From the IMG/VR virus record IMGVR_UViG_3300044981_000214: a stretch of 64,000 nt of DNA; one strand, written 5' to 3'. Shown here one piece after another: positions 1 through 64,000 of this stretch. Both the position numbers and the translations under genes were made by a program. The DNA comes from a virus. Its lineage: Duplodnaviria > Caudoviricetes. Within the stretch, counting starts at the first letter, position 1, and the number at the start of each line of letters is the position of its first letter. The notes under the pieces were generated by a model. The model was given only the letters and a program-made list of their open reading frames with translations. It was not told the DNA's origin and did no database searches.

Positions 1-108
1 ATAAACGTAACGGCCTTGTTCTATGCGATGGCCGATTCGTACCGTCGCATGTTGACCGTCGTCGGCTGGTTGGCGAGCAGACCTAAACCTGCTAGTCAGA
101 AATACGCA

Positions 109-393
109 ATGGCTCGCAAACTGGCAGTCGTCGATCCTACTCAGCCCAATCCTGTATTGTGCCAAGACCTCGATCTTGATAACGTTGAAGAGTTTAAACG
201 CCTAGACTGCCGTCGGTACGAGAATTGTCTGACTATTGCAGCTAACAAAAACTTCGCGCAGTTTACTTGCAATGAGTGCAAGGCCTACGTCAAAGAAGCT
301 CCTCGTGGGCCAGTAACCGTCAACAGTGAGCTAGCTACTTTTGCGGCTGCGATTTCTTTACTGACAGACCACGACTCTGATATAGACATCTGA
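109..393 (+). CDS. 4-Cys metal-binding hypothetical protein (ORF track starts at 16)
   Basis: CxxYxxC...CxxC pattern; ATG at 109 chosen over TTG at 16. Confidence 0.6.
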   Translation: MARKLAVVDPTQPNPVLCQDLDLDNVEEFKRLDCRRYENCLTIAANKNFAQFTCNECKAYVKEAPRGPVTVNSELATFAAAISLLTDHDSDIDI

Positions 394-423
394 GGATAAA
401 TAACCTGCGAGGCGACATGCCGC

Positions 424-1305
424 ATGCCATCAACCGATAAACTTGAATCAGCTATAACCAACGCAAGAAAATTTCGGCCACGAACGCGAGAGTTATACCT
501 TCAACACGTTCGCGGTTTCTTGCGCTTTGGTACAGGCAAACGCAAAGTTGACTTAGAACGCGTCGAGCTTTGGCGCGATAGCATGGTCGATCGCGGGGTG
601 GCACCGCAAAGCATTAACGTTGCGTTGAATGCCTTACGGTTCGCTGTAAAGACGGCAGGCTTTACCTTCGGTGACGACATTCAAACCGTGCCCGTACCCG
701 ATAAGGTAACTAGGAAAAGGAATCGGGCTCTGACCTGGAACGAAAGTATTAAGCTGTTAAATTCTTGCGCTACAGATCAGCCGCGGGACATTCGCGATAG
801 AGCCATCATCACACTTGGCTTACGTACTGGCATGTTGCGCTTCAGCCTATGCCAGTTGAAACTAGACGATATAGACAGCGGGACTTTGACTTTCGTGAAA
901 AAAGGCGGACGGAAGCATATTATCAGTCTAGACCACTGTACCGTTGTAGCGTTAACGGCATGGACCGACTGGCTAGCTTCAAATGGCGTGACTTCTGGTC
1001 CGTTGTTTAGAAGCCTCAGTAGACCAACGGCACGGAGTCTGGCTATCGGCCAGCCAAGAGTAGAAATAGGTGGTCTACTGACGCCTGACGGCTTATATCG
1101 AGCGTTCAAGCTTCGAGCGGAGTACGCCGGTATCGACGACTTGAATCCTAACATTTTTCGTCAAACGTTCATCGAGTGGTCCAAGAAAGCCGGGGCTAGT
1201 GCGTCGCAAATCGCGGCTGTCACTGGACATAAATCAGACGGTAACGAGAATAACCGTGAAGGACCTCCTGCCAATTTCTTACTCGACGGTTGGAAACATG
1301 ACTAA
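424..1305 (+). CDS. XerC/D-like tyrosine recombinase, apparently catalytically degenerate
   Basis: N-terminal core-binding domain (PQSINVALNALR); RDRAIITLGLRTGMLR, KKGGR, PNIFRQ (normally PHxxRH), TGH; no Tyr after TGH. Confidence 0.85.
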   Translation: MPSTDKLESAITNARKFRPRTRELYLQHVRGFLRFGTGKRKVDLERVELWRDSMVDRGVAPQSINVALNALRFAVKTAGFTFGDDIQTVPVPDKVTRKRNRALTWNESIKLLNSCATDQPRDIRDRAIITLGLRTGMLRFSLCQLKLDDIDSGTLTFVKKGGRKHIISLDHCTVVALTAWTDWLASNGVTSGPLFRSLSRPTARSLAIGQPRVEIGGLLTPDGLYRAFKLRAEYAGIDDLNPNIFRQTFIEWSKKAGASASQIAAVTGHKSDGNENNREGPPANFLLDGWKHD

Positions 1306-1450
1306 GCTAACCTACACTATAGTACAGCTTCTCAAGGAGTGCCATAAGTGTCACGGCAATGGCTTTTATCTTGAGAAACAAGGGCACGCATTTGTCGTTA
1401 TGCGCTGCAGTTGTTTAGCACGTTTGTTTAGTCGAGCACAATTCGCATGA
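1298..1450 (+). CDS. small zinc-finger protein
   Basis: CHKCHGNG...CSC; ATG overlaps the end of the recombinase gene. Confidence 0.55.
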   Translation: MTKLTYTIVQLLKECHKCHGNGFYLEKQGHAFVVMRCSCLARLFSRAQFA

Positions 1451-1638
1451 AGACCGCTGAATTGCGTGAATGGGCCGAATACTGGACCAAGCAACCTGAC
1501 CAACCTGAGTATCCTAGGGCTACTGCCGTGCTTGAGTTGCTTGCTGTACTCGAAACGCTACTTCTTGAGCGTAAGGGACTCCGAGCTGAAGTTGAGCGTT
1601 TGACGGAGACTGTTAAACTTATGGAGACATACGATTAA
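1447..1638 (+). CDS. hypothetical phage protein (coiled coil)
   Basis: ATGA-coupled ORF; LRAEVERL. Confidence 0.6.
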   Translation: MKTAELREWAEYWTKQPDQPEYPRATAVLELLAVLETLLLERKGLRAEVERLTETVKLMETYD

Positions 1639-2087
1639 TGGCAACGACATTACCTATAGCTAGCGAGGAAGAACCTGAATACAAGTGGCGTAAGACTAAC
1701 GTCACTGACGTCATTATTCCTATCAATCTATTCATCGCTGGAGTACGCGCAGGGGTCTTCAAAGACGGTTATGGTGAATGCGTTGTCGAGGATAATGTAT
1801 CGAACATCCGGATCTATCCACAAGATTTAAGCAGGCCTAGCCAAACTACACACGTCTGTTGGCACGCTGCTAACGACGAGCCTTCCACGCTATCAGCGTG
1901 GCTTGCTATTATTGATAAGCTACTAATTGAACGTGATCGACTGATAGACTTTTATCGACCAGCCTTTGGCGCCACGGTGATCGCACGCTCGGGCCATTAC
2001 GATATTGCATCGGTAATGAAAGAAGAACGCGAGCACGTACTCACACGTGAAGGACTCGCGTCACTAGAAGAGGCCAAGATAAAGTGA
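1638..2087 (+). CDS. hypothetical protein
   Basis: coupled ORF in + strand run. Confidence 0.6.
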   Translation: MATTLPIASEEEPEYKWRKTNVTDVIIPINLFIAGVRAGVFKDGYGECVVEDNVSNIRIYPQDLSRPSQTTHVCWHAANDEPSTLSAWLAIIDKLLIERDRLIDFYRPAFGATVIARSGHYDIASVMKEEREHVLTREGLASLEEAKIK

Positions 2088-2284
2088 CAACTATCCAGAA
2101 AGTTTGTCTCGTCTGTGGTCATAAGTGCAAACGTAAGCTACTAGAGAGAATGTATTGCGTAGGCGTTCGAGGTGTTCATGAGACCGCCTCTGAGTTAGCA
2201 TTGTGTCCTTACGGCCACGGTGAAATGGCTAGGGTAGACGGTCTTGTCGAAACTAATGGAGTAGTTACTGGGAGAAGGCTATGA
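2084..2284 (+). CDS. small Cys/His-rich hypothetical protein
   Basis: CxxC...CPxGHG; coupled. Confidence 0.55.
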   Translation: MTTIQKVCLVCGHKCKRKLLERMYCVGVRGVHETASELALCPYGHGEMARVDGLVETNGVVTGRRL

Positions 2285-2556
2285 AAAAGCATCCAAGAAA
2301 AATTTGGGCTGCAGGATTCAATTTAGGCGGGTTATGGAATGACGAGCCTATTGCTATGCATTGGGCTTCAGCCCTAGACTGCTGGTACGATGACACAGGA
2401 AATCTGAGCGTCGAGAACCTTGGACTAGATAAGCAAGGCGATGGTTCATTAACAACCTTTAGCTCAACAAACAAACGAGAAGTCGAGATTTTTCTTCTTG
2501 CCTGTAAGACTGTAGGTGAGGCTGTTAATCGCTTGTTCGTGATGAGTCACGGGTAA
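2281..2556 (+). CDS. hypothetical protein
   Basis: coupled ORF. Confidence 0.55.
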   Translation: MKKHPRKIWAAGFNLGGLWNDEPIAMHWASALDCWYDDTGNLSVENLGLDKQGDGSLTTFSSTNKREVEIFLLACKTVGEAVNRLFVMSHG

Positions 2557-3890
2557 TGACGCTTTTCAATTTCGATCGTGCTCACACTGCTCGCGTCGAT
2601 TACGTAGCATCGAATCTACGCGCTTGGCCTCAGGGCGTACCTCTTTCACTCAAGAAGGGTACACCGGCACATCAGGTCCCTAAGTTAGTTGACTTCCGTC
2701 GAGACGACGCCAAACTCGACGTTTCAGCGCTAAATCGAATTCTGACTATTGATCCAGTAAAACGTATTTGTGTAGCTGAATCGGGCGTGACATTCGATCA
2801 GCTTGTACGCGCTTGTCTACGCCATGGGCTCATGCCTATTATTGTCCCCGAGCTGTCGTCAATTACGATTGGTGGTGCTGTAACAGGCTGTTCTTTAGAG
2901 TCCGCGTCGTTCCGCTACGGCGGATTTCATGACACTTGTCTCGCATACGAAATAGTCACGACAGCCGGAGACGTAATCCACTGCACGCCAGACAACGCCC
3001 ACGCTTTCGTATTCGAGATGATGCACGGGTCGTTCGGGACATTAGGCGTACTTACCGCCCTCATGTTTCGATTGATCCCAGCAAGAAAACATGTAGCCGT
3101 CAGCTATACGCGCTACGATAAATTATCCGACTACCTAGCAGCTATTCAAAATAACTGCGCCTTAGATAGCCAAGCTGATTTCGTAGATGGGATCATGCAT
3201 GCACCGGACTGCTATGCATTAGCTGTAGGGACGTTTGCCGACATCGTGCCCTATACACATTCCTACGATTGGACTAGGGTCTATTACAAGTCCACCAGGA
3301 CTCGAACTGAAGATTACCTGCGAACCTATGACTACCTATTTCGCTACGACCGTGGTGTCACCAACGTAACACCGTCTTCATGGGTGGGGAGATTGCTATT
3401 CGGTCGGTTTGCGACTTCCAAGCGGGTCATGTGGCTAGCCAATAAGTTCCCGTGGTTAGCAGGGCGTGATAGACCTAAAGTAACACTTGATGTATTTGTA
3501 CCACTGTCGCGTGTGCCGGACTTCATGCAGTGGTATACTGGCAAAGTCAATCACTTCCCACTATGGGCTGTGCCCTATCGACGAGTTCGAGATTACCCCT
3601 GGCTCACACCTAGTGTCTATGAAGGTCTTACCGATGAGTTGTTTCTTGATATTGCCATCTATGGTATGGCTCAACCGGATAATGTAAACGTGTATCGCGA
3701 GATCGAGAAAGAGTTGATGGCTATCGGCGGTGTCAAGACGCTAATCGCGCACAATTACTACTCGAAGAGTGAGTTCTGGCAGACCTGGAATCAAGAAAAT
3801 CATCTAAAGGCTAAAGCTATTACAGACCCAAGAAATAGGCTACGTGACTTGTATGAGAAGACTTGTCGAGCAGCGATGGGGCTAAAGTGA
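2556..3890 (+). CDS. FAD-binding (PCMH-type) oxidoreductase, DHCR24 / Rv3719-like
   Basis: AESGVTFDQL, PIIVPELSSITIGGAVTGCSLESASFRYGGFHDT, GSFGTLG, C-terminal DP.NRLRDLYEK. Confidence 0.9.
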   Translation: MTLFNFDRAHTARVDYVASNLRAWPQGVPLSLKKGTPAHQVPKLVDFRRDDAKLDVSALNRILTIDPVKRICVAESGVTFDQLVRACLRHGLMPIIVPELSSITIGGAVTGCSLESASFRYGGFHDTCLAYEIVTTAGDVIHCTPDNAHAFVFEMMHGSFGTLGVLTALMFRLIPARKHVAVSYTRYDKLSDYLAAIQNNCALDSQADFVDGIMHAPDCYALAVGTFADIVPYTHSYDWTRVYYKSTRTRTEDYLRTYDYLFRYDRGVTNVTPSSWVGRLLFGRFATSKRVMWLANKFPWLAGRDRPKVTLDVFVPLSRVPDFMQWYTGKVNHFPLWAVPYRRVRDYPWLTPSVYEGLTDELFLDIAIYGMAQPDNVNVYREIEKELMAIGGVKTLIAHNYYSKSEFWQTWNQENHLKAKAITDPRNRLRDLYEKTCRAAMGLK

Positions 3891-4081
3891 TATACACAAT
3901 TGAGGATTGTCTCGTGGTTTTATTAGGGCTAATTATATTGGTTATCGGGGTAGTCGCGGTATCGGGATCTTGGGGAGCAACGATAAAACCTGTTAATCAA
4001 TCAACGCGTATAGTTACTAAGCCCGCTCCGCTTCCTATCGCTACAGTGCTTAAGAGGACACGTGAACAACAAAGACGCTAA
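3887..4081 (+). CDS. small single-pass membrane protein
   Basis: hydrophobic N-terminal segment; GTGA overlap. Confidence 0.5.
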   Translation: MIYTIEDCLVVLLGLIILVIGVVAVSGSWGATIKPVNQSTRIVTKPAPLPIATVLKRTREQQRR

Positions 4082-4376
4082 AGAACAAGCTACTCAATGG
4101 TTTGCCGAGTGGCAGGCACACTTTGATCGAGGCGCCAATTCCGATGGCATTGACGGTATCTACGATAATTTAGACGACGCACTTCTAGACGGTCACTTTG
4201 AAGTCGTTCGTGAAGTGTTTAAACTAGCGCTTGTGAAGACTACCCTGCGACGTTCAGGGTACCTGTCCATGTTGACGATCAGCAGGCCGTGGCGAGCTAA
4301 GCTTCAGCCCGAGTTCGATGCACTTCGCGATGCACAGCCGCGGGAACTTGTAAGACATCTTTATACAACTACCTAA
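4062..4376 (+). CDS. hypothetical protein
   Basis: RBS AGAGG before GTG. Confidence 0.6.
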   Translation: MNNKDAKEQATQWFAEWQAHFDRGANSDGIDGIYDNLDDALLDGHFEVVREVFKLALVKTTLRRSGYLSMLTISRPWRAKLQPEFDALRDAQPRELVRHLYTTT

Positions 4377-4398
4377 CCACAATAATTACGGTAATTTA

Positions 4399-4713
4399 AT
4401 GAGCAACAACACTGATCAGCCTATACCAATCCGACCATTTAACCCTCCAACAACTTCTCCTCAAGCCATTGAACAAATTACGTGGTTCTCTGACCGGATT
4501 CTGTTCGAGCTTATCCGTGAGACTGATGACGAAGATGTTGTTGAATGGGAGCGTACTTTATCGCGTACGCAGAATGGCGATTTCAATCAGACCCATTTCA
4601 ATGACAATTGCAAGACCATGCACAATGAAGCATATAGGTTAGCGACAAGAGAAGAAGACCGAACCGAACATCGTGAACGAAGACTCGCACGCAAGCGTGC
4701 TCAAGTAGGCTAA
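4399..4713 (+). CDS. hypothetical protein
   Basis: ORF in + run. Confidence 0.55.
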   Translation: MSNNTDQPIPIRPFNPPTTSPQAIEQITWFSDRILFELIRETDDEDVVEWERTLSRTQNGDFNQTHFNDNCKTMHNEAYRLATREEDRTEHRERRLARKRAQVG

Positions 4714-4737
4714 AATCTCTACTCAAGGACTTAATTT

Positions 4738-5034
4738 ATGAACCTCAAAGAGCTTCAGCAAGAAGTAAACAAGCGGTGGACGCTTCAGTGCGGCAACCCG
4801 TGCCATAAGTCAGCTGATCCCGGACACGCTCTTGTGCACATGACCAAAGCGCTGGGCAAGATAGCGTCTGCATTCAATGACGCTGAGCACGAACAGCGCG
4901 AAGTCCGTTCTGACGAAGTAGGAAAGTATTTGGCTGATCTAGTTATTTGCGCTGCGCGCTTTGCACAGGACAACATCGATCTCGATGAAGCATGTCTGCG
5001 ACGATTGGCCGAGAAGTTTACACTGAACGTCTAA
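4738..5034 (+). CDS. MazG-like all-alpha NTP-PPase fold protein with Glu to Lys substitutions
   Basis: MNLKELQ, HMTKALGKIASA, KYLADLVI, IDLDEA..RRL match MazG helix spacing, but the EExxE residues are absent. Confidence 0.65.
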   Translation: MNLKELQQEVNKRWTLQCGNPCHKSADPGHALVHMTKALGKIASAFNDAEHEQREVRSDEVGKYLADLVICAARFAQDNIDLDEACLRRLAEKFTLNV

Positions 5035-5360
5035 TGTCTCTCGCGGCCGACCTTTTCGACGCTACCGTCAGGATGACTCTTGCTGAAGATCGAGTCACTG
5101 AGGCGTTGATTGCATTGGTCGGTATCGAGAACTGGGACGACTTTACTAGTGACTACTACGACGAATCGATCGAGATCTACGGGTGCAAGTTTGTGCTGGC
5201 TGACGCCGAGAAAGAAAATGCAATCTCCGACGAGATTGCAGCAGGTATAGGTGCTATGGGATTTGCGAGAGCCTGGATTCATCCCCATGAGAAAGATGAA
5301 CGTTACCCCAAAGGCTGCTTGTGTAGGAGTATCGTTCTGCCACAAGTTAAATCAAAATGA
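5034..5360 (+). CDS. hypothetical protein
   Basis: TAATG coupling. Confidence 0.55.
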   Translation: MSLAADLFDATVRMTLAEDRVTEALIALVGIENWDDFTSDYYDESIEIYGCKFVLADAEKENAISDEIAAGIGAMGFARAWIHPHEKDERYPKGCLCRSIVLPQVKSK

Positions 5361-5795
5361 AGTTATTAGGCACGCGATACGTTCACGATGACGGAACCGA
5401 ACTAACAATGGAGGAGCTGTGTCTGCACGTGAAACGTGGGACATACCCGATCCCAATGTCTGGAGAACCTCCACACTGCAGTAACTGTGGTTGCTCTGAG
5501 AGCATGCACAACCGACCAGGGTACAATCGCGGTAGCACGCATTGGGGACCTGGATGTGACATTCACAATGATCATTGGCTACTGTTGGGGTGGATTCGAT
5601 TTAGCGCCCGGCGGAACGCATACAAGTACCTGTACGCATCGCAACGGCTGTAAAGAGTGGTGTCCCTACAGAGACGAGATAGTTGCTTGTGATGCAGAAG
5701 AGCAAGGTGATCTAGCCCTTGCCAAGAAAATTCGCGACAATGCTAAGGCTAGAGGCGACGCGTATAGAGCACGGTTAAATGTTACCAACAGCTAG
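5357..5795 (+). CDS. Cys/His-rich hypothetical protein(s); 5357..5653 and 5568..5795 may be one frameshifted gene
   Basis: two overlapping Cys-rich frames. Confidence 0.4.
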
Positions 5796-5970
5796 ATTAC
5801 GCGGTGATGTGTCCCTCTGGCGCCGCTTCGTTGGTTGGTTGAATGGACCGTCCAGACCGCTCTGTTCAGATTGCAAAGAGCCTCTTGACCCTCATCCAGA
5901 ATACGGAGAAATAGGTTGCCTTTGTGATTACTTCTCCACCGGCAGTAGCATCCACACCTGGAACACATGA
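5779..5970 (+). CDS. small zinc-ribbon protein
   Basis: CSDC...CLC. Confidence 0.5.
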   Translation: MLPTARLRGDVSLWRRFVGWLNGPSRPLCSDCKEPLDPHPEYGEIGCLCDYFSTGSSIHTWNT

Positions 5971-6575
5971 GCACCAAAATCTGGGAAGCCTATAGACTCA
6001 AAAAAGACTATGATCTTTGGGAAGTCACTACGGATCTTCGCCATCGCGCTGAGCGCAACATCAAACGATCGCTTGCTAAGCTCTATCAAGCCTTGGTCGA
6101 AGACGCTAAGAAACAACCCAAAGATCGGGTCTGGTTTCCTCACGAGCAGGATCTGTCCAATTTCTCTATCATGCGTGCTCACGATCATGTGCTCAAAGCA
6201 TATCGCGCAAACTTTGGCCTCCGTGAGCGGGACACTTTCGATTTCGACGTATCGATTACGATTCGGCGTACGCTGAGAGGCAAACGATATCTATTGATTC
6301 CTTATCCTGGGTCGTCAGGAATTACAGGTAACGCGCTCCACTTCATGCGTAAGCACGAAGCCCTTGAGGACTATCACTTCCAGGACCAAAGCGATCAGCC
6401 TGACAATATTTCTTCCCGAGAATGGCATGAACGAGGACGGACTTGGGCGCCACTACTTGAAGACAGCAGATGGCGTGACATCTTCTTGATCGAGGTTCTA
6501 TCCGTCAGTAACTTTTGGACGGTATCGCCAGCATACGACATGATGCTAAAATCCATGAACAGGAAGGCCAAGTGA
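5967..6575 (+). CDS. hypothetical phage protein
   Basis: MSTKIW..Y start, DYHFQDQSDQPD...W motif; coupled. Confidence 0.7.
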   Translation: MSTKIWEAYRLKKDYDLWEVTTDLRHRAERNIKRSLAKLYQALVEDAKKQPKDRVWFPHEQDLSNFSIMRAHDHVLKAYRANFGLRERDTFDFDVSITIRRTLRGKRYLLIPYPGSSGITGNALHFMRKHEALEDYHFQDQSDQPDNISSREWHERGRTWAPLLEDSRWRDIFLIEVLSVSNFWTVSPAYDMMLKSMNRKAK

Positions 6576-6576
6576 T

Positions 6577-6897
6577 ATGGCTGACGGCTGTAAAACGCTA
6601 TTCGACATTGCAGCGTGCATAACGTTATCGCCTGACGGTGGCCCCCGTGAATATCGTCAACGCGGAAAAGAACTGCCCGAGAAATATCTTCCCGGACGTT
6701 ATCTGGCCTGGCTTCAGCCCGAAACGCGTGAAGCGGTTATCAAGGCTGCGAACGGCAAGAATGAAATCGCTCCGTGGGCCTTGAAAAAGATAATCGACGA
6801 TGAAACTGAAACTGACCCGATGAAGAAGGCAGGCCAGTATTTCAAGAACGGTAAACTACCGGCTCCACCACGGGGCTCGGGTCGTCGTCGAGGTTAA
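6577..6897 (+). CDS. hypothetical protein
   Basis: ORF in + run, basic C-terminus. Confidence 0.55.
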   Translation: MADGCKTLFDIAACITLSPDGGPREYRQRGKELPEKYLPGRYLAWLQPETREAVIKAANGKNEIAPWALKKIIDDETETDPMKKAGQYFKNGKLPAPPRGSGRRRG

Positions 6898-6900
6898 CCA

Positions 6901-7203
6901 GTGACTGAATCTACTTATAGTACTCGCGAGTTTGCTAGGTTTCTATTCCACATAACCTTTGATCTATTAAATCCACCCAATACAGCCAACGTTACTTTAC
7001 TACCTCCCGCAAACTATGTGATGAGGCGCGTCGCTACGGTCTTAGAACGTACGTTAGCGCAGGCGAATGAGCTTAAGCTTGAATACGGTTTAACAGCTAA
7101 TCATTTGCATGCTCTTAGTGCTGTGATGTCAGGTTTAGTTAAGGTACCTGACGATTATACGATGACGATTATACGATTCCTCGTGACAACTACACGCCTG
7201 TAA
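6901..7203 (+). CDS. hypothetical protein
   Basis: GAGG before GTG. Confidence 0.5.
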   Translation: MTESTYSTREFARFLFHITFDLLNPPNTANVTLLPPANYVMRRVATVLERTLAQANELKLEYGLTANHLHALSAVMSGLVKVPDDYTMTIIRFLVTTTRL

Positions 7204-7333
7204 ATCCCGAATCGCCTTGGCTTGCCGTCCATGTAGAATTATTACGGTGCTGTATGTTTGGACAGGGAATGGGCTCTGACTCAGTTGCTAAACGCAGCGA
7301 AATACCGCAGAATGATCAATAAGACAACAACAA

Positions 7334-7567
7334 ATGCCTAATCCAGTTCGCGCTGATCGTTTGACACACAATGAAGAGGCCGTAGCCGACGAGATCGAGA
7401 AAGACCTCGCTAAGCTATTTGACAAATGGGGCTTCAAAGGCTTCCCAAAGAATGTAGTAGTGCCCATGGCATTACTGCTATCTATTGACGAAGCTAAACG
7501 CGCTGGTATCAGCTACAAATCTGTATTAGAGACGGTTCAGATGGTATTTGGGCGTAAGCTAAGTTAA
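7334..7567 (+). CDS. hypothetical protein
   Basis: helical 77-aa ORF. Confidence 0.55.
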   Translation: MPNPVRADRLTHNEEAVADEIEKDLAKLFDKWGFKGFPKNVVVPMALLLSIDEAKRAGISYKSVLETVQMVFGRKLS

Positions 7568-7681
7568 ACTGTATCGTATGCCCTGCACACAAAAAACCCT
7601 TACGGCGGTCCTTTGATCGGAGGTTTGTTAGGTTTGGGAGTTGGGGCGTTACTACCAGCTAAGTGTCAATCTTGAAACCGA

Positions 7682-8380
7682 TTACTTGCGTCGATTTGAC
7701 AGTATCAAAGCAATAGCGCCTATACCTAACAACGCCGCTCCACCGATAGCCAAATACTTGGCGGTTGGACTAGAAAACAGTCCTACGGAACTTGCAGCTG
7801 CCACTGCTGACGGTCCAATAGATGGCACCGACGCCGACTGTGTTCCTTGATAGCAAGGTGACGAAGAAAGATTTGGGTCCGTTGTGACGCCTTGACATGT
7901 AGCAGCGCTGATCGCGTTGCCATTATCATCCAACGGGACAGTACAATTTGGATCGCTACCACACGCACTGATCTGTACCTGCGTTAGTGTACTAGATGTT
8001 TGCGTTGGTCCCTGTGCCTGAGAAGCCATTGCAGTCGCTTGCTGCATCGCCGGTTGTAGAGCGTTACTTACCGCGGGCCAGATTTGGCTGTTACACCCGC
8101 CCGGTAAGAAAGCAGCTGTAGATACTGCACCATCCCCACCTGACAGTGTTAGTGTTAACGTCTGACTACCGTCGTATACACCAGATATCACTACACCGTG
8201 CATACTTGCATTGGCGGACGATACTGAATAATTGTTACCTGACACAGTTACTGTGAAACCGGAGGACTGTAGTATCTGGACTAAGTTTGCCAGAACTTGC
8301 GGTGTGATATTTGAGATTGTTTGCGATCCGCAAGATGACGCGTCTCCAAAACCGGATCCTGTGTATACAGCTTGTAGCAT
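7682..8380 (-). CDS. S/T/G/Q-rich protein with C-terminal TM and basic tail (putative virion membrane protein)
   Basis: N-terminal GFGDA; C-terminal YLAIGGAALLGIGAIALILSNRRK. Confidence 0.75.
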   Translation of the reverse strand: MLQAVYTGSGFGDASSCGSQTISNITPQVLANLVQILQSSGFTVTVSGNNYSVSSANASMHGVVISGVYDGSQTLTLTLSGGDGAVSTAAFLPGGCNSQIWPAVSNALQPAMQQATAMASQAQGPTQTSSTLTQVQISACGSDPNCTVPLDDNGNAISAATCQGVTTDPNLSSSPCYQGTQSASVPSIGPSAVAAASSVGLFSSPTAKYLAIGGAALLGIGAIALILSNRRK

Positions 8381-8385
8381 ATTCC

Positions 8386-9264
8386 TCAGCCCTTTCTTCG
8401 TATACGCTTACGACGTCGTTGTGTGCCAAAGCCGGAATTCATACGACGTTTGGCTATGTAGTAAGCTGTATAGCCAATCAATGCCAAACCTGCTATTGTC
8501 AATATCCCGTAGATTATCTGTTGTCCCTTAGTCAACGACCCTGCGGTAGCTGCAACCCCACCTTGTTCGAGATCTGCGTCACCAGGACCTATGCTCGTAT
8601 CCGTGCTCGCACTTCCCGAAGCATCAATTGTTGCTTGTTGTACAACCGCGCCCGATCCCATCGTTGCATTGTTAATCAATGACAGATACAAATTTTGTGC
8701 AAACGGTACGGCGCCGGCTGCCTGGAAATGGACACCGTCAGCTGTACGATTATCGGTGCTGGATATAAGGCGGCTATCGATTACATGATCAGCCCCAAAT
8801 ACATTCTGCAGCGTGCTATAGACTACTTGAGCTTGGGCATTACGATTTGCATCAGCAAATATGGGCGGTCCGATTGCCCATGCCTCGGCGTTAGGGAAAG
8901 CTTGACGGATTTGAGTAAAGGCGTTGGCATCTGCAGTAGGATCGAGCCCAAGGTCATTGGTACCAAGAAATACGACTAACTGTGTAGGAGAAAAAACTTG
9001 GTCGGAACTAATCAAGTCTACACCAGTATGAAACTGATACCGTGCACCACCAGTCCAGAAATTTGGCGCAGACCTGCTAACGTTGGCATCGATACGAACG
9101 CCTTGTGCACCGTTTTCCCATAGCATGGACGCTAACAAGTCGCCGGGAGCGGAGCTAGCACGCGTTGAACCTTGATTTACGTCCCAGATTTCTGGATCCG
9201 AGTCAAGACCGTGATGGGAAAGTGAGTCTCCGAACAGCAGTATGCGTTCGCCTTGAACGTTCAC
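8386..9264 (-). CDS. SGNH/GDSL hydrolase with C-terminal TM anchor
   Basis: FGDSL (block I), LGTND (block III), DGVH (block V); TM followed by KRR...GFG...RRRKRIRRK. Confidence 0.85.
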   Translation of the reverse strand: MNVQGERILLFGDSLSHHGLDSDPEIWDVNQGSTRASSAPGDLLASMLWENGAQGVRIDANVSRSAPNFWTGGARYQFHTGVDLISSDQVFSPTQLVVFLGTNDLGLDPTADANAFTQIRQAFPNAEAWAIGPPIFADANRNAQAQVVYSTLQNVFGADHVIDSRLISSTDNRTADGVHFQAAGAVPFAQNLYLSLINNATMGSGAVVQQATIDASGSASTDTSIGPGDADLEQGGVAATAGSLTKGQQIIYGILTIAGLALIGYTAYYIAKRRMNSGFGTQRRRKRIRRKG

Positions 9265-10631
9265 GGCTTAACCTCATGGCGCTTCATTTCTCGATAAACA
9301 CGCTTGGTTTCTACATCCTCGCGATCGACAGGCTTGTGCTTGTTAGCATATTTCTCAACACCGCTCTTAACTCTAGCTATCGTGTTGCCTGTGAAGATGC
9401 GCCTGAACCCAGTCCCATCGTCAAGCAATCCTTCAAATTTGCGTTGCGGGTTAAGGTCTGCATTAGGACGTACAATAACAGCAAAACCGTTAATCGTGTC
9501 CTCCCAGCTGTCTGGGTTTTCCTCGGTCCATTCGGAGAGCATCCGTCTACGTCGTGTAGGTTTCTTATGTCGCCCCAACGCAACCGCAGCACGTTTCCTA
9601 GTGTAATAATACGCACCGTACCCCAACAGCCCCAGTCCAACAATCGCGCCTGCGATCGTTGCATAATGCCAAAATACACCCCACGGGCTTCCAGAAGCGC
9701 GATCAGGGCCAGGATCCTGTGCATCAGAGCCCGGGTCAGCTCCACTTGAGTCACTTGGCGGTGGTATCAGCGCCATATCTGTAGAGTTATCCCCGCCGCT
9801 GTCCGAGCTACATACAGGCATGTCAGCGGGCCATACAGGGCGATTGGTAGCTATGCCATTGACATAGCCCGGATTCGCATAGGCTTGAAGTGCTCGTTGT
9901 ATTAACGCTTGGCCGTCAGTAGAAGCATAAGAAAAAGGGTATCGCTTTAATACTGCCAATCGATAATGATCTACACCTGGAAGCAAGCCTACCCAAAAAC
10001 AACCATTTGGGACTGGAGTAGCGCAGCCCTTCTGATCGCAACACATTGCGTAGTTGTTGATGACGTTCGGGATACTCGGGAAATACTTTTGATACTCCCA
10101 ACCGTCTTGGTCGTTGCCACCACCAGTGAAGTTGTTGCTCTGCCCGGAGAGCACAAAATTAGCAATGATCGCAGCGAGAAAAGACGGGTCCTGAGATGAA
10201 GAGGTCCATCTCCCAGTTGACCCTCCTTGAATTTCGCCGAATAGACCACTATGAGATGTCAAAACGAGCTGAGATACAGTTTGCCCTCGCTGGGCAGCCT
10301 GATTGACGGTTGTTTCGGCTAATGCAACACGTGTCTCGGCCGTCGAGGCTCCAACTTCACTTTGAATATTTCTTGCTAGAGCATAAACGTCCGCTGATAA
10401 AGCTTGACTACTAGGCCATTCAGGCAACCCTGAAGCTTGAAGCTGTTGCTCGGCTGCGGCACGTAAAGCTTCAGGGTTACACGGTATATCGCCTGCTGCA
10501 TTAAGTGCACAACCCGAACTGATGCTAGCTTCATAGTTCGGTTGACCTACAAGCGGCGCTAATTGGCTATGCCAAGTAGGGTAACAAGTAGGATCGGCGT
10601 CACCAAAATAGCCGAAATGACCCCATCGCAT
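9261..10631 (-). CDS. SleB/Hydrolase_2-like cell wall hydrolase with C-terminal TM anchor
   Basis: DVYALARNIQSEVG...RVALAETTVNQ resembles the LARxIxxE motif; acidic linker, TM, basic tail. Confidence 0.65.
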   Translation of the reverse strand: MRWGHFGYFGDADPTCYPTWHSQLAPLVGQPNYEASISSGCALNAAGDIPCNPEALRAAAEQQLQASGLPEWPSSQALSADVYALARNIQSEVGASTAETRVALAETTVNQAAQRGQTVSQLVLTSHSGLFGEIQGGSTGRWTSSSQDPSFLAAIIANFVLSGQSNNFTGGGNDQDGWEYQKYFPSIPNVINNYAMCCDQKGCATPVPNGCFWVGLLPGVDHYRLAVLKRYPFSYASTDGQALIQRALQAYANPGYVNGIATNRPVWPADMPVCSSDSGGDNSTDMALIPPPSDSSGADPGSDAQDPGPDRASGSPWGVFWHYATIAGAIVGLGLLGYGAYYYTRKRAAVALGRHKKPTRRRRMLSEWTEENPDSWEDTINGFAVIVRPNADLNPQRKFEGLLDDGTGFRRIFTGNTIARVKSGVEKYANKHKPVDREDVETKRVYREMKRHEVKP

Positions 10632-10651
10632 GAGAGCTAGTGTATCACAGC

Positions 10652-10680
10652 TTGACGGTCTATCGACTTAACTATATGAT
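10652..10680 (+). promoter_or_regulatory. sigma70-type promoter
   Basis: TTGACG-N17-TATGAT, with AGGAG RBS before 10710. Confidence 0.6.
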
Positions 10681-10709
10681 GCTGCTCAATAACTAGGAGT
10701 TAATGAAAA

Positions 10710-10931
10710 ATGCCCCGCGCACAACAGCAACAACAAACTGACGATAACTATGAAATCGTTCCCAATAATGAACGAACACCGGCCATGCTACGAGAAATAG
10801 CCCAGCGAACCAAACTTCGTACATTGGCTGATATGTCTGAGACTGAGATACGTGCACTTGAAAAATTGTACGGTGCTAAGATCATAAGGCCATCGAAACG
10901 TAAGACTAAGCGAGTTAGACTCGTGAAATAA
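10710..10931 (+). CDS. hypothetical basic protein
   Basis: promoter and RBS present. Confidence 0.6.
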   Translation: MPRAQQQQQTDDNYEIVPNNERTPAMLREIAQRTKLRTLADMSETEIRALEKLYGAKIIRPSKRKTKRVRLVK

Positions 10932-11221
10932 TGTCTTCTACGGAAATCGCACCTATAGCTATCGCTTTCGCTGACCTGATCGACCGCATCAAAGCAGTCT
11001 GCCCGGAGGCAGCATTACTCGGTGAAGGGCCGTCGATCGGGATTGCGAACCCAAAAAGCATTTTGCCGCCCGGGACGCTAATTCTAGACGATTTGATGTT
11101 CAAAGCGGAATGCAGCGAAATATTTTCTCGATTCGATATTCCACATTACAAAGAAGCTGACGGGGTCCTGATTATGCGACCCAAGCCAATACCTCGCCCG
11201 CAAGAAGACAACGGGAACTGA
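10931..11221 (+). CDS. hypothetical protein
   Basis: TAATG coupling. Confidence 0.55.
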   Translation: MSSTEIAPIAIAFADLIDRIKAVCPEAALLGEGPSIGIANPKSILPPGTLILDDLMFKAECSEIFSRFDIPHYKEADGVLIMRPKPIPRPQEDNGN

Positions 11222-11227
11222 AGGTGA

Positions 11228-11461
11228 CTATATGAGGTCGTCATATTTCCCAGTATCTTCTCGTGGCCCTACAATTCGAGAAGGAAATATCCAATATCGA
11301 TCAGGGTGTCTGTGTAACAAATAGTATCTCGGGTCATCCCGATCGTGACAGCGTAACGCATACCCTGCGTTTTCTGCAATTGTGCTAGCCAAATCATGTT
11401 GCCCAACATGTAGGCAAGCTTGCAAGGCGTGCAGCAGTTCAAGAATAGATTCGAAGGTCAT
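11228..11461 (-). CDS. ELLxALQA-module family protein
   Basis: LELLHALQACLHVGQHDLASTIAENAGY. Confidence 0.75.
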   Translation of the reverse strand: MTFESILELLHALQACLHVGQHDLASTIAENAGYALRCHDRDDPRYYLLHRHPDRYWIFPSRIVGPREDTGKYDDLI

Positions 11462-11757
11462 TAGAATAACTTCTGACGTTCATAACCGTAGGACATTCTA
11501 TACACGCCATCAGCTGTTATACGATAGGATAACTTCCATAAATGTTCCTGCCGGTGGATCGTGTAATAATGTTGGCTAAGCCAATTCTCGTTGGTCCACT
11601 CACTAAACACCCATCCTGCATCCTCTGCAAGCGCGTGAGCCAATTTGGGCTGCCTAGCGTTGAAACAAGCTTGGAGCGCGTGCAGTAGCTCAAGTAGCTT
11701 GTTGTTCTCCTCAAGGATTGTAGATGTGGCCTGTTCTGTCATAGCTGACAATTTCAT
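11461..11757 (-). CDS. ELLxALQA-module family protein
   Basis: LELLHALQACFNARQPKLAHALAEDAGW. Confidence 0.75.
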   Translation of the reverse strand: MKLSAMTEQATSTILEENNKLLELLHALQACFNARQPKLAHALAEDAGWVFSEWTNENWLSQHYYTIHRQEHLWKLSYRITADGVYRMSYGYERQKLF

Positions 11758-11962
11758 CCATGTAGACCACGTGACGTGGACGAGGGTTTGCCTTCCCTAC
11801 TTCCTTTATAGGCCGTAGTTCATAACACCGTTGCCCTTGATTATCCCACAACGCTATCAGCCACCATCCATAATCATGGACTATGCACCTTGCTAAGTTA
11901 TACGATTCTCCAGTACGGAGAAGCGCTTGTACCGCTTGGAGTAACTCGTTAGAGAGCGTCAT
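11711..11962 (-). CDS. ELLxALQA-module family protein
   Basis: NELLQAVQALLRTGESYNLARCIVHDYGW. Confidence 0.75.
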   Translation of the reverse strand: MTLSNELLQAVQALLRTGESYNLARCIVHDYGWWLIALWDNQGQRCYELRPIKEVGKANPRPRHVVYMDEIVSYDRTGHIYNP

Positions 11963-12288
11963 GTAAGTGTAGTAGCTTCACCCGCTAACACCCAATTGTC
12001 CGCTAGGCTTCTCCGTGATAAAAATATAACCCGATTCTGATCTGGATTGACTAGATATCCTCTATTGTCAGAGGTCATGATCCAATTTCTTGGCCCGCGA
12101 ATACTCAACGGAGCCCAACGAGTGAATACATGATCGGTACTTGTACCTGATGCAGTTCCCCAGTCAGCGAACGTCAAACGCCAATTAAGCGCTACAGCAA
12201 ACACCATCGCTTCAGCGCGCTTGATATGAATTAACGCCTGTATAGCGTTTATCAGTTCGATGTCGTTATCAATAACAGAGAGACTCAT
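11959..12288 (-). CDS. ELLxALQA-module family protein
   Basis: IELINAIQALIHIKRAEAMVFAVALNW. Confidence 0.7.
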   Translation of the reverse strand: MSLSVIDNDIELINAIQALIHIKRAEAMVFAVALNWRLTFADWGTASGTSTDHVFTRWAPLSIRGPRNWIMTSDNRGYLVNPDQNRVIFLSRRSLADNWVLAGEATTLT

Positions 12289-12737
12289 TTTAGTTCTCGC
12301 TCTGGATCGCCGATAGCACGTCGTAGGAGATTAGCTAAGCCGTTAGCCAACGGTGCGGTCCAGAATGTCGTCTTGCGTGCGTTCGTCAGTTTGTCTAGGA
12401 CCTTTATGATTTCACGAATCGACTCGGCCGTAGTAGGATAATGCGCGCCACAGGCGTCAGCTACTGCTGTTGTAGCCCTTCTGGCAATTTCTTTCTGTTG
12501 GTTCTGTTCTAGTTCTCTCAGATTCAACCACGGACGGTCATCCATACCACTGCCCCAACACTTGTCACAGACGTCGACCGACATAGCTTGCCCGCCTATT
12601 CCCCTGCGCCATCCAGAGGTATTCCCGTACATCTTAGTGCCTAAGCCTGCACACTGTTCGCACGCGTCATCTTCGTTCCGAATGCCTCGCTGTCGCAGTA
12701 GGTCTCGCCAGGCTTCGTCGTAATCGGCGCTACTCAT
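12285..12737 (-). CDS. DnaJ-type zinc-finger protein
   Basis: CEQCAGLG...CDKCWGSG. Confidence 0.65.
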   Translation of the reverse strand: MSSADYDEAWRDLLRQRGIRNEDDACEQCAGLGTKMYGNTSGWRRGIGGQAMSVDVCDKCWGSGMDDRPWLNLRELEQNQQKEIARRATTAVADACGAHYPTTAESIREIIKVLDKLTNARKTTFWTAPLANGLANLLRRAIGDPERELK

Positions 12738-12985
12738 TTGTAGTCCTCTTCTTTAGTTGAGATTACAAACTTTATGCGTTCGGAGCTTACTGAGAAGGTT
12801 TCAGGAATAACCGCGGATCCATTGGACATTTCCAGTTCCTGTTGTTTCTGTAATAATAAACAAAAGGACGATGCATCCATGAACGGGATCACACGCCACC
12901 CAGCAGCTCTGGCTATAGCGTCGGCTTGGTCGTAGTGTCGAATCTTCAGCAAAGCTTGAATAGCGTTAAGGAGTTCGTCATCCAT
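12734..12985 (-). CDS. ELLxALQA-module family protein
   Basis: DELLNAIQALLKIRHYDQADAIARAAGW. Confidence 0.75.
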   Translation of the reverse strand: MDDELLNAIQALLKIRHYDQADAIARAAGWRVIPFMDASSFCLLLQKQQELEMSNGSAVIPETFSVSSERIKFVISTKEEDYK

Positions 12986-13211
12986 GAAATGAAGAGGGAT
13001 CGAGTAAATCTGTAAAATCATCGGGGCTGATCATAATGATGTGTTCGCGGTTCCAACTATTACCGGCTTGTGCAATACGTAGGTACCATCCATCAGAATA
13101 TTTCCAAGCTTGAGCCTCCCAGCCGGCAAATACAGCCAAGTCTTTGGCTTGGCTTATCTCGCCAAGCTTTAACAAAGCTTGAATCGCGTGGATAAGCTCG
13201 ATCGGGAGCAA
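12978..13211 (-). CDS. ELLxALQA-module family protein
   Basis: IELIHAIQALLKLGEISQAKDLAVFAGW. Confidence 0.75.
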   Translation of the reverse strand: MLPIELIHAIQALLKLGEISQAKDLAVFAGWEAQAWKYSDGWYLRIAQAGNSWNREHIIMISPDDFTDLLDPSSFHG

Positions 13212-13217
13212 ACCATC

Positions 13218-13739
13218 TTACTTTCGAGCTTGAAGCTTCGGACGTACCTTTGAGGCTCCTGTGCGAGGCATTTTCTTCACAACTTTACGTGCCACGCGTG
13301 AATTTATCACCGGCTGACTCGCCGCGGTGGTGGAGCCTATTTTCTTATGGTGGCTGCGTTTGGCAGGAACGAGTTGAGTATTGGCTTGCTTGGTTGGTTG
13401 CTTATTTCTCAAGTATGCAGAGACATCAGGAGGGTCTTTAGCGTTGCCCTCTTGTGTATGGAAAACGTCGCAGGCAAGCTTTGCTGAATCGAAGGCCATC
13501 TGGGCGTCGCGTCTGGTAAGGGCGCAGTTATGCCAGGCATCGCGTGCAAGTATGTCCTGCCAATAGGCGACTTTACAAGTCAGGTTAGGACAGCCTTTCG
13601 CTGCATCACCAGCTTTTCGAGCCGCTTCGATTTTCTGTTTTAGCCGTTCGGCTGTGCGTGCCCATTCTTCAGATAACCGTAGGGCTTGTTCGAGGTCTTC
13701 TTGGAGCGTTTTTGGGGGCTTGAGGGTGTGGAGGGTCAT
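13218..13739 (-). CDS. coiled-coil protein with basic C-terminus
   Basis: ATGA coupling at 13739. Confidence 0.6.
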   Translation of the reverse strand: MTLHTLKPPKTLQEDLEQALRLSEEWARTAERLKQKIEAARKAGDAAKGCPNLTCKVAYWQDILARDAWHNCALTRRDAQMAFDSAKLACDVFHTQEGNAKDPPDVSAYLRNKQPTKQANTQLVPAKRSHHKKIGSTTAASQPVINSRVARKVVKKMPRTGASKVRPKLQARK

Positions 13740-14398
13740 CGCATCCCTATCTTTTTTGAATTGATTCGGGTTCTCGAACAAGGCCACCCGTTGTCATCCT
13801 GTTGACAAGTTGTTTCTATACTGGGCATATTAGGACGGTACAAGACCCAAATATCAGAACTGTGATAAGGCCATCTGGCAACTCCGCCTGATTTCAGCAT
13901 CACCATTGTCTTTGCTGCAGATTGATATCCGACTTCGAGAGGAACCAGTCGAGGTCCAACGGTAATTATTGGTCCCGGTACTAATTGCTTAGTCTTTACT
14001 ATAGACCCTCCAAGGTGAATATGATCATACCATCCGAAATTACCGTCATGATCATCATTACCGCCTTGGAAATTTGCGTAGAATTGAGGCGATAACTGTT
14101 CAAGCTTGGCGTTGTTCTCCTCTGTAGCCCTGTCGTTGCCAGGAGTCTCGCCAAGAGATATTCGGGCTATGCGTGTCCGTCCTCGCATAATATCGGCATA
14201 GACCAAAATGAATGCATAAGCATCAGTAAACGTAATAGGCCAACGATCCCATTTTTGGAATATTGCATCTACAAGCGCAGGTTCATAAGGTTTCTTGGCA
14301 TTCAATTTACTTAACACTTGTGCGATCGTTGTTGCCAATTCAGGTTCAACAGCAAGTCTTTTGGACATTGCAGCTTCAAGTTCAGTCTCATAGCTCAT
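13736..14398 (-). CDS. hypothetical protein
   Basis: 220-aa ORF downstream of the recombinase. Confidence 0.65.
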   Translation of the reverse strand: MSYETELEAAMSKRLAVEPELATTIAQVLSKLNAKKPYEPALVDAIFQKWDRWPITFTDAYAFILVYADIMRGRTRIARISLGETPGNDRATEENNAKLEQLSPQFYANFQGGNDDHDGNFGWYDHIHLGGSIVKTKQLVPGPIITVGPRLVPLEVGYQSAAKTMVMLKSGGVARWPYHSSDIWVLYRPNMPSIETTCQQDDNGWPCSRTRINSKKIGMR

Positions 14399-14404
14399 CG
14401 TGTT

Positions 14405-15403
14405 CTATCCTAGTTCCTTAGGCAAAATGCCTGCGGCAGATGTATTCGTTAGATCTGTTGTGTAATGGTCGATGATAGCGTCTGATAGTTGACCCGTAAT
14501 TCGCTTGATTTGATATATAGGAACGCCTCGTGCAACCATGTAACTAATAAACGAGTGACGCATTACGTGAGGGGTTACACCTGTGACTCCTGCAAGACGG
14601 GCTCTTTTTTTTACAGCTTCATATATACCTTCATCTGTAAGCGGCCCTACGAGTTCATCGCTGTTGCGTTTGAATGCTCTAAAAAACGGCCCTGTATTAA
14701 CCCCGTATCGTTTAATTAACACGTCTTGCCATGCGTTTACAGCCTTTATACAAGCTGCATCAAGAGGTACCTCCCAACGACGCTTCCCCTTAAGCTGAAT
14801 CTCTACAACCGCCTCTTTGGTTCTGTACGAAGTTTTGAAGTCCGTGAGTAGAATGCCTGCCATACCTGATCTACGCATTCCTGTCCGAAAACCAAGGACT
14901 AGTATCGCAAAGTCTCTTACATCTCTCGGATTATTACTCCGACAGGTATTTAATATAGCAGCTGCGGAAGACTCAGGAATAGCATACCTATTCTTTTTAC
15001 TCTCTTCCTTCTTTAGTTTAAGCCCGTCGGCGAAGTCATATTTGGCTATACTCTCCCCCGCTCGTTTGACACGTAACGCGTAGGCTCTAGAAACCCAACG
15101 AATGGCCTTAGTATAAAGGAGTACGCTTTGTGGGCTTAGCGGCGCAGGCGCTCGTCGTCTACGGTCACTGCTTATTAGGTTAAGTTCAAGGCCCGAGGCT
15201 GACAATTTCTTTCGCCAATCCTGTACGGCTGCAGTTGTCCAGTCTTTGCGTGCCCCACCAGCAAAGGCTATAAAGTCTCGGATTGCACGTTCATACAGGC
15301 GAGATGTTTCAGGGCTAAAGTCGTCTTTATTAGCTTCTAATGTCGTTAACAGAGTCTCCGTCGGCACGGCTTTTACCCTCTCATAGCGAAACCCTAAAGT
15401 CAA
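14405..15403 (-). CDS. XerC/D-like tyrosine recombinase (start probably GTG at 15367)
   Basis: RDFAILVLGFRTGMRRS (R), KGKR (K), PHVMRH (HxxR), TGQ, DHYT (catalytic Y). Confidence 0.9.
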   Translation of the reverse strand: MTLGFRYERVKAVPTETLLTTLEANKDDFSPETSRLYERAIRDFIAFAGGARKDWTTAAVQDWRKKLSASGLELNLISSDRRRRAPAPLSPQSVLLYTKAIRWVSRAYALRVKRAGESIAKYDFADGLKLKKEESKKNRYAIPESSAAAILNTCRSNNPRDVRDFAILVLGFRTGMRRSGMAGILLTDFKTSYRTKEAVVEIQLKGKRRWEVPLDAACIKAVNAWQDVLIKRYGVNTGPFFRAFKRNSDELVGPLTDEGIYEAVKKRARLAGVTGVTPHVMRHSFISYMVARGVPIYQIKRITGQLSDAIIDHYTTDLTNTSAAGILPKELG

Positions 15404-15429
15404 CCCTGATAACTTGAATTACCAGGGTA
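15402..15429. promoter_or_regulatory. dif-like recombination site (11-6-11)
   Basis: AACCCTGATAA CTTGAA TTACCAGGGTA; near-perfect inverted arms directly upstream of the recombinase. Confidence 0.55.
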
Positions 15430-15464
15430 CCCTCCGGATGTAGTAAATGCCTGAAATCATTAAG

Positions 15465-15492
15465 GAATTTGATCATCTCAGTTATGCGATTA
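15465..15492 (-). promoter_or_regulatory. second dif-like site
   Basis: TAATCGCATAA CTGAGA TGATCAAATTC; left arm resembles a XerC arm (..CGCATAA). Confidence 0.35.
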
Positions 15493-15525
15493 TTGTAACG
15501 TCTCAGAACTGCTAAGCTAAATGAA

Positions 15526-15900
15526 ATGGGCCGCAGCGGACCAATCCCTCGTGAGAACGCTTTTTATCGCCTCGCTCCGCGTGATGGCCGCGTGCTGCCC
15601 GTAGTATATGCAACGAAGAAAAACGGGCCGCCGTACGTGTTGTGGCCAGGGCCAGCTGAGCATTTAAGAGAAGGCGATCTAGGATATTTCAAGCGCCACC
15701 CGCTTGCCGGCTACCGCGGTTATATCCCAGTGTTGAAACTTGCCGCAATGGACTATGGTCTTGCTGCAGCAGAAGACCTTGAACGACGTTTAGTAGTTAT
15801 ACCTATCGATGGCGATACCTGGAATTGGGATCGCGCTAACTTGTACTTGATTGCGCGCCGTGACTACTTTTTGCTTTCTCACAATCGACCGTCACGATAG
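15526..15900 (+). CDS. degenerate HNH-like protein
   Basis: VVIPIDGDTWNWDRANL resembles VHHIDGDxxNNxxxNL without the His residues. Confidence 0.5.
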   Translation: MGRSGPIPRENAFYRLAPRDGRVLPVVYATKKNGPPYVLWPGPAEHLREGDLGYFKRHPLAGYRGYIPVLKLAAMDYGLAAAEDLERRLVVIPIDGDTWNWDRANLYLIARRDYFLLSHNRPSR

Positions 15901-15915
15901 GGTTGGGATACGCTC

Positions 15916-16131
15916 ATGAAGAAAAAGCCTAAGTACTGGCGCCACACCGGAGGCGGTTGTGGGCTGACAACGTCGTCGAGACATCCTTGTGACGAAAGCT
16001 ACGAACGTGGCAGCGAACGCGTGACGGTGCTAACGACGTTTGATAGGCACTGGAACATGCCCGAACGTGTCGTGTCGTTATCGCAACTTAAGCGGCTGAA
16101 GGGCGTTGGCACAATCAAGAAAGAGAAATAA
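15916..16131 (+). CDS. small basic protein
   Basis: MKKKPK start. Confidence 0.5.
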   Translation: MKKKPKYWRHTGGGCGLTTSSRHPCDESYERGSERVTVLTTFDRHWNMPERVVSLSQLKRLKGVGTIKKEK

Positions 16132-16249
16132 GACCTGCTACTTCATCAGTAACGTACGATTGACGACCAAGCGCGTAGCGTGTCGCAGACGATAGCAACG
16201 CGAAAAGGTCACCGCGACCCATAGTAATAGGCATTTGTTTATCGGTCAT
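16115..16249 (-). pseudogene. truncated phage gene (SATRYALGRQSY motif), 44 aa
   Basis: manual translation; ends where the opposing gene 15916..16131 ends. Confidence 0.45.
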
Positions 16250-16300
16250 TTGGGGTACCATAGCCAGTGTCTCTCCGACGGCGACCAATCCCACATCAAA

Positions 16301-16669
16301 TTATAAATGTCCGCAGCCGGAAAGTGTCTTTCTGGTGTTGCTGAAACCCATACACGTCCCGATACGCAGCTCGAAATGGAACTTTTGATCTAGATCAAGC
16401 CAGCTCTCAACCGCAGCCTTTGCAATAGCCGCAGAAGCGGTGCAACGCTGGCAGCGCCCGACGTTCAGATTCTCGTCGGTGCAGGTCGTCCTGGCATGCT
16501 CGGGAAGGCAGAGGTCAATGAACTCACGAACCTCTGGGTTCTTGATAAGCCGCAGAAATGCAGCCTCGTAGGCGGCTTCTTTGGCTGCGATACGCTGCGC
16601 CTCCAGCTCGCTACGTCGTTTGAGTTCAGCGTGTAGATCGGCGTCAGTAATTTCTTCTAGCTTGGTCAT
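16301..16669 (-). CDS. hypothetical Cys-containing protein
   Basis: PEH.RTTC...RCQRC. Confidence 0.6.
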   Translation of the reverse strand: MTKLEEITDADLHAELKRRSELEAQRIAAKEAAYEAAFLRLIKNPEVREFIDLCLPEHARTTCTDENLNVGRCQRCTASAAIAKAAVESWLDLDQKFHFELRIGTCMGFSNTRKTLSGCGHL

Positions 16670-16684
16670 AAACTACCCCATAGG

Positions 16685-16903
16685 TTAGAAACGCTTGATT
16701 TGCGAACTTTCACGCTGCCACCACTCCGCCTTCGTCGGCACTTCGCTAGGCTTGTGATCGCACGCACACCCGGGGCAACACGCCACCTGGGCGCCTGGCT
16801 TACGATCAGGAAGATTAGTCCAGAAAATTGTAGGTGTACGACATGAGAAACAACGCTCGTATGGCGGCTCAGGATCGTCTTGACGCTGGATGGGTACGCT
16901 CAT
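16685..16903 (-). CDS. zinc-finger hypothetical protein (full copy)
   Basis: CFSC...CCPGC; leaderless behind a GAAATA promoter. Confidence 0.7.
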   Translation of the reverse strand: MSVPIQRQDDPEPPYERCFSCRTPTIFWTNLPDRKPGAQVACCPGCACDHKPSEVPTKAEWWQRESSQIKRF

Positions 16904-16937
16904 ATCAGCTCTACGTTTAACCTAGAAATTCTATTTC
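16904..16937 (-). promoter_or_regulatory. GAAATA-N15-RCGTW promoter (leaderless)
   Basis: GAAATA GAATTTCTAGGTTAA ACGTA GAGCTGAT ATG. Confidence 0.75.
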
Positions 16938-17074
16938 ATCCAGCCAATTCATTGCCTTGAAGGCGCATCAGGCAAAAGCAGCTGTTGGTTGTTCGGGAAC
17001 AGCAACTCGGCGATCTTCCGAACATGGCGCGGATGAGGACGCCAAGGCTGACGCCGACGCTTGCATCGAAGCAT

Positions 17075-17281
17075 TTAAGAAGACAGCGGATCCAAACACC
17101 ACTCCGCCTTCGTCGGCACTTCGCTAGGCTTGTGATCGCACGCACACCCGGGGCAACACGCCACCTGGGCGCCTGGCTTACGATCAGGAAGATTAGTCCA
17201 GAAAATTGTAGGTGTACGACATGAGAAACAACGCTCGTATGGCGGCTCAGGATCGTCTTGACGCTGGATGGGTACGCTCAT
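17075..17281 (-). pseudogene. duplicated copy of 16685..16903 with a replaced C-terminus
   Basis: first 61 aa identical. Confidence 0.7.
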
Positions 17282-17315
17282 ATCAGCTCTACGTTTAACC
17301 TAGAAATTCTATTTC
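17282..17315 (-). promoter_or_regulatory. GAAATA-N15-RCGTW promoter (duplicate copy)
   Basis: identical to 16904..16937. Confidence 0.75.
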
Positions 17316-17334
17316 ATCCAGGCCCCTATTTCAG

Positions 17335-17376
17335 AAAAAAAAAACGCGAAGTTAGCCCCTCCGGGCCAACTTCGCG
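17335..17376 (-). terminator. intrinsic terminator
   Basis: CGCGAAGTTGGCCC ggag GGGCTAACTTCGCG followed by T10. Confidence 0.85.
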
Positions 17377-17387
17377 AGGTTATAGGT

Positions 17388-17446
17388 TGGACGATTACAC
17401 GTGAAAGATGCTGGACGATTACACGTGAAAGATGTTGGACGATTAC
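17388..17446. repeat. 24-bp tandem repeat, about 2.5 copies
   Basis: TGGACGATTACACGTGAAAGATG(C/T). Confidence 0.85.
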
Positions 17447-18096
17447 TATTTCTTGAGCGGTTGCAGCCTCGCGTCGATAGCCTCGGGTCCAACCAATAGC
17501 CACCTTGCCCGCCCAGTCGTACCGAAATTCCAAATGGGAGCGCCAGACCGTTGGATCGCTACGATCGCAGCACTGATTCGAGCGGGGCGTGCACCAATCG
17601 CGGCAACCAGTTCCAAGAGATACATCGGGCGGTAGGAGATCAACTTCCTGACTACCTTATCCAGTTCCTGAGCCGTGCACGACTCACCAATACGCCACGT
17701 CCATGCGGGGCGTTCCTCGGTCCCGAGATTGTAGATCTTCTCGGTCTTGATAGGCTCGACGAGCATCGTCTGGACGCGATTCAACGGGATCCCTAGGCGC
17801 TTCTGTAGGTCCACCGTAGAAAGAATGCCTTCGCTAAGCATGACCTCCAAGGTTTGACCGATGGGTGGAATCGCCTTGAGCACGGGTGCCTTTATTTCCC
17901 TTGTACCTCGTGCCAGTTTCTGACGAAGCGTTGTCAACTCCTCTCGCATATCAGCGAGCGACTGTTCGAGATGCAACATCGTCGGATGTCTGGGGCCTTC
18001 GTTGACGACCTCTTGCGAGTGCTGTTCACTCCCATTGGTCGTCTCGTTGGTCTGTTCGGTGGATTCGGTGGGTTCGATATTATTGCTATTCAGCAT
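17446..18096 (-). CDS. probable tandem winged-HTH DNA-binding protein
   Basis: two HTH-like segments, each followed by NLG/NFG...W. Confidence 0.6.
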   Translation of the reverse strand: MLNSNNIEPTESTEQTNETTNGSEQHSQEVVNEGPRHPTMLHLEQSLADMREELTTLRQKLARGTREIKAPVLKAIPPIGQTLEVMLSEGILSTVDLQKRLGIPLNRVQTMLVEPIKTEKIYNLGTEERPAWTWRIGESCTAQELDKVVRKLISYRPMYLLELVAAIGARPARISAAIVAIQRSGAPIWNFGTTGRARWLLVGPEAIDARLQPLKK

Positions 18097-18382
18097 GCGC
18101 TGGCCTTGTGCAGCCGCTGTGCCGTAACCTAGTATTTTGTGATCTCATATATTTATGCGGAAACATATGTAATAACCACTACGCGCATTAGACACACCGC
18201 GCTATAAAGGCCTAGCAGATTAGCAACAACTCAAATTTATTTGGAAATTCCTTACCGTTGAACTACAACTCTTGACTTAGCTTACAAATTTAACGCGCAA
18301 ATTTTCTTCCTCTTCCTTGTCAGATTCGCCCCTCGTGCTGCGTCTGGGTGATTGAGAGACGTAATAAAGGAGGTGGACTAAT

Positions 18383-18733
18383 ATGGAAATCCAAAATCGT
18401 AGCCTGCAACTATGCGGCGACCATACTGTGGCCGACCCGTGGTTCAGCAGGGTCGTGTACGTGAACCAGCACTGCATCGAGCTGGTCGAGTTCGACTCGA
18501 TGCGCGAGGAGTGCCGGGTGAACGGCGCGCTGTACACATGTGACAGCGTAGAGGACATCGCGATCGATACCGGTAGCTGCAAGGCTAGCGAGGCGTTCGA
18601 GCAGCTAACGGGAATGTGGCCCCGCGATTGGGACCGTATGTACCGACGATTGTACTGGTCCGCATGGATGTGTAGTACCTGCCAATGGCGTACGGACTAT
18701 CGTACCTATACCTGCTGGCGGCATAGACACTAG
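18383..18733 (+). CDS. hypothetical protein
   Basis: strong RBS AAGGAGGT. Confidence 0.65.
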   Translation: MEIQNRSLQLCGDHTVADPWFSRVVYVNQHCIELVEFDSMREECRVNGALYTCDSVEDIAIDTGSCKASEAFEQLTGMWPRDWDRMYRRLYWSAWMCSTCQWRTDYRTYTCWRHRH

Positions 18734-18754
18734 ACGTGGTACGATAAGGAGGTC

Positions 18755-19219
18755 GTGACGAGACCTTCAAAGTTACGTAAGCCTCGGCGTTTGTCGGGTC
18801 AAGAAATAGTCGTGCGCCAGGGCAGCAATAAGGGTACCTTGCTCGCGATTATCGGTGTCGCTGGAATAGTCGGCTTAGCATATTGGCTATGGACGAAATT
18901 AAGCGGCATCGGAATTGGTGGAGGGTCTTCTATCAATAGCGGTAGCGGAAGCAGTCCAAACGGGACTGTTCCAACAGCTCCAACTGCAACCGCTCCGAGT
19001 TCGACAGATTCAAGCCAAGCGTCGCAGCCAGCACTTTGTGCTATCAGATTGTCGTCAACTGGGCTGACAATAAACGGCGTTGCAGCAACGATTGATCAAG
19101 TGTCAAGCTGTACGCAAGGCGCCAATGTAATCGTTTCGGGCGATGCCCGTCAAGGCGACGTTGATGCTCTACAAACAGCACTTAGCGCTAGTGGCATACA
19201 GTTTACTATCAATATCTAA
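18755..19219 (+). CDS. single-pass membrane protein with basic N-terminus
   Basis: KPRRLSG, TM, G/S linker, small C-terminal domain. Confidence 0.7.
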   Translation: MTRPSKLRKPRRLSGQEIVVRQGSNKGTLLAIIGVAGIVGLAYWLWTKLSGIGIGGGSSINSGSGSSPNGTVPTAPTATAPSSTDSSQASQPALCAIRLSSTGLTINGVAATIDQVSSCTQGANVIVSGDARQGDVDALQTALSASGIQFTINI

Positions 19220-19237
19220 TGATATACTGTAATAACT

Positions 19238-19510
19238 ATGAAGAAGCGTAATAGGACCTTAGGTTACGCCAAACGCCCAGCAGGCGCTAAGTGGACCGAC
19301 GCAAAGCGCGTTGAGTGGGCTGTGGACAATATCAAGGTTCTGCTAGATCCGTACAATTACGAACCTAGGGAAACACGGTGTGAGAATGCTCGCCGACAAG
19401 CCGCTAAGGCAGAAAGGCTATTAGCTAGAATTTCAGCCTCATCTTCCCACGCTTGGACACGCGAGATTCAAGCTATTCTTGATCGGGTTGCAAAGAAGTG
19501 CTCGCGGTGA
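19238..19510 (+). CDS. small basic protein
   Basis: MKKRNRTLG start. Confidence 0.6.
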   Translation: MKKRNRTLGYAKRPAGAKWTDAKRVEWAVDNIKVLLDPYNYEPRETRCENARRQAAKAERLLARISASSSHAWTREIQAILDRVAKKCSR

Positions 19511-20075
19511 CTGAATACGCCTCTTCTATCTCTTTAACAGAGGCTTGGTCATGCTTTGCTAGTTCAGTTTCGTAGATCTTAGCAAAGTGTGCTAACTGAC
19601 TCACGCTAGTATTTAGAACCTTAAGTGTTTTCTTAGGGTTGCTATTAGCCCGTTCGATAGCTAAACACTCGATCGAATTAGATAGATCCGTTGGTTGAAT
19701 AGTTATACCGCCTTTTGAATCTACTGCATACCAGGCTGGAAATAGCACGCAGAATCTGGGGCGCGTGTTCCTATCCAACGTGCAACCTTTGTCAGGTTTC
19801 CAGAAATAACACGCCCGAGTGTCCGGGTCGAATTTAAATGAAAGCCGAATATGGTGGGGGAACATTCGGTCTATACCTGGTGCAACTGCGGCCATATCAC
19901 GCTTTGCTAGAGGATGAATTTCTTCATAGTCAAGAAAATTACTAGGGGCCAATCCTGTAGCCTTACTGATCCGTTGGGTGTCACTGATCGTGAGTCCGAA
20001 TTTTACAGGCTCGGTTCCAGGCTTGAGATGACAACAGTCTCGACACTGATTAGAGCAATCGGCGCAAACGTTCAT
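19473..20075 (-). CDS. YkgJ-family cysteine-cluster (CxxCxxCC) protein
   Basis: CADC..CRDCC, CYF...GCTL...RPRFCVLFP. Confidence 0.8.
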   Translation of the reverse strand: MNVCADCSNQCRDCCHLKPGTEPVKFGLTISDTQRISKATGLAPSNFLDYEEIHPLAKRDMAAVAPGIDRMFPHHIRLSFKFDPDTRACYFWKPDKGCTLDRNTRPRFCVLFPAWYAVDSKGGITIQPTDLSNSIECLAIERANSNPKKTLKVLNTSVSQLAHFAKIYETELAKHDQASVKEIEEAYSVTASTSLQPDQE

Positions 20076-20113
20076 ACTTTACACGAACCTTAGCATGAGC
20101 TACGGTACTGCTC

Positions 20114-20923
20114 GTGGAAAAACTTTTGGTCGCGCTTCCGCTTTTCGGCTCGGTATCGGTCACATTCTTCGACCGTTGGAACCAGTTAGATAAGTCACCG
20201 ATGGTCCGTATGTCTTCGATGAAATGTCCGTACATCCACTTATCGATGCGGACAATTGTCGAAGAGTCGTTAGCCCAGACCGGATGGGATCGTCTGGTAA
20301 TACTTGAACACGACATGATTCCACCGATCGACGCACTGGTCAGAATCGCCACAGTACATAAAGACCATGACATCGTTGGCTGTATGTATTTCAAACATGA
20401 ACCTCCGCACTATCCGTATGTATGGAATAGAGTAGGTAACGAGCCCTGCGATATTGAGGCTCAACGACTGAGCAAAGAAATCAAAGCAGGGCTGAAAAAG
20501 ACCAAACGGACTGATGAGAATCATCGTCAGCAGGCCGCAGCCCGACAGAGGGCGTATGAACTTGAGCTACTAGCCAATAATCGCCGCTTGCCGCCGCCTA
20601 TCCAAGTCATTAAGCAATGGTGTGATAAACCCGGTCTATATGAATGTGATGCAGTCGGTATGGGACTGACGTCTATTTCAAGAAAAATGTTAGAGGCGTG
20701 GCCGGAAGACATTTCAATGTTCAACGCTCCCGCCGAACTGCCCTATCGAGGAAGTCATGACCTCTGGTTTTGTGATAAAGCCAAAGACCAAGGGTTTAAA
20801 GTCTGGTGTGATTCAGGTTTGATCGTCGAGCATCTAACAACAGTCCCGGTCGGACTATCGCATGCGCTCGACCACATGATTGTGCCGTCGGAAGTCGGGC
20901 AAGTTAGCTTCAATAAGAAATAG
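20114..20923 (+). CDS. GT2-like glycosyltransferase
   Basis: ILEHDMIPP, DIVGCMYF, GMGLTSISR, HDLWFCDKAK..GFKVWCD...H. Confidence 0.75.
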   Translation: MEKLLVALPLFGSVSVTFFDRWNQLDKSPMVRMSSMKCPYIHLSMRTIVEESLAQTGWDRLVILEHDMIPPIDALVRIATVHKDHDIVGCMYFKHEPPHYPYVWNRVGNEPCDIEAQRLSKEIKAGLKKTKRTDENHRQQAAARQRAYELELLANNRRLPPPIQVIKQWCDKPGLYECDAVGMGLTSISRKMLEAWPEDISMFNAPAELPYRGSHDLWFCDKAKDQGFKVWCDSGLIVEHLTTVPVGLSHALDHMIVPSEVGQVSFNKK

Positions 20924-20942
20924 CGCCTTCAGCGTTTACGTC
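20917..20942 (+). promoter_or_regulatory. GAAATA-N15-RCGT promoter with no adjacent ORF
   Basis: GAAATA GCGCCTTCAGCGTTT ACGTC. Confidence 0.5.
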
Positions 20943-21118
20943 GTCGCTTAGATAGACTATCTGGCGGAGGGCGATTGAATCTGTACTGCGCACACCCTCC
21001 ACGGCCCTTGGTAGGCAACGAATAGTCCACGCTCGATGCGCCCTCACCCCTTGATACGCACACTGCACGGCCCTTGTCCGCCTGTTTCTTATTGCATAGC
21101 GACATCGAACGCTCATAT

Positions 21119-21155
21119 GCTAGTGACAGCTTCTCAGGTGCTAGTGACAGCTTCT
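21119..21155. repeat. short direct repeat GCTAGTGACAGCTTCT x2 (21-bp period)
   Basis: seen directly upstream of tnpB. Confidence 0.75.
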
Positions 21156-21200
21156 GGAAGAAATCGTGCTTATCCAGTTGACACCCAATCCAGCTAATCC

Positions 21201-22322
21201 ATGATCCTGACCTACAAATATCGGCTCAAAGGTAAGCGTACAGTTCGTCAACAGCGACAGTTTGCTTGGGCTGTAAACCAAGTGTGGAATTTCTGCGTTG
21301 CCGTGCAGCGCAAGATCCAGCGGAATTGGAAAGAAGGGTTGTTATCAAAATGGCCGTCCTTCTACGATTTGAAGGATCTGACCGCAGGATCCTCCAAAGA
21401 ATTGAGCCTTCATGCACAAACGATTCAGGATGTTTGTGCCCAATTTGTGAAGTCACGTGATCAACACAAGAGATGCCCAAAGTTTCGTAAGTCGAACGGA
21501 TCAAAACGTTCTCTTGGGTGGGTTCCATTTGAGGGACAGTCCCGGCAGATCACCTCTAGCTCGGTAACATATCTCGGCAACGAATATCGTTTCTTTGGTG
21601 CTAAGCGGCGTCCTCTTCCTGACACTGCTAAAGGCGGTTGTTTTGTAGAAGATGCGCGGGGACGGTGGTGGGTTTGCTTCCATGTCGAAGTTGATCAGTT
21701 GCAGCAAGCACCTGCTAAGGCAGTTGGGATCGATCTTGGACTGAAGACGCTAGCAACGTTATCAACAAATAAGAAGATCGAGGCGCCAAAGTTCTATCGA
21801 AAGCTTGAAAAGAAACTTGCGACGGCCCAACGGGCTAATAATCACGATCTAGCAAAAGCAGTAAATGCCAAAATCGCAAACCGTCGTCGTGATCACACGC
21901 ATAAATGGACGACGTGGTTAGCTAACAACTATAGCTTAATTTGTGTAGGCGATGTTTCAAGTTCTAAACTGGCCAAGACGTCGATGGCAAAGTCCATCAA
22001 CGATGCAGGCTGGTACGCTTCCAAGAAAGCCCTTGATTATAAAGCCAGAAGGCGCCAAGGGATATTCGAAGAAGTGTCAGAGCGTTTCACGACCCAAACC
22101 TGTTCGGCTTGTGGAATGACCCCCGAGTCGAGTCCGAAAGGTATCGCAGGGCTTGGAATAAGGGAATGGGTATGTTCTGAATGTGGCACAAGCCATGACC
22201 GAGACGTGAACTCGGCACAGAACATACTTAATCTCGGGCTGAGTGCGCTGTCGAAAAGCCAGCTGAGAATCCTAGCGGGTGCTCATCAGCCTCCTGTGGA
22301 GGAAAGCCGGGTTGCTCAATGA
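21201..22322 (+). CDS. tnpB: TnpB RNA-guided endonuclease (IS200/IS605 type), no tnpA
   Basis: TYKYRL N-terminus, GIDLG (RuvC-I), VGDV plus downstream E.FTTQTC, CxxC..CxxC, HDRDVN (RuvC-III). Confidence 0.92.
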   Translation: MILTYKYRLKGKRTVRQQRQFAWAVNQVWNFCVAVQRKIQRNWKEGLLSKWPSFYDLKDLTAGSSKELSLHAQTIQDVCAQFVKSRDQHKRCPKFRKSNGSKRSLGWVPFEGQSRQITSSSVTYLGNEYRFFGAKRRPLPDTAKGGCFVEDARGRWWVCFHVEVDQLQQAPAKAVGIDLGLKTLATLSTNKKIEAPKFYRKLEKKLATAQRANNHDLAKAVNAKIANRRRDHTHKWTTWLANNYSLICVGDVSSSKLAKTSMAKSINDAGWYASKKALDYKARRRQGIFEEVSERFTTQTCSACGMTPESSPKGIAGLGIREWVCSECGTSHDRDVNSAQNILNLGLSALSKSQLRILAGAHQPPVEESRVAQ

Positions 22323-22365
22323 TGAGCGTTAACCGGATAGGCACGTAATGAGGCAGACCGCAGTA
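22190..22365 (+). ncRNA. putative omegaRNA / right end of the TnpB element
   Basis: TnpB omegaRNAs overlap the 3' end of the gene; hairpin CCGGGTTGCTCA..TGAGCGTTAACCGG; boundaries approximate. Confidence 0.45.
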
Positions 22366-22436
22366 TGCGCACTCTTTGAGCTACCTCCAACGTTATGACG
22401 CTGAACGTGCCCAGAAATGAGCATAACTGCTCAGTC

Positions 22437-22817
22437 TTAGCGATCCCAGGTGTGGCGGAATTCGATCGTCAAGTAAGACACGCCGGCACTTGTGGTGTCG
22501 GCAGCGACGATGTTGAAACCTGGAACACCGGCCTCGTTTTCACCTTCGACACCGAGAGTCGTTGTCGATAGTGTCGAGTTGGTCGTGACGCGAATCTTGG
22601 TGCTGTTCATCAGCGCCGCGGTTGCGTTCGCCGAACCCGACGAGGTCAAGCCCGCTAGAAGAGCTTGAAGCGGACCGCCGATACCGCCCTGGCCGTTGGC
22701 AAGCATGCTTGCCATTGTGACCGCGGCAGACGCCGAGGCGCCGCCTGAGAGGGTCAACGAGTATCTTTGCATGTATTTATCGGCATTTACGAGTGCTACT
22801 GCGAGTGCTGCTGACAT
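22437..22817 (-). CDS. A/G/S/T-rich putative structural protein
   Basis: composition, strong RBS, upstream TATAAT. Confidence 0.6.
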   Translation of the reverse strand: MSAALAVALVNADKYMQRYSLTLSGGASASAAVTMASMLANGQGGIGGPLQALLAGLTSSGSANATAALMNSTKIRVTTNSTLSTTTLGVEGENEAGVPGFNIVAADTTSAGVSYLTIEFRHTWDR

Positions 22818-22839
22818 TTGTTTTTTCCTTTTGCTCCTG

Positions 22840-22875
22840 AGCCGTTAATCCGGTTAGCCGTTCGAATTAACGGCT
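22840..22875. repeat. 10-bp inverted repeat hairpin in the leader of 22437..22817
   Basis: AGCCGTTAAT...ATTAACGGCT. Confidence 0.6.
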
Positions 22876-22924
22876 ATGAGGGGTTGTCAACGATTATAGC
22901 GTGATCGCTACAGCGATCAACATG

Positions 22925-23797
22925 TTATTTGGCTAACTGGTTCAAATAATATCCGTATGAGCTACTGATATGCTGGTCCGCTATAGTCTGTAGATTTTCT
23001 TTGGATATCCAGTTGTTAGCGTATGCAATTTCTTCGGGACAGGCTATATACAACCCCTGACGGCGCTGGACAGCCTCCACGAAATTGGCTGCGTCCAGTA
23101 ACGACTCGTGTGTACCCATGTCAAACCAGGCATTACCACGACCGAGTACATCGACATGAAGCCGATCAAGATTCAAGTAGACTTGATTCAGATCTGTTAT
23201 CTCTAACTCGTTACGCGCTGACGGTTTCAAGTCAAATGCTATTTTGCTGACCCCTGGTGGATAGAAATAGAGTCCTGGAACAGCTAAATCGGACTTTGGA
23301 GTAATCGGTTTCTCTTGTAGAGATAACGGTCGACCTATTGATGACAGTTCGACCACGCCATAAGCTGTCGGGTTAGTGACGTGATAGCCAAATATCACGG
23401 CTGCATTGCGTCTCTCGGTCTTGATTGTTGCGTCTTTAAGTCGCTGTGACAATGTCGCGCCGTAGATCAGATTATCGCCAAGAGTCAAGACAACGGGATC
23501 ATCACCTATAAAGTCTTCACCGATAATCAGTGCCTCAGCAATGCCACGAGATTCGAGCTGAACCTGATAGGTGAAGTGCAAGCCAAACTGGCTACCATCG
23601 CCGAGTAGGCGCTTGAAAAGGTATTCGTCTTGGAGCGTGCATATGATCAATATTTCTTGTATGCCCGCAAGCATTAATGTGCTCAGGGGATAATAGATCA
23701 TCGGCTTGTCATAGACAGGCAGCAGCTGTTTAGAGAACGGGAGAGTTATAGGCCAGAGTCGAGTAGACTTGCCGCCAGCTAGAACGATGCCTTTCAT
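22925..23797 (-). CDS. rmlA: glucose-1-phosphate thymidylyltransferase
   Basis: GIVLAGGKSTRLWP, SKQLLPVYDKPMIYYPL, LGDN, EKP, ARNELEITD, GRGNAWFDMGT, ACPEEIA. Confidence 0.95.
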   Translation of the reverse strand: MKGIVLAGGKSTRLWPITLPFSKQLLPVYDKPMIYYPLSTLMLAGIQEILIICTLQDEYLFKRLLGDGSQFGLHFTYQVQLESRGIAEALIIGEDFIGDDPVVLTLGDNLIYGATLSQRLKDATIKTERRNAAVIFGYHVTNPTAYGVVELSSIGRPLSLQEKPITPKSDLAVPGLYFYPPGVSKIAFDLKPSARNELEITDLNQVYLNLDRLHVDVLGRGNAWFDMGTHESLLDAANFVEAVQRRQGLYIACPEEIAYANNWISKENLQTIADQHISSSYGYYLNQLAK

Positions 23798-23851
23798 AGG
23801 TTGTTCGAAGTGTAGCTTGAATTGGCAAAGAAATAGCTAGATAATACCGTT

Positions 23852-23992
23852 ATGGCCAAGCGTAAACGAGGATTCTGGGATAAGAGACGAAAGTACGACC
23901 GTGTAATCTTTCGCAAATTCCCTGAAGGTGACGTGATCGCTCTGTTTCCCTCACAGTCTGAAGGGCTAGGCGGCGTAGAGGACGGTAATTGA
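23852..23992 (+). CDS. 46-aa basic ORF, probably truncated (VIFRKFPEGDVIALFP)
   Basis: manual translation. Confidence 0.45.
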   Translation: MAKRKRGFWDKRRKYDRVIFRKFPEGDVIALFPSQSEGLGGVEDGN

Positions 23993-23993
23993 T

Positions 23994-24629
23994 ATGAAGC
24001 GTCACCGTGTAGACTTTAGTTTTGGCGACTCAGCCGATGACAGTTTTCTTGTTGCACGCGATGCAATTGAAGAAAAAAGACCAGGCTGGGAACAGCACGT
24101 AACCAAGATCATGGCTCAGGTTAAGCAAGAATATCCTGATGCAACGATTCCAGATGATCTAGGTCCATGGGACCCGGACTGGTGGGCCGCGTTTGCTGAA
24201 GGCGCTGCTCGCGCTATTTGGTCGGATACCTATATTACCGAGGTTGAACAGCTTACCGAAAGCGATGATCCAGGCGATCGAGAAGCCTATCGCGAGTTGT
24301 CCCCTGGACCCGGTGGAGCGTGGGAGTCTGTGATACCTGAAACTGTTCCTACGTCAGCAGAGAAACAGGGCAAGGAGTTCACGACGCAAGTGCGAAGAGC
24401 GTTGAAAAGAGAGGATCAAATAGAAGTAGCGTCTAAGCTTGACGCAGACACCGCAGGATGGTATGGGATGATGCAGGCACTAGGGCACGGTATGGGTTGG
24501 GGCGACTACGACATCAACGCTGATCCTGATATTCATGCTATGCCTGATACTGACGTCTACAACGACGCCTACCAGGCTGTGACTGAAGCGCTAGAAGAAG
24601 CCGGATACGAGAGAGCAGACGAAGAATAA
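23994..24629 (+). CDS. acidic hypothetical protein with basic/FG leader
   Basis: MKRHRVDFSFGD; GHGMGWGD. Confidence 0.7.
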   Translation: MKRHRVDFSFGDSADDSFLVARDAIEEKRPGWEQHVTKIMAQVKQEYPDATIPDDLGPWDPDWWAAFAEGAARAIWSDTYITEVEQLTESDDPGDREAYRELSPGPGGAWESVIPETVPTSAEKQGKEFTTQVRRALKREDQIEVASKLDADTAGWYGMMQALGHGMGWGDYDINADPDIHAMPDTDVYNDAYQAVTEALEEAGYERADEE

Positions 24630-24630
24630 T

Positions 24631-24888
24631 CTACTTAAGCAATTTATCGTTGCACTTGCACGGTTCGCCCCACAAATAGACTCGCCATGCAGTAATGATT
24701 TCGTTCAGCCTTGGGGACGCAAGCGCATCAGCAGCTGTCCACTTTAGCTGTTTGCAGTTGGGACAGCGTTTTTTCTCTAACCGTGCTAGGTCATGTTCAA
24801 TACGACAGTCACGACAAATTCGTGGATTGTATGTAGACTCGCCACACTCCTCACACGCTCGCTCCACGTATTCGTCGTCGTTTGGCAT
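24631..24888 (-). CDS. zinc-finger hypothetical protein
   Basis: several CxxC. Confidence 0.55.
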   Translation of the reverse strand: MPNDDEYVERACEECGESTYNPRICRDCRIEHDLARLEKKRCPNCKQLKWTAADALASPRLNEIITAWRVYLWGEPCKCNDKLLK

Positions 24889-25110
24889 TTATGGCTTCCA
24901 GATGTTGTGGAGCAGCCTTTCACGTAGTCGGTCGTAGATGCGTCTGCCGGAACGCAACACGACTCTGCCGTCTAGCAACGAATCAGCAATGCGTGCAGCG
25001 ATGTCTTCAGGAAGCTTGACGTCTTCTTTGAGCGCTTGCTCCAACGCTTCGCGAATGATTTTTATGAGCCGTTCGCGCATGCCAAGACCCGTATGTTGAT
25101 AGGTTACCAT
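24889..25110 (-). CDS. hypothetical protein
   Basis: helical ORF; TTGACT-N18-TAAGCT upstream. Confidence 0.5.
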   Translation of the reverse strand: MVTYQHTGLGMRERLIKIIREALEQALKEDVKLPEDIAARIADSLLDGRVVLRSGRRIYDRLRERLLHNIWKP

Positions 25111-25276
25111 ATGAGCTGTTAAACAGGCTGCATTCTTCGTGTTCTAGTAGCTCGTGGGTGTCGGGCATTTTCGTTGAAGCTTACGACCTAAATTTACAAT
25201 AAGTCAAGAGCAAGGTGAATCTTCGAGAGCCTTGAGCATTTAGCTTGCTTTTCGTGTAGACTAAGCTGACCTAGTA

Positions 25277-25687
25277 ATGGCCCTCTCGAAGAAGACCCGC
25301 CAGGCTCTTAAAGAAACGCCAATTGCCCTTTTCAAGGGTGCTCGCCGAGCAGTCTTTGTCGATGGTGTGACTGAAGAAGAAATACTTCAAGCCATACGTG
25401 CGGCTGCCGGCATACATGAATTCTATTTGGCTAATGACATAGCCGCGCGATACAACTTAGAAATTTGCTGCCGATGCGCATGGCTTGAGAGTTCATGGTC
25501 TGCACTATGCACCCCTAGCAAGCATTCCGCGGTCACAAATAATCATTGGGTTCGAGTATGCTCGGGCTGCGCTCTGTACATACCATCAATTGCACTGGTA
25601 GCTGGTGACGAAGGTGCAGGCGCACGACTACTAGAGAAACTTCACGCGAACGGCGAAGATATCGATGACGAGGACGAGGACGAATGA
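25277..25687 (+). CDS. ELLxALQA-module protein with zinc finger
   Basis: EEILQAIRAAAGIHEFYLANDIAARYNLEICCRC...VCSGC. Confidence 0.7.
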   Translation: MALSKKTRQALKETPIALFKGARRAVFVDGVTEEEILQAIRAAAGIHEFYLANDIAARYNLEICCRCAWLESSWSALCTPSKHSAVTNNHWVRVCSGCALYIPSIALVAGDEGAGARLLEKLHANGEDIDDEDEDE

Positions 25688-25911
25688 CGCGTTTACGCGC
25701 AGTCGATAAGGCGCACAGCTTCGGCTATGCAGGTAAGCAGATCGAGATCTACGGCAAGCATATTACGATGCGCGTAAGCAAGCGGGACGCATATAGGCTT
25801 GCAATGGTCTGCCTAGCGGCAGACCCGCGATGGGAGATGCTGCCGGTTGATTGGCGGAAGTATTTCACGAGGAAAAAACGATTTGTAATGAGAAGCGGGA
25901 GAAGGATTTGA
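25684..25911 (+). CDS. hypothetical protein
   Basis: ATGA coupling. Confidence 0.5.
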   Translation: MTRLRAVDKAHSFGYAGKQIEIYGKHITMRVSKRDAYRLAMVCLAADPRWEMLPVDWRKYFTRKKRFVMRSGRRI

Positions 25912-25968
25912 ACCTTCGATCTGCAACGTATGAAACTGCCGAGGACAACCGGGCTCCTCTACCCCGCA
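25893..25968 (-). tRNA. tRNA-Met(CAT), initiator-like body with atypical anticodon stem, no encoded CCA
   Basis: TGCGGGG TA GAGG..CCTC G GCAGT TTCATAC GTTGC AGATC GAAGG TTCAAAT CCTTC TCCCGCT T; TTGACA-N17-TACAAA upstream. Confidence 0.85.
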
Positions 25969-26001
25969 AGCCTTTATTTGTAACCGACCGCGCTACCATT
26001 G

Positions 26002-26466
26002 TCAACTAAGTTTTGAGTCTAGCTCCAAGGTCTGACACATTTTCTCGATTGCCGTTCCTAAGTCGTCGGCGTATGCACTAGGTGGATAGCAAATACCTGC
26101 TGCAGTCTGCGCAGTAACTTGCCAACGCGTATCGGTCAAACGATTTCGTTCATCAGCAGCTACCCACGTAACGTTTCTTTCTAGATGCTGCAGTTTAACA
26201 GATTCCCCTGTATCGCGAACTACTGCAATCATGTGATAAGGTGCGCTGGAGTGGAAATAGACAATTTTCGCGTACTCGTTCGTCTTCAACAAAATCACCA
26301 TCGAGTCATCCCGTAGCTCGACTCGACGGTGTCGATCTTGAATGGTTATGAATGCATTAGAAGACACTAACTGCTCTAATTTCTTGAGCGTATCGAGGGC
26401 TGTTACTTCTTTCTTAAGTTGGTTGATCGTTGGGCCGGATTTCATATCGTCGGCTTGACATATCAT
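26002..26466 (-). CDS. hypothetical protein
   Basis: 154-aa ORF. Confidence 0.55.
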   Translation of the reverse strand: MICQADDMKSGPTINQLKKEVTALDTLKKLEQLVSSNAFITIQDRHRRVELRDDSMVILLKTNEYAKIVYFHSSAPYHMIAVVRDTGESVKLQHLERNVTWVAADERNRLTDTRWQVTAQTAAGICYPPSAYADDLGTAIEKMCQTLELDSKLS

Positions 26467-26519
26467 ACCGAACTTGTTCTTGACAACCCTAATGTTTCTC
26501 CAGCAAGCTACACAAGAAA

Positions 26520-27014
26520 ATGGATGATGCTGATCTCAAGAAGCTAGCGGAATATTTTATTTCCGCGGTGGGTAGCGACAAAGCGACGCTCGCTGAAGGA
26601 GTTTTGAGACTCTTAGCCGAACGCGACGCCTTGAAACTTCGCCAAACTGAATTGCTTGAATTGATCGCTAAGTTAACCCGTGAGACTCCTTACCCAGCAG
26701 AGCTGGACGAATGCCGGTCCGCTCGTGCAGCTTTAACATTACGGTCCGCCGAACGTAATTTGCGTGCTGAAATCGAAACCATGAAAGAGTTGGTCAAAGT
26801 TGCTTGTGAGTGGCGAAAACAGGCGTTTAGAACTCCCATCGGGTTGCCCTTGTTAGACGCAGTCGATAAATATTTAGGAGAACTAAAACCGCTAAGTGAA
26901 TACAAATGCCCTAGCTGCGGCAACGTAGAGATGCGCGACAAGGAAGGCCATTGCTTCAAATGCCCGGGTTACGGCAGTACGTGGATGTATCTCAAGGATG
27001 GTGACGATGCATGA
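26520..27014 (+). CDS. coiled-coil protein with C-terminal zinc ribbon
   Basis: CPSC..CFKC. Confidence 0.6.
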   Translation: MDDADLKKLAEYFISAVGSDKATLAEGVLRLLAERDALKLRQTELLELIAKLTRETPYPAELDECRSARAALTLRSAERNLRAEIETMKELVKVACEWRKQAFRTPIGLPLLDAVDKYLGELKPLSEYKCPSCGNVEMRDKEGHCFKCPGYGSTWMYLKDGDDA

Positions 27015-27351
27015 CGATGAATTGCAGCAACTAGTAGAACAAGCGCTAGCAGATGACCTATTAGCGACACCTGGGCCTTGGGATAGAGATTGGGATTGTA
27101 GCTGGTGGATATGGAATGACTGTAACGATTTCTTTTCACCTATTGAAGGTCGCGCGAACGCTACTTGGATAGCCAATGCTCGCACACGCGAGCCAGTACT
27201 GGCCAACGAGATCGGCAAGTTACTGGACGACAAGAAAAACTTACTCCGCCTGCTTGAACGCGCCTGTACACTGGTGCCCGATCGTTGGCTGTCGTTACAT
27301 GAACGCGAGGAATTCAACGAAATCTTGGCAGCTACAAGACTGACCAAATGA
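26998..27351 (+). CDS. Ead/Ea22-like phage protein
   Basis: ATPGPW...ANATWIANAR. Confidence 0.65.
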   Translation: MVTMHDDELQQLVEQALADDLLATPGPWDRDWDCSWWIWNDCNDFFSPIEGRANATWIANARTREPVLANEIGKLLDDKKNLLRLLERACTLVPDRWLSLHEREEFNEILAATRLTK

Positions 27352-27539
27352 TGATTGGAGTTGATTATTTCGACCTAGGCGTAGCGATGTATCGTCGTGG
27401 AGAACCGTGTCCCAATTACGATGGAATCGCTCTGACGGCTTGGATCATCGACGGATGGAAGCACGCCGCGAAGGTAGCGCAGGAGCCCGGGTACGAATGC
27501 GAGTGTGTGTCGTTCGATCATAAGACTATTCTTCGATGA
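27348..27539 (+). CDS. hypothetical protein
   Basis: coupled; G..CP.Y...W..GW. Confidence 0.5.
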   Translation: MMIGVDYFDLGVAMYRRGEPCPNYDGIALTAWIIDGWKHAAKVAQEPGYECECVSFDHKTILR

Positions 27540-27997
27540 TGATGTCTGTGGCCCAGAAGACGTGCGTAGTCGAGATCCTGACTAGATTTAGCGACCATCA
27601 CCGTAAGCACGGCTATACGCTTCTGACTAGTCGATTGATGGCAGTAAAGTTTGTACCGCATACCTATGAAGGCGTGTTAGTAATGTACCCGGAGGGCTAT
27701 ACGCTAGATGTGTATGAAATTTCTATGTACGATGCCACCGCATTCAGTCTGGGTGCAGCCCGCATTGTCGCGTATGGCCGTGACGACGGACGTACTGGTG
27801 CCTTATTGCCAGCCGCCAAATTAGGGATTCATATAACTCTGCTCGTTAGTCCCAAAAGTGGACTGCCTTTGTCTGGCGATGAGGTCAGAGAAAGAATCAG
27901 TGGAAGGCTATTCACTTGTCCGTGTTCGATTTGCAAAGGGGAGAGCGCTTACATGCCGACAATTTTGTCTCCGATCAAGACTGTTAAGGAGCCTTAA
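27536..27997 (+). CDS. hypothetical protein
   Basis: coupled ORF. Confidence 0.55.
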   Translation: MMMSVAQKTCVVEILTRFSDHHRKHGYTLLTSRLMAVKFVPHTYEGVLVMYPEGYTLDVYEISMYDATAFSLGAARIVAYGRDDGRTGALLPAAKLGIHITLLVSPKSGLPLSGDEVRERISGRLFTCPCSICKGESAYMPTILSPIKTVKEP

Positions 27998-27999
27998 AA

Positions 28000-28374
28000 G
28001 TGCCTGCCTACAATCAAATACAGCAGATTGTTATCGATGTGAGTCCTGAAGGTGCCATGTCTGACATCGTTTTTTCTTTCCATGGCAGTGATCCAAAGCA
28101 AGCACCGATGTGCATAGCCGAGTTTATTCCTGACTCGGCAACGCGGATCAAGTTAGAGAGTCTAGAAATCATGCTAGACAAATGGTTTGCAACCTATAAA
28201 GGCCTATTTAAGTGTGGCAAGCCAACAAAAACCGGGCCTTGTGTCTGTGCTGCAGGACACGATGAATGGGGCTGGTGCCCGTGTGAAAGTAACTCAGAAC
28301 TTGTCTGTTCTGCGTGCGGTCTTAGCTGTGATCATGTAGACCAAGCACACGTATTTTCGGTACAAGCAAAATGA
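28000..28374 (+). CDS. Cys-rich hypothetical protein
   Basis: RBS AAGGAG. Confidence 0.55.
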   Translation: MPAYNQIQQIVIDVSPEGAMSDIVFSFHGSDPKQAPMCIAEFIPDSATRIKLESLEIMLDKWFATYKGLFKCGKPTKTGPCVCAAGHDEWGWCPCESNSELVCSACGLSCDHVDQAHVFSVQAK

Positions 28375-28853
28375 TTTGTCTTGAATGCAACGAAGTTTTC
28401 GCGCCTAGAATTTGCAAATGCGCGGGCGCAAGTCTAGGAAAGCGGTCCATTTGCAACGATTGTTGCGATTGTGGTGCAGCTACGATGACCTTTGAAGATC
28501 GTTTGGCAAAAATAGACAACCTGCACGAAAAATCCTTGGAAGCGTTTGTAAATCTGCAATTTTGCCCTCATTGTGATCAGCCGCGGGCAACCGCACCCGA
28601 GCACACGCCATGCCTCCCTATTAACTGTCCGACCTGTGATAATTTCTGTCACGGACTATTTGAAAACGGCGTGTGTACTAACCCTCCTGGACGCTCGGCA
28701 CCAGGAAAACGTAGGCTATTAAATCACATTGTACAGCTCGCTGTAGCGATCAAGAACTGTGACGGCAGCTATGAGAATCTCAAGCGCCTCACAACCGAGA
28801 TGAATAAGGTCACCGCTGAGTACATGAAATCTCCCGAGGACGAAAATGCTTAA
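28371..28853 (+). CDS. Cys-rich zinc-binding protein
   Basis: CPHC..CPTCDNFC..LFENGVCTNP, shared with 35148..35447. Confidence 0.65.
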   Translation: MICLECNEVFAPRICKCAGASLGKRSICNDCCDCGAATMTFEDRLAKIDNLHEKSLEAFVNLQFCPHCDQPRATAPEHTPCLPINCPTCDNFCHGLFENGVCTNPPGRSAPGKRRLLNHIVQLAVAIKNCDGSYENLKRLTTEMNKVTAEYMKSPEDENA

Positions 28854-29334
28854 GCTAACCCAAACTAGCCTCTACCCCAAAGGCAACTGCTGGCAGACAG
28901 CTGTAGCCTGTCTACTCGATATACCGGCTGAACAATTGCCATCTCAAGCCGATAGCTATTACTCGAAAATAGACAGGGATTCAGGCGAGACTACCTGGCA
29001 CATGAACTACAATAACAGGCTTCAAGCCTACCTGAAAAAGCACCACAAGCTTGCATATATCGAGCTATGGCAGCCCCAAGAGGCGTTATCTCAATTGCGT
29101 ATTGTTGGATATCACCTGATGTCTGGGACGACAGTACGTAGCGCTGCCTACGGTGGCCAACGGCATATCGTTGTTGGTTACGAAGGCAAGGTATTTTGGG
29201 ACCCTCACCCCAGCCAAGCGGGCTTGTTAGACGAAATCAGATGGGCTGTATTGTGCCCATTCCCACCTTCATGGGAACGGTATCAAAACGATGCGTGTGA
29301 ATGTCTGGCGTGCGTTGGCGAACCGAAACAATAA
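28846..29334 (+). CDS. papain/C39-like fold phage protein
   Basis: GNCWQTAVACLL...HIVV..G..FWDPHP. Confidence 0.55.
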   Translation: MLKLTQTSLYPKGNCWQTAVACLLDIPAEQLPSQADSYYSKIDRDSGETTWHMNYNNRLQAYLKKHHKLAYIELWQPQEALSQLRIVGYHLMSGTTVRSAAYGGQRHIVVGYEGKVFWDPHPSQAGLLDEIRWAVLCPFPPSWERYQNDACECLACVGEPKQ

Positions 29335-29336
29335 AC

Positions 29337-29612
29337 ATGAAAGATACCCCTACAACTGAGCTGGTTACTCGTGCTGTCGAGTATGCATTAGATGCTGCTT
29401 TAGGAGAAGTTCACCGTCAGGTCGGTGAAATGGGACATGTACTGAAAGAAGCTAGGGGCGCTGGTATGGACGCTGCACAGCTGTACATCGACCAAACAAG
29501 AATCAAGATCAGGGGCGAAGACTTCGCCTGCGAAGAGTGCGGCAAGCTTCAGGGATCACACTTGGATAATGGCTGGTATAGATGCAGCAATTGTGGTTAT
29601 CCTAGTAAGTAA
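29337..29612 (+). CDS. zinc-ribbon protein
   Basis: CEEC...CSNCGYP. Confidence 0.55.
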   Translation: MKDTPTTELVTRAVEYALDAALGEVHRQVGEMGHVLKEARGAGMDAAQLYIDQTRIKIRGEDFACEECGKLQGSHLDNGWYRCSNCGYPSK

Positions 29613-29616
29613 TCTC

Positions 29617-29642
29617 GAAATAATTCGTCTTGGTTAGGCGTA
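29617..29642 (+). promoter_or_regulatory. GAAATA-N15-GCGTA promoter
   Basis: GAAATA ATTCGTCTTGGTTAG GCGTA. Confidence 0.65.
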
Positions 29643-29736
29643 GACCTGATGGCAGGTATGCGCTAGAAGCTTTGTCGGCCCTAGTATCAACTAGGGAACA
29701 GAAATAAAACCCTGGATACACGTCATCCAGGCAGTT

Positions 29737-29955
29737 ATGAACTTGACCGGCTACTATGAATCACGAGGTAAACGACGAACAAAGAAAATAGCCCGTGCTA
29801 AGCGACTACGTCTACGACGTGCAGCTAAACGTGAGCTAAATAAAAATGAGGGCGTCGCGGGTGACTCTTACGCTGACACCTACCCGAGTGGCGTCAGACC
29901 CTCAAAAACAAAACAGCCGCCGAGAGAGAGAGAGCTTGCTGCGTTTCCGCAGTAG
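29737..29955 (+). CDS. small Arg/Lys-rich protein
   Basis: ORF downstream of the promoter. Confidence 0.4.
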   Translation: MNLTGYYESRGKRRTKKIARAKRLRLRRAAKRELNKNEGVAGDSYADTYPSGVRPSKTKQPPRERELAAFPQ

Positions 29956-29972
29956 AGGCCCGGCGGCTTTGT

Positions 29973-30371
29973 TTAGATATTGCCAGCGGGCGTCTTAAAG
30001 GTCGCACCATTGGCGTATTTCGCCCGGTAGTACTCAAGCGTTGCGTGAGCGTAAAACGCCTCGTCGACAACCGCGCCCGATCCCGAACCAAGCGCATGTG
30101 GCGTCACGCCAAACCACTGCTGAGAGAACTCAGCCAGTGCACAACCACCGATGCCTTCACCGGCATTGACAGCGTCTTGCTCGATTGCAGACCAGTTGGG
30201 CGCTCCACCGATAATCATGTTCTTGAACTGATTTAAAAGGTCAGCGATTGGTGCCAGGTTCTGGGTCGTGCAGTCAACCAGGGTCACCAGCGCAGCAGGC
30301 GGGTTGGTGCAGCTGACAGTAGAAGCTGGGACAGCGGCAAGAAGTATAACGGGGAGGACGAATGTCTTCAT
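29973..30371 (-). CDS. putative lipoprotein/secreted protein
   Basis: MKTFVLPVILLAAVPASTVSC signal; TGC-TACGCT-N7-ATG. Confidence 0.65.
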   Translation of the reverse strand: MKTFVLPVILLAAVPASTVSCTNPPAALVTLVDCTTQNLAPIADLLNQFKNMIIGGAPNWSAIEQDAVNAGEGIGGCALAEFSQQWFGVTPHALGSGSGAVVDEAFYAHATLEYYRAKYANGATFKTPAGNI

Positions 30372-30433
30372 GGCTAAGAGCGTAGCACAATTTCTTCGTT
30401 GATGTATCAAGCATTAATCGTTATAACTCGGCG

Positions 30434-30787
30434 ATGCATGAGACGGTTCCTCGATATGATCTTGCTCGCGTGGCCAACACAATTTTGTTAGAGCTTGTCC
30501 CTACTGAACCTCGGCTAATAACCGAAGTAGTTAACTCTCTTGGCACACGAGTGTCGGCCATATCAGAATTTCATCCAACCTTTGATTTTTCTTATTGGGG
30601 GCGTGGGACAGTCGTCGAGATAGTTAGGTTCCTACATGGTACAGGGTTAGTTAAGATAGAAGCCCATGAGGAAGATTTGGTCCTTTGGGATGATGTAAAG
30701 ATTTCTCTAACGGCTGAAGGTACTGATTATATCTATAGAGCCCGTAACGAACTAACTGAAGTTTTTAACAGCCTTGGGGCGATATGA
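30434..30787 (+). CDS. winged-helix-like protein
   Basis: LH..GLV...ISLTAEG..Y. Confidence 0.55.
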   Translation: MHETVPRYDLARVANTILLELVPTEPRLITEVVNSLGTRVSAISEFHPTFDFSYWGRGTVVEIVRFLHGTGLVKIEAHEEDLVLWDDVKISLTAEGTDYIYRARNELTEVFNSLGAI

Positions 30788-31056
30788 CTGCCGGTGAAGT
30801 TCCTCCATCGAGCCACGTCCGTTGTGGCTGTCCTGACTGTTGTGTCGCAGCCAACGCTGCGCTTGCACCGTCACCTGACTGGCCTATGGATGTGAGTAAC
30901 GGTCGACTACTGTGCACGCCCGAACGACCACGACCAGCTGATGCTAAGGGTCGTTGGGCGCATCGTGATATAGAAAATACTCACGCGGGTGACTACACCG
31001 ATGACTGGCGGTGCAAAGCTTGCGGCGTGGAATGGGCTGAGGAATTGGCAGAATGA
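30784..31056 (+). CDS. Cys-rich hypothetical protein
   Basis: coupled; RCKACG. Confidence 0.55.
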   Translation: MTAGEVPPSSHVRCGCPDCCVAANAALAPSPDWPMDVSNGRLLCTPERPRPADAKGRWAHRDIENTHAGDYTDDWRCKACGVEWAEELAE

Positions 31057-31382
31057 ACAACAAACAGGTTATCGAGGACTGGCGTTTGCTCGTCAATAGC
31101 TGGCGAAAGACTCACGACGAACAGACACAGATTAAAGTTGCCCGAATGCAATTTCTTGGCATAACGAAAATACGCGCCGAAACGCTTACAACCATTCCTC
31201 AACTACTTCCTCGTGCACGGGCACTGCACCGCTATTGGCCTATAGACTGGCCAAGAGAATGGTGGCTAGTAAGACTATTATGTAGGCTAGTAGATCGTGT
31301 ATTTGCGCCCTTTGATATATTGAAGGCCAAGTACGAGGTCAGGCTTGATAAGACAGACAACCACTGGAATGAATACAAATGA
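31053..31382 (+). CDS. hypothetical protein
   Basis: coupled. Confidence 0.55.
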   Translation: MNNKQVIEDWRLLVNSWRKTHDEQTQIKVARMQFLGITKIRAETLTTIPQLLPRARALHRYWPIDWPREWWLVRLLCRLVDRVFAPFDILKAKYEVRLDKTDNHWNEYK

Positions 31383-31657
31383 CAACAGATGAACTAAAGA
31401 CCAAATGCCGTGATTGGCCTAACGTTACTACCAACTCCTATACCGGCGACCCGCTCGTAGCACTTGGGCACGCGCGAGCTGCCTTTATGGGCATCGTGTC
31501 CAATTTTCTTGCGCCAGACTACGTCACCAACAAGCTCAAGCTCGCGCGCGAAATGAAAGTAGCACAGACGACTGTCGATCGCTGGGCACGTGGTATTTCT
31601 ATGCCAAATATCGGCGTCATGACGCTGATCGTAACGACAATTGAAAGGATGATTTAA
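31379..31657 (+). CDS. XRE-type HTH protein
   Basis: LAREMKVAQTTVDRWARGISMP. Confidence 0.7.
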   Translation: MTTDELKTKCRDWPNVTTNSYTGDPLVALGHARAAFMGIVSNFLAPDYVTNKLKLAREMKVAQTTVDRWARGISMPNIGVMTLIVTTIERMI

Positions 31658-31908
31658 CGCCGTCTAGGCCGTCTATTACCTAAGTCTGGAGTCACATTGA
31701 CTAGACACGTTTTCTCAAATCGTTGCCTCAGATTCTGCGTCCGATCGCCATTAGACGTGTGGCTTGAATCCAGATTTGAACGGCCTACTTCTTTGGCTAG
31801 CATAAGCCAGTTGTAGAAAGCGGTCCCACACGCACCCTTATCGAGGCTCGCATCTATTTTATTGGCTATGGTATGTATCTTTGCCCACGCTTTAGACGAT
31901 CTGGCCAT
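31654..31908 (-). CDS. small protein with LG-polyArg tail
   Basis: ends DLGNRRPRRR. Confidence 0.55.
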   Translation of the reverse strand: MARSSKAWAKIHTIANKIDASLDKGACGTAFYNWLMLAKEVGRSNLDSSHTSNGDRTQNLRQRFEKTCLVNVTPDLGNRRPRRR

Positions 31909-31947
31909 TTTTTATTATTTCACGAAAAAAAAAAAAAGGAAACAACA

Positions 31948-33183
31948 ATGAGTGGAGCTGATTCAGATTACGATGATTTTTGTGCTGGCGGTTGTGGACG
32001 CATAACTCGTCGAGGACGAGCTTGCGCGCGTTGTTTGGAAGATCGTGAACGCAAGATCAAGCAAGACGAACCTCCTGACTACGTTCCTTGTGTCAGTATG
32101 GACGGAGCAACAACACTACAGAATTTTTGTCAGCTCACAACGCGAGAAACACAGCACATCCTTTCTAACGAACAGCTAAGAAATATCGGCGTACCTATCG
32201 TCGAACAGGAAGTGCTTGCTAGTGATGTGTTAGCGAGTCTACAGCCAATACCCGCTGGTTTACCTTCTGGTTGGGATGATCTCGATGCGGCGCTCAACGG
32301 CGGATTCCGTCCAGGCCTTTATGTACTCACTGGCGGTACTTCTGTAGGCAAATCGGCGTTAGCTATCGCTATCGCGCGCAGCGTTGGTAGTCCCTCGCGC
32401 CATCAGCCAACAACTATCATTGCCGCTGAACTAGGCAAGAACGAAACCGTTGCACGCTTGGTCGCACCGTTGGCTATAACACCGTGGCTAAACGTTCTTG
32501 AGAGCGCTGGCTCGACAGTCTTTGCTGCCAGCACCGGGCATTTACTAGACGGCTATACGATATCGTTATTAGATATCGATCCCAGCCAAGATGCTGATGC
32601 ACAGCTGGCAGCCCTCAAGCCGTGTCGATTGCTAGTTGTGGATTACTTGCAATACTGGGCTCGGCTAGAATCCGGCGAGCCAAGTCGTTCTGGCGTTGCA
32701 CACATGAGCCACAAGTTGTCAGCCTGGGCCGTAAGAAATAACACGACCGTGTTGGCTATTTCTGACATCGCGAGGCATTTCTACGACACCGACGAACGTA
32801 AGACGTCAGCTTCGGCGTTGGTAGGAGCCCCTAAAGACGCTGGCGAGGTCGAGTATGATGCAGCCGGCATGTTGCATCTGGACGCTGAAGTCGGCGATCC
32901 GTTCGTTCGGGTCCGGGTTAGTAAGCATAAGTTCGGTCCTCGTGATGGCCGTGTTGGCTTCAAGTTCGACCCTGAATTGAATACTTTCACGCCAGATACG
33001 TTGATTGGCGAAGATGCGCTATACGGAAAAGTCTTAAAAGCCGTGCGAGACGGCTACACGACTGTAGTTGCGATCAGGGATTTTCTTGAAATCAAGAAAG
33101 AACGCCTTGTTGCTGTAGTAGCCAAACTGATCAAGCAAGGCCAACTGAAGCGGGTCAAGAATCAGTTGCAGGTCGTTGAATAG
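31948..33183 (+). CDS. DnaB/RecA-like SF4 helicase
   Basis: PSGWDDLDAALNGG, GGTSVGKS (Walker A), LLVVDYLQ (Walker B), GEVEYDA, KHKFG. Confidence 0.85.
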   Translation: MSGADSDYDDFCAGGCGRITRRGRACARCLEDRERKIKQDEPPDYVPCVSMDGATTLQNFCQLTTRETQHILSNEQLRNIGVPIVEQEVLASDVLASLQPIPAGLPSGWDDLDAALNGGFRPGLYVLTGGTSVGKSALAIAIARSVGSPSRHQPTTIIAAELGKNETVARLVAPLAITPWLNVLESAGSTVFAASTGHLLDGYTISLLDIDPSQDADAQLAALKPCRLLVVDYLQYWARLESGEPSRSGVAHMSHKLSAWAVRNNTTVLAISDIARHFYDTDERKTSASALVGAPKDAGEVEYDAAGMLHLDAEVGDPFVRVRVSKHKFGPRDGRVGFKFDPELNTFTPDTLIGEDALYGKVLKAVRDGYTTVVAIRDFLEIKKERLVAVVAKLIKQGQLKRVKNQLQVVE

Positions 33184-33189
33184 TAGCCT

Positions 33190-33705
33190 AGGCTATTATT
33201 AGCTCGTCTACCCAACGGTATAAGGAGTCCCGAGGCCGTCATCGTAAGGTGGCGGCTTCGAATTTTTGGGCCCGGTTTTTGCGGTCAATAAGATCGCGAA
33301 TTTTGGTCGTGTTCCCGAAAAGGGACCGCTTCTTACAAGTACTTATTTATATTAAGAAAATCTGCCGTTTTCTTGGTAGTGTTCCCAGAAAACGCGGGTT
33401 AGGCCTGTTTTTCTGTCGTAGTTGCCTAGGCTTAAGCCTATGAAATCACTAATAAAAAAGCACTATTGAACGGGAACATTTGCGGACCCCAAAAGGGGGT
33501 GTTTAACACACCCTTTAGGGTAGGCCGGAACACTTCTACCTGGGCCTCTGGCCTAGCTCGACTTTCGTCCGGCAGGCCTTTCTGGGCTGCCTAGGAGGCC
33601 CTCAGGGCGCGTTTTGGATGTTTTGGCTATCCAGGGACGCTTCAGAGAAGAAAACACAGTGGCGAGCCTAAAGCGCAACACGTGAAGATGCTCGTTTCGA
33701 ACAAG
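33190..33705. other. origin-like non-coding region
   Basis: longest gene-free stretch; repeated TGTTCC/GGAACA, AT-rich patches, palindromes; follows the helicase. Confidence 0.45.
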
Positions 33706-33745
33706 AAAAATAGCTCTGTTCCCTAGGTTCGGGAACAGAGCTTTT
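33706..33745. terminator. bidirectional terminator-like hairpin
   Basis: A5..AGCTCTGTTCCC taggttc GGGAACAGAGCT TTT at the convergence of the + and - gene blocks. Confidence 0.7.
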
Positions 33746-33779
33746 GTGCTGCTTAACGCTGCGCGTAATTGGCTACAAT

Positions 33780-33989
33780 TTAACCCTCTTCGTACGGTCC
33801 TGCCTTGATACGCTGAAGCTTCACTTGCTCACGTGGAAATGACACGATCTCGCCGCCAACCTGGCATAGGTAGTAACCGTCACTGGACGGTCCCGCAACC
33901 AGAGTTCCAATAATGCGGTAAAAAAGGTCACGTGCGTTGTACACATTACCCAGCCAACCAATCAGAATGCTGTAATTTGCGTTCTTCAT
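33780..33989 (-). CDS. SH3-like small protein (start revised by promoter motif)
   Basis: leaderless ATG 9 nt after GCGTT. Confidence 0.55.
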   Translation of the reverse strand: MKNANYSILIGWLGNVYNARDLFYRIIGTLVAGPSSDGYYLCQVGGEIVSFPREQVKLQRIKAGPYEEG

Positions 33990-34024
33990 GAGAGATGAAA
34001 CGCTTATCGAGGCGTTACTATTTC
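33990..34024 (-). promoter_or_regulatory. GAAATA-N15-GCGTT promoter
   Basis: GAAATA GTAACGCCTCGATAA GCGTT TCATCTCTC ATG. Confidence 0.7.
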
Positions 34025-34027
34025 CTG

Positions 34028-34210
34028 TCACCACAGTGAACCGCCAATCACACGCCCGGTCAAGACAACTGAAGCAGCGTTAGCGTAGCGGTTGCCCTGC
34101 ACAAACAGTCCAGCAATACGGCGCAAATAGCGAACGGTGGTGGTCTCGATAGGCTTCATGAATGACATTCCTCTGTATTGGCGGAGAACGTTTGACACCT
34201 GTGCGCTCAC
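34028..34210 (-). CDS. hypothetical protein
   Basis: coupled. Confidence 0.4.
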   Translation of the reverse strand: MSAQVSNVLRQYRGMSFMKPIETTTVRYLRRIAGLFVQGNRYANAASVVLTGRVIGGSLW

Positions 34211-34524
34211 GACTCCACGTCCTTGGGGAAATCAGTACGGTCGAAGGCGTACGTCCGGCACTCATACCGCGTGATTCCGATGCCTCCGCCGTTGCTCACG
34301 TACACGAACACGCACGGCCGGATCTCGTAGAGGGTGAACGCCTTGCCGTCGATCCCGCTAAACGAGCGGATGAGGTGCGGAGGAAGCCCGCCCACATGCG
34401 TCTCGACGCCGAGCATTGCATCGTACTCGAAACGATCGACGCTCACGATGGCGTCTAGGATCCGCTCGACCAGCACGCGGCTGGCCTTGGTACGCGTGGA
34501 GAACATCGTGTAGGTCCTCATCAT
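34207..34524 (-). CDS. hypothetical protein (leaderless)
   Basis: ATG 8 nt after GCGTA. Confidence 0.65.
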   Translation of the reverse strand: MMRTYTMFSTRTKASRVLVERILDAIVSVDRFEYDAMLGVETHVGGLPPHLIRSFSGIDGKAFTLYEIRPCVFVYVSNGGGIGITRYECRTYAFDRTDFPKDVES

Positions 34525-34558
34525 GGCTATAATACGCCCTAGTGGACGGAGCTATTTC
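34525..34558 (-). promoter_or_regulatory. GAAATA-N15-GCGTA promoter
   Basis: GAAATA GCTCCGTCCACTAGG GCGTA TTATAGCC ATG. Confidence 0.8.
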
Positions 34559-34597
34559 AGGTACTGTAACTAGCTGTAATTGGCTAATATTCAACCA

Positions 34598-34996
34598 TTA
34601 CTTAGGCTCAGCCCCATGTTCGCCAATAACCATGACGTTATTGGCTACAGCCGCACCTTCTACGCCTACAGCGATTAACGGCATAAGTGGGTGTACACGA
34701 AATAGCCCGTACTCCAGCGCCATGCCGGCTGCCAAACACAGCACCAGAACGCCAGCATTAGGCGTATACCCAAGTAGCGGGTCCAGTTCACGGGCCCGTC
34801 CGGTCCATGTTCCACCATTCGACACGATTAGCGTAGTCGTTGTATCCGCAGCAGTTACTGCCCACGCAGCCCACAGAACAACGCCATCTTCTGAGAAAAC
34901 GCGAGGGTGTCGGTGAAGGGTATCAGCTTTGGAGGGACCGCCAAACGTACCTGCACAGCTAGAAATTAGAAGGACTAGAACAACTGTCGACTTCAT
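34598..34996 (-). CDS. membrane lipoprotein
   Basis: LLISSC lipobox; AD..TT...E..PLLG; hydrophobic segments. Confidence 0.65.
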   Translation of the reverse strand: MKSTVVLVLLISSCAGTFGGPSKADTLHRHPRVFSEDGVVLWAAWAVTAADTTTTLIVSNGGTWTGRARELDPLLGYTPNAGVLVLCLAAGMALEYGLFRVHPLMPLIAVGVEGAAVANNVMVIGEHGAEPK

Positions 34997-35147
34997 GACT
35001 TAGGCACTCTCATAAGTGTCTTTGCTAAACACTCGAAGCAGACCCACAACCCGCCACCTAGATAATGGGCTCGCACGGTACGATCGCCATGACCGCAGAG
35101 CCGTGCACCAGGGTCATAGTCGACGTCTTTATTTTTCTTGGTAACTT

Positions 35148-35447
35148 TCATGCCTTCATCTCACGAATCTTGTGTGCCAACACGACAAGACGATCGGCTG
35201 TCGGGCCCGAATGATGTGCACTAGCTGCATCCATGAGCGCATCGTGGATATCGCGCCAATCGTCAGCTGTAAAGTTTGGAAAGACGCGATCCGTTTTCTT
35301 ACACGGATTCGTGCACACGCCGTTTTCGAATAACGAATAGCAAAAATTATCACACATAGGACAATCGACAGTAAGGCAATCGTCATGTGCAGCTTCGGCT
35401 GCGAATGGCTGACGGCAGTGCGGGCACGTTGAGGCAGAGTAACTCAC
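35148..35447 (-). CDS. Cys-rich protein, paralogue of a domain in 28371..28853
   Basis: CPHC..CPMCDNFCYSLFENGVCTNP. Confidence 0.65.
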   Translation of the reverse strand: MSYSASTCPHCRQPFAAEAAHDDCLTVDCPMCDNFCYSLFENGVCTNPCKKTDRVFPNFTADDWRDIHDALMDAASAHHSGPTADRLVVLAHKIREMKA

Positions 35448-35644
35448 GACCGTGCCCTCGATTTAACGGTCTCGGACATGAAACCGACAAAGTCCCAAAC
35501 ATCAGAGCACCCAATTTCGTTGGTGCCTGTGTCAACCCAGATCATGCCGTTAGCCTCTTCGGTAATAGCGAACCGGAACTGCTTGGCAGTCAGGAAGGCC
35601 CAGGTAACACCCTTGCGGCGGTCATCATCTCGTGTGTTGCGCAT
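35444..35644 (-). CDS. hypothetical protein (leaderless)
   Basis: promoter motif. Confidence 0.6.
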   Translation of the reverse strand: MRNTRDDDRRKGVTWAFLTAKQFRFAITEEANGMIWVDTGTNEIGCSDVWDFVGFMSETVKSRARS

Positions 35645-35678
35645 GGCTAATATATGCCTGAGGGTAAATAGCTATTCC
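35645..35678 (-). promoter_or_regulatory. GGAATA-N15-GCATA promoter variant
   Basis: GGAATA GCTATTTACCCTCAG GCATA TATTAGCC ATG. Confidence 0.7.
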
Positions 35679-35704
35679 AGGTCAGCTAACTACCTGAACA
35701 TATT

Positions 35705-36139
35705 CTAGATCAAACTACGTTTCCGCCGGGCCGCGTCCGTGTTATGTGGACGAGCGTCGTCGTGACCCCACTTGTCGAAACAGTGTGCACACTCATGGGT
35801 CGTCTTGAAGTTCTCCTCGTCAAGTACAGCCTGTTCAAGCTGTGCGAACCACCAGCGCAGGTTCCAACGCCGAGAAATAGGGTGCGGGATGTTAGAGGAT
35901 TGGAACTCACCGTAACCCAGCACCTGCAAGCCGCGCATGACGCCAAACGCCTCACCGTAGTAGCCGTCGGTGACATCGAACGTCACTTCCTTGGTGTCGT
36001 ACTTGCCCTGGTTTCGCATGCAATCACGGGCTGCGTGAAGCATCATCTTGACTTCGGACTCGATCTTTAGGATCTGCGCATCCGAAAGTCGAAGGAAGCG
36101 AATATCTTCAAACCGCTTAATGGTCTTGTTGGTCTTCAT
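35705..36139 (-). CDS. hypothetical phage protein (leaderless)
   Basis: GYYGEAFGVMRGL..LGYG; promoter motif. Confidence 0.7.
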   Translation of the reverse strand: MKTNKTIKRFEDIRFLRLSDAQILKIESEVKMMLHAARDCMRNQGKYDTKEVTFDVTDGYYGEAFGVMRGLQVLGYGEFQSSNIPHPISRRWNLRWWFAQLEQAVLDEENFKTTHECAHCFDKWGHDDARPHNTDAARRKRSLI

Positions 36140-36173
36140 GGCTAATATACGCCTGACAGGGAACCACTATTTC
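36140..36173 (-). promoter_or_regulatory. GAAATA-N15-GCGTA promoter
   Basis: GAAATA GTGGTTCCCTGTCAG GCGTA TATTAGCC ATG. Confidence 0.8.
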
Positions 36174-36175
36174 GT

Positions 36176-36631
36176 CTAAGTAAAGTCCAGCAGATCAATG
36201 ACATCGGACCAGGCGGACAGGATTTCTTGGTCCATCAGGTTTGAGCATACGCTCGTAGAATGCGAAGGTCCGCGTGCCCGACGATTTACTTCATCCTGGG
36301 CATACTTGCGAAGGTGGGTAAGCGTATCAAAGACTTCACCCTTCGTAGTCGTCTTGGTTGCAATGGGCTTGGTGGCGTCTTCACCCGTGATAGCACGCAG
36401 CGCCAGATTAAATACACACAGTTTGGCAGCAGCACGAAACCTGCCATCAGCCCAAGTTAAAAGATTCGCTAAATCGCTTGGCGCTTTCGCTGCCTTAGAT
36501 AGCTCGTTAGTGAATTGCCAGATTTCGTTCTGTGCCTGATCACGCTGACGCACGAGAGTGTGGAAGATTGCGGTGAGACCTCGGACAGCATCGAGTTCGA
36601 TTTCATTCATGGTCATATTACTTTCATTCAT
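36176..36631 (-). CDS. hypothetical protein (start revised)
   Basis: ATG 8 nt after ACGTA; 21-bp duplication at the 5' end. Confidence 0.65.
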   Translation of the reverse strand: MNESNMTMNEIELDAVRGLTAIFHTLVRQRDQAQNEIWQFTNELSKAAKAPSDLANLLTWADGRFRAAAKLCVFNLALRAITGEDATKPIATKTTTKGEVFDTLTHLRKYAQDEVNRRARGPSHSTSVCSNLMDQEILSAWSDVIDLLDFT

Positions 36632-36665
36632 GGTCATATTACGTCTCAAGTCAGCCGACTATTTC
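36632..36665 (-). promoter_or_regulatory. GAAATA-N15-ACGTA promoter
   Basis: GAAATA GTCGGCTGACTTGAG ACGTA ATATGACC ATG. Confidence 0.75.
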
Positions 36666-37265
36666 ATTGGCTAAAGCACGCCATCGGCTAAGCGCCGATT
36701 CCGCAACCTTCATCCATAGTTGCGCCTCGCGGTCGTCGACAGCAGCCAGCGCACGGCGTTCAGCGGTAATAAAAATTTCCTCCAACCGGCGCGGATTAAC
36801 GTTCTCTACATTAGCTAGCTGACGTTTGGCCCAAGCTAGCCGTTTCTTAGTCAGTTTCTCATCGGCTTGAACAGGGCCGAATTCATTCTCAAACAACCGT
36901 GGCGGGCGCTTTGGGGATGTACGGACGCTTGTCGTAAATCGCGTCCAGATCTGCATCTCAGCATTCCACGTAGCGTAGCAGTAAGGATCAGCATTAATAG
37001 CGTCCTTTATTTGTTCTTCAATCTCGGCTTCAGTAAAGTCATTGCGTAGCTTGCGCCAATGAGCCCAATTACGGACTCGGCGGTCAACTAATGCGTATAG
37101 CATCGGATTAGCTAGATCGACGTAGGCTGATACGCTTAGTTTAGCCTCAAAACCGTTGACGTTGAATTTAATGCCTGTACCACTGGCAATATGTGGCAGG
37201 CTCCATTCAAAAGCCGTTACTGCATCAGGCCACCGTTCGCGCGCTTGTTGGATAGTGATAGGCAT
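36651..37265 (-). CDS. hypothetical protein
   Basis: 204-aa ORF. Confidence 0.65.
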   Translation of the reverse strand: MPITIQQARERWPDAVTAFEWSLPHIASGTGIKFNVNGFEAKLSVSAYVDLANPMLYALVDRRVRNWAHWRKLRNDFTEAEIEEQIKDAINADPYCYATWNAEMQIWTRFTTSVRTSPKRPPRLFENEFGPVQADEKLTKKRLAWAKRQLANVENVNPRRLEEIFITAERRALAAVDDREAQLWMKVAESALSRWRALANEIVG

Positions 37266-37277
37266 GAGAAAAACACG

Positions 37278-37646
37278 CTATTTCTTGCGTAGCGATGGAA
37301 CGTAAAATATTTCCTTCGTACAGGGGAAAACCAAGTGTTGCGTCCTCCATTGTTCAGCCCAAGCCGTAGCTGTCCTTGCTCTTTCTTCAGCACTGACTGC
37401 TGACGCTTTAGCTGTAGCAGCGTTACGAATTTGCCTCTCCTCAAAGACATCGATCGCTTCACGAGGTGACGCAAAGAAATCTCGCCCCAAAGCATTCGGT
37501 GGAAACTTGATATTTAGGCCACCACAGAAATAACTATCGAGTCTAAGTTGCTTGTCGGTGACGACGATCAGCGTTCGTTCTTGCAATGCGAAATCATCAT
37601 TACCGAATACAGACACGACGCAATATACTTTATCGCCTTTTTTCAT
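37278..37646 (-). CDS. hypothetical phage protein
   Basis: MKKGDKVY start. Confidence 0.6.
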   Translation of the reverse strand: MKKGDKVYCVVSVFGNDDFALQERTLIVVTDKQLRLDSYFCGGLNIKFPPNALGRDFFASPREAIDVFEERQIRNAATAKASAVSAEERARTATAWAEQWRTQHLVFPCTKEIFYVPSLRKK

Positions 37647-37649
37647 GCC

Positions 37650-37922
37650 TTAAGCCTCCAACTCTGTTTCAACCCACCAGCCCTCATAATGAGGCCTTAG
37701 AAAACCTTCACCCATGTGCCAGCGATAGAGTGCAGCACCTTTCTTGCGCTGCATGCCACGCTCGCTGAATTCATAGATATAATAGTTACGCCCTGATCGC
37801 TTGCGCGACACATACTTAGCGAACGCATCGAGAGTCTCGTCGTTCAGCGGGCGCAAACTCGTAATACGAGTGAGATTCTGTCCGCCTTCAACAACTACCG
37901 CAACCATGACTTCTTTGGCCAT
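37650..37922 (-). CDS. hypothetical protein
   Basis: promoter motif upstream. Confidence 0.6.
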   Translation of the reverse strand: MAKEVMVAVVVEGGQNLTRITSLRPLNDETLDAFAKYVSRKRSGRNYYIYEFSERGMQRKKGAALYRWHMGEGFLRPHYEGWWVETELEA

Positions 37923-37958
37923 TTGACGCCATAACGTGGACTATCTCTAGAATATTTC
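37923..37958 (-). promoter_or_regulatory. GAAATA-N15-ACGTT promoter
   Basis: GAAATA TTCTAGAGATAGTCC ACGTT ATGGCGTCAA ATG. Confidence 0.65.
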
Positions 37959-37960
37959 AT

Positions 37961-38269
37961 CTACATTTGGTTAGTTGGCACAACCACAACCCACTTACGC
38001 TCTCGATTATGCCAGTTCCACATGGGTCCATGTGGCCAGGCTGCCGGAGAGTGTTGATTGGGTATCTCAGACAGCCAAACACGTCCTCCAACGCCAGCAT
38101 CATTAGCCCACTTTACGGCAAACGTTCGGTCATCAGGAAGATCGTCTGGACCTAGTGTTGGCGCGACGTCACGGTCCCACATCACAACAGCGTCGTCACC
38201 GCCAATAGCAAACAATGCCGATATAAGATCGGTTTTTCCTGGCACTCCGTTCAAGTCAAACAGAATCAT
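37961..38269 (-). CDS. hypothetical protein
   Basis: ORF in - run. Confidence 0.55.
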   Translation of the reverse strand: MILFDLNGVPGKTDLISALFAIGGDDAVVMWDRDVAPTLGPDDLPDDRTFAVKWANDAGVGGRVWLSEIPNQHSPAAWPHGPMWNWHNRERKWVVVVPTNQM

Positions 38270-38565
38270 TCAGAACATACTTTCGTATGGATCGACGGCC
38301 ATCCAACGCACTCTGAAATCGTACCCGTTCGGTTCGTCGTCCATCCCTAGATAAGCTTCTGAGATATTGTAGATCTCGCAACTCTTGAGACCTTCATCAC
38401 TCCACCTCGAAGCCAACGCGTCCCCTAGAAGTGGGCCAGGACACAGGGCCTCAACTGCTTACCTAACAACGTGTAGAAATCAGGATTAGAGCAGTGCAGA
38501 TACGCTTCATGCTGACCGTCACTCTTTCGCTGCCATGAAATTACGTCGAATTCGAGCGATCTCAT
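38270..38565 (-). pseudogene. frameshifted ~98-aa gene
   Basis: MRSLEFDVISW...LLGK in one frame, AVEALCPG...YESMF* in the next; 296 nt. Confidence 0.5.
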
Positions 38566-39161
38566 GACAAGTCGCCCATCTGCCTACGGAGGTTATTAAC
38601 CGCAGTAGGGATTGGCTGCTTTGCGAGGTCGTTCAAGAAATCACGGACCTCGTCATCAGACAACGCGGACAATCGTTGATTCAGTTGTCCGACCACCCAC
38701 AGTGGCAGCGCGGCCTGAATAGCAAGAAAATGCACGAAGGCAGTCGAGTCGATTGCAGGCACAGCCACGGCCTCCTTGGGCATCATGCAAGTGACAGGGA
38801 TGCCTGATGCAGCGACGTTGTCGCAAATGCAAGGAGGCACAGGCGCGATTGGATCGGTAACCGGAACCCAACCGTCATTAGGCGCCCCAGGCACTGCAAG
38901 GCGCTCCGGCTGATACTTGAGGCCAAACTTCCTACTACCGAGCCTATCAAGACGGATACGAACCTGATGCTTGCTCGCCAGTGTACCGGTGCGCATAGGA
39001 AAACCGTGATTCATGACTACGCGTACGCAAAAGGCGTACGACCCGTCAATCCGAATGACTTCCAGGTGCCGTCCAGCCTCCCGCTTATCCATGTCAGCGT
39101 AAACCTGACCGACAACAACGGGATTACGCACCGATCGGGGATTTTCCTTGTTGTTCACCAT
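38562..39161 (-). CDS. hypothetical phage protein (start revised)
   Basis: VGQVYADMDKR...RIRLDRL; ATG 8 nt after GCGTA. Confidence 0.7.
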   Translation of the reverse strand: MVNNKENPRSVRNPVVVGQVYADMDKREAGRHLEVIRIDGSYAFCVRVVMNHGFPMRTGTLASKHQVRIRLDRLGSRKFGLKYQPERLAVPGAPNDGWVPVTDPIAPVPPCICDNVAASGIPVTCMMPKEAVAVPAIDSTAFVHFLAIQAALPLWVVGQLNQRLSALSDDEVRDFLNDLAKQPIPTAVNNLRRQMGDLS

Positions 39162-39195
39162 ATTAGTCATACGCTTTAGTCGACCTTGTTATTTC
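39162..39195 (-). promoter_or_regulatory. GAAATA-N15-GCGTA promoter
   Basis: GAAATA ACAAGGTCGACTAAA GCGTA TGACTAAT ATG. Confidence 0.75.
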
Positions 39196-39205
39196 TTTGA
39201 TTAGT

Positions 39206-39313
39206 TCAAGCCTTGGCAGAGTCGGAGTTATAACCCCATGGCGCCCAAGCATATAGCGTCATGAGGTAAGAACGCACCATGAACACAGCGAGATTATCGA
39301 TGTTTTCGAACAT
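39206..39313 (-). CDS. 35-aa leaderless peptide (not in ORF track)
   Basis: MFENIDNLAVFMVRSYLMTLYAWAPWGYNSDSAKA behind its own promoter. Confidence 0.55.
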   Translation of the reverse strand: MFENIDNLAVFMVRSYLMTLYAWAPWGYNSDSAKA

Positions 39314-39347
39314 GCTCTATATACGCATAGGTTAACGGGAGTATTTC
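39314..39347 (-). promoter_or_regulatory. GAAATA-N15-GCGTA promoter
   Basis: GAAATA CTCCCGTTAACCTAT GCGTA TATAGAGC ATG. Confidence 0.75.
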
Positions 39348-39667
39348 TAGTAATCGCGTACTACATTGTCGCTGTCGAATCCACCCTCAAACGTCCATAA
39401 GTACTTGCCTTCGGCCTTGCTAATCCAATCTCCAAGATCTTGATTTTTAGCTAGTCCGTCTTTGTAGTGCTGCAAGTGTAAGCTATGACACGGTGCCATC
39501 GGTGCCCTGACAACACGGTCGTACATATCAACGTCCAGTTTGATAGTCGCCCACCAGACTTTCTTGCCTAGCACTGTTCGCACACGGAAATAGTCTGACA
39601 CATATTGCTGAAACGCCTTTGGAGTATTGGCTAATTGGCCAGAATCCACAATCATGACTTTAGCCAT
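39347..39667 (-). CDS. hypothetical protein
   Basis: ORF in - run. Confidence 0.55.
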   Translation of the reverse strand: MAKVMIVDSGQLANTPKAFQQYVSDYFRVRTVLGKKVWWATIKLDVDMYDRVVRAPMAPCHSLHLQHYKDGLAKNQDLGDWISKAEGKYLWTFEGGFDSDNVVRDY

Positions 39668-39687
39668 CGATTAGGTGTCCTTCTTTG

Positions 39688-40083
39688 TCAGCACGGACAA
39701 TAGTTGAGGGCCAACGACCGGCGATCACGGTCTGATAACAAATATGGATTGAGTAGAATTGCCAACTTCCATCCTGGGTGACACCACGGGCAACTTTCGT
39801 GTTCGTGATCAGGGTGGTTGTACAGACACATCTCGTTGCCATCTTCGCGACACTCGTGCTTCCACCGACCACAGCCGTGGTCGCATAGCTTACGCTCATC
39901 GTGAGGCCATGTGACAGTTACTTCGTGCTCGCCTTCATCACCACGAAGAAATTTCTCGGTATGGAGCCCGACATGTCCTAGCGGAAGCTGACAGCGCATA
40001 GTGGCTGACCCATCACCATAATTGTCGGCAATCCACATACGAGCATTACAATTCCCTACTGTATCTTTAGGTTCGCCGAACAT
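39688..40083 (-). CDS. Cys/His-rich phage protein
   Basis: CNAR..IADNYGD..ATMRCQL..GH.G.H. Confidence 0.65.
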   Translation of the reverse strand: MFGEPKDTVGNCNARMWIADNYGDGSATMRCQLPLGHVGLHTEKFLRGDEGEHEVTVTWPHDERKLCDHGCGRWKHECREDGNEMCLYNHPDHEHESCPWCHPGWKLAILLNPYLLSDRDRRSLALNYCPC

Positions 40084-40086
40084 TTC

Positions 40087-40272
40087 TTAGTCCTTACAGC
40101 TACAACCACAACCGGATACACAACACGGCATGTGCGCCTGTGCATGCCCAAAGTTAGTCCTGTAGATTTGGCTGCAGTACATACAGAGCCATTCAGCACC
40201 CAATGCCTTAGCGATTTCGTCGCGAGAAATAACCGGTGGACGCTTGATATTGATCACTTTGATTATCTTCAT
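40087..40272 (-). CDS. small Cys-rich protein
   Basis: coupled. Confidence 0.5.
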   Translation of the reverse strand: MKIIKVINIKRPPVISRDEIAKALGAEWLCMYCSQIYRTNFGHAQAHMPCCVSGCGCSCKD

Positions 40273-40508
40273 GGGTAGAAGTAACGAAATACTTTCTCGC
40301 CCTCTCGTGTGACACGCAACGTAGAATCAGGGTCAATTTCAATTGTACCGTTGCTCCACAATTCCCAAATAGCGTCCTCGACGGATTTGCGCGGAAGGGC
40401 TAATAGCTCGACAATCCGGCTAGTACGCGAGCCAGGATTTTTCTTGATGACCGCTAACGCTTGTCCTTGGATAGCGTCCATTTTATTTACAATCTCGACC
40501 ATCTTCAT
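40269..40508 (-). CDS. winged-helix DNA-binding protein
   Basis: IKKNPG..IVELL..VEDAIWELWSNGTI..VTREG. Confidence 0.65.
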   Translation of the reverse strand: MKMVEIVNKMDAIQGQALAVIKKNPGSRTSRIVELLALPRKSVEDAIWELWSNGTIEIDPDSTLRVTREGEKVFRYFYP

Positions 40509-40917
40509 GTTCGGTCGTCATGCCTAGATACGCACGCCGGCCACAAATGAGACATGTATGCGGAAATCGATCATTGGCCTTGGTTACCTGAACGACCTCT
40601 GATGCATTAGCCCGTGGAAGCTGAACCATAAAGCCATGACAATCTTCAAATATCGTATCTATGTCAGACTCCTCCAACAACGGGCTTCCATCGTCATTAT
40701 GAACCGTACTCTTTACGGACCAATAGGTACCGCTATGTGTAATAGAATCAATCCTCACTTTGTAGTCTCGATAAGGCTCTGCGTACTTATACCAATCATG
40801 CACACAGCCTAATAGGATATCACCCGTGCGCAGATCGCCTGGTTTAACGCGCTCCCAAGTAACGCTTTCTCCGTTGATGCGCGTAAAGCTCCCAGTGAAC
40901 GGTCCTAAATAAGTCAT
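40483..40917 (-). CDS. hypothetical protein
   Basis: DLRTGDI; FPHTCLICGRRAY. Confidence 0.6.
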   Translation of the reverse strand: MTYLGPFTGSFTRINGESVTWERVKPGDLRTGDILLGCVHDWYKYAEPYRDYKVRIDSITHSGTYWSVKSTVHNDDGSPLLEESDIDTIFEDCHGFMVQLPRANASEVVQVTKANDRFPHTCLICGRRAYLGMTTEHEDGRDCK

Positions 40918-40920
40918 ATC

Positions 40921-41136
40921 TTAAGCTCCTATCATCTCGCCGTTTTCATCCACAGCCATAACACACCCGTGACCCTCGATGTCGGCTACTACCAACGCGA
41001 CATGATGCCCTTGATAGTGTAGCCATTGAGCAAACTTGGCTGCCCAAATACCTTGTGCACGATTGCTTACTAGCTTATTAGAATCCAGATTTCCATACAC
41101 GCAACCAGCTGTGACTAGGATCTTTTTCTTGCTCAT
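40921..41136 (-). pseudogene. N-terminal fragment of a CoaB/Dfp-like protein
   Basis: KILVTAG.VYG.LD..KLVSNRAQG..A..FA....G..V matches the CoaB N-terminus; only 71 aa. Confidence 0.6.
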
Positions 41137-41307
41137 TAACTATTTCTCTCTACCCAATTCTTCAGGTAATCCGCCATCCTCAGAATTTCGTCTGCTGTAA
41201 ATGCGCCTGCAGCGCTGACGATAAACTTCTCGTCGTAAAGGTAGGTTTCGAAAACGAATCCAGGCCCTTTGATAACGGGCCCTGCTTTCATTACTTTCTC
41301 ATCCATC

Positions 41308-41514
41308 TTACTCATCGAGTTTGACCGCTTCCTTGAGTTGTACTTCGCCGTCTAATTCGTCTGCCGACCATTCCTCTTCTCTAGCATTGGAACAGTAATT
41401 ACAGAGCCTCATCACAGGACAGTCAATAGCCTTCTCTAGGGCTTCCTCCTCCGTCTCTGCCTCGACATCTACAGATACAGAAATGGTCATCTCGCCACTA
41501 ACACGGAAACGCAT
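41308..41514 (-). CDS. small acidic phage protein
   Basis: VEAETEEEALEKA motif. Confidence 0.6.
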   Translation of the reverse strand: MRFRVSGEMTISVSVDVEAETEEEALEKAIDCPVMRLCNYCSNAREEEWSADELDGEVQLKEAVKLDE

Positions 41515-41523
41515 AAATATTCG

Positions 41524-42168
41524 TTACCCCTTCAGTAATTTGATCGCTAGATCTCGTTGCCCGACTGACCAAGCTGCCTCAAAGGCGTTACGGATATCAT
41601 TACCGCGGTGCTGTCGGTTGGTCAGGTCCTTGAAGCGCCAGTTAAGCTCGCTACGATGGATTTTCTCACCGTCCAGATTAGCTATAGCTAACGTCTTGAA
41701 TTCCTCAAGTGTAGTTATACCAAAGACGTAATTCCGTAGTTCAGTTAACCTGGGCAACATGCCGACGATGACAACTAGAATACCAAAATTAGACAGCCCA
41801 AGATTACTAGAATACTTGAATTCATCTAGACTCGTCCTACGCGCCTTCAGCGCACGTTGATATAAGTCTCTATGTCCGGGACGGTTAGCGCCTCTTACTA
41901 CAGCTTTGGGTCCGTCTGAGAAGTCCCGAATAATTTGACTACAACCTAACATGTGCGAGTTGAGTTCCTGAGCCGTATATGGCCAGTCTTTGTCGATCCC
42001 AAAGCTCTTAGCGTATTCATATTCCAGATCGACAATATCAGCGATAAATCCTGCAGCGTTCCGCAAATCCTTGAACTCTTGCGTAAGACTCTCGACCATT
42101 TTTGTGACACGTTTGACTTCTTCCTCGACGACCCAGCTGGCAAGGCGGTTGTAATACTTGTGGCTCAT
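41524..42168 (-). CDS. hypothetical protein with C-terminal ELLxALQA-like module
   Basis: ends NDIRNAFEAAWSVGQRDLAIKLL. Confidence 0.65.
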   Translation of the reverse strand: MSHKYYNRLASWVVEEEVKRVTKMVESLTQEFKDLRNAAGFIADIVDLEYEYAKSFGIDKDWPYTAQELNSHMLGCSQIIRDFSDGPKAVVRGANRPGHRDLYQRALKARRTSLDEFKYSSNLGLSNFGILVVIVGMLPRLTELRNYVFGITTLEEFKTLAIANLDGEKIHRSELNWRFKDLTNRQHRGNDIRNAFEAAWSVGQRDLAIKLLKG

Positions 42169-42213
42169 TAGAGCCAATGTACTTGGCACGAAACAATAAC
42201 CCAAGTCAAGGCC

Positions 42214-42591
42214 TTAGTTCGGCAATTTATCCTTCACGTTGCCGCGTTTTGGATCAGCAGGTGTTTTTGGTGCTCCCTCACCCGACACGTCTTCACCTGG
42301 ATATGGAATTTTTAATTGCCAACCTGCTATGAACTTTTCATGAGGCACTGTAAGTGTCACCATACAGGTCTTACATTTGATGACTAAGTATGTATGTCCT
42401 GCTGTATCGGTTGGACACGACCATGAAAGATTGTGTACTTTACACTGACAGATCGGGCCGTCCATATGTATGACGACATTTTCGAAGGGCATCTTACGTC
42501 TGAGCCTATTATGTAAGAATTCGAATAGCTTGAACAAGAAATATTTCAAGCTTAGTTTCGATCTAGAATCGAGTGTCTTGCCGGTCTTCAA
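42214..42591 (-). CDS. zinc-ribbon protein
   Basis: CQC...CKTC. Confidence 0.55.
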   Translation of the reverse strand: MKTGKTLDSRSKLSLKYFLFKLFEFLHNRLRRKMPFENVVIHMDGPICQCKVHNLSWSCPTDTAGHTYLVIKCKTCMVTLTVPHEKFIAGWQLKIPYPGEDVSGEGAPKTPADPKRGNVKDKLPN

Positions 42592-42747
42592 CTACCCCTA
42601 GCATACGCTCGACCCAATCACATGGACGCCGTCGTTGTATTCTACGTAAAGCCCATCCGGACCCTTCAAAGCCAGAGAACGCCCACGTGCAAAGGATACG
42701 CATATAGACCTCACGTGCTGAGCACCGCGCCTGATCTAGCCTGGTAA

Positions 42748-43164
42748 TTACGCGCCAAACCCGTTCTTCCATAACAAACTCCTAACAACTTGATTTTGAA
42801 GATACGGGTGAGGGTGAGCTGTCCCCTTTGCCCAACAGTCTATTGTTGATTCAGCTACTTCAAATTCTTCGGCTAAAGATCGATTAAACCCTTCAGGGAA
42901 TACTGATCTAGCTGCAATTAGGATCGTATCAAATCCGAAAGTCCGCCCTGAATGTAACCAATCAATGCACTGACGGGCGAAGTCTGTAAGGACGTCCATA
43001 CGTGAATTACATGGGTCACCTGCCGAACGTGTAAAGCCGCCCTCCTCACGAGGAATCGTACAGACCTGTCGAGCCAATACCCTGCCGGTAGCATCAACTT
43101 CGACGTCTCGAATTTCTACATTTCGACACGTATCGTCGATGCACATCAATCTGACATTAGGCAT
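42748..43164 (-). CDS. zinc ribbon plus XRE-type HTH
   Basis: LAEEFEVAESTIDCWAKGTAHP. Confidence 0.65.
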   Translation of the reverse strand: MPNVRLMCIDDTCRNVEIRDVEVDATGRVLARQVCTIPREEGGFTRSAGDPCNSRMDVLTDFARQCIDWLHSGRTFGFDTILIAARSVFPEGFNRSLAEEFEVAESTIDCWAKGTAHPHPYLQNQVVRSLLWKNGFGA

Positions 43165-43287
43165 AACTTTATTGTACTTGGACCTTATAGCACTTGATAC
43201 AGCGTCGTGTGGTGCCATCCTCAAACGAGCCTCCGTAACGCCATGGACCCCATTTGTGACGGCACCTTTTCTTAACCTGTTTAGGTT

Positions 43288-43482
43288 TCAGCTTGGACAT
43301 TTTAGGCTTACCTTGACACACTTACAGACGCGTTTGCCTGTTCCTCGACAATGCGGACAGGTAAGTTCCAGTTGTTCGCCACAATTGTAGTCATAGTAGG
43401 TTCCCGATCCCCCACAAAAACAGCCGTATTGACGGATAAATTTTAAGGTTTCATCGTCGTCGGGTAACGGTGGACTTCTCAT
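43288..43482 (-). CDS. DnaJ-type zinc-finger miniprotein
   Basis: CFCGGSG..CPHCRGTG. Confidence 0.55.
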   Translation of the reverse strand: MRSPPLPDDDETLKFIRQYGCFCGGSGTYYDYNCGEQLELTCPHCRGTGKRVCKCVKVSLKCPS

Positions 43483-43733
43483 TTCTGCTTAAACCCTATT
43501 CTTTGAGACGGCATTTTCTTGGCTCCGTAGACTTCGGCTATCGTCCAAGTGTTACCGTGTTCGTCAACAATCACGTTGTTCTTCTTAGCAATATCTGACT
43601 TGATCCAAATGATGTCAAAGTAATAGCCGGCAGGGAAGCGCATGCCTAGGAGTATTTTCTCCTCTGACGGACGTCGAATTTCACACTGGCGGTAAAGCTC
43701 AAAATTAGTATCGTCTACAAAAACTTCAGGCAT
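43479..43733 (-). CDS. hypothetical protein
   Basis: coupled. Confidence 0.55.
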   Translation of the reverse strand: MPEVFVDDTNFELYRQCEIRRPSEEKILLGMRFPAGYYFDIIWIKSDIAKKNNVIVDEHGNTWTIAEVYGAKKMPSQRIGFKQK

Positions 43734-43781
43734 TTAGTTGTGGTGCAGGCTACGATCTTTGTGGAAATCTCTTTGTGGAAA

Positions 43782-44054
43782 TCATGCAATAGTCTCTTCG
43801 TCCTTTTCCTGAAACCAAGGGCATGAGAAACAAGGTACAGGCTCTTTGTTGTCGTACCGCGTGTATTTGTGCAAGCAGCTTGCACAAGATCGATATTCGC
43901 TAGTACCGAACACGTAGTTTTCGCAACGCTTCTCCATGTCTCGGTCGCACACTTCATTATGAATGCACTTCGAGCAGTCACTCTCCTTGTCTATCTCGCG
44001 CTTGAAATCGAGAACGCCGTTTGGACCGCGACCATATAACCAGTGCGTCTTCAT
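43782..44054 (-). CDS. Cys-rich protein
   Basis: CSKC.H..VC, CASC.H. Confidence 0.6.
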   Translation of the reverse strand: MKTHWLYGRGPNGVLDFKREIDKESDCSKCIHNEVCDRDMEKRCENYVFGTSEYRSCASCLHKYTRYDNKEPVPCFSCPWFQEKDEETIA

Positions 44055-44725
44055 AGATTCTTTTCTGCCGCCTCTCGTACCTCACGGCGCTTACGTGCAG
44101 CATCAGAGGCTGCAAAGAATGCCTGATGACTCTCGCGTGTCGTCCAGGTCCTAGGCTTGACTACGCCCAGTTGCTTCATACAGAGCATAATAGTCGTCCA
44201 TAGGCGCTTATCTTCAGCGATTTCCGCTGACCATCTACAAGGGTTCTTGCAGTGATAGTCGAAAATCAAGTTCTCGGGAAATCCCTCGAAATAGCATTTG
44301 GCCAGTTCATTGCCAGTATAGTCTGGCTCAAGTGGTGGTGTCGTGTGGAATAGGTACGGGAACAAATCGTGCTCGATTGGCTCGTCGCTCACAACGGATA
44401 GTTTCCAGTTGTAGTAGTTATCGCGCAGGATAAATCGAATGTTCTTATCAGGCCGCTCCAATGAGTAAACAGGCAAGCGAACGCTCTTTGAACGGTGCTC
44501 GCTGATCACCCATGCAGTCAGGCGGCAGCCCTTGCGCGGAGGAGGTTCGCGAGGCAAGTCATCATAGAGCGTATCGGCCCAAAGTAGGCCTGATAACGTA
44601 TCACGTACGAAGTGAACCTGAGGCAGTTGTGCACGCTTATTCGCATCACGCCCTACGTAAATCAGGTCCGTATCCTCATGTTCCTTCAACCACTCGTCGT
44701 ACCAAGCTTGCAGCGCTACACGCAT
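44051..44725 (-). CDS. hypothetical phage protein
   Basis: H.SKSVRLPVY, RDNYYNWKLSV, CYFEGFP. Confidence 0.7.
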   Translation of the reverse strand: MRVALQAWYDEWLKEHEDTDLIYVGRDANKRAQLPQVHFVRDTLSGLLWADTLYDDLPREPPPRKGCRLTAWVISEHRSKSVRLPVYSLERPDKNIRFILRDNYYNWKLSVVSDEPIEHDLFPYLFHTTPPLEPDYTGNELAKCYFEGFPENLIFDYHCKNPCRWSAEIAEDKRLWTTIMLCMKQLGVVKPRTWTTRESHQAFFAASDAARKRREVREAAEKNL

Positions 44726-44732
44726 TTCCCTC

Positions 44733-44948
44733 TTAGCCTTTCAAGAAATATGATTCGAATACAAAGTCTAGGCGTTCGGGATCAGGTAGACATTCCCGCA
44801 ACACTGCTGTACGCCAGAACCGCGGTGCCAAAGGCTCATCATGGCTTTGTAGCCAGAATGCGAACCGTTCGACTGAATCTGTGGTGGTTCCCAGTAGCAT
44901 ATCAGCGACGCCTAGTGGCGGAATGGATGTGTCGGTTAGAACTAGCAT
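44733..44948 (-). CDS. hypothetical protein
   Basis: ORF in - run. Confidence 0.45.
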   Translation of the reverse strand: MLVLTDTSIPPLGVADMLLGTTTDSVERFAFWLQSHDEPLAPRFWRTAVLRECLPDPERLDFVFESYFLKG

Positions 44949-44951
44949 TGA

Positions 44952-45221
44952 CTACCTTTTCGTCTTGTAAACGTCCCATGGAATCGTTGCGCCTGTAGGC
45001 AACGCGGCCATGATACGTACACGACAGTTGTCACACCACTGATGCACCCACTTCATGGTGGATGCGATACATGTACCGCAGCCAGAACAGTGCGTATGCT
45101 TGGCGTGATCCACCATGAGTTCACGCATAGTCTCGCAACACGGATCTAGCCGAACCGACGGTCCTCCTGGCTTATGCCCATAAATCGGGTCGTTGTAGAG
45201 ATCGTCTGGCACTTTGAACAT
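44952..45221 (-). CDS. zinc-finger protein
   Basis: CSGCG..WCDNC. Confidence 0.55.
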   Translation of the reverse strand: MFKVPDDLYNDPIYGHKPGGPSVRLDPCCETMRELMVDHAKHTHCSGCGTCIASTMKWVHQWCDNCRVRIMAALPTGATIPWDVYKTKR

Positions 45222-45223
45222 TT

Positions 45224-46009
45224 TTATCTCTGCGCCTTCTCCACTTGATTCTTCTCCAGCTCATCTATCTTCGACCTTAGTTGATCCCGTTCATCAAGAA
45301 GCTTAGTTAGCATGTTGACTCGGGTCAGGTTACGGTCTAAGGGTAGTTTAGGCGCACCAATATAGTCATTGTCTACATCATCGCCGTACATCATCATTCG
45401 CAGTTGTGTCTTGGCGTCATCGAGTGCGCGTTCGGCTTTATCAGCTCGCTCCGAACACGCCGTAAGCGCGTTGTTTAATTTGTCAGTCTCATCAATTTGG
45501 TCGTTGAGCTGCGACCTTAGTTGTTGCTCGCTGATCCCTAGATCGATAACTTTGCCGTTAGCGTGCGACAGCTGCATCCGTAAACCCAGAATCTGGCGCT
45601 CAGGTCCCGTTGCATGCTCTGGGTCTAGCCTCGTCATGATCTTGACGAAATTGTCCCATTGGATTGTAGCGCAACTACTTGTGCCGATTTCCAATTTCAC
45701 GAATACAGTACCAGGTCCAAAGTGCTCCATGTAGATCCGGTACGGCGTTTTTTCTTCGTCGCGCAAGACACCAGAAACAACTTCAGCGGTGCGCTTAACA
45801 GGAGCGTTGTTGTCACGAACGCTAGGTCCGACACTGTCGCGTACGCTAGGTCCGACACTGTCGCGTACACTCGGTCCGACACTGTCGCGTACACTAGGTC
45901 CGACACTGTCGCGAACGCTCGTTTCCGCCTTAGTGCGATAGCGATTACGCTCCGCACGAATGAACGCGACTAGCTCTTGGCCCTTATTAACTAGGTCGAC
46001 AAATTTCAT
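45224..46009 (-). CDS. coiled-coil protein with (SVRDSVGP)n insert
   Basis: heptad-rich C-terminal half. Confidence 0.7.
   Translation of the reverse strand: MKFVDLVNKGQELVAFIRAERNRYRTKAETSVRDSVGPSVRDSVGPSVRDSVGPSVRDSVGPSVRDNNAPVKRTAEVVSGVLRDEEKTPYRIYMEHFGPGTVFVKLEIGTSSCATIQWDNFVKIMTRLDPEHATGPERQILGLRMQLSHANGKVIDLGISEQQLRSQLNDQIDETDKLNNALTACSERADKAERALDDAKTQLRMMMYGDDVDNDYIGAPKLPLDRNLTRVNMLTKLLDERDQLRSKIDELEKNQVEKAQR
45811..45919. repeat. 24-bp tandem repeat, about 4.5 copies, palindromic core CGACA-C-TGTCG
   Basis: seen directly. Confidence 0.9.
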
Positions 46010-46182
46010 CTAGAAAAGCTCGCTTTCGTAAACCGCGGTGACTCAGTCTTCTTGACGTACTCCATAAACTGCTTGTCGAGCCCTTTCAATAAAGACTTGA
46101 TACGCGCCTCTTTTTCTTCCTCTTCAAGCCCCTCAACACGACCGTATGAGTCGTTCCAAGTAAGTGTTTTCTCAAATGCCAT
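46006..46182 (-). CDS. 58-aa hypothetical protein (not in ORF track)
   Basis: manual translation MAFEKTLTW...; ATGA coupling. Confidence 0.45.
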   Translation of the reverse strand: MAFEKTLTWNDSYGRVEGLEEEEKEARIKSLLKGLDKQFMEYVKKTESPRFTKASFSR

Positions 46183-46189
46183 TGTAAGG

Positions 46190-46534
46190 CTACTTCCAGT
46201 TGTCTAAAGCTGTCTTAGGAACGTCTATGTCCCACGATAAAGTCCCTAAAATCATGTCCGCCACGTCGACCCACGGTACATCGATATGGATAGCGTAGGG
46301 CTCAGCAAACAACCTCACGACCTCGCGGAAGCCTTCTGGACTAGGCGTCAATGTCAACGCGCTGACTGCAGCCTCTACAGCGTCGAAAAGCTCGTCGACC
46401 GACATGTCCAGATGCTCCGCAATTGGCTCCAGAACAAACCTTGCAGCGCTAGACCGCGCCTTGGGCAGAGAATCAAGAATATGGTTGGTCATAGAGAAAT
46501 TATTTACAGTTTGGACACAAATGTCCAACGCCAA
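46190..46534 (-). CDS. hypothetical protein
   Basis: start probably at MTNHIL. Confidence 0.55.
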   Translation of the reverse strand: MALDICVQTVNNFSMTNHILDSLPKARSSAARFVLEPIAEHLDMSVDELFDAVEAAVSALTLTPSPEGFREVVRLFAEPYAIHIDVPWVDVADMILGTLSWDIDVPKTALDNWK

Positions 46535-46718
46535 GCGGCGTTGATTTGTCGCGTACCCAACCTTCAGGAAGCGTTACCCTTAGGCTCTCTAATGCATAAT
46601 CGTCAAAAGTTCTGTCGTTGGAAGTAGTTGACCTGTATGGACCCGGTGACAGTGTGCCATCAGCAAAGTCGCTCTTGCTACATTTGCTACAGCTGATCAC
46701 GAGGACTAGCGTAATCAC
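46500..46718 (-). CDS. small zinc-finger protein
   Basis: CSKC..LPEGW..LCPNC. Confidence 0.55.
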   Translation of the reverse strand: MITLVLVISCSKCSKSDFADGTLSPGPYRSTTSNDRTFDDYALESLRVTLPEGWVRDKSTPLGVGHLCPNCK

Positions 46719-47305
46719 AAAGTCTCACTTTCGTGCGTGGTCGTAGAGACAACTAGCCGAAAGCCAATGATGTTTGGCCGTGCGTCCCATTCATGTTGCC
46801 TTGGAAAATCCTTATAGGCCAGTGCACGAGTCTTTATAAGCTTAATTTCTTCATCGGTAGGGCGACGACGAAGAAAAATTGCAACACTTTGATACGCAGG
46901 CCATTTGCGATGCTGCTCTGCTGGCTTTCCTTCTTTGCAGTCGGAACAGTTACTTTGTTTCTTGAACTTTCCTGAGTAAGCAGCTGGGAAATGTTCCCCG
47001 TGAACGTTATAGAAGCCAGGAGTGACGGTAATGCTCACATACGAGCGATGATATCCGTCATCGCCCGGATCTCTAATTCTCTCTTCTACAAGCTCATCTA
47101 AGGGTCCAGCTGCATACTCGCCTTTAATCTTGAGGGCTTTACGCGCTGCTTCTGCTTCATAAGTTGCGTAAGCTCTTTCGCCACAGCTTTCACTCATACC
47201 TGTGATGAATGAGAAAATCGGCCGTTCGAAATTGCCTGAATACGTATCAGTGTCAATTACGAAGGTGTATTTAATCTTCATAGGATCGATGCCAAGGAAA
47301 CGCAT
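46715..47305 (-). CDS. hypothetical phage protein
   Basis: IDTDTYSGNFER..ITG; YQSVAIF. Confidence 0.7.
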   Translation of the reverse strand: MRFLGIDPMKIKYTFVIDTDTYSGNFERPIFSFITGMSESCGERAYATYEAEAARKALKIKGEYAAGPLDELVEERIRDPGDDGYHRSYVSITVTPGFYNVHGEHFPAAYSGKFKKQSNCSDCKEGKPAEQHRKWPAYQSVAIFLRRRPTDEEIKLIKTRALAYKDFPRQHEWDARPNIIGFRLVVSTTTHESETL

Positions 47306-47308
47306 AGG

Positions 47309-47575
47309 TCAATAACGCCCGTGCTGACGCTTTCGCTCCTGCTGCTCGCGATACTTGTTAGTCTCCTTGACGTAAAGCTTCTCCAACTCGAAGCGATACC
47401 ACTTCTTAGGCGGGTTACCGTTCCAACTCACCATTGCTGTCTGCGTTTCTTTGTCGACAGAAATGATTCGGACCCTCCATAAGCCGAGTTCGCGCATCGT
47501 ACTGTTACCCATGCGATAGCTGTGGATATCCAATAGGATCATGCCAGGCTCGATCTTATCGAATTTGATGCTCAT
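47309..47575 (-). CDS. hypothetical phage protein (SH3-like)
   Basis: MGNSTMRELGLW..VSWNGNP. Confidence 0.65.
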   Translation of the reverse strand: MSIKFDKIEPGMILLDIHSYRMGNSTMRELGLWRVRIISVDKETQTAMVSWNGNPPKKWYRFELEKLYVKETNKYREQQERKRQHGRY

Positions 47576-47608
47576 AGACTCAACGAGTTGAATACCCTAC
47601 ATTATTTC
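47576..47608 (-). promoter_or_regulatory. GAAATA-N16-TCGTT promoter variant
   Basis: followed by 6 nt then ATG. Confidence 0.5.
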
Positions 47609-47609
47609 A

Positions 47610-48350
47610 TCAAATTCTACGCCAAATCGCCAAATTCATTTTGGAATGCGTCCGAGTAGTCTGATGCGTATAAGTCCAGCCTTGCACGAACTCCAACTTA
47701 CATCCAACCCTCCTAGCGAGCCCTGTCACCAGCTCACGTACACCTCGCCATCGAGTATCGTCATTCATGGCTGCAGGATCGCAGATATCTTCACCAGCAG
47801 CGGTCCAAACATCCCGTGCCGCGTGCTGAATACTACTCTCGCGGCCAACATAAAACGTCAACGCTATAATACCGTTTGGTGCCAGCCTAAAGCAGGTCTC
47901 GACAATTGCTGGCTGAACATACTTACGTGTCAGTAGTCCCATAAAATCAAGATAGGCAAATCCAATACGAGCATCTTTGGGCTTGTTCCGAAGGACTTCA
48001 ACAATGTCATCGCAAATTGTGTTCACACCAGGATAGCGCGCTTTAAGGCCATCAAATCCTGTAAGTATTGCTGCTCGCGTAGTTGGCTCTTTAGCCCAGT
48101 CTACAAAGGTACTGAGTCTTGGATCCCTACGCAAATGATCAAACAGCAACGAGGCTTCATACTCAGCTTCGTGTCCGGCTAGCGTAATAGTCTCAGCCCA
48201 TCTCGGTGTCGATACAACGTGTTCCTTGTAGAGCTGCAGGCGCACGGTGTTTTTAGACAGATCAGCGACTGGGTAGACACCCTCTGCGTAGCGTTTGTTA
48301 GTACGCAACATTGGCGAGACATCTAAGCCGGAATTGGCAGATGCTGTCAA
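47610..48350 (-). CDS. Rossmann/methyltransferase-like protein
   Basis: DDIVEVL..FAYLDFMG...LAPNGIIALTF. Confidence 0.5.
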   Translation of the reverse strand: MTASANSGLDVSPMLRTNKRYAEGVYPVADLSKNTVRLQLYKEHVVSTPRWAETITLAGHEAEYEASLLFDHLRRDPRLSTFVDWAKEPTTRAAILTGFDGLKARYPGVNTICDDIVEVLRNKPKDARIGFAYLDFMGLLTRKYVQPAIVETCFRLAPNGIIALTFYVGRESSIQHAARDVWTAAGEDICDPAAMNDDTRWRGVRELVTGLARRVGCKLEFVQGWTYTHQTTRTHSKMNLAIWRRI

Positions 48351-48353
48351 GGG

Positions 48354-49136
48354 CTACTTAGCTACCGTCCAGTTGTAGGTGGCCCCGTTGTGAACGTCGC
48401 CGCGCGTAATCTTTCCCTGATCCTTGAGCTGGGTCAGGACACGGAACGTGATCTCCCACGGCCTGCCAATTGCCTTCTTGACACCGTTGGTCGTGATTCC
48501 ACCGTTCTTGGTGGCAGCGATTACAACCTTCAGAGCCTTCTCAGCAGACTTCGCGTCCCTCTCGGGGTACATAGACTTCATGTTCCTCGGCTTATCCGTC
48601 GAAGACTTATCAGTCGAATCCTGAAACGTCTGCAGTGCACTGCGCCAATCGCGTAGCTGATTCAACGTGATGTTGTAGTACGCGCGAAACCGACGCTTAT
48701 CTACGAGCAAGGGCAAATTGTCATACACAGCCAGTACCCCAACCCGGTCGCTCTTGGTATAGCTACCATCAGCGTTTGGTTGAACGCGGCAAGCAAATGA
48801 ATTTGCAGCCGTGTCAGCACGCTTCGTAACAGGTCCGTTCAAATTCTTCTTTGGAGAAGCAGGGAAAGGGAATGCAGGCGCATTACCCAAATCGTACATC
48901 ATGATACTTGGGGGCTTACTTGGTGCCTTAGCGGGCTTAACCGACTTCACACGATCCGAGACATCGGTCGGGCTCTCGCCGTGCGTGAGCTGCTGGTACT
49001 CGATCCAGCCCTCAGTCAACATGCGATCACCCGTCATCATTTTCTCGTAAGCGTCCCCAATCATCTTTTGACGCTGCGTCCAGCTGGCCTTCAAATCAGC
49101 AAAGTTCTTCATTGCCTTAATTCCTTTATCTTTCAT
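48354..49136 (-). CDS. probable DNA-binding protein with HTH and C-terminal wHTH
   Basis: YNITLNQLRDW; VLTQLKDQGKI. Confidence 0.6.
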   Translation of the reverse strand: MKDKGIKAMKNFADLKASWTQRQKMIGDAYEKMMTGDRMLTEGWIEYQQLTHGESPTDVSDRVKSVKPAKAPSKPPSIMMYDLGNAPAFPFPASPKKNLNGPVTKRADTAANSFACRVQPNADGSYTKSDRVGVLAVYDNLPLLVDKRRFRAYYNITLNQLRDWRSALQTFQDSTDKSSTDKPRNMKSMYPERDAKSAEKALKVVIAATKNGGITTNGVKKAIGRPWEITFRVLTQLKDQGKITRGDVHNGATYNWTVAK

Positions 49137-49161
49137 CTAGGCGTTCGTTGCCTGTTTGTGC

Positions 49162-49187
49162 AACGTTTAGCCGCCTAACGATATTTC
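49162..49187 (-). promoter_or_regulatory. GAAATA-N15-ACGTT promoter (leadered)
   Basis: GAAATA TCGTTAGGCGGCTAA ACGTT. Confidence 0.65.
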
Positions 49188-49395
49188 ACGAAAGATCGTA
49201 CGTGCCGCGAGTCAGGTGCGCCCGCAGAGCTGCAATATTGCCTCGGGTGATACCCGGAAAGGCCTTGAGCACGGCCTCCGTAGTAGCCTCCCTGCGAAGC
49301 ATGGTGATGACCTTGTCCTTGATCCACGGGTTAGTAGTCTCACTACGGGTCTCACGATACCGCCGCGACTTGTCCTTGTTGTTATAGTTCCTCAT
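49186..49395 (-). CDS. small HTH-like protein
   Basis: ITRGNIAALRAHLTRGTY. Confidence 0.55.
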   Translation of the reverse strand: MRNYNNKDKSRRYRETRSETTNPWIKDKVITMLRREATTEAVLKAFPGITRGNIAALRAHLTRGTYDLS

Positions 49396-50168
49396 GCTGC
49401 TTCCTCCTCTTTTTCTTTGTTAGCATCACTCAACGCATCTTGAGAAGTAAAATGTGCAATGGCAGATTCGATTGCATCGAGATCGAGATCGCGACCTGCA
49501 AGTCTGGCCGCTTGCCGCGTAGATTTGTCGCCAGCGCCACGTATAGCCGCCTTGATTTCAGACGCAGCCTGCAACGCCCGCTCGACGGCAAACCTGATGA
49601 TATCGCTTTGGATACCTACTGCAAGCTGTTCGAGATTAATTGCTCGGATCTTGAGCTTATGAATCGAGGCGACATCACCGCATCGAAGTGCATCTCGCAA
49701 TGCAGTGAGCACACCACGAACGGTGGCAGCAATTTCTTTGACTGCCTCGGGCTGTGCCAAGTCGAGTTTCAGCGGCACGACGTCGATTTGAACTCGACGC
49801 TTGGAATTAGCCTTAGCGGCCTTTTTGTTGAGCTGAACAGCTTAAAGCTTAAGCTCGTCGACCTCGGTACGGACTTTGGCAAGCCTGACATCGTCGGCAA
49901 AACAGCCAATCTCTGTACGGGTACAATGCTTCCTGAGGACATAGTCCACGCGCTTGACCAACGAGTCCATCGCAGAAACGATCTCAACGTTATCGACGGT
50001 CTTGCGGGTCTTGTGGTCGGTCACTTGACGCTTATCGAGTGAGATATGATCCTCGATAAGCTCACGCGTATAATGGACACCCCCGGTTGCATTAGACCTA
50101 TCGCGAATGATCCAACCGGGGCGAAATCGAAAAGTATTTTCCGTGCTTATCCGGTTGTCACCACTCAT
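49392..50168 (-). pseudogene. single ~258-codon gene split by an in-frame TAA (49842..49844)
   Basis: ..DELKL*AVQLNKKAAKANSKRRVQIDVVPLKLD.. continues in frame. Confidence 0.7.
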
Positions 50169-50341
50169 GACTTCGCGCACTTCGTGAGGTGGTTCTCGAC
50201 GATCTGCCTCCAAGCAATCTCGATCTCCTTTTGAATTTCCTCATCAATCGATTCCCATGTTTGACGCAGCCCTCGACGAGATTTCGCATCTTGGAGGATC
50301 TCGAACACGATCTGATGAGCACAATCTGATGGGTGTGCCAT
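50165..50341 (-). CDS. 58-aa phage protein (not in ORF track)
   Basis: RRGLRQTWESIDEEIQKEI...W; ATGA coupling. Confidence 0.55.
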   Translation of the reverse strand: MAHPSDCAHQIVFEILQDAKSRRGLRQTWESIDEEIQKEIEIAWRQIVENHLTKCAKS

Positions 50342-50397
50342 TAGCTAACCTCGTGATGTGGTGTTAACCGGATAAGCATGGTATTTTCCATGGAAAT

Positions 50398-50700
50398 TTA
50401 CACAGATTGCATCAGCCGACGAAACTTCTTAGTAGAGCCACAACGTGTGCGGAATTGCCCCACGATCTTGTCGATTGCTTCGTCTTCGGTAGAACCGTAG
50501 CCAACGAACAAGGTTCGGTAACCGTCAAGTAGCTGATCATCGGCAACAATCTCGATTTGGCAGCGATTTGCCTTGCTGGAAACGTTTAGCGTCATCTGTG
50601 CTTTGACCTCGGATGTACTGTCGATAAGAGCAGAATTTGCGAGGAGTTTTTCCGCAAACGTAACCAACGACAGCAATTTTTTGTTAAGCGTATTCTTCAT
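50398..50700 (-). CDS. hypothetical protein (leaderless)
   Basis: promoter motif. Confidence 0.65.
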   Translation of the reverse strand: MKNTLNKKLLSLVTFAEKLLANSALIDSTSEVKAQMTLNVSSKANRCQIEIVADDQLLDGYRTLFVGYGSTEDEAIDKIVGQFRTRCGSTKKFRRLMQSV

Positions 50701-50734
50701 AAGCCTGAAACGCTTGGTTGGCGTTTCCTATTTC
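50701..50734 (-). promoter_or_regulatory. GAAATA-N15-GCGTT promoter
   Basis: GAAATA GGAAACGCCAACCAA GCGTT TCAGGCTT ATG. Confidence 0.75.
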
Positions 50735-50993
50735 AAAACAAAGAAGATTTGATTACTGCATGAGCAAATAATGTCCGCCGCGGACGTGCTGGTGGCGTAT
50801 CTGTAATTTCAACAGTAAATAGTGTGCCGCACTTACGACACAGCTCTTCATCTCCACGGATACCCTCTAAAACATCGTCTGGAGCATTTTCTAGTGTATA
50901 AGTATCCAGTAGACAGTCACCTGATTTCGATTGAAATTCATTAGGCGTATCGCAACGCGGACAAGGAACCATTACTGTATCAAACATGCCCAT
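50733..50993 (-). CDS. phage zinc-ribbon protein
   Basis: MGMFDTV..CP.C...FQSKSGDC.L..Y. Confidence 0.7.
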   Translation of the reverse strand: MGMFDTVMVPCPRCDTPNEFQSKSGDCLLDTYTLENAPDDVLEGIRGDEELCRKCGTLFTVEITDTPPARPRRTLFAHAVIKSSLF

Positions 50994-50995
50994 TA

Positions 50996-52294
50996 TTAAA
51001 TCTCCACATCGATAGCCCGCGCGTAAACCGGCACGTCTTTATGATTCTTGGACCCTAGCAGCGCAACCACCGTACGGTGGACGTTGGCAGGCTTCGGAGG
51101 CCAAGTTCCCCAGATTTCTCCATCAGTCAAGTGCACCATCGTATTAAAGCGCCCCCGCTCCTTGCCCACACGTTCGTAGGCTTCATCGAATGAAGTGCCG
51201 CCTCGGCCCTTCATTTTGGAAGAAACAAACTTGATCACGTTCCCCTTGCCACCAGGACGAATCCAGCAAGCTTCCTGGACGCCTGCATCATGCACGACAA
51301 GAAAAACAGGCACGTTGGTGTGATTGACAATAGCTGTAGTCTCAGCAACAGCACGGTTCAGGTCGTCGTCGGACATTGAGCCAGACGTGTCAATTACCAC
51401 ACTCACACGGCACTTATGCGTCACACCACCAGGGAAGATAAATTGCGTATTCGAGCGCCGTGAGCGCCTACTCCACGAGACATCATCATGGCCTGCTGCT
51501 GCAAGCGCTCGACTCAATGCTCCACGGAGGACTTCACCCCAACGGACTTTTGGCTCAGGTACGTTAAGTAGCTTGGCGAGCAAATTGCCTGCACCGTCGC
51601 CAGCACGCTGACCTTCCATTTGTGCTTGGACGGCTGCTTCGTGCCACTGTCGCTTAGCTGCTTCGATTTCGTCGCGCGTTAGTGGTGTACCGTCCTCGTG
51701 CCGAGGCGTCTCATCGTCGTTGGAGCCACTACCTGAATCGCCCATCACACCGCAGCCATTGCCCGCTACAGTCTGTTCGGGATCTTGACCTTCAAGACCC
51801 GGATCATCAGGCGTCTGATTGTAGAGTTCTTCCGACGTTAGCTCGGCTTCTGCGTCAGTTGCAATGACACCGCACTTAGGCATACGAAAAATATCGTGCT
51901 TCGTATTGCCAACCAACGTCTTTTCAATTTCTTTGAGATTGTAGTTAATGATTTTGTCATTAACGAAGTTCCACTTACCATGCTTACGCGTACCACGTCG
52001 GCCGTGGTGCATCATAAACAGGTGCATGATTTCGTGTGCAATCACGAACCTGACTTCTGGGTCACTCAATGTTGCAGCCCATTTAGGCGAGAATCTAACA
52101 ATGCCGTTAATCTGTACGCATGCCGTAGCGATACGTTCATCGGCACGAAATTCAATTCGCGCCAGACCAGGCATGAAGAAAGGACTGATCTTCCAACCAA
52201 GTACGAGCGTTTGAGCCTTCAGACGCTCGACCAGCGCACGATTGGCTGCAGGGTCGCTCTTCTGCGGATTAGGATCTTTGGTTGGAGCCGGCAT
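50996..52294 (-). CDS. metallopeptidase-VWA domain protein (DUF2201-like)
   Basis: HEIMH; DTSGSMS (MIDAS), GRGGTSF, LTDG. Confidence 0.88.
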   Translation of the reverse strand: MPAPTKDPNPQKSDPAANRALVERLKAQTLVLGWKISPFFMPGLARIEFRADERIATACVQINGIVRFSPKWAATLSDPEVRFVIAHEIMHLFMMHHGRRGTRKHGKWNFVNDKIINYNLKEIEKTLVGNTKHDIFRMPKCGVIATDAEAELTSEELYNQTPDDPGLEGQDPEQTVAGNGCGVMGDSGSGSNDDETPRHEDGTPLTRDEIEAAKRQWHEAAVQAQMEGQRAGDGAGNLLAKLLNVPEPKVRWGEVLRGALSRALAAAGHDDVSWSRRSRRSNTQFIFPGGVTHKCRVSVVIDTSGSMSDDDLNRAVAETTAIVNHTNVPVFLVVHDAGVQEACWIRPGGKGNVIKFVSSKMKGRGGTSFDEAYERVGKERGRFNTMVHLTDGEIWGTWPPKPANVHRTVVALLGSKNHKDVPVYARAIDVEI

Positions 52295-52298
52295 AATT

Positions 52299-52535
52299 TT
52301 ATGATACCGGTTTATCGGTACAGAAAGCCAGGCAGATAGGGTTAGGGGAGGCTAGAATCTCCTTAAGCGTCAAAAGACCTGTCTTTAGGAAGTATTTGCT
52401 CATGGAGGCCAGAACATATATCTTGTCGTCCGACGCCACAGGTTCATACCTATTCAACGCAGTTCTAATATCCCTAGCTAGTTCAACAGTGACACCGTTC
52501 GCATCGAGTCGCTCTTTCAACTCGGCCCAAGTCAT
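52299..52535 (-). CDS. hypothetical protein
   Basis: coupled between the AAA and VWA genes. Confidence 0.5.
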   Translation of the reverse strand: MTWAELKERLDANGVTVELARDIRTALNRYEPVASDDKIYVLASMSKYFLKTGLLTLKEILASPNPICLAFCTDKPVS

Positions 52536-53611
52536 TTCGTCATCCCCTTGTTGGTCTTAGCCAACATCCTGATCTGTGCCTTCTTGCCCTCGGTAAAGAA
52601 CAAGGTTTTCGTGGTGTCCTTGCGCATGACCAACATACGAGCACAAGCAGCACCAATCTCAGGCGTCAGACGGTCAGCGTAAATCCAGGCTGCATAACTG
52701 TCTTTCTCGGCGACGCGAGCAAGCAAGCCGACCGCAGCAATCTGCTTGTCCTTGCCCTCGGGAACCTTCGCGCTAGCTGGGTTGGTCGCGATCTCTTCGA
52801 CACTCGGCAACGACTTGCGTTGCTTGCGGATACCGAAGAAAGTAATCGCTTTGTGCTCTCCGACAGCACCGGCAAGAATCGAATAACCGATGCTGTCTTC
52901 CTCTTTGGAGTTGTTGTAGCCAACACCTGCCTTGTCGCAATAATGCGCGTAGGCTTGGAGTCCGCGGTCCCAAGCCCGAGGGCTTCCAAAGGGCAGCCCA
53001 CCATCGATAGAGGCCTTAGGTGGGCTCATGTCGAGCAAGTCACTGTTGACTGACAACGTACCAGCAAAGTCAACGAACTCGTCGAAAACACGAGTACCAG
53101 ACTTCTGAGCGTTGGTGAAGTAGCCCATGATCTCGTCGATATCAGGCTGAAAGTCGTCAAGACGGACAACGCGGTTGACCGTCGCTGCGTCCAGCTCGAT
53201 GCCACCAGGACACTCCTCTGGGCGATTCGCAGCAGCCACGACAACAGAATCCTTATGAAGCTGTTGTCCGCCCGCATAACCTTCAAGCATCAAACGCATC
53301 AACGGGGCTCTCACAGAGGCACTACATGTGGTGATTTCATCCAAGAAAAGTATTCCCGGCTTATCCACACAGGCTTGAATCTGAGGCAGAAGCGCGCGGC
53401 GAAATTCGCCGTCAACAATATACGGCATACCGCCGATATCTGTCACATCACAATTCGAAGCTAGCAACTCATGGCACGGCAACTTGAAGTCTCTTGCAAC
53501 TTCACGAATACATGCGGTTTTGGCCACTCCTGGTGGACCGACCAATAGGACTGTAATCTTGGCGTCAACACAGGCGGAAATCGCCTGCTTAGCTTGCTTG
53601 AAATTCAACAT
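52532..53611 (-). CDS. MoxR-like AAA+ ATPase
   Basis: GPPGVAKT, LFLDE, AAANRPE, NR, SPRAW. Confidence 0.9.
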   Translation of the reverse strand: MLNFKQAKQAISACVDAKITVLLVGPPGVAKTACIREVARDFKLPCHELLASNCDVTDIGGMPYIVDGEFRRALLPQIQACVDKPGILFLDEITTCSASVRAPLMRLMLEGYAGGQQLHKDSVVVAAANRPEECPGGIELDAATVNRVVRLDDFQPDIDEIMGYFTNAQKSGTRVFDEFVDFAGTLSVNSDLLDMSPPKASIDGGLPFGSPRAWDRGLQAYAHYCDKAGVGYNNSKEEDSIGYSILAGAVGEHKAITFFGIRKQRKSLPSVEEIATNPASAKVPEGKDKQIAAVGLLARVAEKDSYAAWIYADRLTPEIGAACARMLVMRKDTTKTLFFTEGKKAQIRMLAKTNKGMTK

Positions 53612-53696
53612 CGATACCTTTACCTTAGAGAAGAGCTGTGAAACTTGTCAAGAGTAAGTTGTAGAATTTGGACAGTCTTGCGTGTCGGAGTAAAAT

Positions 53697-54611
53697 GTGT
53701 TAAATGTCTTGACCTTGGCAGATACAACCGACGCGGCGTGGCTGGTAAAATGCCCTGTATGCGACCGTTCGTTCAAGCGCATAAGTACAGGACATCTAAA
53801 TACACACGGCTTGACCTTGTTACAAGCCCGAGAACGTTTCCCGGGCATGCTAACAGAAGCACCTGAGGCAACCAAGGCTAGAGTAGGGAAGTCGTCGGCA
53901 ACATTACGAGAACGCATAAAGTCCGATCCAGAAGTGGCCGCGTTCTGGGCTGCGCACGGGAAGAAGTTGTATGAAAGGCTAGAAAGAAAAACCACGAAAC
54001 AAGAACGACGAGATCGCTCTATTAATTCCCTCCAAGCTTGGCGGGACACTATGTCGTCGGAAGAACTAAGTGAAACGTCTCGAAAAAGAATGGCAACAGC
54101 GCGTGAACGGTTCCCCGATTTAGCTAGTATGGGCGGCATAGCAGCAGGAGAATTCCAAAGGAAGCCAGAGACCCGGAAAGTGACTTCGAAGCGATTTAAG
54201 AAACTCTGGGAGGACCCTGAGCATCGAGCCAAGGTATCAGCAGCGAATTCGAAGGCGGCGATTGAAGGGCGTATTCCTGTTGTTTTCAATGCATCACGTC
54301 CGACGGAACTTGAGAAACGTTTAATAATCCTGTTCAAGAATTGGGGAATACCGTTCCGATATACAGGAGACGGATCGTTCAGAATTCCAACACCAGATGG
54401 ATGCCGAAATTGGCGAAATCCTGATTTCATCCATACAGACAACATAAAGTCAGCGATCTTATTAGATTCTTATGTTTCAGCAGAACATGATAGCGAGACA
54501 GCAGATTATGCCAACGCAGGGTGGAAGATCCTTAGAATAAACGTAGCCGAGATGAACGATCCCGAATGGCTACAACACAAGCTCCAAATATTTATCGCTG
54601 GCCTAGTTTGA
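53697..54611 (+). CDS. free-standing homing-endonuclease-like protein (Zn finger, helical repeats, Vsr/PD-(D/E)xK-like domain)
   Basis: CPVC..HL..H; NPDF; GWKILRI; opposite strand to its neighbours. Confidence 0.7.
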   Translation: MLNVLTLADTTDAAWLVKCPVCDRSFKRISTGHLNTHGLTLLQARERFPGMLTEAPEATKARVGKSSATLRERIKSDPEVAAFWAAHGKKLYERLERKTTKQERRDRSINSLQAWRDTMSSEELSETSRKRMATARERFPDLASMGGIAAGEFQRKPETRKVTSKRFKKLWEDPEHRAKVSAANSKAAIEGRIPVVFNASRPTELEKRLIILFKNWGIPFRYTGDGSFRIPTPDGCRNWRNPDFIHTDNIKSAILLDSYVSAEHDSETADYANAGWKILRINVAEMNDPEWLQHKLQIFIAGLV

Positions 54612-55281
54612 TGCCGTCGAGAATAATTTCTCGTGCCTTTTTATATTCGCCTGCGTCCATTACCGCTAGGGCGGCATGGCGATAGTCCGATGGCAGTTGC
54701 TCGTAACCCGGGAAGGCTTCAATGCCGCATTCATGTAGGTCCAGTTGAGTCAGACCAGCACGAAGCGCGTCCCTGACGGCGAAACGGACAGCTCTAGCTC
54801 CGCTAGAACTGATTACAGGACGTACAGCATCTTCTGGATCCTCATCAATAATTCGATCTCCTCGCTTATCTCGTATGTGTTCGCTCCAAGTAGCTTGAAC
54901 CATTCCGTCAATAATTGATTCGACAGTACTCTGATTGCGTTGACGATTGACCAGTTCAGTCGACGTAAGCTGAAAAAAGCCTCGAATTTGTTTGTCCGTG
55001 TACCAGTCACGTATAGGTTTGGCAGAAGCACGGACCATATAGGGCTGTAATTTGCAACAAATCGCTCTTGGATAAGTCCCCAACAGATCAGAACGAACAC
55101 TGATCTTACGATCAGCAAGACGCTTCAAAACGGCTATAAGAAATCGTATACGTTCCCAGTCCCAATTGACCAGTTGCTCTACAGCAGTAGCGGCTTGATC
55201 AGCAGTAAGAGTCTCTTGGTAAATCTTGGCAGTCATACTTTCGAGCTTAGCGAAATCGACATCCTTGATACTCACGATCAT
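54592..55281 (-). CDS. hypothetical protein with C-terminal ELLxALQA-like module
   Basis: ends SDYRHAALAVMDAGEYKKAREII. Confidence 0.65.
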   Translation of the reverse strand: MIVSIKDVDFAKLESMTAKIYQETLTADQAATAVEQLVNWDWERIRFLIAVLKRLADRKISVRSDLLGTYPRAICCKLQPYMVRASAKPIRDWYTDKQIRGFFQLTSTELVNRQRNQSTVESIIDGMVQATWSEHIRDKRGDRIIDEDPEDAVRPVISSSGARAVRFAVRDALRAGLTQLDLHECGIEAFPGYEQLPSDYRHAALAVMDAGEYKKAREIILDGIKLGQR

Positions 55282-56939
55282 TATACTTCCTGAACTTTGC
55301 GATTGGCTGTATCTACTATAACCTCAACTCCTTCAGTATATTTCTCCAGTGCCCCAGAAATACGTACCATCGGGAGTAACCGATCGCGGCCGATTTGAGC
55401 CAAGTGTGCGGTAGCGCCACCTTCCTCCGTGATCACCGCACAAGCGTGCGCAGTCGACACTAAATACTTGGGATGCAAGTTGGGCAGGACAACCACGCTA
55501 CCTTCTTCCGAAGGCAAATTAGGCTTGCCGTGCACGACTCGACCGGACGCCCACGGACCGTCAACTAGGACAGTAATGCCTCTTCCAGCTTCACTAAATT
55601 CATTTTGCAGGTCGCGTACTTTATTCATTGCGGCGTCGGCGAGCGGACTTGGATAGTACAGTAATTCACGATTCGCCGGATCAAGACCTGCACCGACCAC
55701 CCAATCTGTATGATCTTGATTATCCAGTGGCATTTTCATGCCTGAGGGACATACGTTCTGCCAGGGTTGAAGAAAATCCTCGTACATCTTCATTTTAGCG
55801 AACGCCCAACGCAGAAAAGGCGCACGCGGTACCTGGACTTTCCCTGCAGGAATATTGCCATTCCTGCCCCAGGCTTTATCGAGTTCGTCTCCCTTGGACT
55901 CTTCCCAAGACAGTTCAAACAAATCACCGTTGGCCTGCTCCAGAATTTGTTTCTGGTATGCAACTAACCGACGCTTGTACAGCTCATCGCGCTCAAGGTC
56001 AATTTGATCTTGTGCTTCCTGAGCAGCACCTTCATCGACGATTTCATGTGAAAGCTCTTCGTCGGAATCCAGTTTATGATCAAGCTCGTTAAGTTCGTCG
56101 AGTTCTTTGGCTAGCGCAAGCTCGGCATTGATCCGTGCATTCATTGGTAACAGGTCAGCCTTCTTGATTGCATCCTGTTCACGTTTAGTGCGCTCAGCGT
56201 TCATGAAAATAGCTTTTGCAACACGCGCAGGTTGCTCAGGAGGGTCACTCGTGACGTCCTTATCGTCAGCGTCTGCCCAAATTTCTTCAGAGGTCGTGCC
56301 GTACCATTTTGAATGGCTACGCTCCTCAAGACCGTGCCCAGCAGCCAAATATTCGTCGAGCGCTTCCTGCGGCCCTCGTGGAGGCGTCAGCCAATGCGGG
56401 CGCTCATTGCAGGCACGAAAAATCGTCTCGCGTGCCAATCCATAAGAGTCTTTGTCAGGATCAGGATATGAGGTATGCTCCGCTACGATTTCGTCTTTAC
56501 TGCAGTAATGCCAAGCGCGATTCTTATAGCCGCGCTGCATGCCAAAACCATAGCGAACTACAGGCTTCTGGTGATCGTTTCGCATATCACGTGGGCCCAT
56601 ATCGCTCACGTAGGCTACCGGACAATACCATCTACCGTTGATTTGGATACGGCCCGCGTAGATATGCTTGACCTGTTCCTGAAAGGATTTGGTAGTGGCT
56701 ACAGGCTCCTTGACGAGCTTCATCCCTGACTCGTTGCCGACGAGACGCTTGGTGCCAGTCAGGATAGACAACGCTGCGTCAGCAACGCCATTATCTCTGT
56801 CGTCACCTTCGCCTTCGTCGTTTAGAAGGCAACTAGCGATGCGCCAAGCCGAACCGGGAGCATCTTCTAACAAGCGTTGGCGAGCTAGATTCGTTAGATT
56901 AGCGCCAGAAATTTGAAAGTGCATAGTAGGCATAATCAC
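55281..56939 (-). CDS. large protein with C-terminal PEP-utilising (phospho-His swivel) domain
   Basis: ASGRV, AVITEEGGATAHLAQIGRD..LPMV, VIVD. Confidence 0.75.
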   Translation of the reverse strand: MIMPTMHFQISGANLTNLARQRLLEDAPGSAWRIASCLLNDEGEGDDRDNGVADAALSILTGTKRLVGNESGMKLVKEPVATTKSFQEQVKHIYAGRIQINGRWYCPVAYVSDMGPRDMRNDHQKPVVRYGFGMQRGYKNRAWHYCSKDEIVAEHTSYPDPDKDSYGLARETIFRACNERPHWLTPPRGPQEALDEYLAAGHGLEERSHSKWYGTTSEEIWADADDKDVTSDPPEQPARVAKAIFMNAERTKREQDAIKKADLLPMNARINAELALAKELDELNELDHKLDSDEELSHEIVDEGAAQEAQDQIDLERDELYKRRLVAYQKQILEQANGDLFELSWEESKGDELDKAWGRNGNIPAGKVQVPRAPFLRWAFAKMKMYEDFLQPWQNVCPSGMKMPLDNQDHTDWVVGAGLDPANRELLYYPSPLADAAMNKVRDLQNEFSEAGRGITVLVDGPWASGRVVHGKPNLPSEEGSVVVLPNLHPKYLVSTAHACAVITEEGGATAHLAQIGRDRLLPMVRISGALEKYTEGVEVIVDTANRKVQEV

Positions 56940-57074
56940 TTGACCGGAAATTTTGCAGAGTCCAAACCAAAACCAAGGATGCGATTTTCAGGCGTTCTCA
57001 CAACACTCGCACTACAAGGCCAACAAACATGCAGCAGCCTGTATGGCATGCCGAACGTCTTCAAGGTCGTTCAT
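56936..57074 (-). pseudogene. internally deleted paralogue of 57071..57337
   Basis: MNDLEDVRHAIQAAA, then in another frame VCWPCSASVVRTPEN (cf. VCFSCRTKVVKMPEN). Confidence 0.55.
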
Positions 57075-57337
57075 AAGTACCTTATTGGATAACTGTTTTC
57101 AGGCATCTTAACAACCTTGGTTCTACAAGAGAAACAGACGCGGCCATCGCTATTTATGCCCATAGTGCAAAGCGCTTCCCCGGACAGGTAGTCGTCTTTA
57201 GGCCTGAGATCATCGGCACAATGCAAACAGATCCACAGTCCTGCACGTATGGATAAATCGTATGCGAGTGCATAGTTTCCCACTGAAGCGACAGCACGGA
57301 TAGCGTGCCGCACGTCTTCAAGCGTATCAGCGTCCAT
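57071..57337 (-). CDS. ELLxALQA-module protein with zinc finger
   Basis: EDVRHAIRAVASVGNYALAYDLSIRAGLWICLHC..VCFSC. Confidence 0.7.
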   Translation of the reverse strand: MDADTLEDVRHAIRAVASVGNYALAYDLSIRAGLWICLHCADDLRPKDDYLSGEALCTMGINSDGRVCFSCRTKVVKMPENSYPIRYL

Positions 57338-57527
57338 TCACAGACCTACGTACTCGATCGGTCGCTCTAAGCCATTGCACTGCTAAGAGCACTCGTTTGG
57401 CCTCTGTATCATCTAGATACACAATCTTTGCGCCCAGCTTTGCCAGCTCTGCATGAGTTGTAGCAAGTGCTATGGCCATTCGCAGTTTATCAGTCGACAT
57501 TGCATTCACAAACTTTCTAATACCCAC
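57327..57527 (-). CDS. hypothetical protein
   Basis: ORF in - run. Confidence 0.45.
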   Translation of the reverse strand: MGIRKFVNAMSTDKLRMAIALATTHAELAKLGAKIVYLDDTEAKRVLLAVQWLRATDRVRRSVNGR

Positions 57528-58185
57528 TTCGGAAGCCGACTTTGCTCCCCAGTAACCTATACGAGTTCTGGGTCATCTGACCATTACCGCATCGTCGTTT
57601 TACAGTTTCACCGCATGGTGCGTCCTCGTCGACAAACTCGCGTGCACCGCACTTGTTGGTGGCGTAACCCATTACGTCCCCACATTTAAGCTCGTGGTCC
57701 AATCCGCCGATCATGTGCGCGCTCTCGTGGACAATTGCGGAGCAAACATTTTCGATGTCATGCTCGCCATGAGGCCCGACTTTGGAAAAAACCAGAGCGG
57801 TTCCATCGAGTACAATTCGTCCTTTGTGGTATGGTGCGATACCGTTGTAGTCCCGGTTTGACAGTCCTACATCACTAGCCCAGCCGCCTACAATTACTGT
57901 TGCATAGTGTACTTTAACCGCTGCAGGCGGTCGCCGAGTGAGCACATCTACATTGAAGTTGGCGTAGCGATCACGCACACAAGCTACGATTTGATGCCAT
58001 TCGTCTTCTGAACCGCCGTAAGCAGGTAGCGTCCCAGCCTGGTGACCGTCACCAGTCCCTACAGTTTGACCGTTTCGGTTCAGATAAACAAACGTAGCTT
58101 GAGCAGCGGTCGATGTGTGTTCTGCGTAGGCAGGCACAAACGTATATGTTATGGCAGCGATCGTGAGACTGGGAAAAGACTTCAT
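57517..58185 (-). CDS. secreted metzincin (matrixin-like) metallopeptidase
   Basis: signal peptide AYA; HESAHMIGGLDH; Met-turn DVMGY. Confidence 0.85.
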   Translation of the reverse strand: MKSFPSLTIAAITYTFVPAYAEHTSTAAQATFVYLNRNGQTVGTGDGHQAGTLPAYGGSEDEWHQIVACVRDRYANFNVDVLTRRPPAAVKVHYATVIVGGWASDVGLSNRDYNGIAPYHKGRIVLDGTALVFSKVGPHGEHDIENVCSAIVHESAHMIGGLDHELKCGDVMGYATNKCGAREFVDEDAPCGETVKRRCGNGQMTQNSYRLLGSKVGFRSGY

Positions 58186-58388
58186 TTCTTGATCCAATCA
58201 GCCGTTCTAATCTTGCAGTTATAGATTTCAGCGCAACGTGCACGGGCTGCTCGCCGTTCGTCTTGATATGCAGTATCCACCCAACCTACAATATCGTTGG
58301 TAGCTTTATGAAATTGAATGCGGTTAATCGCGCGCAATTCCAATAGCTCACGGATCTGCTCGTCGGTGATCGTATCGGCGGTCAACAT
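58182..58388 (-). CDS. small phage protein
   Basis: TADTITDEQIREL..ARARCAEIYN. Confidence 0.6.
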   Translation of the reverse strand: MLTADTITDEQIRELLELRAINRIQFHKATNDIVGWVDTAYQDERRAARARCAEIYNCKIRTADWIKK

Positions 58389-58391
58389 TGA

Positions 58392-58697
58392 TTACTCAAC
58401 CGGCAGCGTACCGACCTCAACAAGCAGATGCGCTCCAGCGGCGATACAACTCGCGGACAGATCCAGGCCCCACTCACCAGTACCGATGGAACCTTCCTGA
58501 GGGACCCAGGTACTATCCGAGCCCGAACCAATGTAACACGAGATCTTGGTAGTCGGCACGACGTTAGGCAGGGTAGCGGTTTGGCTGCCTGAACCGTCTG
58601 ATCCCGAACCAGATCCGTTTGAGCTGTTTGAGTCCTCGTAAATGAGGCAGCCCGTAGAAGAGAAGAGGACGATTGCGATTGCGATTTTGTTCAACAT
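58392..58697 (-). CDS. lipoprotein with GSGSGS linker (leaderless; start revised)
   Basis: MLNKIAIAIVLFSSTGC lipobox. Confidence 0.7.
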   Translation of the reverse strand: MLNKIAIAIVLFSSTGCLIYEDSNSSNGSGSGSDGSGSQTATLPNVVPTTKISCYIGSGSDSTWVPQEGSIGTGEWGLDLSASCIAAGAHLLVEVGTLPVE

Positions 58698-58731
58698 AAA
58701 TATCAAACGAACTACCTAGGCGACTTATTCC
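58698..58731 (-). promoter_or_regulatory. GGAATA-N15-TCGTT promoter variant
   Basis: GGAATA AGTCGCCTAGGTAGT TCGTT TGATATTT ATG. Confidence 0.6.
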
Positions 58732-58919
58732 GTGCCTGGAGTATGCTTTAGACTCCAAGCAACTTGGACGTTGTTACGCCTAGCGAATGCTAGTCCATAT
58801 CGCACGGCGCCTTGCTCAGTCTTACGTACAGCTATACGCACACCACTAGAATTACACGAGAAATAGGCAAAAACGTGCCAGGCGTACCCGGCACGAATTA
58901 GATTTTGCTCACCGTACAT
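58725..58919 (-). CDS. hypothetical protein
   Basis: ORF in - run. Confidence 0.5.
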   Translation of the reverse strand: MYGEQNLIRAGYAWHVFAYFSCNSSGVRIAVRKTEQGAVRYGLAFARRNNVQVAWSLKHTPGTE

Positions 58920-58921
58920 AT

Positions 58922-59200
58922 TTATTCTTCTGGAAGAACAATAGCCGGAAATTCATCTTCATGCCTACGTGCACGTGCCTTCATATTAGGCTCAAGCTTA
59001 CACTGCATTTCGTCAGCCAGCTTACGTAACTGAGTCGCTTCAGAGTCTTTGCCGGCCTTGAACAGTTCAACAGCACGATCTTTAAGAAAATTTACAGCAG
59101 CGTCCAACCCGCTAGTGTGGCCGGCAAGCCAACCTTGTGTCTTAATATTCTCGTAGCAATACCGAGTGCCCTCGTCGTCGGTTAGGATTGTCTCGCGCAT
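58922..59200 (-). CDS. hypothetical protein
   Basis: 5' end duplicated at 59907..59960. Confidence 0.65.
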   Translation of the reverse strand: MRETILTDDEGTRYCYENIKTQGWLAGHTSGLDAAVNFLKDRAVELFKAGKDSEATQLRKLADEMQCKLEPNMKARARRHEDEFPAIVLPEE

Positions 59201-59203
59201 ATG

Positions 59204-59362
59204 TTATGGCCGTGCACCTTCAGCTGCACTTGCTACCCATGTGCGGATAACATGCTGATAAGGTATATTACGTTCCTTAGCTAGACGCTTAGCCTGCGCT
59301 ACGTCCTTCTTTCGTAACCTTAGATTGATAAGAATAAGCCCTAAATCTTTCTTACGCGGCAT
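59204..59362 (-). CDS. CopG/BrnA-like RHH protein
   Basis: INLRL...AKRLAKERNIPYQHVIR. Confidence 0.75.
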   Translation of the reverse strand: MPRKKDLGLILINLRLRKKDVAQAKRLAKERNIPYQHVIRTWVASAAEGARP

Positions 59363-59868
59363 TAACGACGTTTCTTTCTTACAGGTACGCGGCATCGTAT
59401 GTGCGCCACCTGTGCCCGTTCACGTTTAGTCATTGGACGAAAGCTAGTAATCTCACGTGGGTCTGGGATGCCCTGAAGTAACTCATCGCCTCTTCTGCGT
59501 TTGAAGTCTATTACAGCCTTAGTTCCTCTAAGAAAATCTAGTCCGATCAGATTCTTTCCTTCACGGACTGACTGCGTGGAGCCGTCAGGCAGGTATACTA
59601 CAGCTGGAACGTAAGCCTTAACAGGTAGCTCTCGCTTACCAACACGTAGGACAACTTCAATCAGGTTACCGCCTACTAAACCTGCATTAGTCTCTCCTAA
59701 GGTGTCTGGTGCAGACATATTCGGCTCCAGACGGCAGGCTAGTGTTCGACTCAGGAAAGTTGCATTCGCGCCTGTGTCAATTTTTCCAACGTCGGTGACT
59801 TTGGCCTTCTTGTTACTTGCCGTAAATTTACGAAGGATTGGAGGTTCTGTCTTACGCTTCTTTGCCAT
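59362..59868 (-). CDS. retropepsin-like aspartic protease
   Basis: IDTGA..TFLS; NLIGLDFL. Confidence 0.8.
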   Translation of the reverse strand: MAKKRKTEPPILRKFTASNKKAKVTDVGKIDTGANATFLSRTLACRLEPNMSAPDTLGETNAGLVGGNLIEVVLRVGKRELPVKAYVPAVVYLPDGSTQSVREGKNLIGLDFLRGTKAVIDFKRRRGDELLQGIPDPREITSFRPMTKRERAQVAHIRCRVPVRKKRR

Positions 59869-59906
59869 GTCTCTACTATATACACGAAACCCTAGGCGTG
59901 CGCTAA

Positions 59907-59960
59907 TAATATTCTCGTAGCAGTATCGCATGCCGTCGTCGTCAGTCAGGATTGTTTCGC
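59907..59960 (-). repeat. diverged 54-bp copy of 59143..59196 (8 mismatches)
   Basis: ETILTDDxGxRYCYENI in both. Confidence 0.8.
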
Positions 59961-60073
59961 CTAATTCATGGTCTTAGTCTGAATCTCTTCAGATGATTAC
60001 CGCTGGCAGAACGAGTAAATCCCTACTCTCAGCGTCACCGCTTCTGCCTCAGGATTAGGCCAGGTTCTAAGCA

Positions 60074-60415
60074 TTAAGTATCCAATAACCCAACGCGATC
60101 AGCCGTGTCAAGTTCGACTAGCTTGCAGTCAGCAAGTAGATCGTTGAGATGCGGTAGCCACAACCCGAAGAATCCATACTCACCTGCACTGCTATCTCGG
60201 ATCGCACGCCATTTTGGCCACGGACTGTTCGCGACGGATTTGAATGCCCGATGTCGCTCGACGAGAAATCTTCCTACTTTGTCCTTCGCGACAGACACCT
60301 GTCTAACGGTGTACGCGCCTAGGCTACTGTTTCCGGCCCAATCCGCAGTGTCGTACTCGATAGACTGTGTACCATCAAGGAACTTTGGATTCGTGATAGC
60401 ATCAGCGACTCTCAT
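60074..60415 (-). CDS. hypothetical protein
   Basis: ORF in - run. Confidence 0.55.
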   Translation of the reverse strand: MRVADAITNPKFLDGTQSIEYDTADWAGNSSLGAYTVRQVSVAKDKVGRFLVERHRAFKSVANSPWPKWRAIRDSSAGEYGFFGLWLPHLNDLLADCKLVELDTADRVGLLDT

Positions 60416-60598
60416 TTACACATGCTCCGTAATATCTCGTGTGTCGGTGGAGTCGAGGCGTTGTAGTTCCTCAATGAGAAATCCGAGAAGGTCTAGTGCA
60501 GCTCTGACCTTCTCGGGAGCACTTCGCGTAGCAATGAGCGACTGCGCCTCGTCGTGGAGTGCCTTAGCTTTAGTAAGGTCGATTTCGTGTAGCTTCAT
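60416..60598 (-). CDS. hypothetical protein
   Basis: helical ORF. Confidence 0.5.
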   Translation of the reverse strand: MKLHEIDLTKAKALHDEAQSLIATRSAPEKVRAALDLLGFLIEELQRLDSTDTRDITEHV

Positions 60599-60659
60599 TA
60601 TGAATTCCGTTCAGTTCACTGTGCTTTGGTTAGCTTCGCCATTTTTAGCTTAGTGTTAG

Positions 60660-61064
60660 CTACCAGTGAGGCGTACCTAGTCCGGGTTTGATAGCTGTCA
60701 GTTGATCTTCGCCTAGTCCGTGAACAGGTCTATATACAGCCTCAATCAATAGACTTGCAGCGGTAAATTTCTGGTTACGCCAGATTTCGAAGTCCCGCCC
60801 GGTTTGACTCACATCCCATTCACTACGCCTCTTGGTAGCTACTGTGTATAGAGGCGTACCATCGCAGTCACGGTCATGTGCCACGACATACATGTGCGCG
60901 ATTATTTTGCGTCCTGCATCGTTCCCGAAATATTCATCGTACTTGACTTCTACAAGCTCATCAATCGGGTACTTGTGTTTGCTAGTAAGGTTATTTTCTC
61001 TAATCGTTCTGCCGTTTGACTCGATGATCTCGCTGAATTTGATGAAATTAGTCACTGGGGGCAC
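60660..61064 (-). CDS. hypothetical phage protein
   Basis: HKYPI..LVEV, YVVAHDRDCDGTPLY. Confidence 0.7.
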   Translation of the reverse strand: MPPVTNFIKFSEIIESNGRTIRENNLTSKHKYPIDELVEVKYDEYFGNDAGRKIIAHMYVVAHDRDCDGTPLYTVATKRRSEWDVSQTGRDFEIWRNQKFTAASLLIEAVYRPVHGLGEDQLTAIKPGLGTPHW

Positions 61065-61372
61065 TCCCTAGTCAACCACCAGACATACTGGAATAGATCA
61101 GCACCAGCACCGTCTACTGCCCATTTCTCTTCTTGTGGAGGTCCCAGCAACCGCCAGCCTTCGTTCAGCATCTCCAAGATACAATAGTATCGAGGAATAT
61201 CTGCACCTGGCGTGTGGCCGATAAAGTACGGAGGCCAATCGTATACTTGGTTCTGCAATTTCTTGCGGACTAACAACGACGAGTCCTCATAGGACCAACC
61301 GTCGATCTCGGCGCGGAGATTCGGCTTTGCAGTTGTCACCGAAGCGACTTGGACTTGGTTTTTCTTGTTCAT
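61052..61372 (-). CDS. hypothetical protein
   Basis: EGWRLLGPP. Confidence 0.6.
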   Translation of the reverse strand: MNKKNQVQVASVTTAKPNLRAEIDGWSYEDSSLLVRKKLQNQVYDWPPYFIGHTPGADIPRYYCILEMLNEGWRLLGPPQEEKWAVDGAGADLFQYVWWLTRECPQ

Positions 61373-61373
61373 A

Positions 61374-61589
61374 TTATTCGCCGTTCAACGCCTCGCGACC
61401 ACCTTCACGAATCCATTCGTTGTAGTCCTCGAACGTTTCGAACAGCAGGTATTCGCGCGCGCCGAACTTATACCGGCCGGTGTCTGCCTGGCCTGCGCAG
61501 ACCACTTTGGCTGCATCGGGCATGGCGAACGCCTTGGCACCCGCCTCGGACATTGACACAACACGCAGGAATCGATCACGCTCAAACAT
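61374..61589 (-). CDS. hypothetical protein
   Basis: YLLFETFEDYNEW. Confidence 0.55.
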   Translation of the reverse strand: MFERDRFLRVVSMSEAGAKAFAMPDAAKVVCAGQADTGRYKFGAREYLLFETFEDYNEWIREGGREALNGE

Positions 61590-61620
61590 TTTTCTTTAAT
61601 CCAATTTAGCAAGAAAAAAG

Positions 61621-62646
61621 TTAGGCAGCGACGGCCTCAACCGGCTCGCCCTTCCGCTTACGCGGCTTGGCCTTCTTCGCCGCCTCACGGACCTGGGTCA
61701 GCAGGACGCCCATCCGAGGATCGACGCCCTCCTCACCGAGGATCAGCTTGATGGCTGCAGCAGCACCATTCCAGAACGCTTGGCTCTCATCCTTGGTCGA
61801 CCTAGGAGACTCGACGATCGCCGTCAGAATCCGCTTCTGCGTCATCTTGTCGGACACGCCAACACGCTTGTTGGTGACCTTCGCCTTGGCCTGCTTGACC
61901 TCGCGCTGAGACGTACCCAACGACCCAGCGTTAGCCAGAATCTCGTCGAGCGCCGCCTTCTGCTTCTCAGAATCCTTGATCGTCGACAGCTCCCAGCCCG
62001 AAGTCTGGCTGATCTTGCCGGACTCGACCGCCTTCTTGACGGACGAAACCGCGTTGTCGTCATAGTCGAGCCAGTTGCGGATCGTCGTGACGGTCGTGTC
62101 GAACTGGATCGCCACGGTCTCGTCGTCGACACCGCGCTCCTTGAGCTGCTTGACCTTGAGGATCTTGGTGGCGATGTCATCGTCGAAGCGGGCCTCGTTC
62201 TCGGCAATCGAGATTCCGAGCATACGAGCGTCGCTAGACGGCCGCACGATCTTGATCTCGACCTTCATCTCGGGCTCGCCGCGCTCCTTGCGCTGCCGAT
62301 TGACAGCACGAGCAGCTCGGACACGCCGCCGACCAGCCACGACCGTAGCCACACCGTCGATCTTGGCGACGAGGACGGTCTCCAGGACACCGTTGTAATC
62401 GACATTGGCCACGAACGACTTCTTCAGCGCCATGGTGTTACGGCTATCCCAGAGCGTGTGGGTCGGGCCGTCGTCAGTGTCCAGGTCACCTGCCTCCTCG
62501 GCAGGCAAACTCTTGCCGCCGATGATACGAAGATCGGTGATAGGGTCGACGTTGAAGAACCCACCGACACGAGAAAAATCGAAGGACTGCTTCTTGTTCG
62601 TAACGTTATCGGTATCGGACTTATCAGACTTCTTACGCATATTCAT
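61621..62646 (-). CDS. ParB/Srx N-terminal domain protein
   Basis: GVLETVLV, VVAGRRRVRAA, ENEAR, HTH VAIQFDTTVTTIRNW. Confidence 0.8.
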   Translation of the reverse strand: MNMRKKSDKSDTDNVTNKKQSFDFSRVGGFFNVDPITDLRIIGGKSLPAEEAGDLDTDDGPTHTLWDSRNTMALKKSFVANVDYNGVLETVLVAKIDGVATVVAGRRRVRAARAVNRQRKERGEPEMKVEIKIVRPSSDARMLGISIAENEARFDDDIATKILKVKQLKERGVDDETVAIQFDTTVTTIRNWLDYDDNAVSSVKKAVESGKISQTSGWELSTIKDSEKQKAALDEILANAGSLGTSQREVKQAKAKVTNKRVGVSDKMTQKRILTAIVESPRSTKDESQAFWNGAAAAIKLILGEEGVDPRMGVLLTQVREAAKKAKPRKRKGEPVEAVAA

Positions 62647-62724
62647 TTCCTTGAAAGATGAAAATCAGGCCGTTGGCGTTTTGGTTGTTGAATTTGCCCT
62701 GTATGGCCCTTGTTGTAGATGCAA

Positions 62725-62750
62725 GACGTTTGGTACCACAATCCTATTTC
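62725..62750 (-). promoter_or_regulatory. GAAATA-N15-ACGTC promoter for the ParB-like gene
   Basis: GAAATA GGATTGTGGTACCAA ACGTC. Confidence 0.65.
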
Positions 62751-62888
62751 ACTTGTCGAGAGTATTTTGTGATGCGTTCTGGAAGTAGACGAAACATCAA
62801 CTATAAATGTATTCGATCGACAACGAAATAAAAATTATGCTATAGGAGGAAATCGGGTTCCCGCGCCTAGATTTTTTGGTGTTCGTAA

Positions 62889-62921
62889 GAAATAAAACCT
62901 CCAACAAGACGTTATACCGTC
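62889..62921 (+). promoter_or_regulatory. GAAATA-N14-ACGTT promoter (leaderless)
   Basis: GAAATA AAACCTCCAACAAG ACGTT ATACCGTC ATG. Confidence 0.6.
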
Positions 62922-63122
62922 ATGCGAGACACCAACAGCCTCATCCAACTGATCTCTAACTATCATGAAATTCCGGCTATCGAGCAATATCTGCTGAGCC
63001 TCGTGTCGGCGGCTGCTAGCATCGCCTACAACCATGGGCCAACCCGCCACAAGATCCACAACCCGGAGTTGTTCGTCGATAACATCTATCAGGTAGACGA
63101 CTATCTGGCGTACAACGCTTAG
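62922..63122 (+). CDS. hypothetical protein (leaderless)
   Basis: promoter motif. Confidence 0.55.
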   Translation: MRDTNSLIQLISNYHEIPAIEQYLLSLVSAAASIAYNHGPTRHKIHNPELFVDNIYQVDDYLAYNA

Positions 63123-63148
63123 ATGAACACAGCAAGTAAGGAAGTAAA

Positions 63149-63376
63149 ATGTTCGCCTTCATTGTAGCCCTATACGTCCTTGCCATACTTGCTCATGCTG
63201 GGCTTCTCGCCCTATATGTTTGGTATGGCCAGATTGCGTATCGCCTGTCGCGACAAGACCTGAGTCTGCAGATGATGCGCGACGAAATCGCTAGACTCGA
63301 AAAGCTAGTAACGGGTAAGAAAGACCGTATGGATATTATTCCCCGGCCACCAGTACAACCAAAGAAAGCCAATTAG
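63149..63376 (+). CDS. small membrane protein with coiled coil
   Basis: N-terminal TM; RBS AAGGA. Confidence 0.6.
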   Translation: MFAFIVALYVLAILAHAGLLALYVWYGQIAYRLSRQDLSLQMMRDEIARLEKLVTGKKDRMDIIPRPPVQPKKAN

Positions 63377-63661
63377 ATGGGTCGTCGTAGAGCTATTCCA
63401 CGCTGTCTAAACGGTGACCATGTTTACGAACCTATGCAACGGTCACGTAATGGCTTGCTGCGCGAGAAATGTTGTAAGTGCGGTGATATTTTTCCGTGCC
63501 GCAATGCCTGCGGACATTACGACTGCATGCAGGCTCGCGGTGAGCCATCGCCGCTCGATCCTGATTATTACACCAACTTGGAGCTGAAAGAGGCTGCGCA
63601 GGAGGCGGTACAGTCTAGGATCGATGTTCTTTTAAATACGGAGCCTATCGTCAATGAGTAA
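63377..63661 (+). CDS. Cys-rich protein
   Basis: CCKC..FPC..CGH.DC. Confidence 0.6.
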   Translation: MGRRRAIPRCLNGDHVYEPMQRSRNGLLREKCCKCGDIFPCRNACGHYDCMQARGEPSPLDPDYYTNLELKEAAQEAVQSRIDVLLNTEPIVNE

Positions 63662-63890
63662 ATTTCCTCTCGAAGCAAAGTATATGAAGGCGCCCGGATC
63701 GCACACGGAGCGTCAAATGACGACGAATAATTTGGATTGTGGCCGAAGCAAATCTAAGTTTGGAACCAATCTTCTACCGATCGAGACGGCTAGAGTGTAC
63801 AAGGCTGTCGGTGACGTTATTGCCGACGCACTTGCTGATTATGTGTGTACTTACGCCTTTCGTGCGTTAAAGGCCTTGCAGGACCGCTAG
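63654..63890 (+). CDS. hypothetical protein
   Basis: overlaps the upstream stop. Confidence 0.45.
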   Translation: MSKFPLEAKYMKAPGSHTERQMTTNNLDCGRSKSKFGTNLLPIETARVYKAVGDVIADALADYVCTYAFRALKALQDR

Positions 63891-64000
63891 ATCAGCTTCG
63901 GTACGCGGCATACCAAGACCGGCACGGAGTAGATCGCGCACAGCTTCGCTCAAATTCAATTTTTGCATCTTGTATCGCCTGGAATTGACGGCTATGCCAG

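Follow-up and report, generated by a model that had tools for sequence, protein, structure and literature searches.

The locus consists of three consecutive genes on the minus strand of a 64-kb window, the window being the whole stretch of viral DNA that was analysed. The stop codon of P0001 overlaps the start of P0002 by 4 nt, P0002 and P0003 are separated by 5 nt, and GAGG-type ribosome sites lie upstream of the P0002 and P0003 starts. A sequence-only reading of the window had proposed a three-gene operon here, and the open reading frames (ORFs), their spacing and the ribosome sites all agree with it. A co-transcribed module is the best explanation of this arrangement. Promoter-like sites (4 observed, shuffle mean 4.3) were close to expectation, and the scan gave the same rating to terminator-like sites (7 observed, shuffle mean 3.2). 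The genes and their features, including transmembrane segments (TMs), are as follows.

9261..10631, minus strand: gene 1, encoding P0001 (456 aa; ORF list)
10602..10631, minus strand: N-terminal leader MRWGHFGYFG of P0001, before DADP, shared with P0005 of lineage L001
9786..10601, minus strand: SleB-like ectodomain of P0001, residues 11-282 (AF2 model, fold match and conservation)
10356-10358, minus strand: near-invariant Glu92 of P0001 (conservation)
Within the ectodomain, minus strand: two conserved Cys pairs, C16/C274 and C41/C51 (co-occurrence)
9663..9785, minus strand: low-complexity S/D/P/G linker of P0001, residues 283-323 (sequence)
9603..9662, minus strand: Gly/Ala/Tyr-rich TM of P0001, residues 324-343 (50% G/A/S/T)
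9543..9602, minus strand: basic juxtamembrane stretch and tag ...VALG-RHKKPTRRRR of P0001, residues 344-363
9264..9542, minus strand: 93-residue C-terminal extension of P0001, residues 364-456, lineage-specific
8386..9264, minus strand: gene 2, encoding P0002 (292 aa, GTG start; ORF list)
8665..9264, minus strand: SGNH catalytic domain of P0002, residues 1-200, with GDS-Ser14, Asn103, Asp176 and His179
8389..8517, minus strand: TM (residues 250-271) and basic tag KRR..SGFG-TQRRRKRIRRKG (residues 272-292) of P0002
7682..8380, minus strand: gene 3, encoding P0003 (232 aa; ORF list)
7682..8380, minus strand: leader MLQAVYTGSGFG, small N-terminal domain and Q/A/S/T-rich region with a four-Cys module of P0003
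7697-7756, minus strand: TM of P0003, residues 209-228, followed by the tail NRRK

The cassette is surrounded by integrase, small-ORF and replication genes and lies outside any structural module. The window as a whole encodes ParB, DnaB, two tyrosine integrases and TnpB; structural genes were not seen in its 64 kb. A blastn search of a 7-kb stretch of the window against phages returned no match. In relatives of the cassette, the gene arrangement is kept at 43-67% identity.

The three products share a distinctive architecture. Among 121 non-overlapping window ORFs of at least 70 aa (P0001 entered by inspection), P0001-P0003 alone combine a sizeable N-terminal domain with one C-terminal TM and a tail that is basic on balance, and by our own arithmetic the chance adjacency of three such ORFs is about 119/C(121,3) = 4e-4. 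A poly-basic C-terminal tail is per se unspecific, as 11/137 window ORFs qualify, the majority of them lacking a TM. Neither a hydropathy scan nor inspection revealed a hydrophobic segment in the first 30 residues of any of the three proteins, in keeping with the earlier statement that all lack an N-terminal signal peptide. That reading had also called all three tail-anchored, with a linker, a C-terminal TM and a basic cluster. The layout is present in each of them; strict tail anchoring fails for P0001, because 93 residues (364-456) come after its basic cluster, and it is P0002, P0003 and the homologs that fit the classical tail-anchored TM position. Two finer observations hold as well: the TMs of the two enzymes are similar (10/19 identical, ungapped), and a (G/Y)FGDA motif occurs near two of the starts, as GYFGDA in P0001 and SGFGDA in P0003. 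The TMs are rich in Gly and Ala (41-50% G/A/S/T), and unrelated enzymes of lineages L001, L002 and L006 bear the same anchor pattern. A common anchor best explains these similarities: its TM is rich in Gly and Ala and is followed by basic juxtamembrane residues, [L/F/Y]G and a poly-Arg/Lys end.

Several signs bear on the orientation of these proteins. Within the P0001 family, Cys16 and Cys274 are kept as a pair (both present in 90/150 members), as are Cys41 and Cys51 (96/150). Relatives of the SGNH enzyme carry varied domains after the TM (GNAT, EncFtn-like, DUF5661), and the GNAT and EncFtn-like domains are of cytoplasmic type. Basic residues, too, lie on the C-terminal side of the TM. Because of the paired cysteines, the post-TM cytoplasm-type domains and the basic residues after the TM, the enzyme domains would face away from the cytoplasm, on the non-cytoplasmic side, and the basic tail would be cytoplasmic. 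Classical tail-anchored proteins keep the N-terminal domain in the cytoplasm; the signs here point to the opposite orientation. We know of no pathway by which an N-terminal domain of 200-330 residues could cross a membrane when the protein has no signal peptide, a gap that has also been stated for Enc34-type endolysins (PMC8943055).

P0001 is most likely a highly diverged putative lytic transglycosylase of the SleB/Hydrolase_2 fold, an assignment that draws on a structural model. Sequence comparison gave little: P0001 matched nothing in Pfam (E <= 1) or PHROGs, PDB sequence profiles searched with alignments of the family returned no meaningful match, and just 1/150 family members matches Hydrolase_2 (PF07486), at E 0.0018. 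By tblastn, no match was found in phage and plasmid collections (72,556 plasmids), and a scan of species-representative genomes found no relative and therefore offers no clue to the host. An AF2 model built from four aligned sequences was too poor to use (pLDDT 44.7). An exhaustive profile search then defined a family of 288 representative clusters and gave 150 sequences, and the model built with that alignment reached pLDDT 89.9. Structural alignment of this model (VIA-align) placed SleB structures well ahead of everything else, with 4fet_A at Z 8.5 (rmsd 2.8 A, 111/122 residues) and 4f55_A at Z 8.1, against Z 3.6 for the next-best row; the SleB superpositions have an rmsd of 2.8-3.2 A over 111 residues, of 122-128. 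In BFVD, about half of the top 50 matches are annotated as SleB or cell-wall hydrolase, with probabilities up to 0.99, and the list consists mostly of phage SleB-like hydrolases. Foldseek against the PDB gave a weak SleB match at rank 11 and none at E <= 0.001. The fold scores and the BFVD list thus bear out the proposal that 9261..10631 encodes a SleB/Hydrolase_2-like protein.

Glu92, at the end of helix 80-93, is present in 142/146 aligned members. The alignment range with 4f55 (model 75 to chain 140) would place it near residue 157, the catalytic Glu of the B. cereus enzyme. SleB has an essential catalytic glutamate in its first core helix (PMC12331253). Other parts of P0001 are less constant. 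The MRWGHFGYFG leader is missing from P0006, P0007 and most family members, which start at a CxPxWH motif; the linker varies among homologs in length and sequence; and the TM is weakly hydrophobic (mean hydropathy about 1.2, calculated by hand). The C-terminal extension is absent from the three closest homologs, P0005-P0007 (363-393 aa), has no Pfam match and found no homolog among all sequences retrieved.

The assignment of P0002 as an SGNH esterase was upheld, with PF00657 above its cut-off (29.7 against 23.6 bits) and a full catalytic set; PF13472 scored 24.3 bits, below its cut-off of 32.9 bits. The protein has 123 homolog clusters, and the SGNH relatives sourced from NCBI belong to a bulk metagenome deposit. 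Across 36 SGNH-family members, G12-D13-S14, G41, G101-T102-N103 and H179 are invariant and D176 is nearly so. The C-terminus is strongly basic, with 11 K/R among the last 21 residues. Profile matches in the PDB include the OatA C-domain (E 4.5e-5), Ape1 (5.6e-4) and PatB (8.6e-4), which are equalled or outscored by 1yzf, 8zbc and TesA. Removal of O-acetyl groups is the most likely activity of P0002, which we assign putatively from these sequence features.

P0003 matched nothing in Pfam or PHROGs, its homolog search retrieved itself alone, and the ESM Atlas yielded sub-threshold leads only. It shares 37% identity with an ORF of lineage L001, which also encodes two more S/T-rich anchored paralogs with the module C..DPNC...C...SPC[YF]. 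On these sequence grounds, P0003 is best explained as a putative disulfide-rich, S/T-rich accessory protein.

The sequence-only reading had coupled the two enzymes, and comparison with relatives strengthens this claim. Genes for the SleB-like enzyme and the SGNH esterase adjoin in six lineages (the window, L001, L002, L006, L015 and L016), and P0129 is a natural fusion of the two domains with no TM in between, which together support a probable functional coupling. Another apparent GDSL fusion, P0198, was rejected, as a mis-called extension probably accounts for its first 240 residues; that of P0129 is real. In Zymomonas mobilis, sleB is a neighbour of the pat operon, which serves to O-acetylate peptidoglycan (bioRxiv 10.64898/2026.07.21.739787). 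Peptidases accompany the pair in several lineages. An M23 peptidase adjoins the SleB-like gene in L006 and L018, the L006 copy having the same anchor, and a C39-like peptidase lies near the cassette in L001, L002, L015 and L016, with anchored copies in L001 and L002. Where such a peptidase (M23 or C39-like) shares the anchor, all three bond types, glycan, peptide and ester, could therefore be attacked from one membrane surface.

Relatives also inform on the type of virus. The cassette-bearing relatives are IMG/VR viral contigs, one with direct terminal repeats and two rated 100% complete, and the longest contig puts the genome at about 229 kb. An HMM search of the two relatives rated complete for four hallmark families, in which the controls did match, found no match to an HK97-type capsid (PF05065), large terminase (PF03237 and PF03354) or portal (PF04860) family. 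The listed families of the 118 ORFs of one of these, G003, contain no tailed-phage hallmark either; its products include pectate-lyase proteins of fibre or spike-like type, and its replication genes are of phage type. A weak FtsK_SpoIIIE match in G003 was considered as a packaging ATPase and rejected, since it corresponds to a Sak4-like recombinase/annealing protein. The earlier suggestion of a membrane-containing virus, to be recognised by a double-jelly-roll capsid and an FtsK/A32 ATPase in place of a tailed-phage module, was not contradicted: none of the four tailed-phage families matched in the two complete relatives, and the sole FtsK-like match was the Sak4-like one. Both complete genomes, G002 and G003, encode a separate soluble enzyme with GH25 and PG_binding_1 domains, which in G002 is about 120 kb away from the cassette; in L017, such an enzyme lies about 2 kb from the SleB-like gene. 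No holin-like gene was seen beside the GH25 endolysins of relatives, and the neighbours of the cassette included no recognisable holin or spanin.

Our leading interpretation, to which we give a little less than even chances, is that the cassette is a module with which a large, uncultured virus of bacteria breaches the cell wall. Fold, catalytic motifs, anchors, conserved synteny and the natural fusion are observed features; the substrates, topology and timing of the module we infer as follows. The gene 1 enzyme would cut peptidoglycan glycan strands with Glu92 as the catalytic acid, and the gene 2 esterase would remove O-acetyl groups that would otherwise obstruct this cut. The shared C-terminal anchor would hold all three proteins on a membrane with the enzyme domains on its non-cytoplasmic side. 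Points that count against this explanation are the lack of a Pfam match for P0001, the equally good matches of P0002 to generic esterases, the translocation gap for N-terminal domains described above, the position of the cassette among integrase, small-ORF and replication genes, and the nature of the hallmark absences, which are negative HMM results on relatives.

In PRD1, a tailless virus with a genome of about 15 kb, a C-terminal TM holds the lytic transglycosylase P7 (comparable to the enzyme of Bam35) in the internal membrane, and the virus has a separate soluble endolysin, P15. A comparable placement of the cassette enzymes, on a virus-derived membrane acting at entry, is plausible and appears somewhat likelier than that they act as the principal enzymes of lysis, because complete relatives have a soluble GH25 endolysin and no detectable tailed-phage genes. 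Under the lysis alternative, which we consider possible but would not favour, the proteins would be membrane-tethered endolysins in a chivirus-type layout (Enc34 ORF39, M4Lys) that build up late at the host membrane and are then released or activated, the esterase and peptidase widening the range of bonds attacked. The dominance of phage SleB-like hydrolases among the BFVD matches of P0001 speaks for it, such proteins being usually annotated as endolysins, as do the Gly/Ala-rich TMs, which resemble releasable SAR anchors, and the position of the cassette outside any recognisable structural module. In further support, published anchored endolysins, which lack a signal peptide, need their TMD and achieve lysis without holin or Sec (PMC7143992, PMC8943055). 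Yet a classical soluble endolysin (GH25 + PG_binding_1) is already encoded at another site in the complete relatives, and neither poly-Arg tails nor paired disulfide cysteines have been reported for the proteins of Enc34 or M4Lys type. The missing holin or spanin beside the cassette points the same way, with the reservation that small membrane proteins could escape recognition.

Two further explanations rank lower. Host-envelope remodelling, which we regard as quite unlikely and which would involve the enzymes in neither entry nor final lysis, would have them work locally from the host cytoplasmic membrane, where they loosen or edit either the wall or some other polymer bearing O-acetyl groups (teichoic acid, capsule, LPS), so as to make room for the assembly of very large particles, block superinfection or change receptors. 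It would suit the match of P0002 to generic esterases as well as to O-acetyl-peptidoglycan enzymes, the early- or accessory-looking region with its integrases and many small ORFs, and the post-TM domains of the SGNH relatives, which suggest regulatory or metabolic coupling. The steady pairing with a SleB-fold enzyme and with M23/C39-like peptidases, however, indicates breakdown of peptidoglycan rather than editing. Very improbable, in our view, is a plasmid or integrative element whose cassette opens the wall at the cell surface or in conjugation, much as lytic transglycosylases do in type IV secretion systems. The gene content of the window (ParB, DnaB, integrases, TnpB, no structural gene) would allow it, but the cassette relatives are IMG/VR viral contigs, among them one with direct terminal repeats and two rated complete, G003 encodes the fibre or spike-like and phage-type replication proteins described above, the 72,556 plasmids and the species-representative genomes contain no match, and no conjugation genes were seen.

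A bolder version of the wall-breaching module is unlikely when its parts are taken jointly. The anchor and the N-terminal FG-D leaders would form a virus-specific sorting and maturation code, by which enzymes lacking signal peptides enter the membrane N-terminus-out through an undescribed route, are then packed into the internal membrane of a tailless, roughly 229-kb virus, and are trimmed after glycine by a viral C39-like protease. If true, this would be a protein-targeting system of a new kind, and a viral membrane would bear all the tools for drilling through the wall. The wall-breaching module is relevant in its own right. A family of 288 clusters with essentially no Pfam match can now be defined as a diverged, putatively wall-cutting enzyme of SleB fold, and uncultured large viruses appear to place a glycan cutter, an esterase and a peptidase on one common C-terminal anchor. 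The SleB-fold/SGNH pairing and fusion offer a testable case of de-O-acetylation coupled to glycan cleavage. Moreover, the layout sharpens the problem posed by Enc34 and M4Lys, namely how an N-terminal enzyme reaches the wall with a C-terminal TM alone. Should the proteins be virion components, they would serve a membrane-containing bacterial virus of unusual size as its entry apparatus.

Compared with SleB/CwlJ (PDB 4fet, 4f55), P0001 has the same catalytic fold and a near-invariant Glu that may take the place of the SleB catalytic glutamate in the first core helix. It differs in lacking a significant PF07486 sequence match and a peptidoglycan-binding N-domain, in its larger domain (about 270 residues, where the catalytic domain of SleB has about 120), in an extra Cys-stapled N-terminal part and insertions, and in its C-terminal TM and poly-basic tail. 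P0002 resembles Ape1, PatB and the OatA C-domain in its SGNH catalytic set and profile matches, and the linkage of a SleB-type enzyme gene to O-acetyl-peptidoglycan enzymes recalls sleB-pat of Zymomonas mobilis. Unlike these enzymes, P0002 starts directly with the GDS block (from residue 1) and has a C-terminal anchor; it matches them no better than TesA-type esterases and may act as either an esterase or a transferase.

The endolysins Enc34 ORF39, BSPM4 M4Lys and that of Siskin have, like the cassette enzymes, an N-terminal catalytic domain and no signal peptide, and their C-terminal TMD likewise finishes in charged residues (PMC8943055, PMC7143992). Their catalytic family is unrelated, with a PHA02564 lysozyme-like fold, whereas that of P0001 is SleB-like; Enc34 has a two-helix TMD in contrast to the one TM here; and they belong to the holin-spanin cassettes of tailed phages. 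The resemblance to PRD1 lies in the order of a putative glycan-cleaving domain and a C-terminal TM (the window copy having 93 residues after the anchor), in a separate soluble endolysin (P15 there, GH25 in G002 and G003) and in a viral lineage without detectable tailed-phage genes (four families, searched in relatives). P7 is of SLT type and P0001 of SleB type, and the genomes measure about 15 kb and about 229 kb, respectively. In the present viruses, an esterase, an M23/C39-like peptidase and accessory proteins also share one anchor with [L/F/Y]G-poly-Arg tags.

Three tightly packed minus-strand ORFs make up the region, and the window ORFs bear out the arrangement first read from the sequence:

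9261..10631, minus strand: P0001, SleB-like protein, 456 aa
8386..9264, minus strand: P0002, SGNH esterase, 292 aa, GTG start
7682..8380, minus strand: P0003, S/T-rich, Cys-containing protein, 232 aa

The P0001 stop overlaps the P0002 start by 4 nt, 5 nt separate P0002 from P0003, and P0002 and P0003 each have a GAGG-type ribosome site ahead of the start. Because of this spacing and these sites, the three genes very likely form one operon. No hydrophobic N-terminal segment occurs in any of the products, in line with the absence of signal peptides proposed earlier. Their anchors, with residue ranges counted from the translations, are as follows:

P0001: TM at residues 324-343, Gly/Tyr-rich and weakly hydrophobic, then ...VALG-RHKKPTRRRR
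P0002: TM at residues 250-271; the last 21 residues hold 11 Lys/Arg
P0003: TM at residues 209-228, then NRRK

The sequence-only reading had placed all three anchors at the C-terminus. The TM and basic cluster are present in every protein, but P0001 runs 93 residues past its cluster. No match was found for this extension, and the three closest P0001 homologs (363-393 aa) lack it, ending directly after the cluster. Also upheld were the similarity of the TMs in the two enzymes (10/19 identical positions) and the shared FGDA start motif, which reads GYFGDA in P0001 and SGFGDA in P0003. Among 121 non-overlapping window ORFs (P0001 added by inspection), the layout is unique to these three, and by our arithmetic the probability of their chance adjacency is ~4e-4. 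Elsewhere in the window, a 211-aa ORF (23994-24629, plus strand) starts MKRHRVDFSFGD, with the basic-leader-FG-D pattern of P0001 and P0003; this leader thus extends beyond the operon. Directly upstream of the operon region, at 11228-12288 on the minus strand, lie four tandem small paralogous ORFs (77-109 aa) with a common N-terminal motif of the LLELLHALQAC...A..AGW type.

P0001 matched nothing in Pfam, PHROGs, phage and plasmid collections or PDB sequence searches, and a word-indexed protein search returned only three homologs. Exhaustive profile searching recovered a family of 288 representative clusters, of which 155 reach E <= 1e-10. A length of 270-330 aa, a CxPxWH motif within a few residues of the start, and a TM plus basic tail at the end characterise most members. 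Near-invariant positions in a 150-sequence alignment are Y83, A86, R87, E92, P149, A157, G163, W213 and G215. AlphaFold2 gave a confident model with 150 sequences (pLDDT 89.9, pTM 0.89) and a poor one with 4 (pLDDT 44.7). Foldseek matches to the PDB were weak, with SleB at rank 11. A Foldseek-independent search placed the SleB catalytic domain at the top (4fet_A, Z 8.5, rmsd 2.8 A, 111/122 residues; 4f55_A, Z 8.1), followed by MltG and SpoIID at Z 3.6, which likewise cleave peptidoglycan glycan strands. Phage proteins annotated as SleB/cell-wall hydrolase made up about half of the best 50 matches in a viral model library, with probabilities up to 0.99. Per-member Pfam searches touched Hydrolase_2 in one of 150 members (E 0.0018). 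Structure comparisons and Pfam results together therefore make P0001 SleB-like at the fold level and place its family outside the Pfam model, which sustains the original assignment in that form. Glu92 lies at the end of the first core helix of the model, and an essential catalytic glutamate is documented for SleB (PMC12331253).

For P0002, a Lipase_GDSL match above the Pfam cut-off confirmed the SGNH esterase call. Nearly all members of its 123 homolog clusters open at residue 1 with M..G.R.L.FGDSL.H, leaving no space for a leader. Across 36 members, G12-D13-S14, G101-T102-N103 and H179 never vary, and D176 comes close to this. The family profile matched many SGNH structures, including the peptidoglycan O-acetyl enzymes OatA (C-domain, E 4.5e-5), Ape1 (5.6e-4) and PatB (8.6e-4), with generic esterases matching equally well or better. 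Because of the latter, removal of O-acetyl groups from peptidoglycan by P0002 is something we reasonably infer rather than a result. A precedent for SleB-like/SGNH coupling exists in Zymomonas mobilis, where sleB adjoins the pat operon, which serves peptidoglycan O-acetylation, and where loss of sleB resembles that of patA (bioRxiv 10.64898/2026.07.21.739787). Many SGNH relatives (P0018, P0023, P0026 and others) carry 100-270 additional residues beyond the TM and basic LG tag, and these domains include GNAT acetyltransferase, EncFtn-like and DUF5661 types.

P0003 returned no family or structure match. Its ortholog in the related locus L001 is 37% identical and belongs to a set of three S/T-rich, Cys-rich, C-terminally anchored relatives (12003-14168), the other two being further paralogs. 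A four-cysteine module, C..DPNC...C...SPC[Y/F], is common to all four proteins, and two of the three L001 proteins end in ...[L/F]G-RRRRRR.

The gene pairing is conserved, the SGNH gene directly following the SleB-like gene in the window, L001, L002, L006, L015 and L016. In P0129, a natural protein from a relative, the two domains are fused with no intervening TM; hence they act on the same membrane side, probably together. A C39-like peptidase is encoded just upstream in L001, L002, L015 and L016, and an M23 peptidase takes its role in L006 and L018. These peptidases bear the same anchor in L001, L002 and L006, the loci whose sequences were read. Each genome has one anchor pattern common to unrelated enzymes: a Gly/Ala-rich TM with terminal aromatics, 2-3 basic residues, a short spacer, [L/F/Y]G and a poly-Arg/Lys end. 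What is new is a previously unrecognised SleB-fold family together with this shared tagged anchor; C-terminally anchored muralytic enzymes are an already known kind. The M23/SleB-like/SGNH cassette of L006 is headed by a 212-aa protein (8661-9299) without a family match; its C-terminal membrane domain has two helices, and its tail reads ...GFG-RRRFSRNHRTPKYFRRRA.

The enzyme domains probably face away from the cytoplasm. This orientation is suggested by the position of the basic cluster after the TM, the paired conservation of Cys16/Cys274 and Cys41/Cys51, the Cys-richness of P0003 and its paralogs, and the cytoplasmic nature of the GNAT acetyltransferase and EncFtn-like domains that follow the TM in SGNH relatives. 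Both cysteines are present in 90/150 P0001-family members for the first pair and in 96/150 for the second, which, judged from the alignment, is a disulfide pattern. No route is known by which an N-terminal domain of 200-330 residues could be exported when it lacks a signal peptide, and this is a difficulty for the topology model. The paper on the Enc34 endolysin structure points to the same gap (PMC8943055).

The window encodes two tyrosine integrases, TnpB, DnaB, ParB and a MoxR/VWA pair, and no structural genes were found in its 64 kb. Selected features are:

424-1305, plus strand: tyrosine integrase 1, 63% identical to the integrase at the syntenic L001 place
14405-15403, minus strand: tyrosine integrase 2, flanking the region with integrase 1
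21201-22322, plus strand: TnpB / IS605 OrfB-type gene with a Cas12f1-like TNB domain, 61% identical to an L002 gene
50996-52294, minus strand: DUF2201 metallopeptidase/VWA protein
52532-53611, minus strand: MoxR-type AAA ATPase
55281-56939, minus strand: 552-aa protein with a PEP-utilizers mobile domain, phrog_11532

One further window ORF, possibly 22925-23797, matches NTP_transferase (sugar-nucleotidyltransferase; E 1.4e-66). Relatives with the SleB-like gene come from IMG/VR as viral contigs 78-221 kb in length; of these, genomes G001 and G002 also have the adjacent SGNH gene. Two relatives are rated complete, G002 (221 kb) and G003 (85.6 kb, terminal repeats). Neither matched the HK97 capsid, two TerL or one portal Pfam models, and controls matched. 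For all 118 G003 ORFs, the families listed by Pfam and PHROGs searches cover replication, nucleotide metabolism and fibre- or spike-like proteins; families for capsid, terminase, portal and tail tube are absent from the list. A single weak FtsK-like match in the complete relatives, considered as a packaging ATPase, proved to be a Sak4-like recombinase.

The analysis supports the interpretation in its biochemical part. As to function, we tentatively favour a role at entry, with the enzymes carried on a virion membrane. Somewhat more doubtful is a role in lysis, in which they would act as anchored endolysins. It is nonetheless a serious rival because M4Lys and Enc34 ORF39, from tailed phages, share the layout and lyse without holin or Sec, the TMD being required (PMC7143992, PMC8943055). 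Against lysis, each of the two complete relatives has a gene for a classical soluble GH25 + PG_binding_1 enzyme without a TM:

L022 1363-2235 (G002, about 39.2-40.1 kb): at a distance of ~120 kb to the cassette
G003 37-747, running on over the terminal repeat: likewise distant from the anchored cassette

In L017, such a soluble gene lies 2 kb from the SleB-like gene. No GH25 gene was found in the 64-kb window, and ~165 kb of genome lies outside it. Given the soluble enzyme in complete relatives, the anchored enzymes constitute a second muralytic system. Roles other than entry or lysis appear less likely still. For the entry role, a virion-membrane location of the three proteins is plausible and indirectly favoured. 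PRD1 has a soluble P15 alongside the membrane-bound P7, and the relatives resemble it in having a soluble GH25 enzyme in addition to the anchored ones.

Follow-up and report, generated by a model that had tools for sequence, protein, structure and literature searches.

This locus raises the question of whether the N-terminal segment shared by a row of small viral genes represents a portable tag, which docks variable effector domains onto one common partner as the initial annotation proposed, or the conserved part of a single protein family. The genes are located between positions 11228 and 13211 of the window, i.e. the whole stretch of 64,000 nucleotides that was analyzed, whose genes correspond to one contig of 228,894 bp in the protein database; the source is an uncultured soil virus with a genome of ~229 kb. 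Short genes are tightly spaced throughout the window, whose G+C content is ~49%. The window encodes two tyrosine recombinases, TnpB, a DnaB-like helicase, a ParB-like protein and one tRNA as well as a MoxR-type ATPase with a DUF2201 partner. Many small CxxC proteins are also encoded in the window. A tyrosine recombinase is located upstream of the six-gene array in the same operon, and the region is mosaic. An ECF-like promoter motif occurs at 21 sites of the window, but none of them lies between 9.1 and 16.9 kb, thus indicating that this motif does not drive the array directly. A generic scan for sigma-70 promoters and terminators provided a signal no better than that of shuffled sequences, and a megablast search of positions 9000 to 16000 against phage and plasmid collections retrieved no matches.

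Seven co-directional ORFs occupy the minus strand from 11228 to 13211, six of which carry the N-terminal motif. The array begins with g7 (12978-13211; 77 aa, motif at residues 5-31), which has a TTG start 6 nt past the stop codon of an upstream 189-aa gene, and continues with g6 (12734-13021; 95 aa, motif at residues 16-42; 83 aa if the start is placed at 12985 according to the public gene call). Further downstream follow g4 (11959-12288; 109 aa, motif at residues 11-41 with a longer second helix), g3 (11711-11962; 83 aa, motif at residues 6-33), g2 (11461-11757; 98 aa, motif at residues 23-49; 93 aa counted from the ATG at 11742) and g1 (11228-11461; 77 aa, motif at residues 8-34), all on the minus strand. 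The gene junctions are ATGA, TAATG or 1-nt start/stop overlaps. Longer overlaps in the +1 frame are found for g2 with g3 (47 nt) and for g7 with g6 (range of both pairs 44-47 nt). The array is a translationally coupled operon in which all six ORFs are intact. Their products have a size of 77-109 aa and are acidic to neutral (pI 4.8-6.8). The designation as an array of six paralogues was correct with respect to the family members, but it passed over a seventh, unrelated gene within the array. This minus-strand gene between g4 and g6 (12285-12737) encodes a 150-aa CxxC zinc-finger protein without the family motif. It exhibits two zinc knuckles with CxxCxGxG strings (CEQCAGLG and CDKCWGSG), but the comparison with the Pfam family PF00684 (DnaJ_CXXCXGXG) did not reach the threshold (13.7 bits, cutoff 32.7; E 0.079). 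Its residues 12-76 show 45% identity to hypothetical proteins of PA5oct-like jumbo Pseudomonas phages.

The shared motif ELLxAxQALLxxGxxxxAxxxAxxAGW is located close to the N-terminus of g1, g2, g3, g4, g6 and g7, and the glutamate and glutamine of its first helix are invariant across the six paralogues. The motif represents a helical hairpin rich in alanine, in which ELLxAxQALL and AxxxAxxAGW flank a glycine-containing turn. The core EL[LI]xA[LIV]QA is found exactly six times among the 1552 six-frame ORFs of the window (85.5k residues) and not once in 200 shuffles. A 32-column HMM of the motif retrieved the six copies with E-values of 1e-16 to 1e-19. When head HMMs were built with one copy left out, each omitted copy ranked right after the five training copies (E 2.6e-13 to 2.2e-5). 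The existence of six genes with a common N-terminal motif is thus documented by six minus-strand ORFs, by the excess of the core over shuffled sequences and by the leave-one-out HMMs. The tails, which comprise 43-66 residues, had been described as unrelated to each other. This holds at the level of leave-one-out HMMs, which detected no similarity between them (E 6.5 to 230), but the tails of g1 and g2 visibly resemble each other (YYLLHRH..W versus YYTIHRQ..W). No recognizable domain was found in the tails with Pfam, PHROGs and NCBIfam. Given a length of 43-66 residues without a recognizable domain, they do not represent the effector domains that had been postulated.

The comparison of codon usage allowed us to assess the age of the duplications. 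Among 110 positions of helix 1 with an identical residue in the paralogues, only 34% are encoded by the same codon, which indicates that the duplications are old. The DNA identity in this helix amounts to 49-72%, and the divergence of codons and DNA despite identical residues shows that the motif is maintained by selection rather than by gene conversion. The array accordingly documents old tandem duplications without gene conversion. Synonymous sites of the paralogues are near saturation, and the motif has nevertheless been retained. A comparison with the strain locus L001 provides the same picture: the first 48 codons of g7 exhibit seven synonymous and no replacement differences, the first 28 codons of g4 six synonymous and one replacement difference, which sums up to 13 synonymous changes and one replacement in 76 motif codons. 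Purifying selection thus acts on the motif. The claim of a divergent paralogue array is borne out by the shared codons and the synonymous excess: the array is real and old, and its motif is kept by selection.

The initial annotation moreover proposed that the motif is reused across the window in ~11 copies, namely in front of zinc fingers, in one deleted copy and at the C-termini of two large proteins. We therefore compared the family by hhalign with all 405 ORFs of the window with at least 60 residues, for which the non-family background starts at 17. The top non-family match is the minus-strand ORF 57071-57337 (score 26.5, P 2e-4), which encodes a probable distant copy of 88 aa, in which a similar hairpin (residues 7-38) precedes the pattern CxxC-x27-CxxC. 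AlphaFold predicts for this protein a helical hairpin and a subsequent beta-hairpin with low confidence. The second-best non-family match (score 23.9, P 1.4e-3) is the plus-strand ORF 25277-25687, a probable distant copy whose 136 aa comprise the hairpin (residues 35-65), the pattern CxxC-x27-CxxC and finally an acidic tail. The two proteins share 39% identity, and their alignment used as a profile matches the family with P 1.4e-4 and a probability of 53%. In the HMMER search both were aligned in the correct register but not significantly, with an E-value of 0.94 (rank 9 of 1552) for 57071-57337 and of 1.7 (rank 10 of 1552) for 25277-25687. The proposed location of the motif in front of zinc fingers is thus in agreement with the two best hhalign matches outside the family, but it lacks significance by HMMER. 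The deleted copy at 56936-57074 on the minus strand proved to be a truncated, stop-interrupted duplicate of 57071-57337, as documented by direct repeats of 31 nt (81%) and 44 nt (70%) with a spacing of 257 versus 111 nt. The zinc-ribbon pair and this remnant probably represent a sister family of the six. The spacing CxxC-x27-CxxC is also present in the zinc-finger gene 12285-12737 of the array, but a homology of its product with the ribbons of these two proteins was rejected (hhalign P 0.31).

The situation is different for the two large proteins, whose C-termini had been regarded as further copies. The C-terminal ~30 residues (54592-54690, minus strand) of the 229-aa protein 54592-55281 are a doubtful copy with a borderline match (hhalign score 22.6, P 5e-3 to 1e-2, rank 8, probability 4-7%). 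The last 60 residues of this protein are 100% conserved in a homologue with 77% overall identity, which is uninformative with respect to a homology to the module. The C-terminus of 41524-42204 lies within the background (hhalign score 15.3, P ~0.1, rank 17) and was rejected as a copy of the motif. Scaled to ~400 ORFs, the hhalign P values correspond to expectations of ~0.08 for 57071-57337, 0.6 for 25277-25687 and 2 for 54592-55281. A failure of the HMM to recover the dispersed copies had been named as a refuting outcome, and this outcome was reached by half: none of them obtained an E-value better than ~1 and the two large-protein fusions are found at or near background. Judged by sequence comparison, the ~11 copies are to be reduced to six firm and three probable ones (one of them the remnant), one doubtful and one unsupported copy.

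A sister strain, represented by the loci L001 and L002, provides insights into the variability of the array. It is collinear with the window from 16130 to 12203 with 96.4% identity. The collinearity with L001 stops at 12203 within the second helix of the g4 motif, which leaves a g4 stump of 43 aa; beyond the stump, L001 harbors unrelated genes for GP88, a trypsin-like protein and an M23 peptidase, which have no match in the window. The strain retains g7, g6, the zinc-finger gene and the g4 stump, and the head HMM detected only g7, g6 and the stump on L001. The copy number thus ranges from six to two across strains. The interrupting zinc-finger gene (7549-8004 in L001) differs by five synonymous changes and one replacement from its counterpart in the window. 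Window and L001 do not differ by a single nucleotide in g6, whereas its flanks differ, which is indicative of a recent recombination. Beyond codon 48, the strains differ in g7 by clustered substitutions, a 12-nt indel and the length of a T run (T4/T5), so that each of three strains, namely the window, L001 and one more, reads the tail in another frame. In the last of these, g7 continues into g6, thereby generating a single two-domain protein of 162 aa (P0005), in which the tail of g6 is well conserved. The unit of g7 that is conserved between strains comprises the first 48 residues and hence extends beyond the hairpin alone.

This extension corresponds to the predicted fold. Among the six paralogues, AlphaFold modeling covered g6, based on the alignment of the six sequences, and resulted in a model of modest confidence with a mean pLDDT of 62.6 and values of 76-88 across approximately residues 11-50. 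The model is composed of two helices (15-26 and 30-39) and two strands (42-49 and 52-59) with a further strand at residues 84-89; in the numbering of g7, the first four elements span the 48 residues conserved between strains. The hairpin is accordingly predicted to be the core of a helix-helix-strand-strand mini-domain of ~50 residues and not a free-standing tag. A shared fold beyond the hairpin is predicted from the model together with the conservation pattern of g7, the tails being not detectably homologous. Judging from the helical periodicity, the two helices would contact each other via the alanines at i and i+3 of helix 1 and at i, i+4 and i+7 of helix 2. Structural comparisons with the g6 model, to be read in the light of its mean pLDDT of 62.6, yielded nothing above background: the best hits were E 0.74 with Foldseek against the PDB, Z 4.4 with VIA-align against 48,161 chains, E 0.076 in the BFVD and TM 0.54 in the ESM Atlas, the latter for an archaeal DUF7108. 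A protein-atlas feature search provided no usable match.

Copies outside the 64-kb window were sought through protein databases. A profile of the six proteins retrieved from 5.8 billion clustered proteins only the proteins of the window itself, the fused form and the g4 stump, and an exhaustive HMMER search of 1.84 billion representatives without length limit found only the present virus and near-identical strains. When 241 million JGI metagenome records were scanned for the pattern, only the L002 contig was recovered. IMG/VR scans with the family alignment and with the neighboring 220-aa and 456-aa proteins revealed no relatives, and the distribution of the zinc-ribbon pair is equally narrow. 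The search for fusion partners, which had been recommended as a check of the tag, ended without any fusion of the motif to other domains among 1.84 billion proteins. Scans of the six proteins and their neighbors with Pfam, PHROGs, NCBIfam and PADLOC revealed nothing significant, a sequence profile search of the PDB was without match at E-values up to 10, and the comparison of the six proteins with families of anti-phage defence and of polymorphic-toxin immunity gave neither a PADLOC match at E-values up to 0.1 nor a Pfam match, which leaves room for a distant relationship. The initial statement that the family is not a recognized one agrees with the lack of a match in Pfam, PHROGs, NCBIfam and the PDB. 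On the basis of these searches, the six genes are a lineage-restricted (orphan) paralogue family of a kind that is common in large phages.

What might these proteins do? The reading that we favor, albeit tentatively and at somewhat less than an even chance, is that the six proteins are non-enzymatic binders with an accessory role in host interaction, which combine a conserved scaffold with variable C-terminal halves. No catalytic motif or enzyme domain was recognized in them with Pfam, PHROGs, NCBIfam and PADLOC, and outside the hairpin the proteins diverge freely, in one case by frame changes. The family grew by old tandem duplications within one translationally coupled operon. Its conserved hairpin would confer the fold and perhaps also a contact surface shared by the paralogues, the variable C-terminal halves would set the specificity, and the paralogues could thereby address different variants of one target. 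As accessory host-interaction factors they may serve host takeover, counter-defence or exclusion. A diversified role of this type is plausible for a copy-number-variable array in the mosaic region of a large phage. The portable address or docking tag of the initial annotation, which would take variable payloads to one common partner, draws on several observations: the old paralogues have dissimilar tails and are conserved in their N-terminal part only, the invariant glutamate and glutamine of helix 1 could mark a common binding surface, and the tail of g7 tolerates frame changes between strains. The best non-family matches of the window are moreover two proteins with a similar hairpin ahead of a zinc ribbon, and the internal proteins of T-even phages with their shared capsid-targeting sequence represent a true precedent (PMC3012670). 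However, we regard the tag as unlikely, given that HMMER did not recover the dispersed copies at a significant level, that the two large-protein fusions are at or near background and that fusion partners are absent from 1.84 billion proteins. The tails contain no recognizable effector domain, and the hairpin is packed onto the following strands in the AlphaFold model. Moreover, selection on g7 spans 48 residues and thus more than the hairpin, and the g6 tail is well conserved too in the strain with the fused protein. The more specific version, in which the hairpin would be an address module that loads diversified small counter-defence proteins including the zinc-ribbon forms into the viral particle or onto a viral or host hub, appears quite improbable.

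The three further explanations rank below the binder and the tag. The in-frame fusion of g7 and g6 into a two-domain protein is a hint of the Rosetta-stone type that the paralogues might be subunits, joined via the hairpin into homo- or hetero-oligomers of one multi-subunit accessory complex. The +1 overlaps of 44-47 nt between g3 and g2 and between g7 and g6 would fit such an arrangement, as does the fact that alanine-rich antiparallel helices frequently pack into four-helix bundles. Yet the fusion may be a mere indel at the T-run, which also yields the third, unfused frame in L001, and two copies are sufficient in the latter strain. There is only a small chance that the paralogues form such a complex; a complex prediction for g7 and g6, run without controls, scored 0.01 and weighs neither way. 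In the model, helix, turn and helix precede a beta-hairpin, an arrangement superficially reminiscent of a winged helix, and with a tyrosine recombinase in the same operon the six might be envisaged as small DNA-binding regulators with a helix-turn-helix-like hairpin and a beta wing, i.e. repressors or recombination directionality factors for the adjacent recombinase. Such a function is highly improbable for acidic to neutral proteins (pI 4.8-6.8) whose alanine-rich second helix is devoid of conserved basic or polar reading residues and which match no helix-turn-helix family of Pfam, NCBIfam or PHROGs even at E-values up to 1. Ongoing decay, finally, could be read from the g4 stump of L001, the truncated copy 56936-57074 and the frame-unstable tail of g7, in which case the copies would be functionless duplicates and the motif a leftover of recent duplication. 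We give this scenario very little credence, and it is largely refuted by the substitution pattern: the motif is kept although the synonymous sites of the paralogues are near saturation, and a single replacement faces 13 synonymous changes in the 76 motif codons. The six ORFs are moreover intact and translationally coupled.

The original claim of ~11 portable modules is thereby reduced to one six-member family and one probable sister family. The narrow distribution and the weak support for a reuse of the motif limit the inference from sequence. The family is new in sequence and without a detectable fold relative, and it represents viral dark matter under clear selection in the poorly known very large soil viruses. 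Comparable arrays in other large phages hold counter-defence genes, which makes the six proteins reasonable candidates for screening.

Three known systems may serve for comparison. The hairpin had been likened to a single TPR-like unit, and it shares the layout of TPR and Sel1 hairpins, i.e. an antiparallel two-helix unit of ~30 residues, in which small residues (alanine or glycine) line the helix-helix interface and an aromatic residue is found towards the end. However, TPR and Sel1 proteins contain tandem hairpins, whereas the six-gene family has one hairpin per protein that is followed by predicted strands. The six proteins and the two zinc-ribbon fusions showed no Pfam match to TPR, Sel1 or other repeat families at E-values up to 1, and none was found in NCBIfam. 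Membership in the TPR/Sel1 families was rejected due to the missing profile match, the single motif per protein and the strands after the helices in the model.

The closest analogy for the array as a whole is found in jumbo phages with their lineage-specific expansions of small proteins, such as the ~35 zinc-ribbon paralogues of Bacillus phage G (Iyer et al. 2021, PMC7824862) and the nrdC.3-nrdC.6 array of T4. Like the present genes, they are diverged tandem paralogues for small accessory or uncharacterized proteins, restricted to one lineage of large phages. They differ in having no relation in sequence or fold to the six-gene array, which comprises six copies only, and in what is conserved, namely the whole protein or the metal site in the jumbo-phage expansions and the N-terminal helical hairpin alone in our array.

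The internal proteins IPI, IPII and IPIII of T-even phages are encoded in a polymorphic locus and share only their N-terminal capsid-targeting sequence (PMC3012670). Both systems have in common small dissimilar neighbors in a plastic locus that share just an N-terminal segment. In T4, the prohead protease removes the signal, which consists of the very first ~10 residues. The shared segment of the six-gene family is longer (~30 residues), begins at a variable position between residues 5 and 23 and, according to the prediction, lies within a folded domain. The T4 internal proteins counter host defence, and this is the role that may also be assigned to the proteins of the six-gene array.

The junction between g7 (12978-13211) and g6 (12734-13021), two of the six minus-strand paralogues, is an indel hotspot (window 12978-13060; L001 7205-7340 in the sister strain). 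Its sequence differs among the strains by a T-run (T4 versus T5) and a 12-nt indel, which together result in three frames across three strains. One of these frames joins g7 to g6 and gives rise to P0005, the two-domain fusion protein of the third strain with a length of 162 aa. The 47-nt overlap of g3 (11711-11962) and g2 (11461-11757), located in the +1 frame, is comparably long to that of g7 and g6. The TTG start of g7 lies in frame with the upstream gene for a 189-aa protein, two codons past its TAA (window 13209-13220). This arrangement of codons suggests reinitiation at the TTG after upstream termination; the agreement of the frames may also reflect chance, which would produce it in one of three cases.

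A mosaic breakpoint is located within g4 (11959-12288) at window position 12203, with L001 8087-16132 on the side of the sister strain. Downstream of it the sister strain harbors R2K-domain genes together with genes for GP88, a trypsin-like protease and an M23 peptidase, whereas the window contains SleB-like, SGNH and Cys-rich cell-wall genes. Given this difference in gene content, the two sets may represent alternative wall-acting cassettes.

The minus strand (33999-58731) carries about 14 occurrences of the ECF-like motif GRAAT-N16-18-CGTW, whose sites were mapped within the window; most lie about 8 nt upstream of an ATG, and none is close to the paralogue array. The gene of a 229-aa protein adjoins a PEP-utilising-domain gene. 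The final 60 residues of this 229-aa protein (54592-54770) are 100% conserved in a homologue with 77% overall identity, suggesting a constrained C-terminal interaction region.

Small CxxC...CxxC proteins are numerous in the window (16688-16921, 17078-17299, 28332-28850, 35151-35462, 24634-24888, 43785-44081). Among them is a duplicated pair (16688-16921 and 17078-17299) whose zinc-ribbon segments are identical; both genes are preceded by the promoter-like motif GAAATA-N16-CGTA, in identical copies (16912-16937 and 17290-17315). The zinc-finger protein encoded between g4 and g6 (12285-12737) shares the CxxC-x27-CxxC spacing with both motif-bearing zinc-ribbon proteins (57071-57337 and 25277-25687), but hhalign detected no homology to these two despite the equal spacing. 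Residues 12-76 of the zinc-finger protein are matched at 45% identity (E about 1e-10) by hypothetical proteins from PA5oct-like jumbo phages of Pseudomonas.

Follow-up and report, generated by a model that had tools for sequence, protein, structure and literature searches.

A two-box motif recurring between the genes of an uncultured soil virus (Duplodnaviria; Caudoviricetes; record IMGVR_UViG_3300044981_000214, genome ~229 kb) is probably a real sigma-type promoter that has the -10 sequence and spacing of the extracytoplasmic-function (ECF) class and gives rise to leaderless or near-leaderless mRNAs. The analysis covered a stretch of 64,000 nt of this genome, referred to here as the window. 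Judged from gene order and sequence comparison, the putative promoters flag accessory cassettes that were inserted or can be exchanged, a feature that is new relative to the first-pass annotation of this DNA.

In its strict form, GAAATA-N15-RCGTW, the motif occurs 12 times in the 64-kb window, while 0.11 matches are expected from 100 dinucleotide shuffles, none of which contained more than one. The less specified GAAATA-N16-CGT gives 14 matches (0.57 expected) and GAAATA-N17-CGT gives 6, and spacers of 8 to 15 or 18 to 25 nt yield 0 to 3 matches each, near background, which indicates a sharp spacer optimum. GAAATA by itself is also over-represented in the window (80 versus 32 expected). Six variants, those at 35678, 58731, 47608, 62889, 62750 and 20917, were accepted on context, bringing the promoter set to 18 and confirming all of the about 18 sites listed by the first-pass annotation; the weakest members are 20917 and 62750. 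The 15-nt spacer is present in 16 of the 18, as had been claimed, the exceptions being 47608 (one longer) and 62889 (one shorter). No conserved upstream element is shared among the window copies.

The placement of the motif relative to genes is highly regular. Non-coding DNA accounts for 11% of the window, and 16 of the 18 sites fall mostly within it (binomial p = 7e-14); every site faces a co-oriented downstream gene, in line with the intergenic or gene-end placement first described. The relaxed pattern is noisy when used alone (36 matches, about half of them intragenic), which is why the variants depend on context. An ATG follows the pentamer at exactly 8 nt in 11 copies (p = 4e-16), reproducing the earlier count, and at 6 to 10 nt in 15; the 8-nt stretch is too short to hold a Shine-Dalgarno sequence. 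Because the start codon is fixed 8 nt after the pentamer, CGT would lie at -12 to -10, as in ECF promoters, if transcription started from the A of the ATG (+1). GAAATA(R) would then be the -35 element and CGT(A/T), 16 nt downstream, the -10 element of a two-box promoter of the sigma-70 family, and the transcripts, with no leader or one of a few nucleotides, would be translated with no Shine-Dalgarno sequence. The suggestion that the motif corrects start codons applies to four genes, where it shifts the longest-ORF start to the ATG that follows the box (33989, 36631, 39161 and 58697). Less accurate was the description of the 34-39.4 kb cluster as having close to one promoter per gene: it has 8 promoters for ~15 genes, and 5 of the 8 head single-gene units. 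The individual copies are listed in Table 1.

Table 1. Candidate promoter copies and promoter-linked cassettes in the window. Plus signs before numbers give nt past the pentamer. Minus-strand coordinates in the first-pass annotation correspond to the low end of the motif plus 8 nt.
Feature	Position	Strand	Downstream start or genes	Further observations
Strict copy	16912..16937	-	ATG 16903 at +8; starts 72-aa zinc-ribbon ORF 16685-16903	
Strict copy	17290..17315	-	ATG 17281	Identical to 16912..16937 copy; inside 225-bp perfect tandem duplication; hairpin and T-run terminator just upstream
Weak variant (CGTC), doubtful member	20917..20942	+	Next co-oriented gene tnpB, 258 nt away	Overlaps called ORFs
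Strict copy	29617..29642	+	5-codon mini-ORF at +6; next real gene from 29737	Identical in L001
Strict copy	33999..34024	-	ATG 9 nt later; 69-aa ORF 33780-33989	L001: boxes kept, 5/16 spacer bases changed
Strict copy	34533..34558	-	ATG at +8; 105-aa ORF 34207-34524	L001: GGAATA, 7/16 spacer bases changed
Variant (GGAATA and CAT)	35653..35678	-	ATG at +8; four-gene unit 35644 down to 34598	CGT in L001
Strict copy	36148..36173	-	ATG at +8; 144-aa ORF 35705-36139	Cassette replaced in L001
Strict copy	36640..36665	-	ATG at +8 (36631)	Overlaps 3' end of upstream gene; 21-nt tandem duplication spans start region
Strict copy	37933..37958	-	Productive ATG at +10 (37922); leads three-gene unit	
Strict copy	39170..39195	-	ATG at +8 (39161); 199-aa ORF	
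Strict copy	39322..39347	-	ATG at +8; 35-aa ORF 39206-39313	
Variant, spacer one longer	47582..47608	-	ATG at +6; genes 47309-47575 and 46715-47305	Genes missing here in relatives
Strict copy	49162..49187	-	25-nt leader without Shine-Dalgarno; genes 48354-49136 and 47610-48350	Genes without homologues in relatives; TGA stop of upstream gene covers first two -35 box bases
Strict copy	50709..50734	-	ATG at +8; 100-aa gene 50398-50700	Upstream TGA stop covers first two -35 box bases
Variant (GGAATA)	58706..58731	-	ATG at +8 (58697); 101-aa lipoprotein-like ORF	TAA stop of upstream gene within GGAATAA
Variant (CGTC), plausible but weaker	62725..62750	-	78-nt leader, then ParB-like gene 61621-62646	Divergent intergenic hub
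Variant, spacer one shorter	62889..62913	+	ATG at +8 (62922)	Divergent partner of 62725..62750
Exchangeable cassette	35705..36139	-	144-aa gene	Unrelated 97-aa gene in its place in L001
Two promoter-led insertions (49187 and 47608 units)	46715..49136	-		Between conserved genes 49392-49778 and 46190-46534

ECF promoters carry CGT at -10, with CGTA used by sigmaW, and have spacers of 14-17 bp (PMC5758882), and Streptomyces sigmaE promoters have the form GGAAC-N17-CGTCT (PMC6767563). Comparison with these sequences supports the assignment of the -10 element. Like the promoters of group 4 ECF factors such as B. subtilis sigmaW (TGAAAC-N16-CGTA) and Streptomyces sigmaE, the motif consists of two short boxes with CGT at about -12 to -10, and it shares their fixed, narrow spacer (5-mer plus 17 nt) and close adherence to consensus. 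CGT is kept in 17 of the 18 copies, the exception being 35678. Unlike ECF promoters, the motif is virus-borne, abuts start codons and has a -35 box (GAAATA here, TGAATA in related viruses) without AAC; in the window this box reads G(A/G)AATA, with T in all copies at the position where the ECF AAC has C. AAC in the -35 element is nearly universal among ECF promoters, and GGAAT-type -35 elements are known for SigR and SigH. The ECF signature first claimed for this motif stands for the -10 sequence, and the spacing too is that of ECF promoters, but the predicted -35 element is non-canonical, with AAT for AAC. The canonical sigma-70 arrangement TTGACA-N17-TATAAT is rarer than in shuffled sequence (10 versus 18.7 between 33 and 52 kb), and leaderless promoters of the extended -10 type number only 3 across the window. 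Leaderless transcripts were reportedly described in Thermus phage phiYS40 by Sevostyanova et al. in 2007. There, as in leaderless genes of Deinococcus-Thermus and Actinobacteria (PMC12340547, PMC3160421), the -10 element is fixed 6-8 nt before the ATG and a Shine-Dalgarno sequence is missing, much as in the window, although those genes use the TAnnnT box of primary sigmas, whereas here CGT(A/T) is combined with a -35-like box.

The next question is which factor reads the promoter. None of the 132 window ORFs matched a sigma family among Pfam and PHROGs profiles, including Sigma70_r2 and r4, and at that sensitivity the earlier statement that the window has no sigma gene holds. Sigma region 2 was likewise not found with Sigma70_r2 and the TIGR02937 ECF model in five related virus genomes, of which four are 90-100% complete, and multisubunit RNA polymerase was not recognisable in the relatives, for which a search for single-subunit polymerase was uninformative. 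Because of these absences, we slightly favor a host ECF-type sigma over a viral factor that has diverged beyond recognition. Nor was a cognate anti-sigma gene found. Host ECF sigmas are usually held inactive, which counts against a host factor as the reader. We speculate, with considerable reserve, that a family of very large viruses, themselves lacking any recognisable sigma or multisubunit RNA polymerase, has placed dozens of exchangeable accessory genes under the control of a host stress-type (ECF) sigma, so that the envelope stress of infection would turn the cassettes on, with leaderless mRNAs translated without a ribosome-binding site and the promoter repeat acting as the joint for shuffling. 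The earlier proposal that such mRNAs get round a block on canonical initiation gained no support from the analysis.

It is also possible, though doubtful, that a virus-encoded sigma or sigma-like factor, located outside the window or too divergent for the profiles, reads these sequences, which would make them phage-specific promoters of the middle or late class like those of phiEco32/7-11 or SPO1. The motif dominates among the promoter types in 64 kb of a ~229-kb virus, ~165 kb of which lies outside the stretch searched for sigma genes, and its lineage-specific boxes (GAAATA/CGTW in the window, TGAATA/CGTC in the relatives) fit coevolution with a viral factor; moreover, phage sigmas are often very divergent while their promoters are well conserved (PMC4331800). 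The regulons of phiEco32, 7-11 and SPO1 also resemble the present case: a well-conserved promoter that is not of the sigma-70 type recurs across the non-structural part of the genome (PMC4331800, PMC13401047). Those phages, however, encode a recognisable sigma, and the copy number here is far higher than in their regulons. Against a viral sigma stand the lack of any sigma-family match in the window and of region 2 in the relatives, where the only region-4-like matches were an HNH endonuclease, an integrase and a small zinc-ribbon HTH protein, the last of which has no homologue in the window.

More distant relatives, with genomes of 195-221 kb and 62% GC, have a core akin to the motif. In G001, G002 and G004 it reads GAATA-N15/16-CGTC(T) and precedes start codons, and one divergent pair lies close to the same conserved block of genes; the CGTCT of the relatives equals the -10 of Streptomyces sigmaE. 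This core lies directly downstream of a 16-nt element containing TTGCTT, and given that element, the GAATA and CGTC boxes in the relatives could serve another role. The element bears on a much less probable explanation, sigma appropriation, in which a viral activator bound to GAAATA near -30 would replace -35 recognition and the host primary sigma would do the rest, as with MotA/AsiA at T4 middle promoters. The center of GAAATA near -31 would suit such an activator, and in the relatives the 16-nt element with TTGCTTTG precedes both the core and sigmaA-like TTGACT-N17-TAnnnT promoters, which suggests a common upstream protein-binding site. The downstream box, however, is CGT rather than TAnnnT and lacks the A at -11 and T at -7 required by primary sigmas, the window copies have no such upstream element in common, and no MotA- or AsiA-like protein was found among the window ORFs with Pfam and PHROGs profiles. 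A reading without promoter function, in which the motif is a repeated site for protein binding or recombination (an operator or a cassette attachment site, for example) that just happens to lie between genes, is very improbable: its coincidence with cassette boundaries and the excess of GAAATA alone would fit, but the motif is asymmetric, always points the same way as the gene downstream and keeps a fixed 8-nt distance from the ATG, and two short boxes around a free spacer are a signature of sigma recognition, not of a recombinase or repressor site.

Comparison with strain L001, the sole strain-level relative (10 kb, 91-99% identical), is consistent with the promoter reading: differences affect 2 of 60 box positions and none of the 48 positions in the 8-nt stretch, versus 15 of 96 spacer positions (Fisher p = 5e-4). 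The putative promoters lead small lineage-specific accessory genes rather than conserved core genes, and the motif also marks the boundaries of cassettes. At the cassette that is swapped in L001, homology breaks off at the start codon that follows one promoter and restarts at the -35 box of the next. The 225-bp tandem duplication begins 6 nt upstream of the -35 box. Promoters 50734, 49187 and 47608 lead genes that are missing from the relatives and flanked by conserved neighbors. The conserved genes on either side of the 49187 and 47608 units are 324-357 bp apart in G001, G002 and G004, and in the same genomes the distance between the DUF2201 gene and a conserved 123-aa gene is 45-84 bp, versus 783 bp here, where the gap holds promoter 50734 and its 100-aa gene. 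Since cassettes have been inserted, duplicated with their promoter or swapped between copies, the promoter repeat probably doubles as a homology patch for cassette exchange, a model that draws on a single swapped cassette in the 10 kb of one strain-level relative.

Where relatives have two genes side by side, the window has additional genes led by a putative promoter of their own, an arrangement that recalls the morons of lambdoid phages, reportedly described by Juhala et al. in 2000 and by Hendrix et al. The 50734, 49187 and 47608 units are autonomous in this sense. A classic moron has a terminator as well, and its expression in the prophage usually depends on the primary sigma of the host; the likeness here concerns gene order and the putative promoter. 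A second parallel is with the promoter-early stem-loops (PeSLs) of T4-type phages, repeated promoter cassettes in hyperplastic, ORFan-rich regions at which insertions, replacements and duplications between close strains break (PMC2839356, PMC4122927). One replacement, one duplication and three insertions have breakpoints at the promoter repeat in the window. PeSLs, however, pair a strong early promoter of sigma-70-like type with a terminator stem-loop (PMC2839356, PMC4122927), whereas the promoter here is ECF-like; terminator-like hairpins are not enriched (19 versus 18 expected), and only the 17315 copy has one.

For uncultured giant phages, promoters are hardly ever known, and the one described here is present in high copy and sharply defined. 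The motif can be used to divide the genome into transcription units and fix start codons, and it picks out accessory cassettes of recent acquisition. Should the reader be a host ECF sigma, this would be an unusual virus that runs a large share of its program by way of a stress sigma, and the motif could be of use in identifying the host; a hidden viral factor, if that is the reader, would represent a new sigma-like family. The promoter-bounded swap would provide a second, independent example, outside the T4-like phages, of the PeSL principle that regulatory repeats serve as recombination joints.

We confirmed the two-box motif GAAATA-N15-RCGTW and its sites in the window, where minus-strand copies are named here by their high coordinate, at the -35 end. 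All 18 sites of the first-pass annotation are present: 12 match the strict pattern, against 0.11 matches expected, and the remaining six vary (GGAATA in two, with CAT as well in one of them; a spacer of +/-1 nt in two; CGTC in two). The spacing is sharply specific, as a spacer scan of the window gave 14 matches for GAAATA-N16-CGT (0.57 expected), six for N17, and 0 to 3 for each of the remaining spacers from 8 to 25 nt. The relaxed pattern alone has 36 matches in the window, about half of them within genes, so the variant sites depend on their context; the weakest of the 18 are 20917 and 62750. The described placement also holds, with 16 of 18 sites in the non-coding DNA that makes up 11% of the window (p = 7e-14) and every site co-oriented with its downstream gene. 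The ATG stands exactly 8 nt past the pentamer at 11 of the 18 sites (p = 4e-16), as first counted, and 6-10 nt past it at 15; the 8-nt gap is too short to hold a Shine-Dalgarno sequence, in line with the claim that there is none. Between 33 and 52 kb, canonical TTGACA-N17-TATAAT promoters are rarer than in shuffles (10 matches vs 18.7), and extended -10 boxes (TGnTAnnnT) lie 6-7 nt ahead of a start codon only three times in the window. On these counts the motif is the main recognisable promoter type in the window.

With the A of the ATG taken as +1, CGT falls at -12 to -10 and GAAATA at -34 to -29. [quoted passage not shown] The sigmaE sites of Streptomyces, GGAAC-N17-CGTCT (PMC6767563), have the same spacing as GAAAT-N17-CGT in the window and the same -10 box as the CGTCT of its relatives. 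The CGT -10 box and the spacing agree with ECF promoters, but the -35 box lacks the C of AAC, so that the motif falls somewhat short of the canonical ECF definition. Apart from the AAC and a known sigma, the motif would work as an ECF promoter. Conservation was read against L001, a metagenome contig of a close strain (9,951 bp, 89-99% identity over the aligned part of the window). At the six motif sites common to both, the boxes differ at 2/60 positions, the 8 nt before the ATG at 0/48 and the spacers at 15/96 (Fisher p = 5e-4), the pattern that would be expected for two protein-contacted boxes with a free spacer between them; the deviant CAT of window site 35678 reads CGT in L001. As far as sequence can tell, the promoter, ECF-like and leaderless readings appear well supported. 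A primary-sigma reading through TATATT was rejected, as it suits only three or four copies and would put the transcription start within the ATG. Also dismissed is an archaeal BRE/TATA reading, since GAAATA is not followed by an AT-rich box and there are both a bacterial-type terminator and a peptidoglycan hydrolase. The leaderless transcripts of Thermus phage phiYS40 reportedly use a primary-sigma -10 box, in which they differ from the putative leaderless transcripts of the window. These phage transcripts are among the work cited in PMC12340547.

The claim that no sigma gene lies in the window was borne out at the sensitivity of Pfam and PHROGs, neither of which picked up a sigma domain among 132 window ORFs. 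Likewise, five relatives, of which four are 90-100% complete, gave no region 2 with the Sigma70_r2 and TIGR02937 models. Region-4-like matches considered as sigma candidates were really an HNH endonuclease, an integrase and a small zinc-ribbon HTH protein without a window homologue. Two conserved unknown proteins looked up in the Atlas yielded nothing of use. No beta-subunit-like match to a multisubunit RNA polymerase was seen in the relatives, and a model for single-subunit RNA polymerase matched nothing anywhere, its controls included. With neither a sigma domain nor a multisubunit polymerase seen, a host ECF-type sigma is slightly favoured as the reader, although the window makes up only 64 kb of a 228,894-bp contig (by protein look-up). 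As to the host, homologues of TnpB all come from Pseudomonadota but reach at most 54% identity, and RfbA, about 60% identical to proteins of many phyla, is uninformative. A search for WhiB found none, and the motif was not in excess in 121 Chloroflexota genomes and five other genomes. Leaderless genes are common in Deinococcus-Thermus, Actinobacteria, delta-proteobacteria and Acidobacteria (PMC3160421), clades that may offer only a hint of the host.

The window has a GC content of about 49% and some 135 ORFs, mostly small and few with known domains: two tyrosine recombinases, TnpB, a DnaB-like helicase, a ParB-like protein, RfbA, a MoxR ATPase with a DUF2201 VWA/metallopeptidase, and a 552-aa protein with a C-terminal PEP-utiliser phosphohistidine swivel domain. 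A Shine-Dalgarno-like sequence, loose definition included, precedes only about one third of the called genes, and ATGA overlaps join many of them. Deposited phages compared with the window gave no near match. The 552-aa protein serves as a marker of the virus group, with 78 homologues, many on contigs of viral size (100-240 kb), and in the closest relatives it always adjoins MoxR and DUF2201. An alignment of these homologues recovered relatives from IMG/VR, where the single sequence retrieved none; neither the DnaB protein nor an alignment of DnaB turned up a close relative in that collection. Protein searches also turned up relatives of 232 kb and 110 kb. We read four relatives in full, G001 (196 kb), G002 (221 kb), G003 (138 kb) and G004 (65 kb), all of about 62% GC, and a block of the marker protein, MoxR, DUF2201 and several small proteins is syntenic among the window, G001, G002 and G004.

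The exact motif is missing from five relatives, the exact promoter string had no match in IMG/VR, and a motif scan of IMG/VR gave, among the matches listed, single chance occurrences only and no locus related to the window. G001, G002 and G004 carry a longer, related element: (C/G)TTACTCTTGCTTTGT, then GAATA, N15/16, CGTC(T) and an ATG 7-15 nt further on. Only the relaxed core is common to these relatives and the window. A divergent pair of the relatives' element lies near the conserved block, as 62750/62889 do in the window. The 16-nt upstream element, (C/G)TTACTCTTG(C/A)(T/C)TTG, precedes both the GAATA..CGTC core and ordinary TTGACT-N17/18-TAnnnT promoters in the relatives, and may thus be bound separately, by a viral transcription factor. 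Genes behind the longer element in G001 encode an SNF2-type helicase, a DUF2786/DUF7168 protein, a DUF6011 protein and other non-structural products. G001 and G002 also share a small protein (70% identical) with a Cys-rich N-terminus and a sigma-region-4-like HTH, without a window homologue, and this protein might bind the upstream element.

Several smaller features were noted along the window (see table). Behind promoter 29617, a 5-codon mini-ORF (MAGMR-stop), perhaps a leader peptide or a decoy start, begins at +6 in place of a gene, the next gene lying 94 nt downstream. A 21-nt tandem duplication covers the -10 box and start codon of gene 36176-36631, yields repeated ATGs and is also found in L001. 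A 283-bp insertion that includes a poly-A run sets the window apart from L001 immediately upstream of dnaB, the true start of which is probably 31947, not 31873. Elsewhere a TnpB-like fragment in L001 takes the place of different DNA in the window. A short direct repeat lies within the 84-bp gap upstream of tnpB in the window. The 24-nt repeats directly after gene 17446-18096 are followed by a typical bacterial intrinsic terminator, made of a GC-rich hairpin and a run of about a dozen Ts, and then by an extra GAAATA 17 nt ahead of the true -35 box.

Coordinates of features in the window, the close-strain contig L001 and the relatives G001 and G002
Feature	Sequence	Coordinates	Strand
552-aa marker protein	window	55281-56939	minus
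Part aligned to L001	window	27507-37136	
TnpB-like fragment	L001	1-925	
-35 box overlapping preceding stop codon, TGA-AATA	window	50734; 49187	minus
-35 box overlapping preceding stop codon, GGAA-TAA	window	58731	minus
Perfect 225-bp tandem duplication	window	16719-16943; 17097-17321	
24-nt repeat TAATCGTCCANCATCTTTCACGTG, two and a half copies	window	17333-17450	minus
Direct repeat GAAGCTGTCACTAGCA, two copies	window	~21117-21165	
Mini-ORF	window	29643-29660	
283-bp insertion	window	31658-31939	
Swapped gene	window	35705-36139	
21-nt duplication GTAATATGACCATGAATGAAA, two copies	window	~36598-36643	minus
Double-promoter hub	window	62647-62921	
Gene beside hub	window	63377-63661	
Region compared with hub	G001	33.9-39.6 kb	
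16-nt element	G001	33916-34127; 36676; 47822; 74748; 81854; 108991	
16-nt element	G002	98902-99258; 134720; 137267; 164926	
Small Cys-rich HTH protein	G001	99352-99756	
Small Cys-rich HTH protein	G002	147791-148723	

The gene between promoters 36173 and 35678 is swapped in L001 for an unrelated 97-aa gene. Homology ends at the start codon after promoter 36173 and restarts at the -35 box of 35678, and the stop codon of the replacement gene sits within the -35 box of that second promoter. The 225-bp tandem duplication, with a 378-bp period, begins 6 nt upstream of a -35 box. It takes in the promoter along with the greater part of a small CxxC zinc-ribbon gene, which is thereby present as two paralogues that differ in their C-termini. 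Inside the conserved block, copies 50734, 49187 and 47608 head genes without a counterpart there in G001, G002 and G004, and conserved neighbours 45-84 bp or 324-357 bp apart in the relatives are 783 bp and 2.9 kb apart in the window. Among the genes of the 34-39.4 kb promoter cluster, almost none has a homologue in the relatives. Given the lack of counterparts at both places, the promoters mark lineage-specific, inserted units, and this association of promoter and cassette is a new point. The gene beside the double-promoter hub and the marker block are divergent across the hub in the window, whereas its homologue in G001 lies upstream of, and co-oriented with, that block, an arrangement that suggests an inversion with its breakpoint at the promoters.

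Repeated promoter cassettes are known from T4-type phages, where promoter-early stem-loops (PeSLs) in regions rich in ORFans bring about insertions, deletions and replacements (PMC2839356). The motif is like PeSLs as a genome-organising repeated promoter, and like the morons of lambdoid phages (extra genes with their own promoter) as a genome-organising element; it differs from both in that the window promoter is not sigma-70-like and terminators are no part of the unit. In more distant relatives (L162 and L164-L189) the motif is not above chance. With the relaxed core present in G001, G002 and G004 and nothing above chance further out, GAATA/CGT is a core common to one subclade that has multiplied in the lineage of the window.
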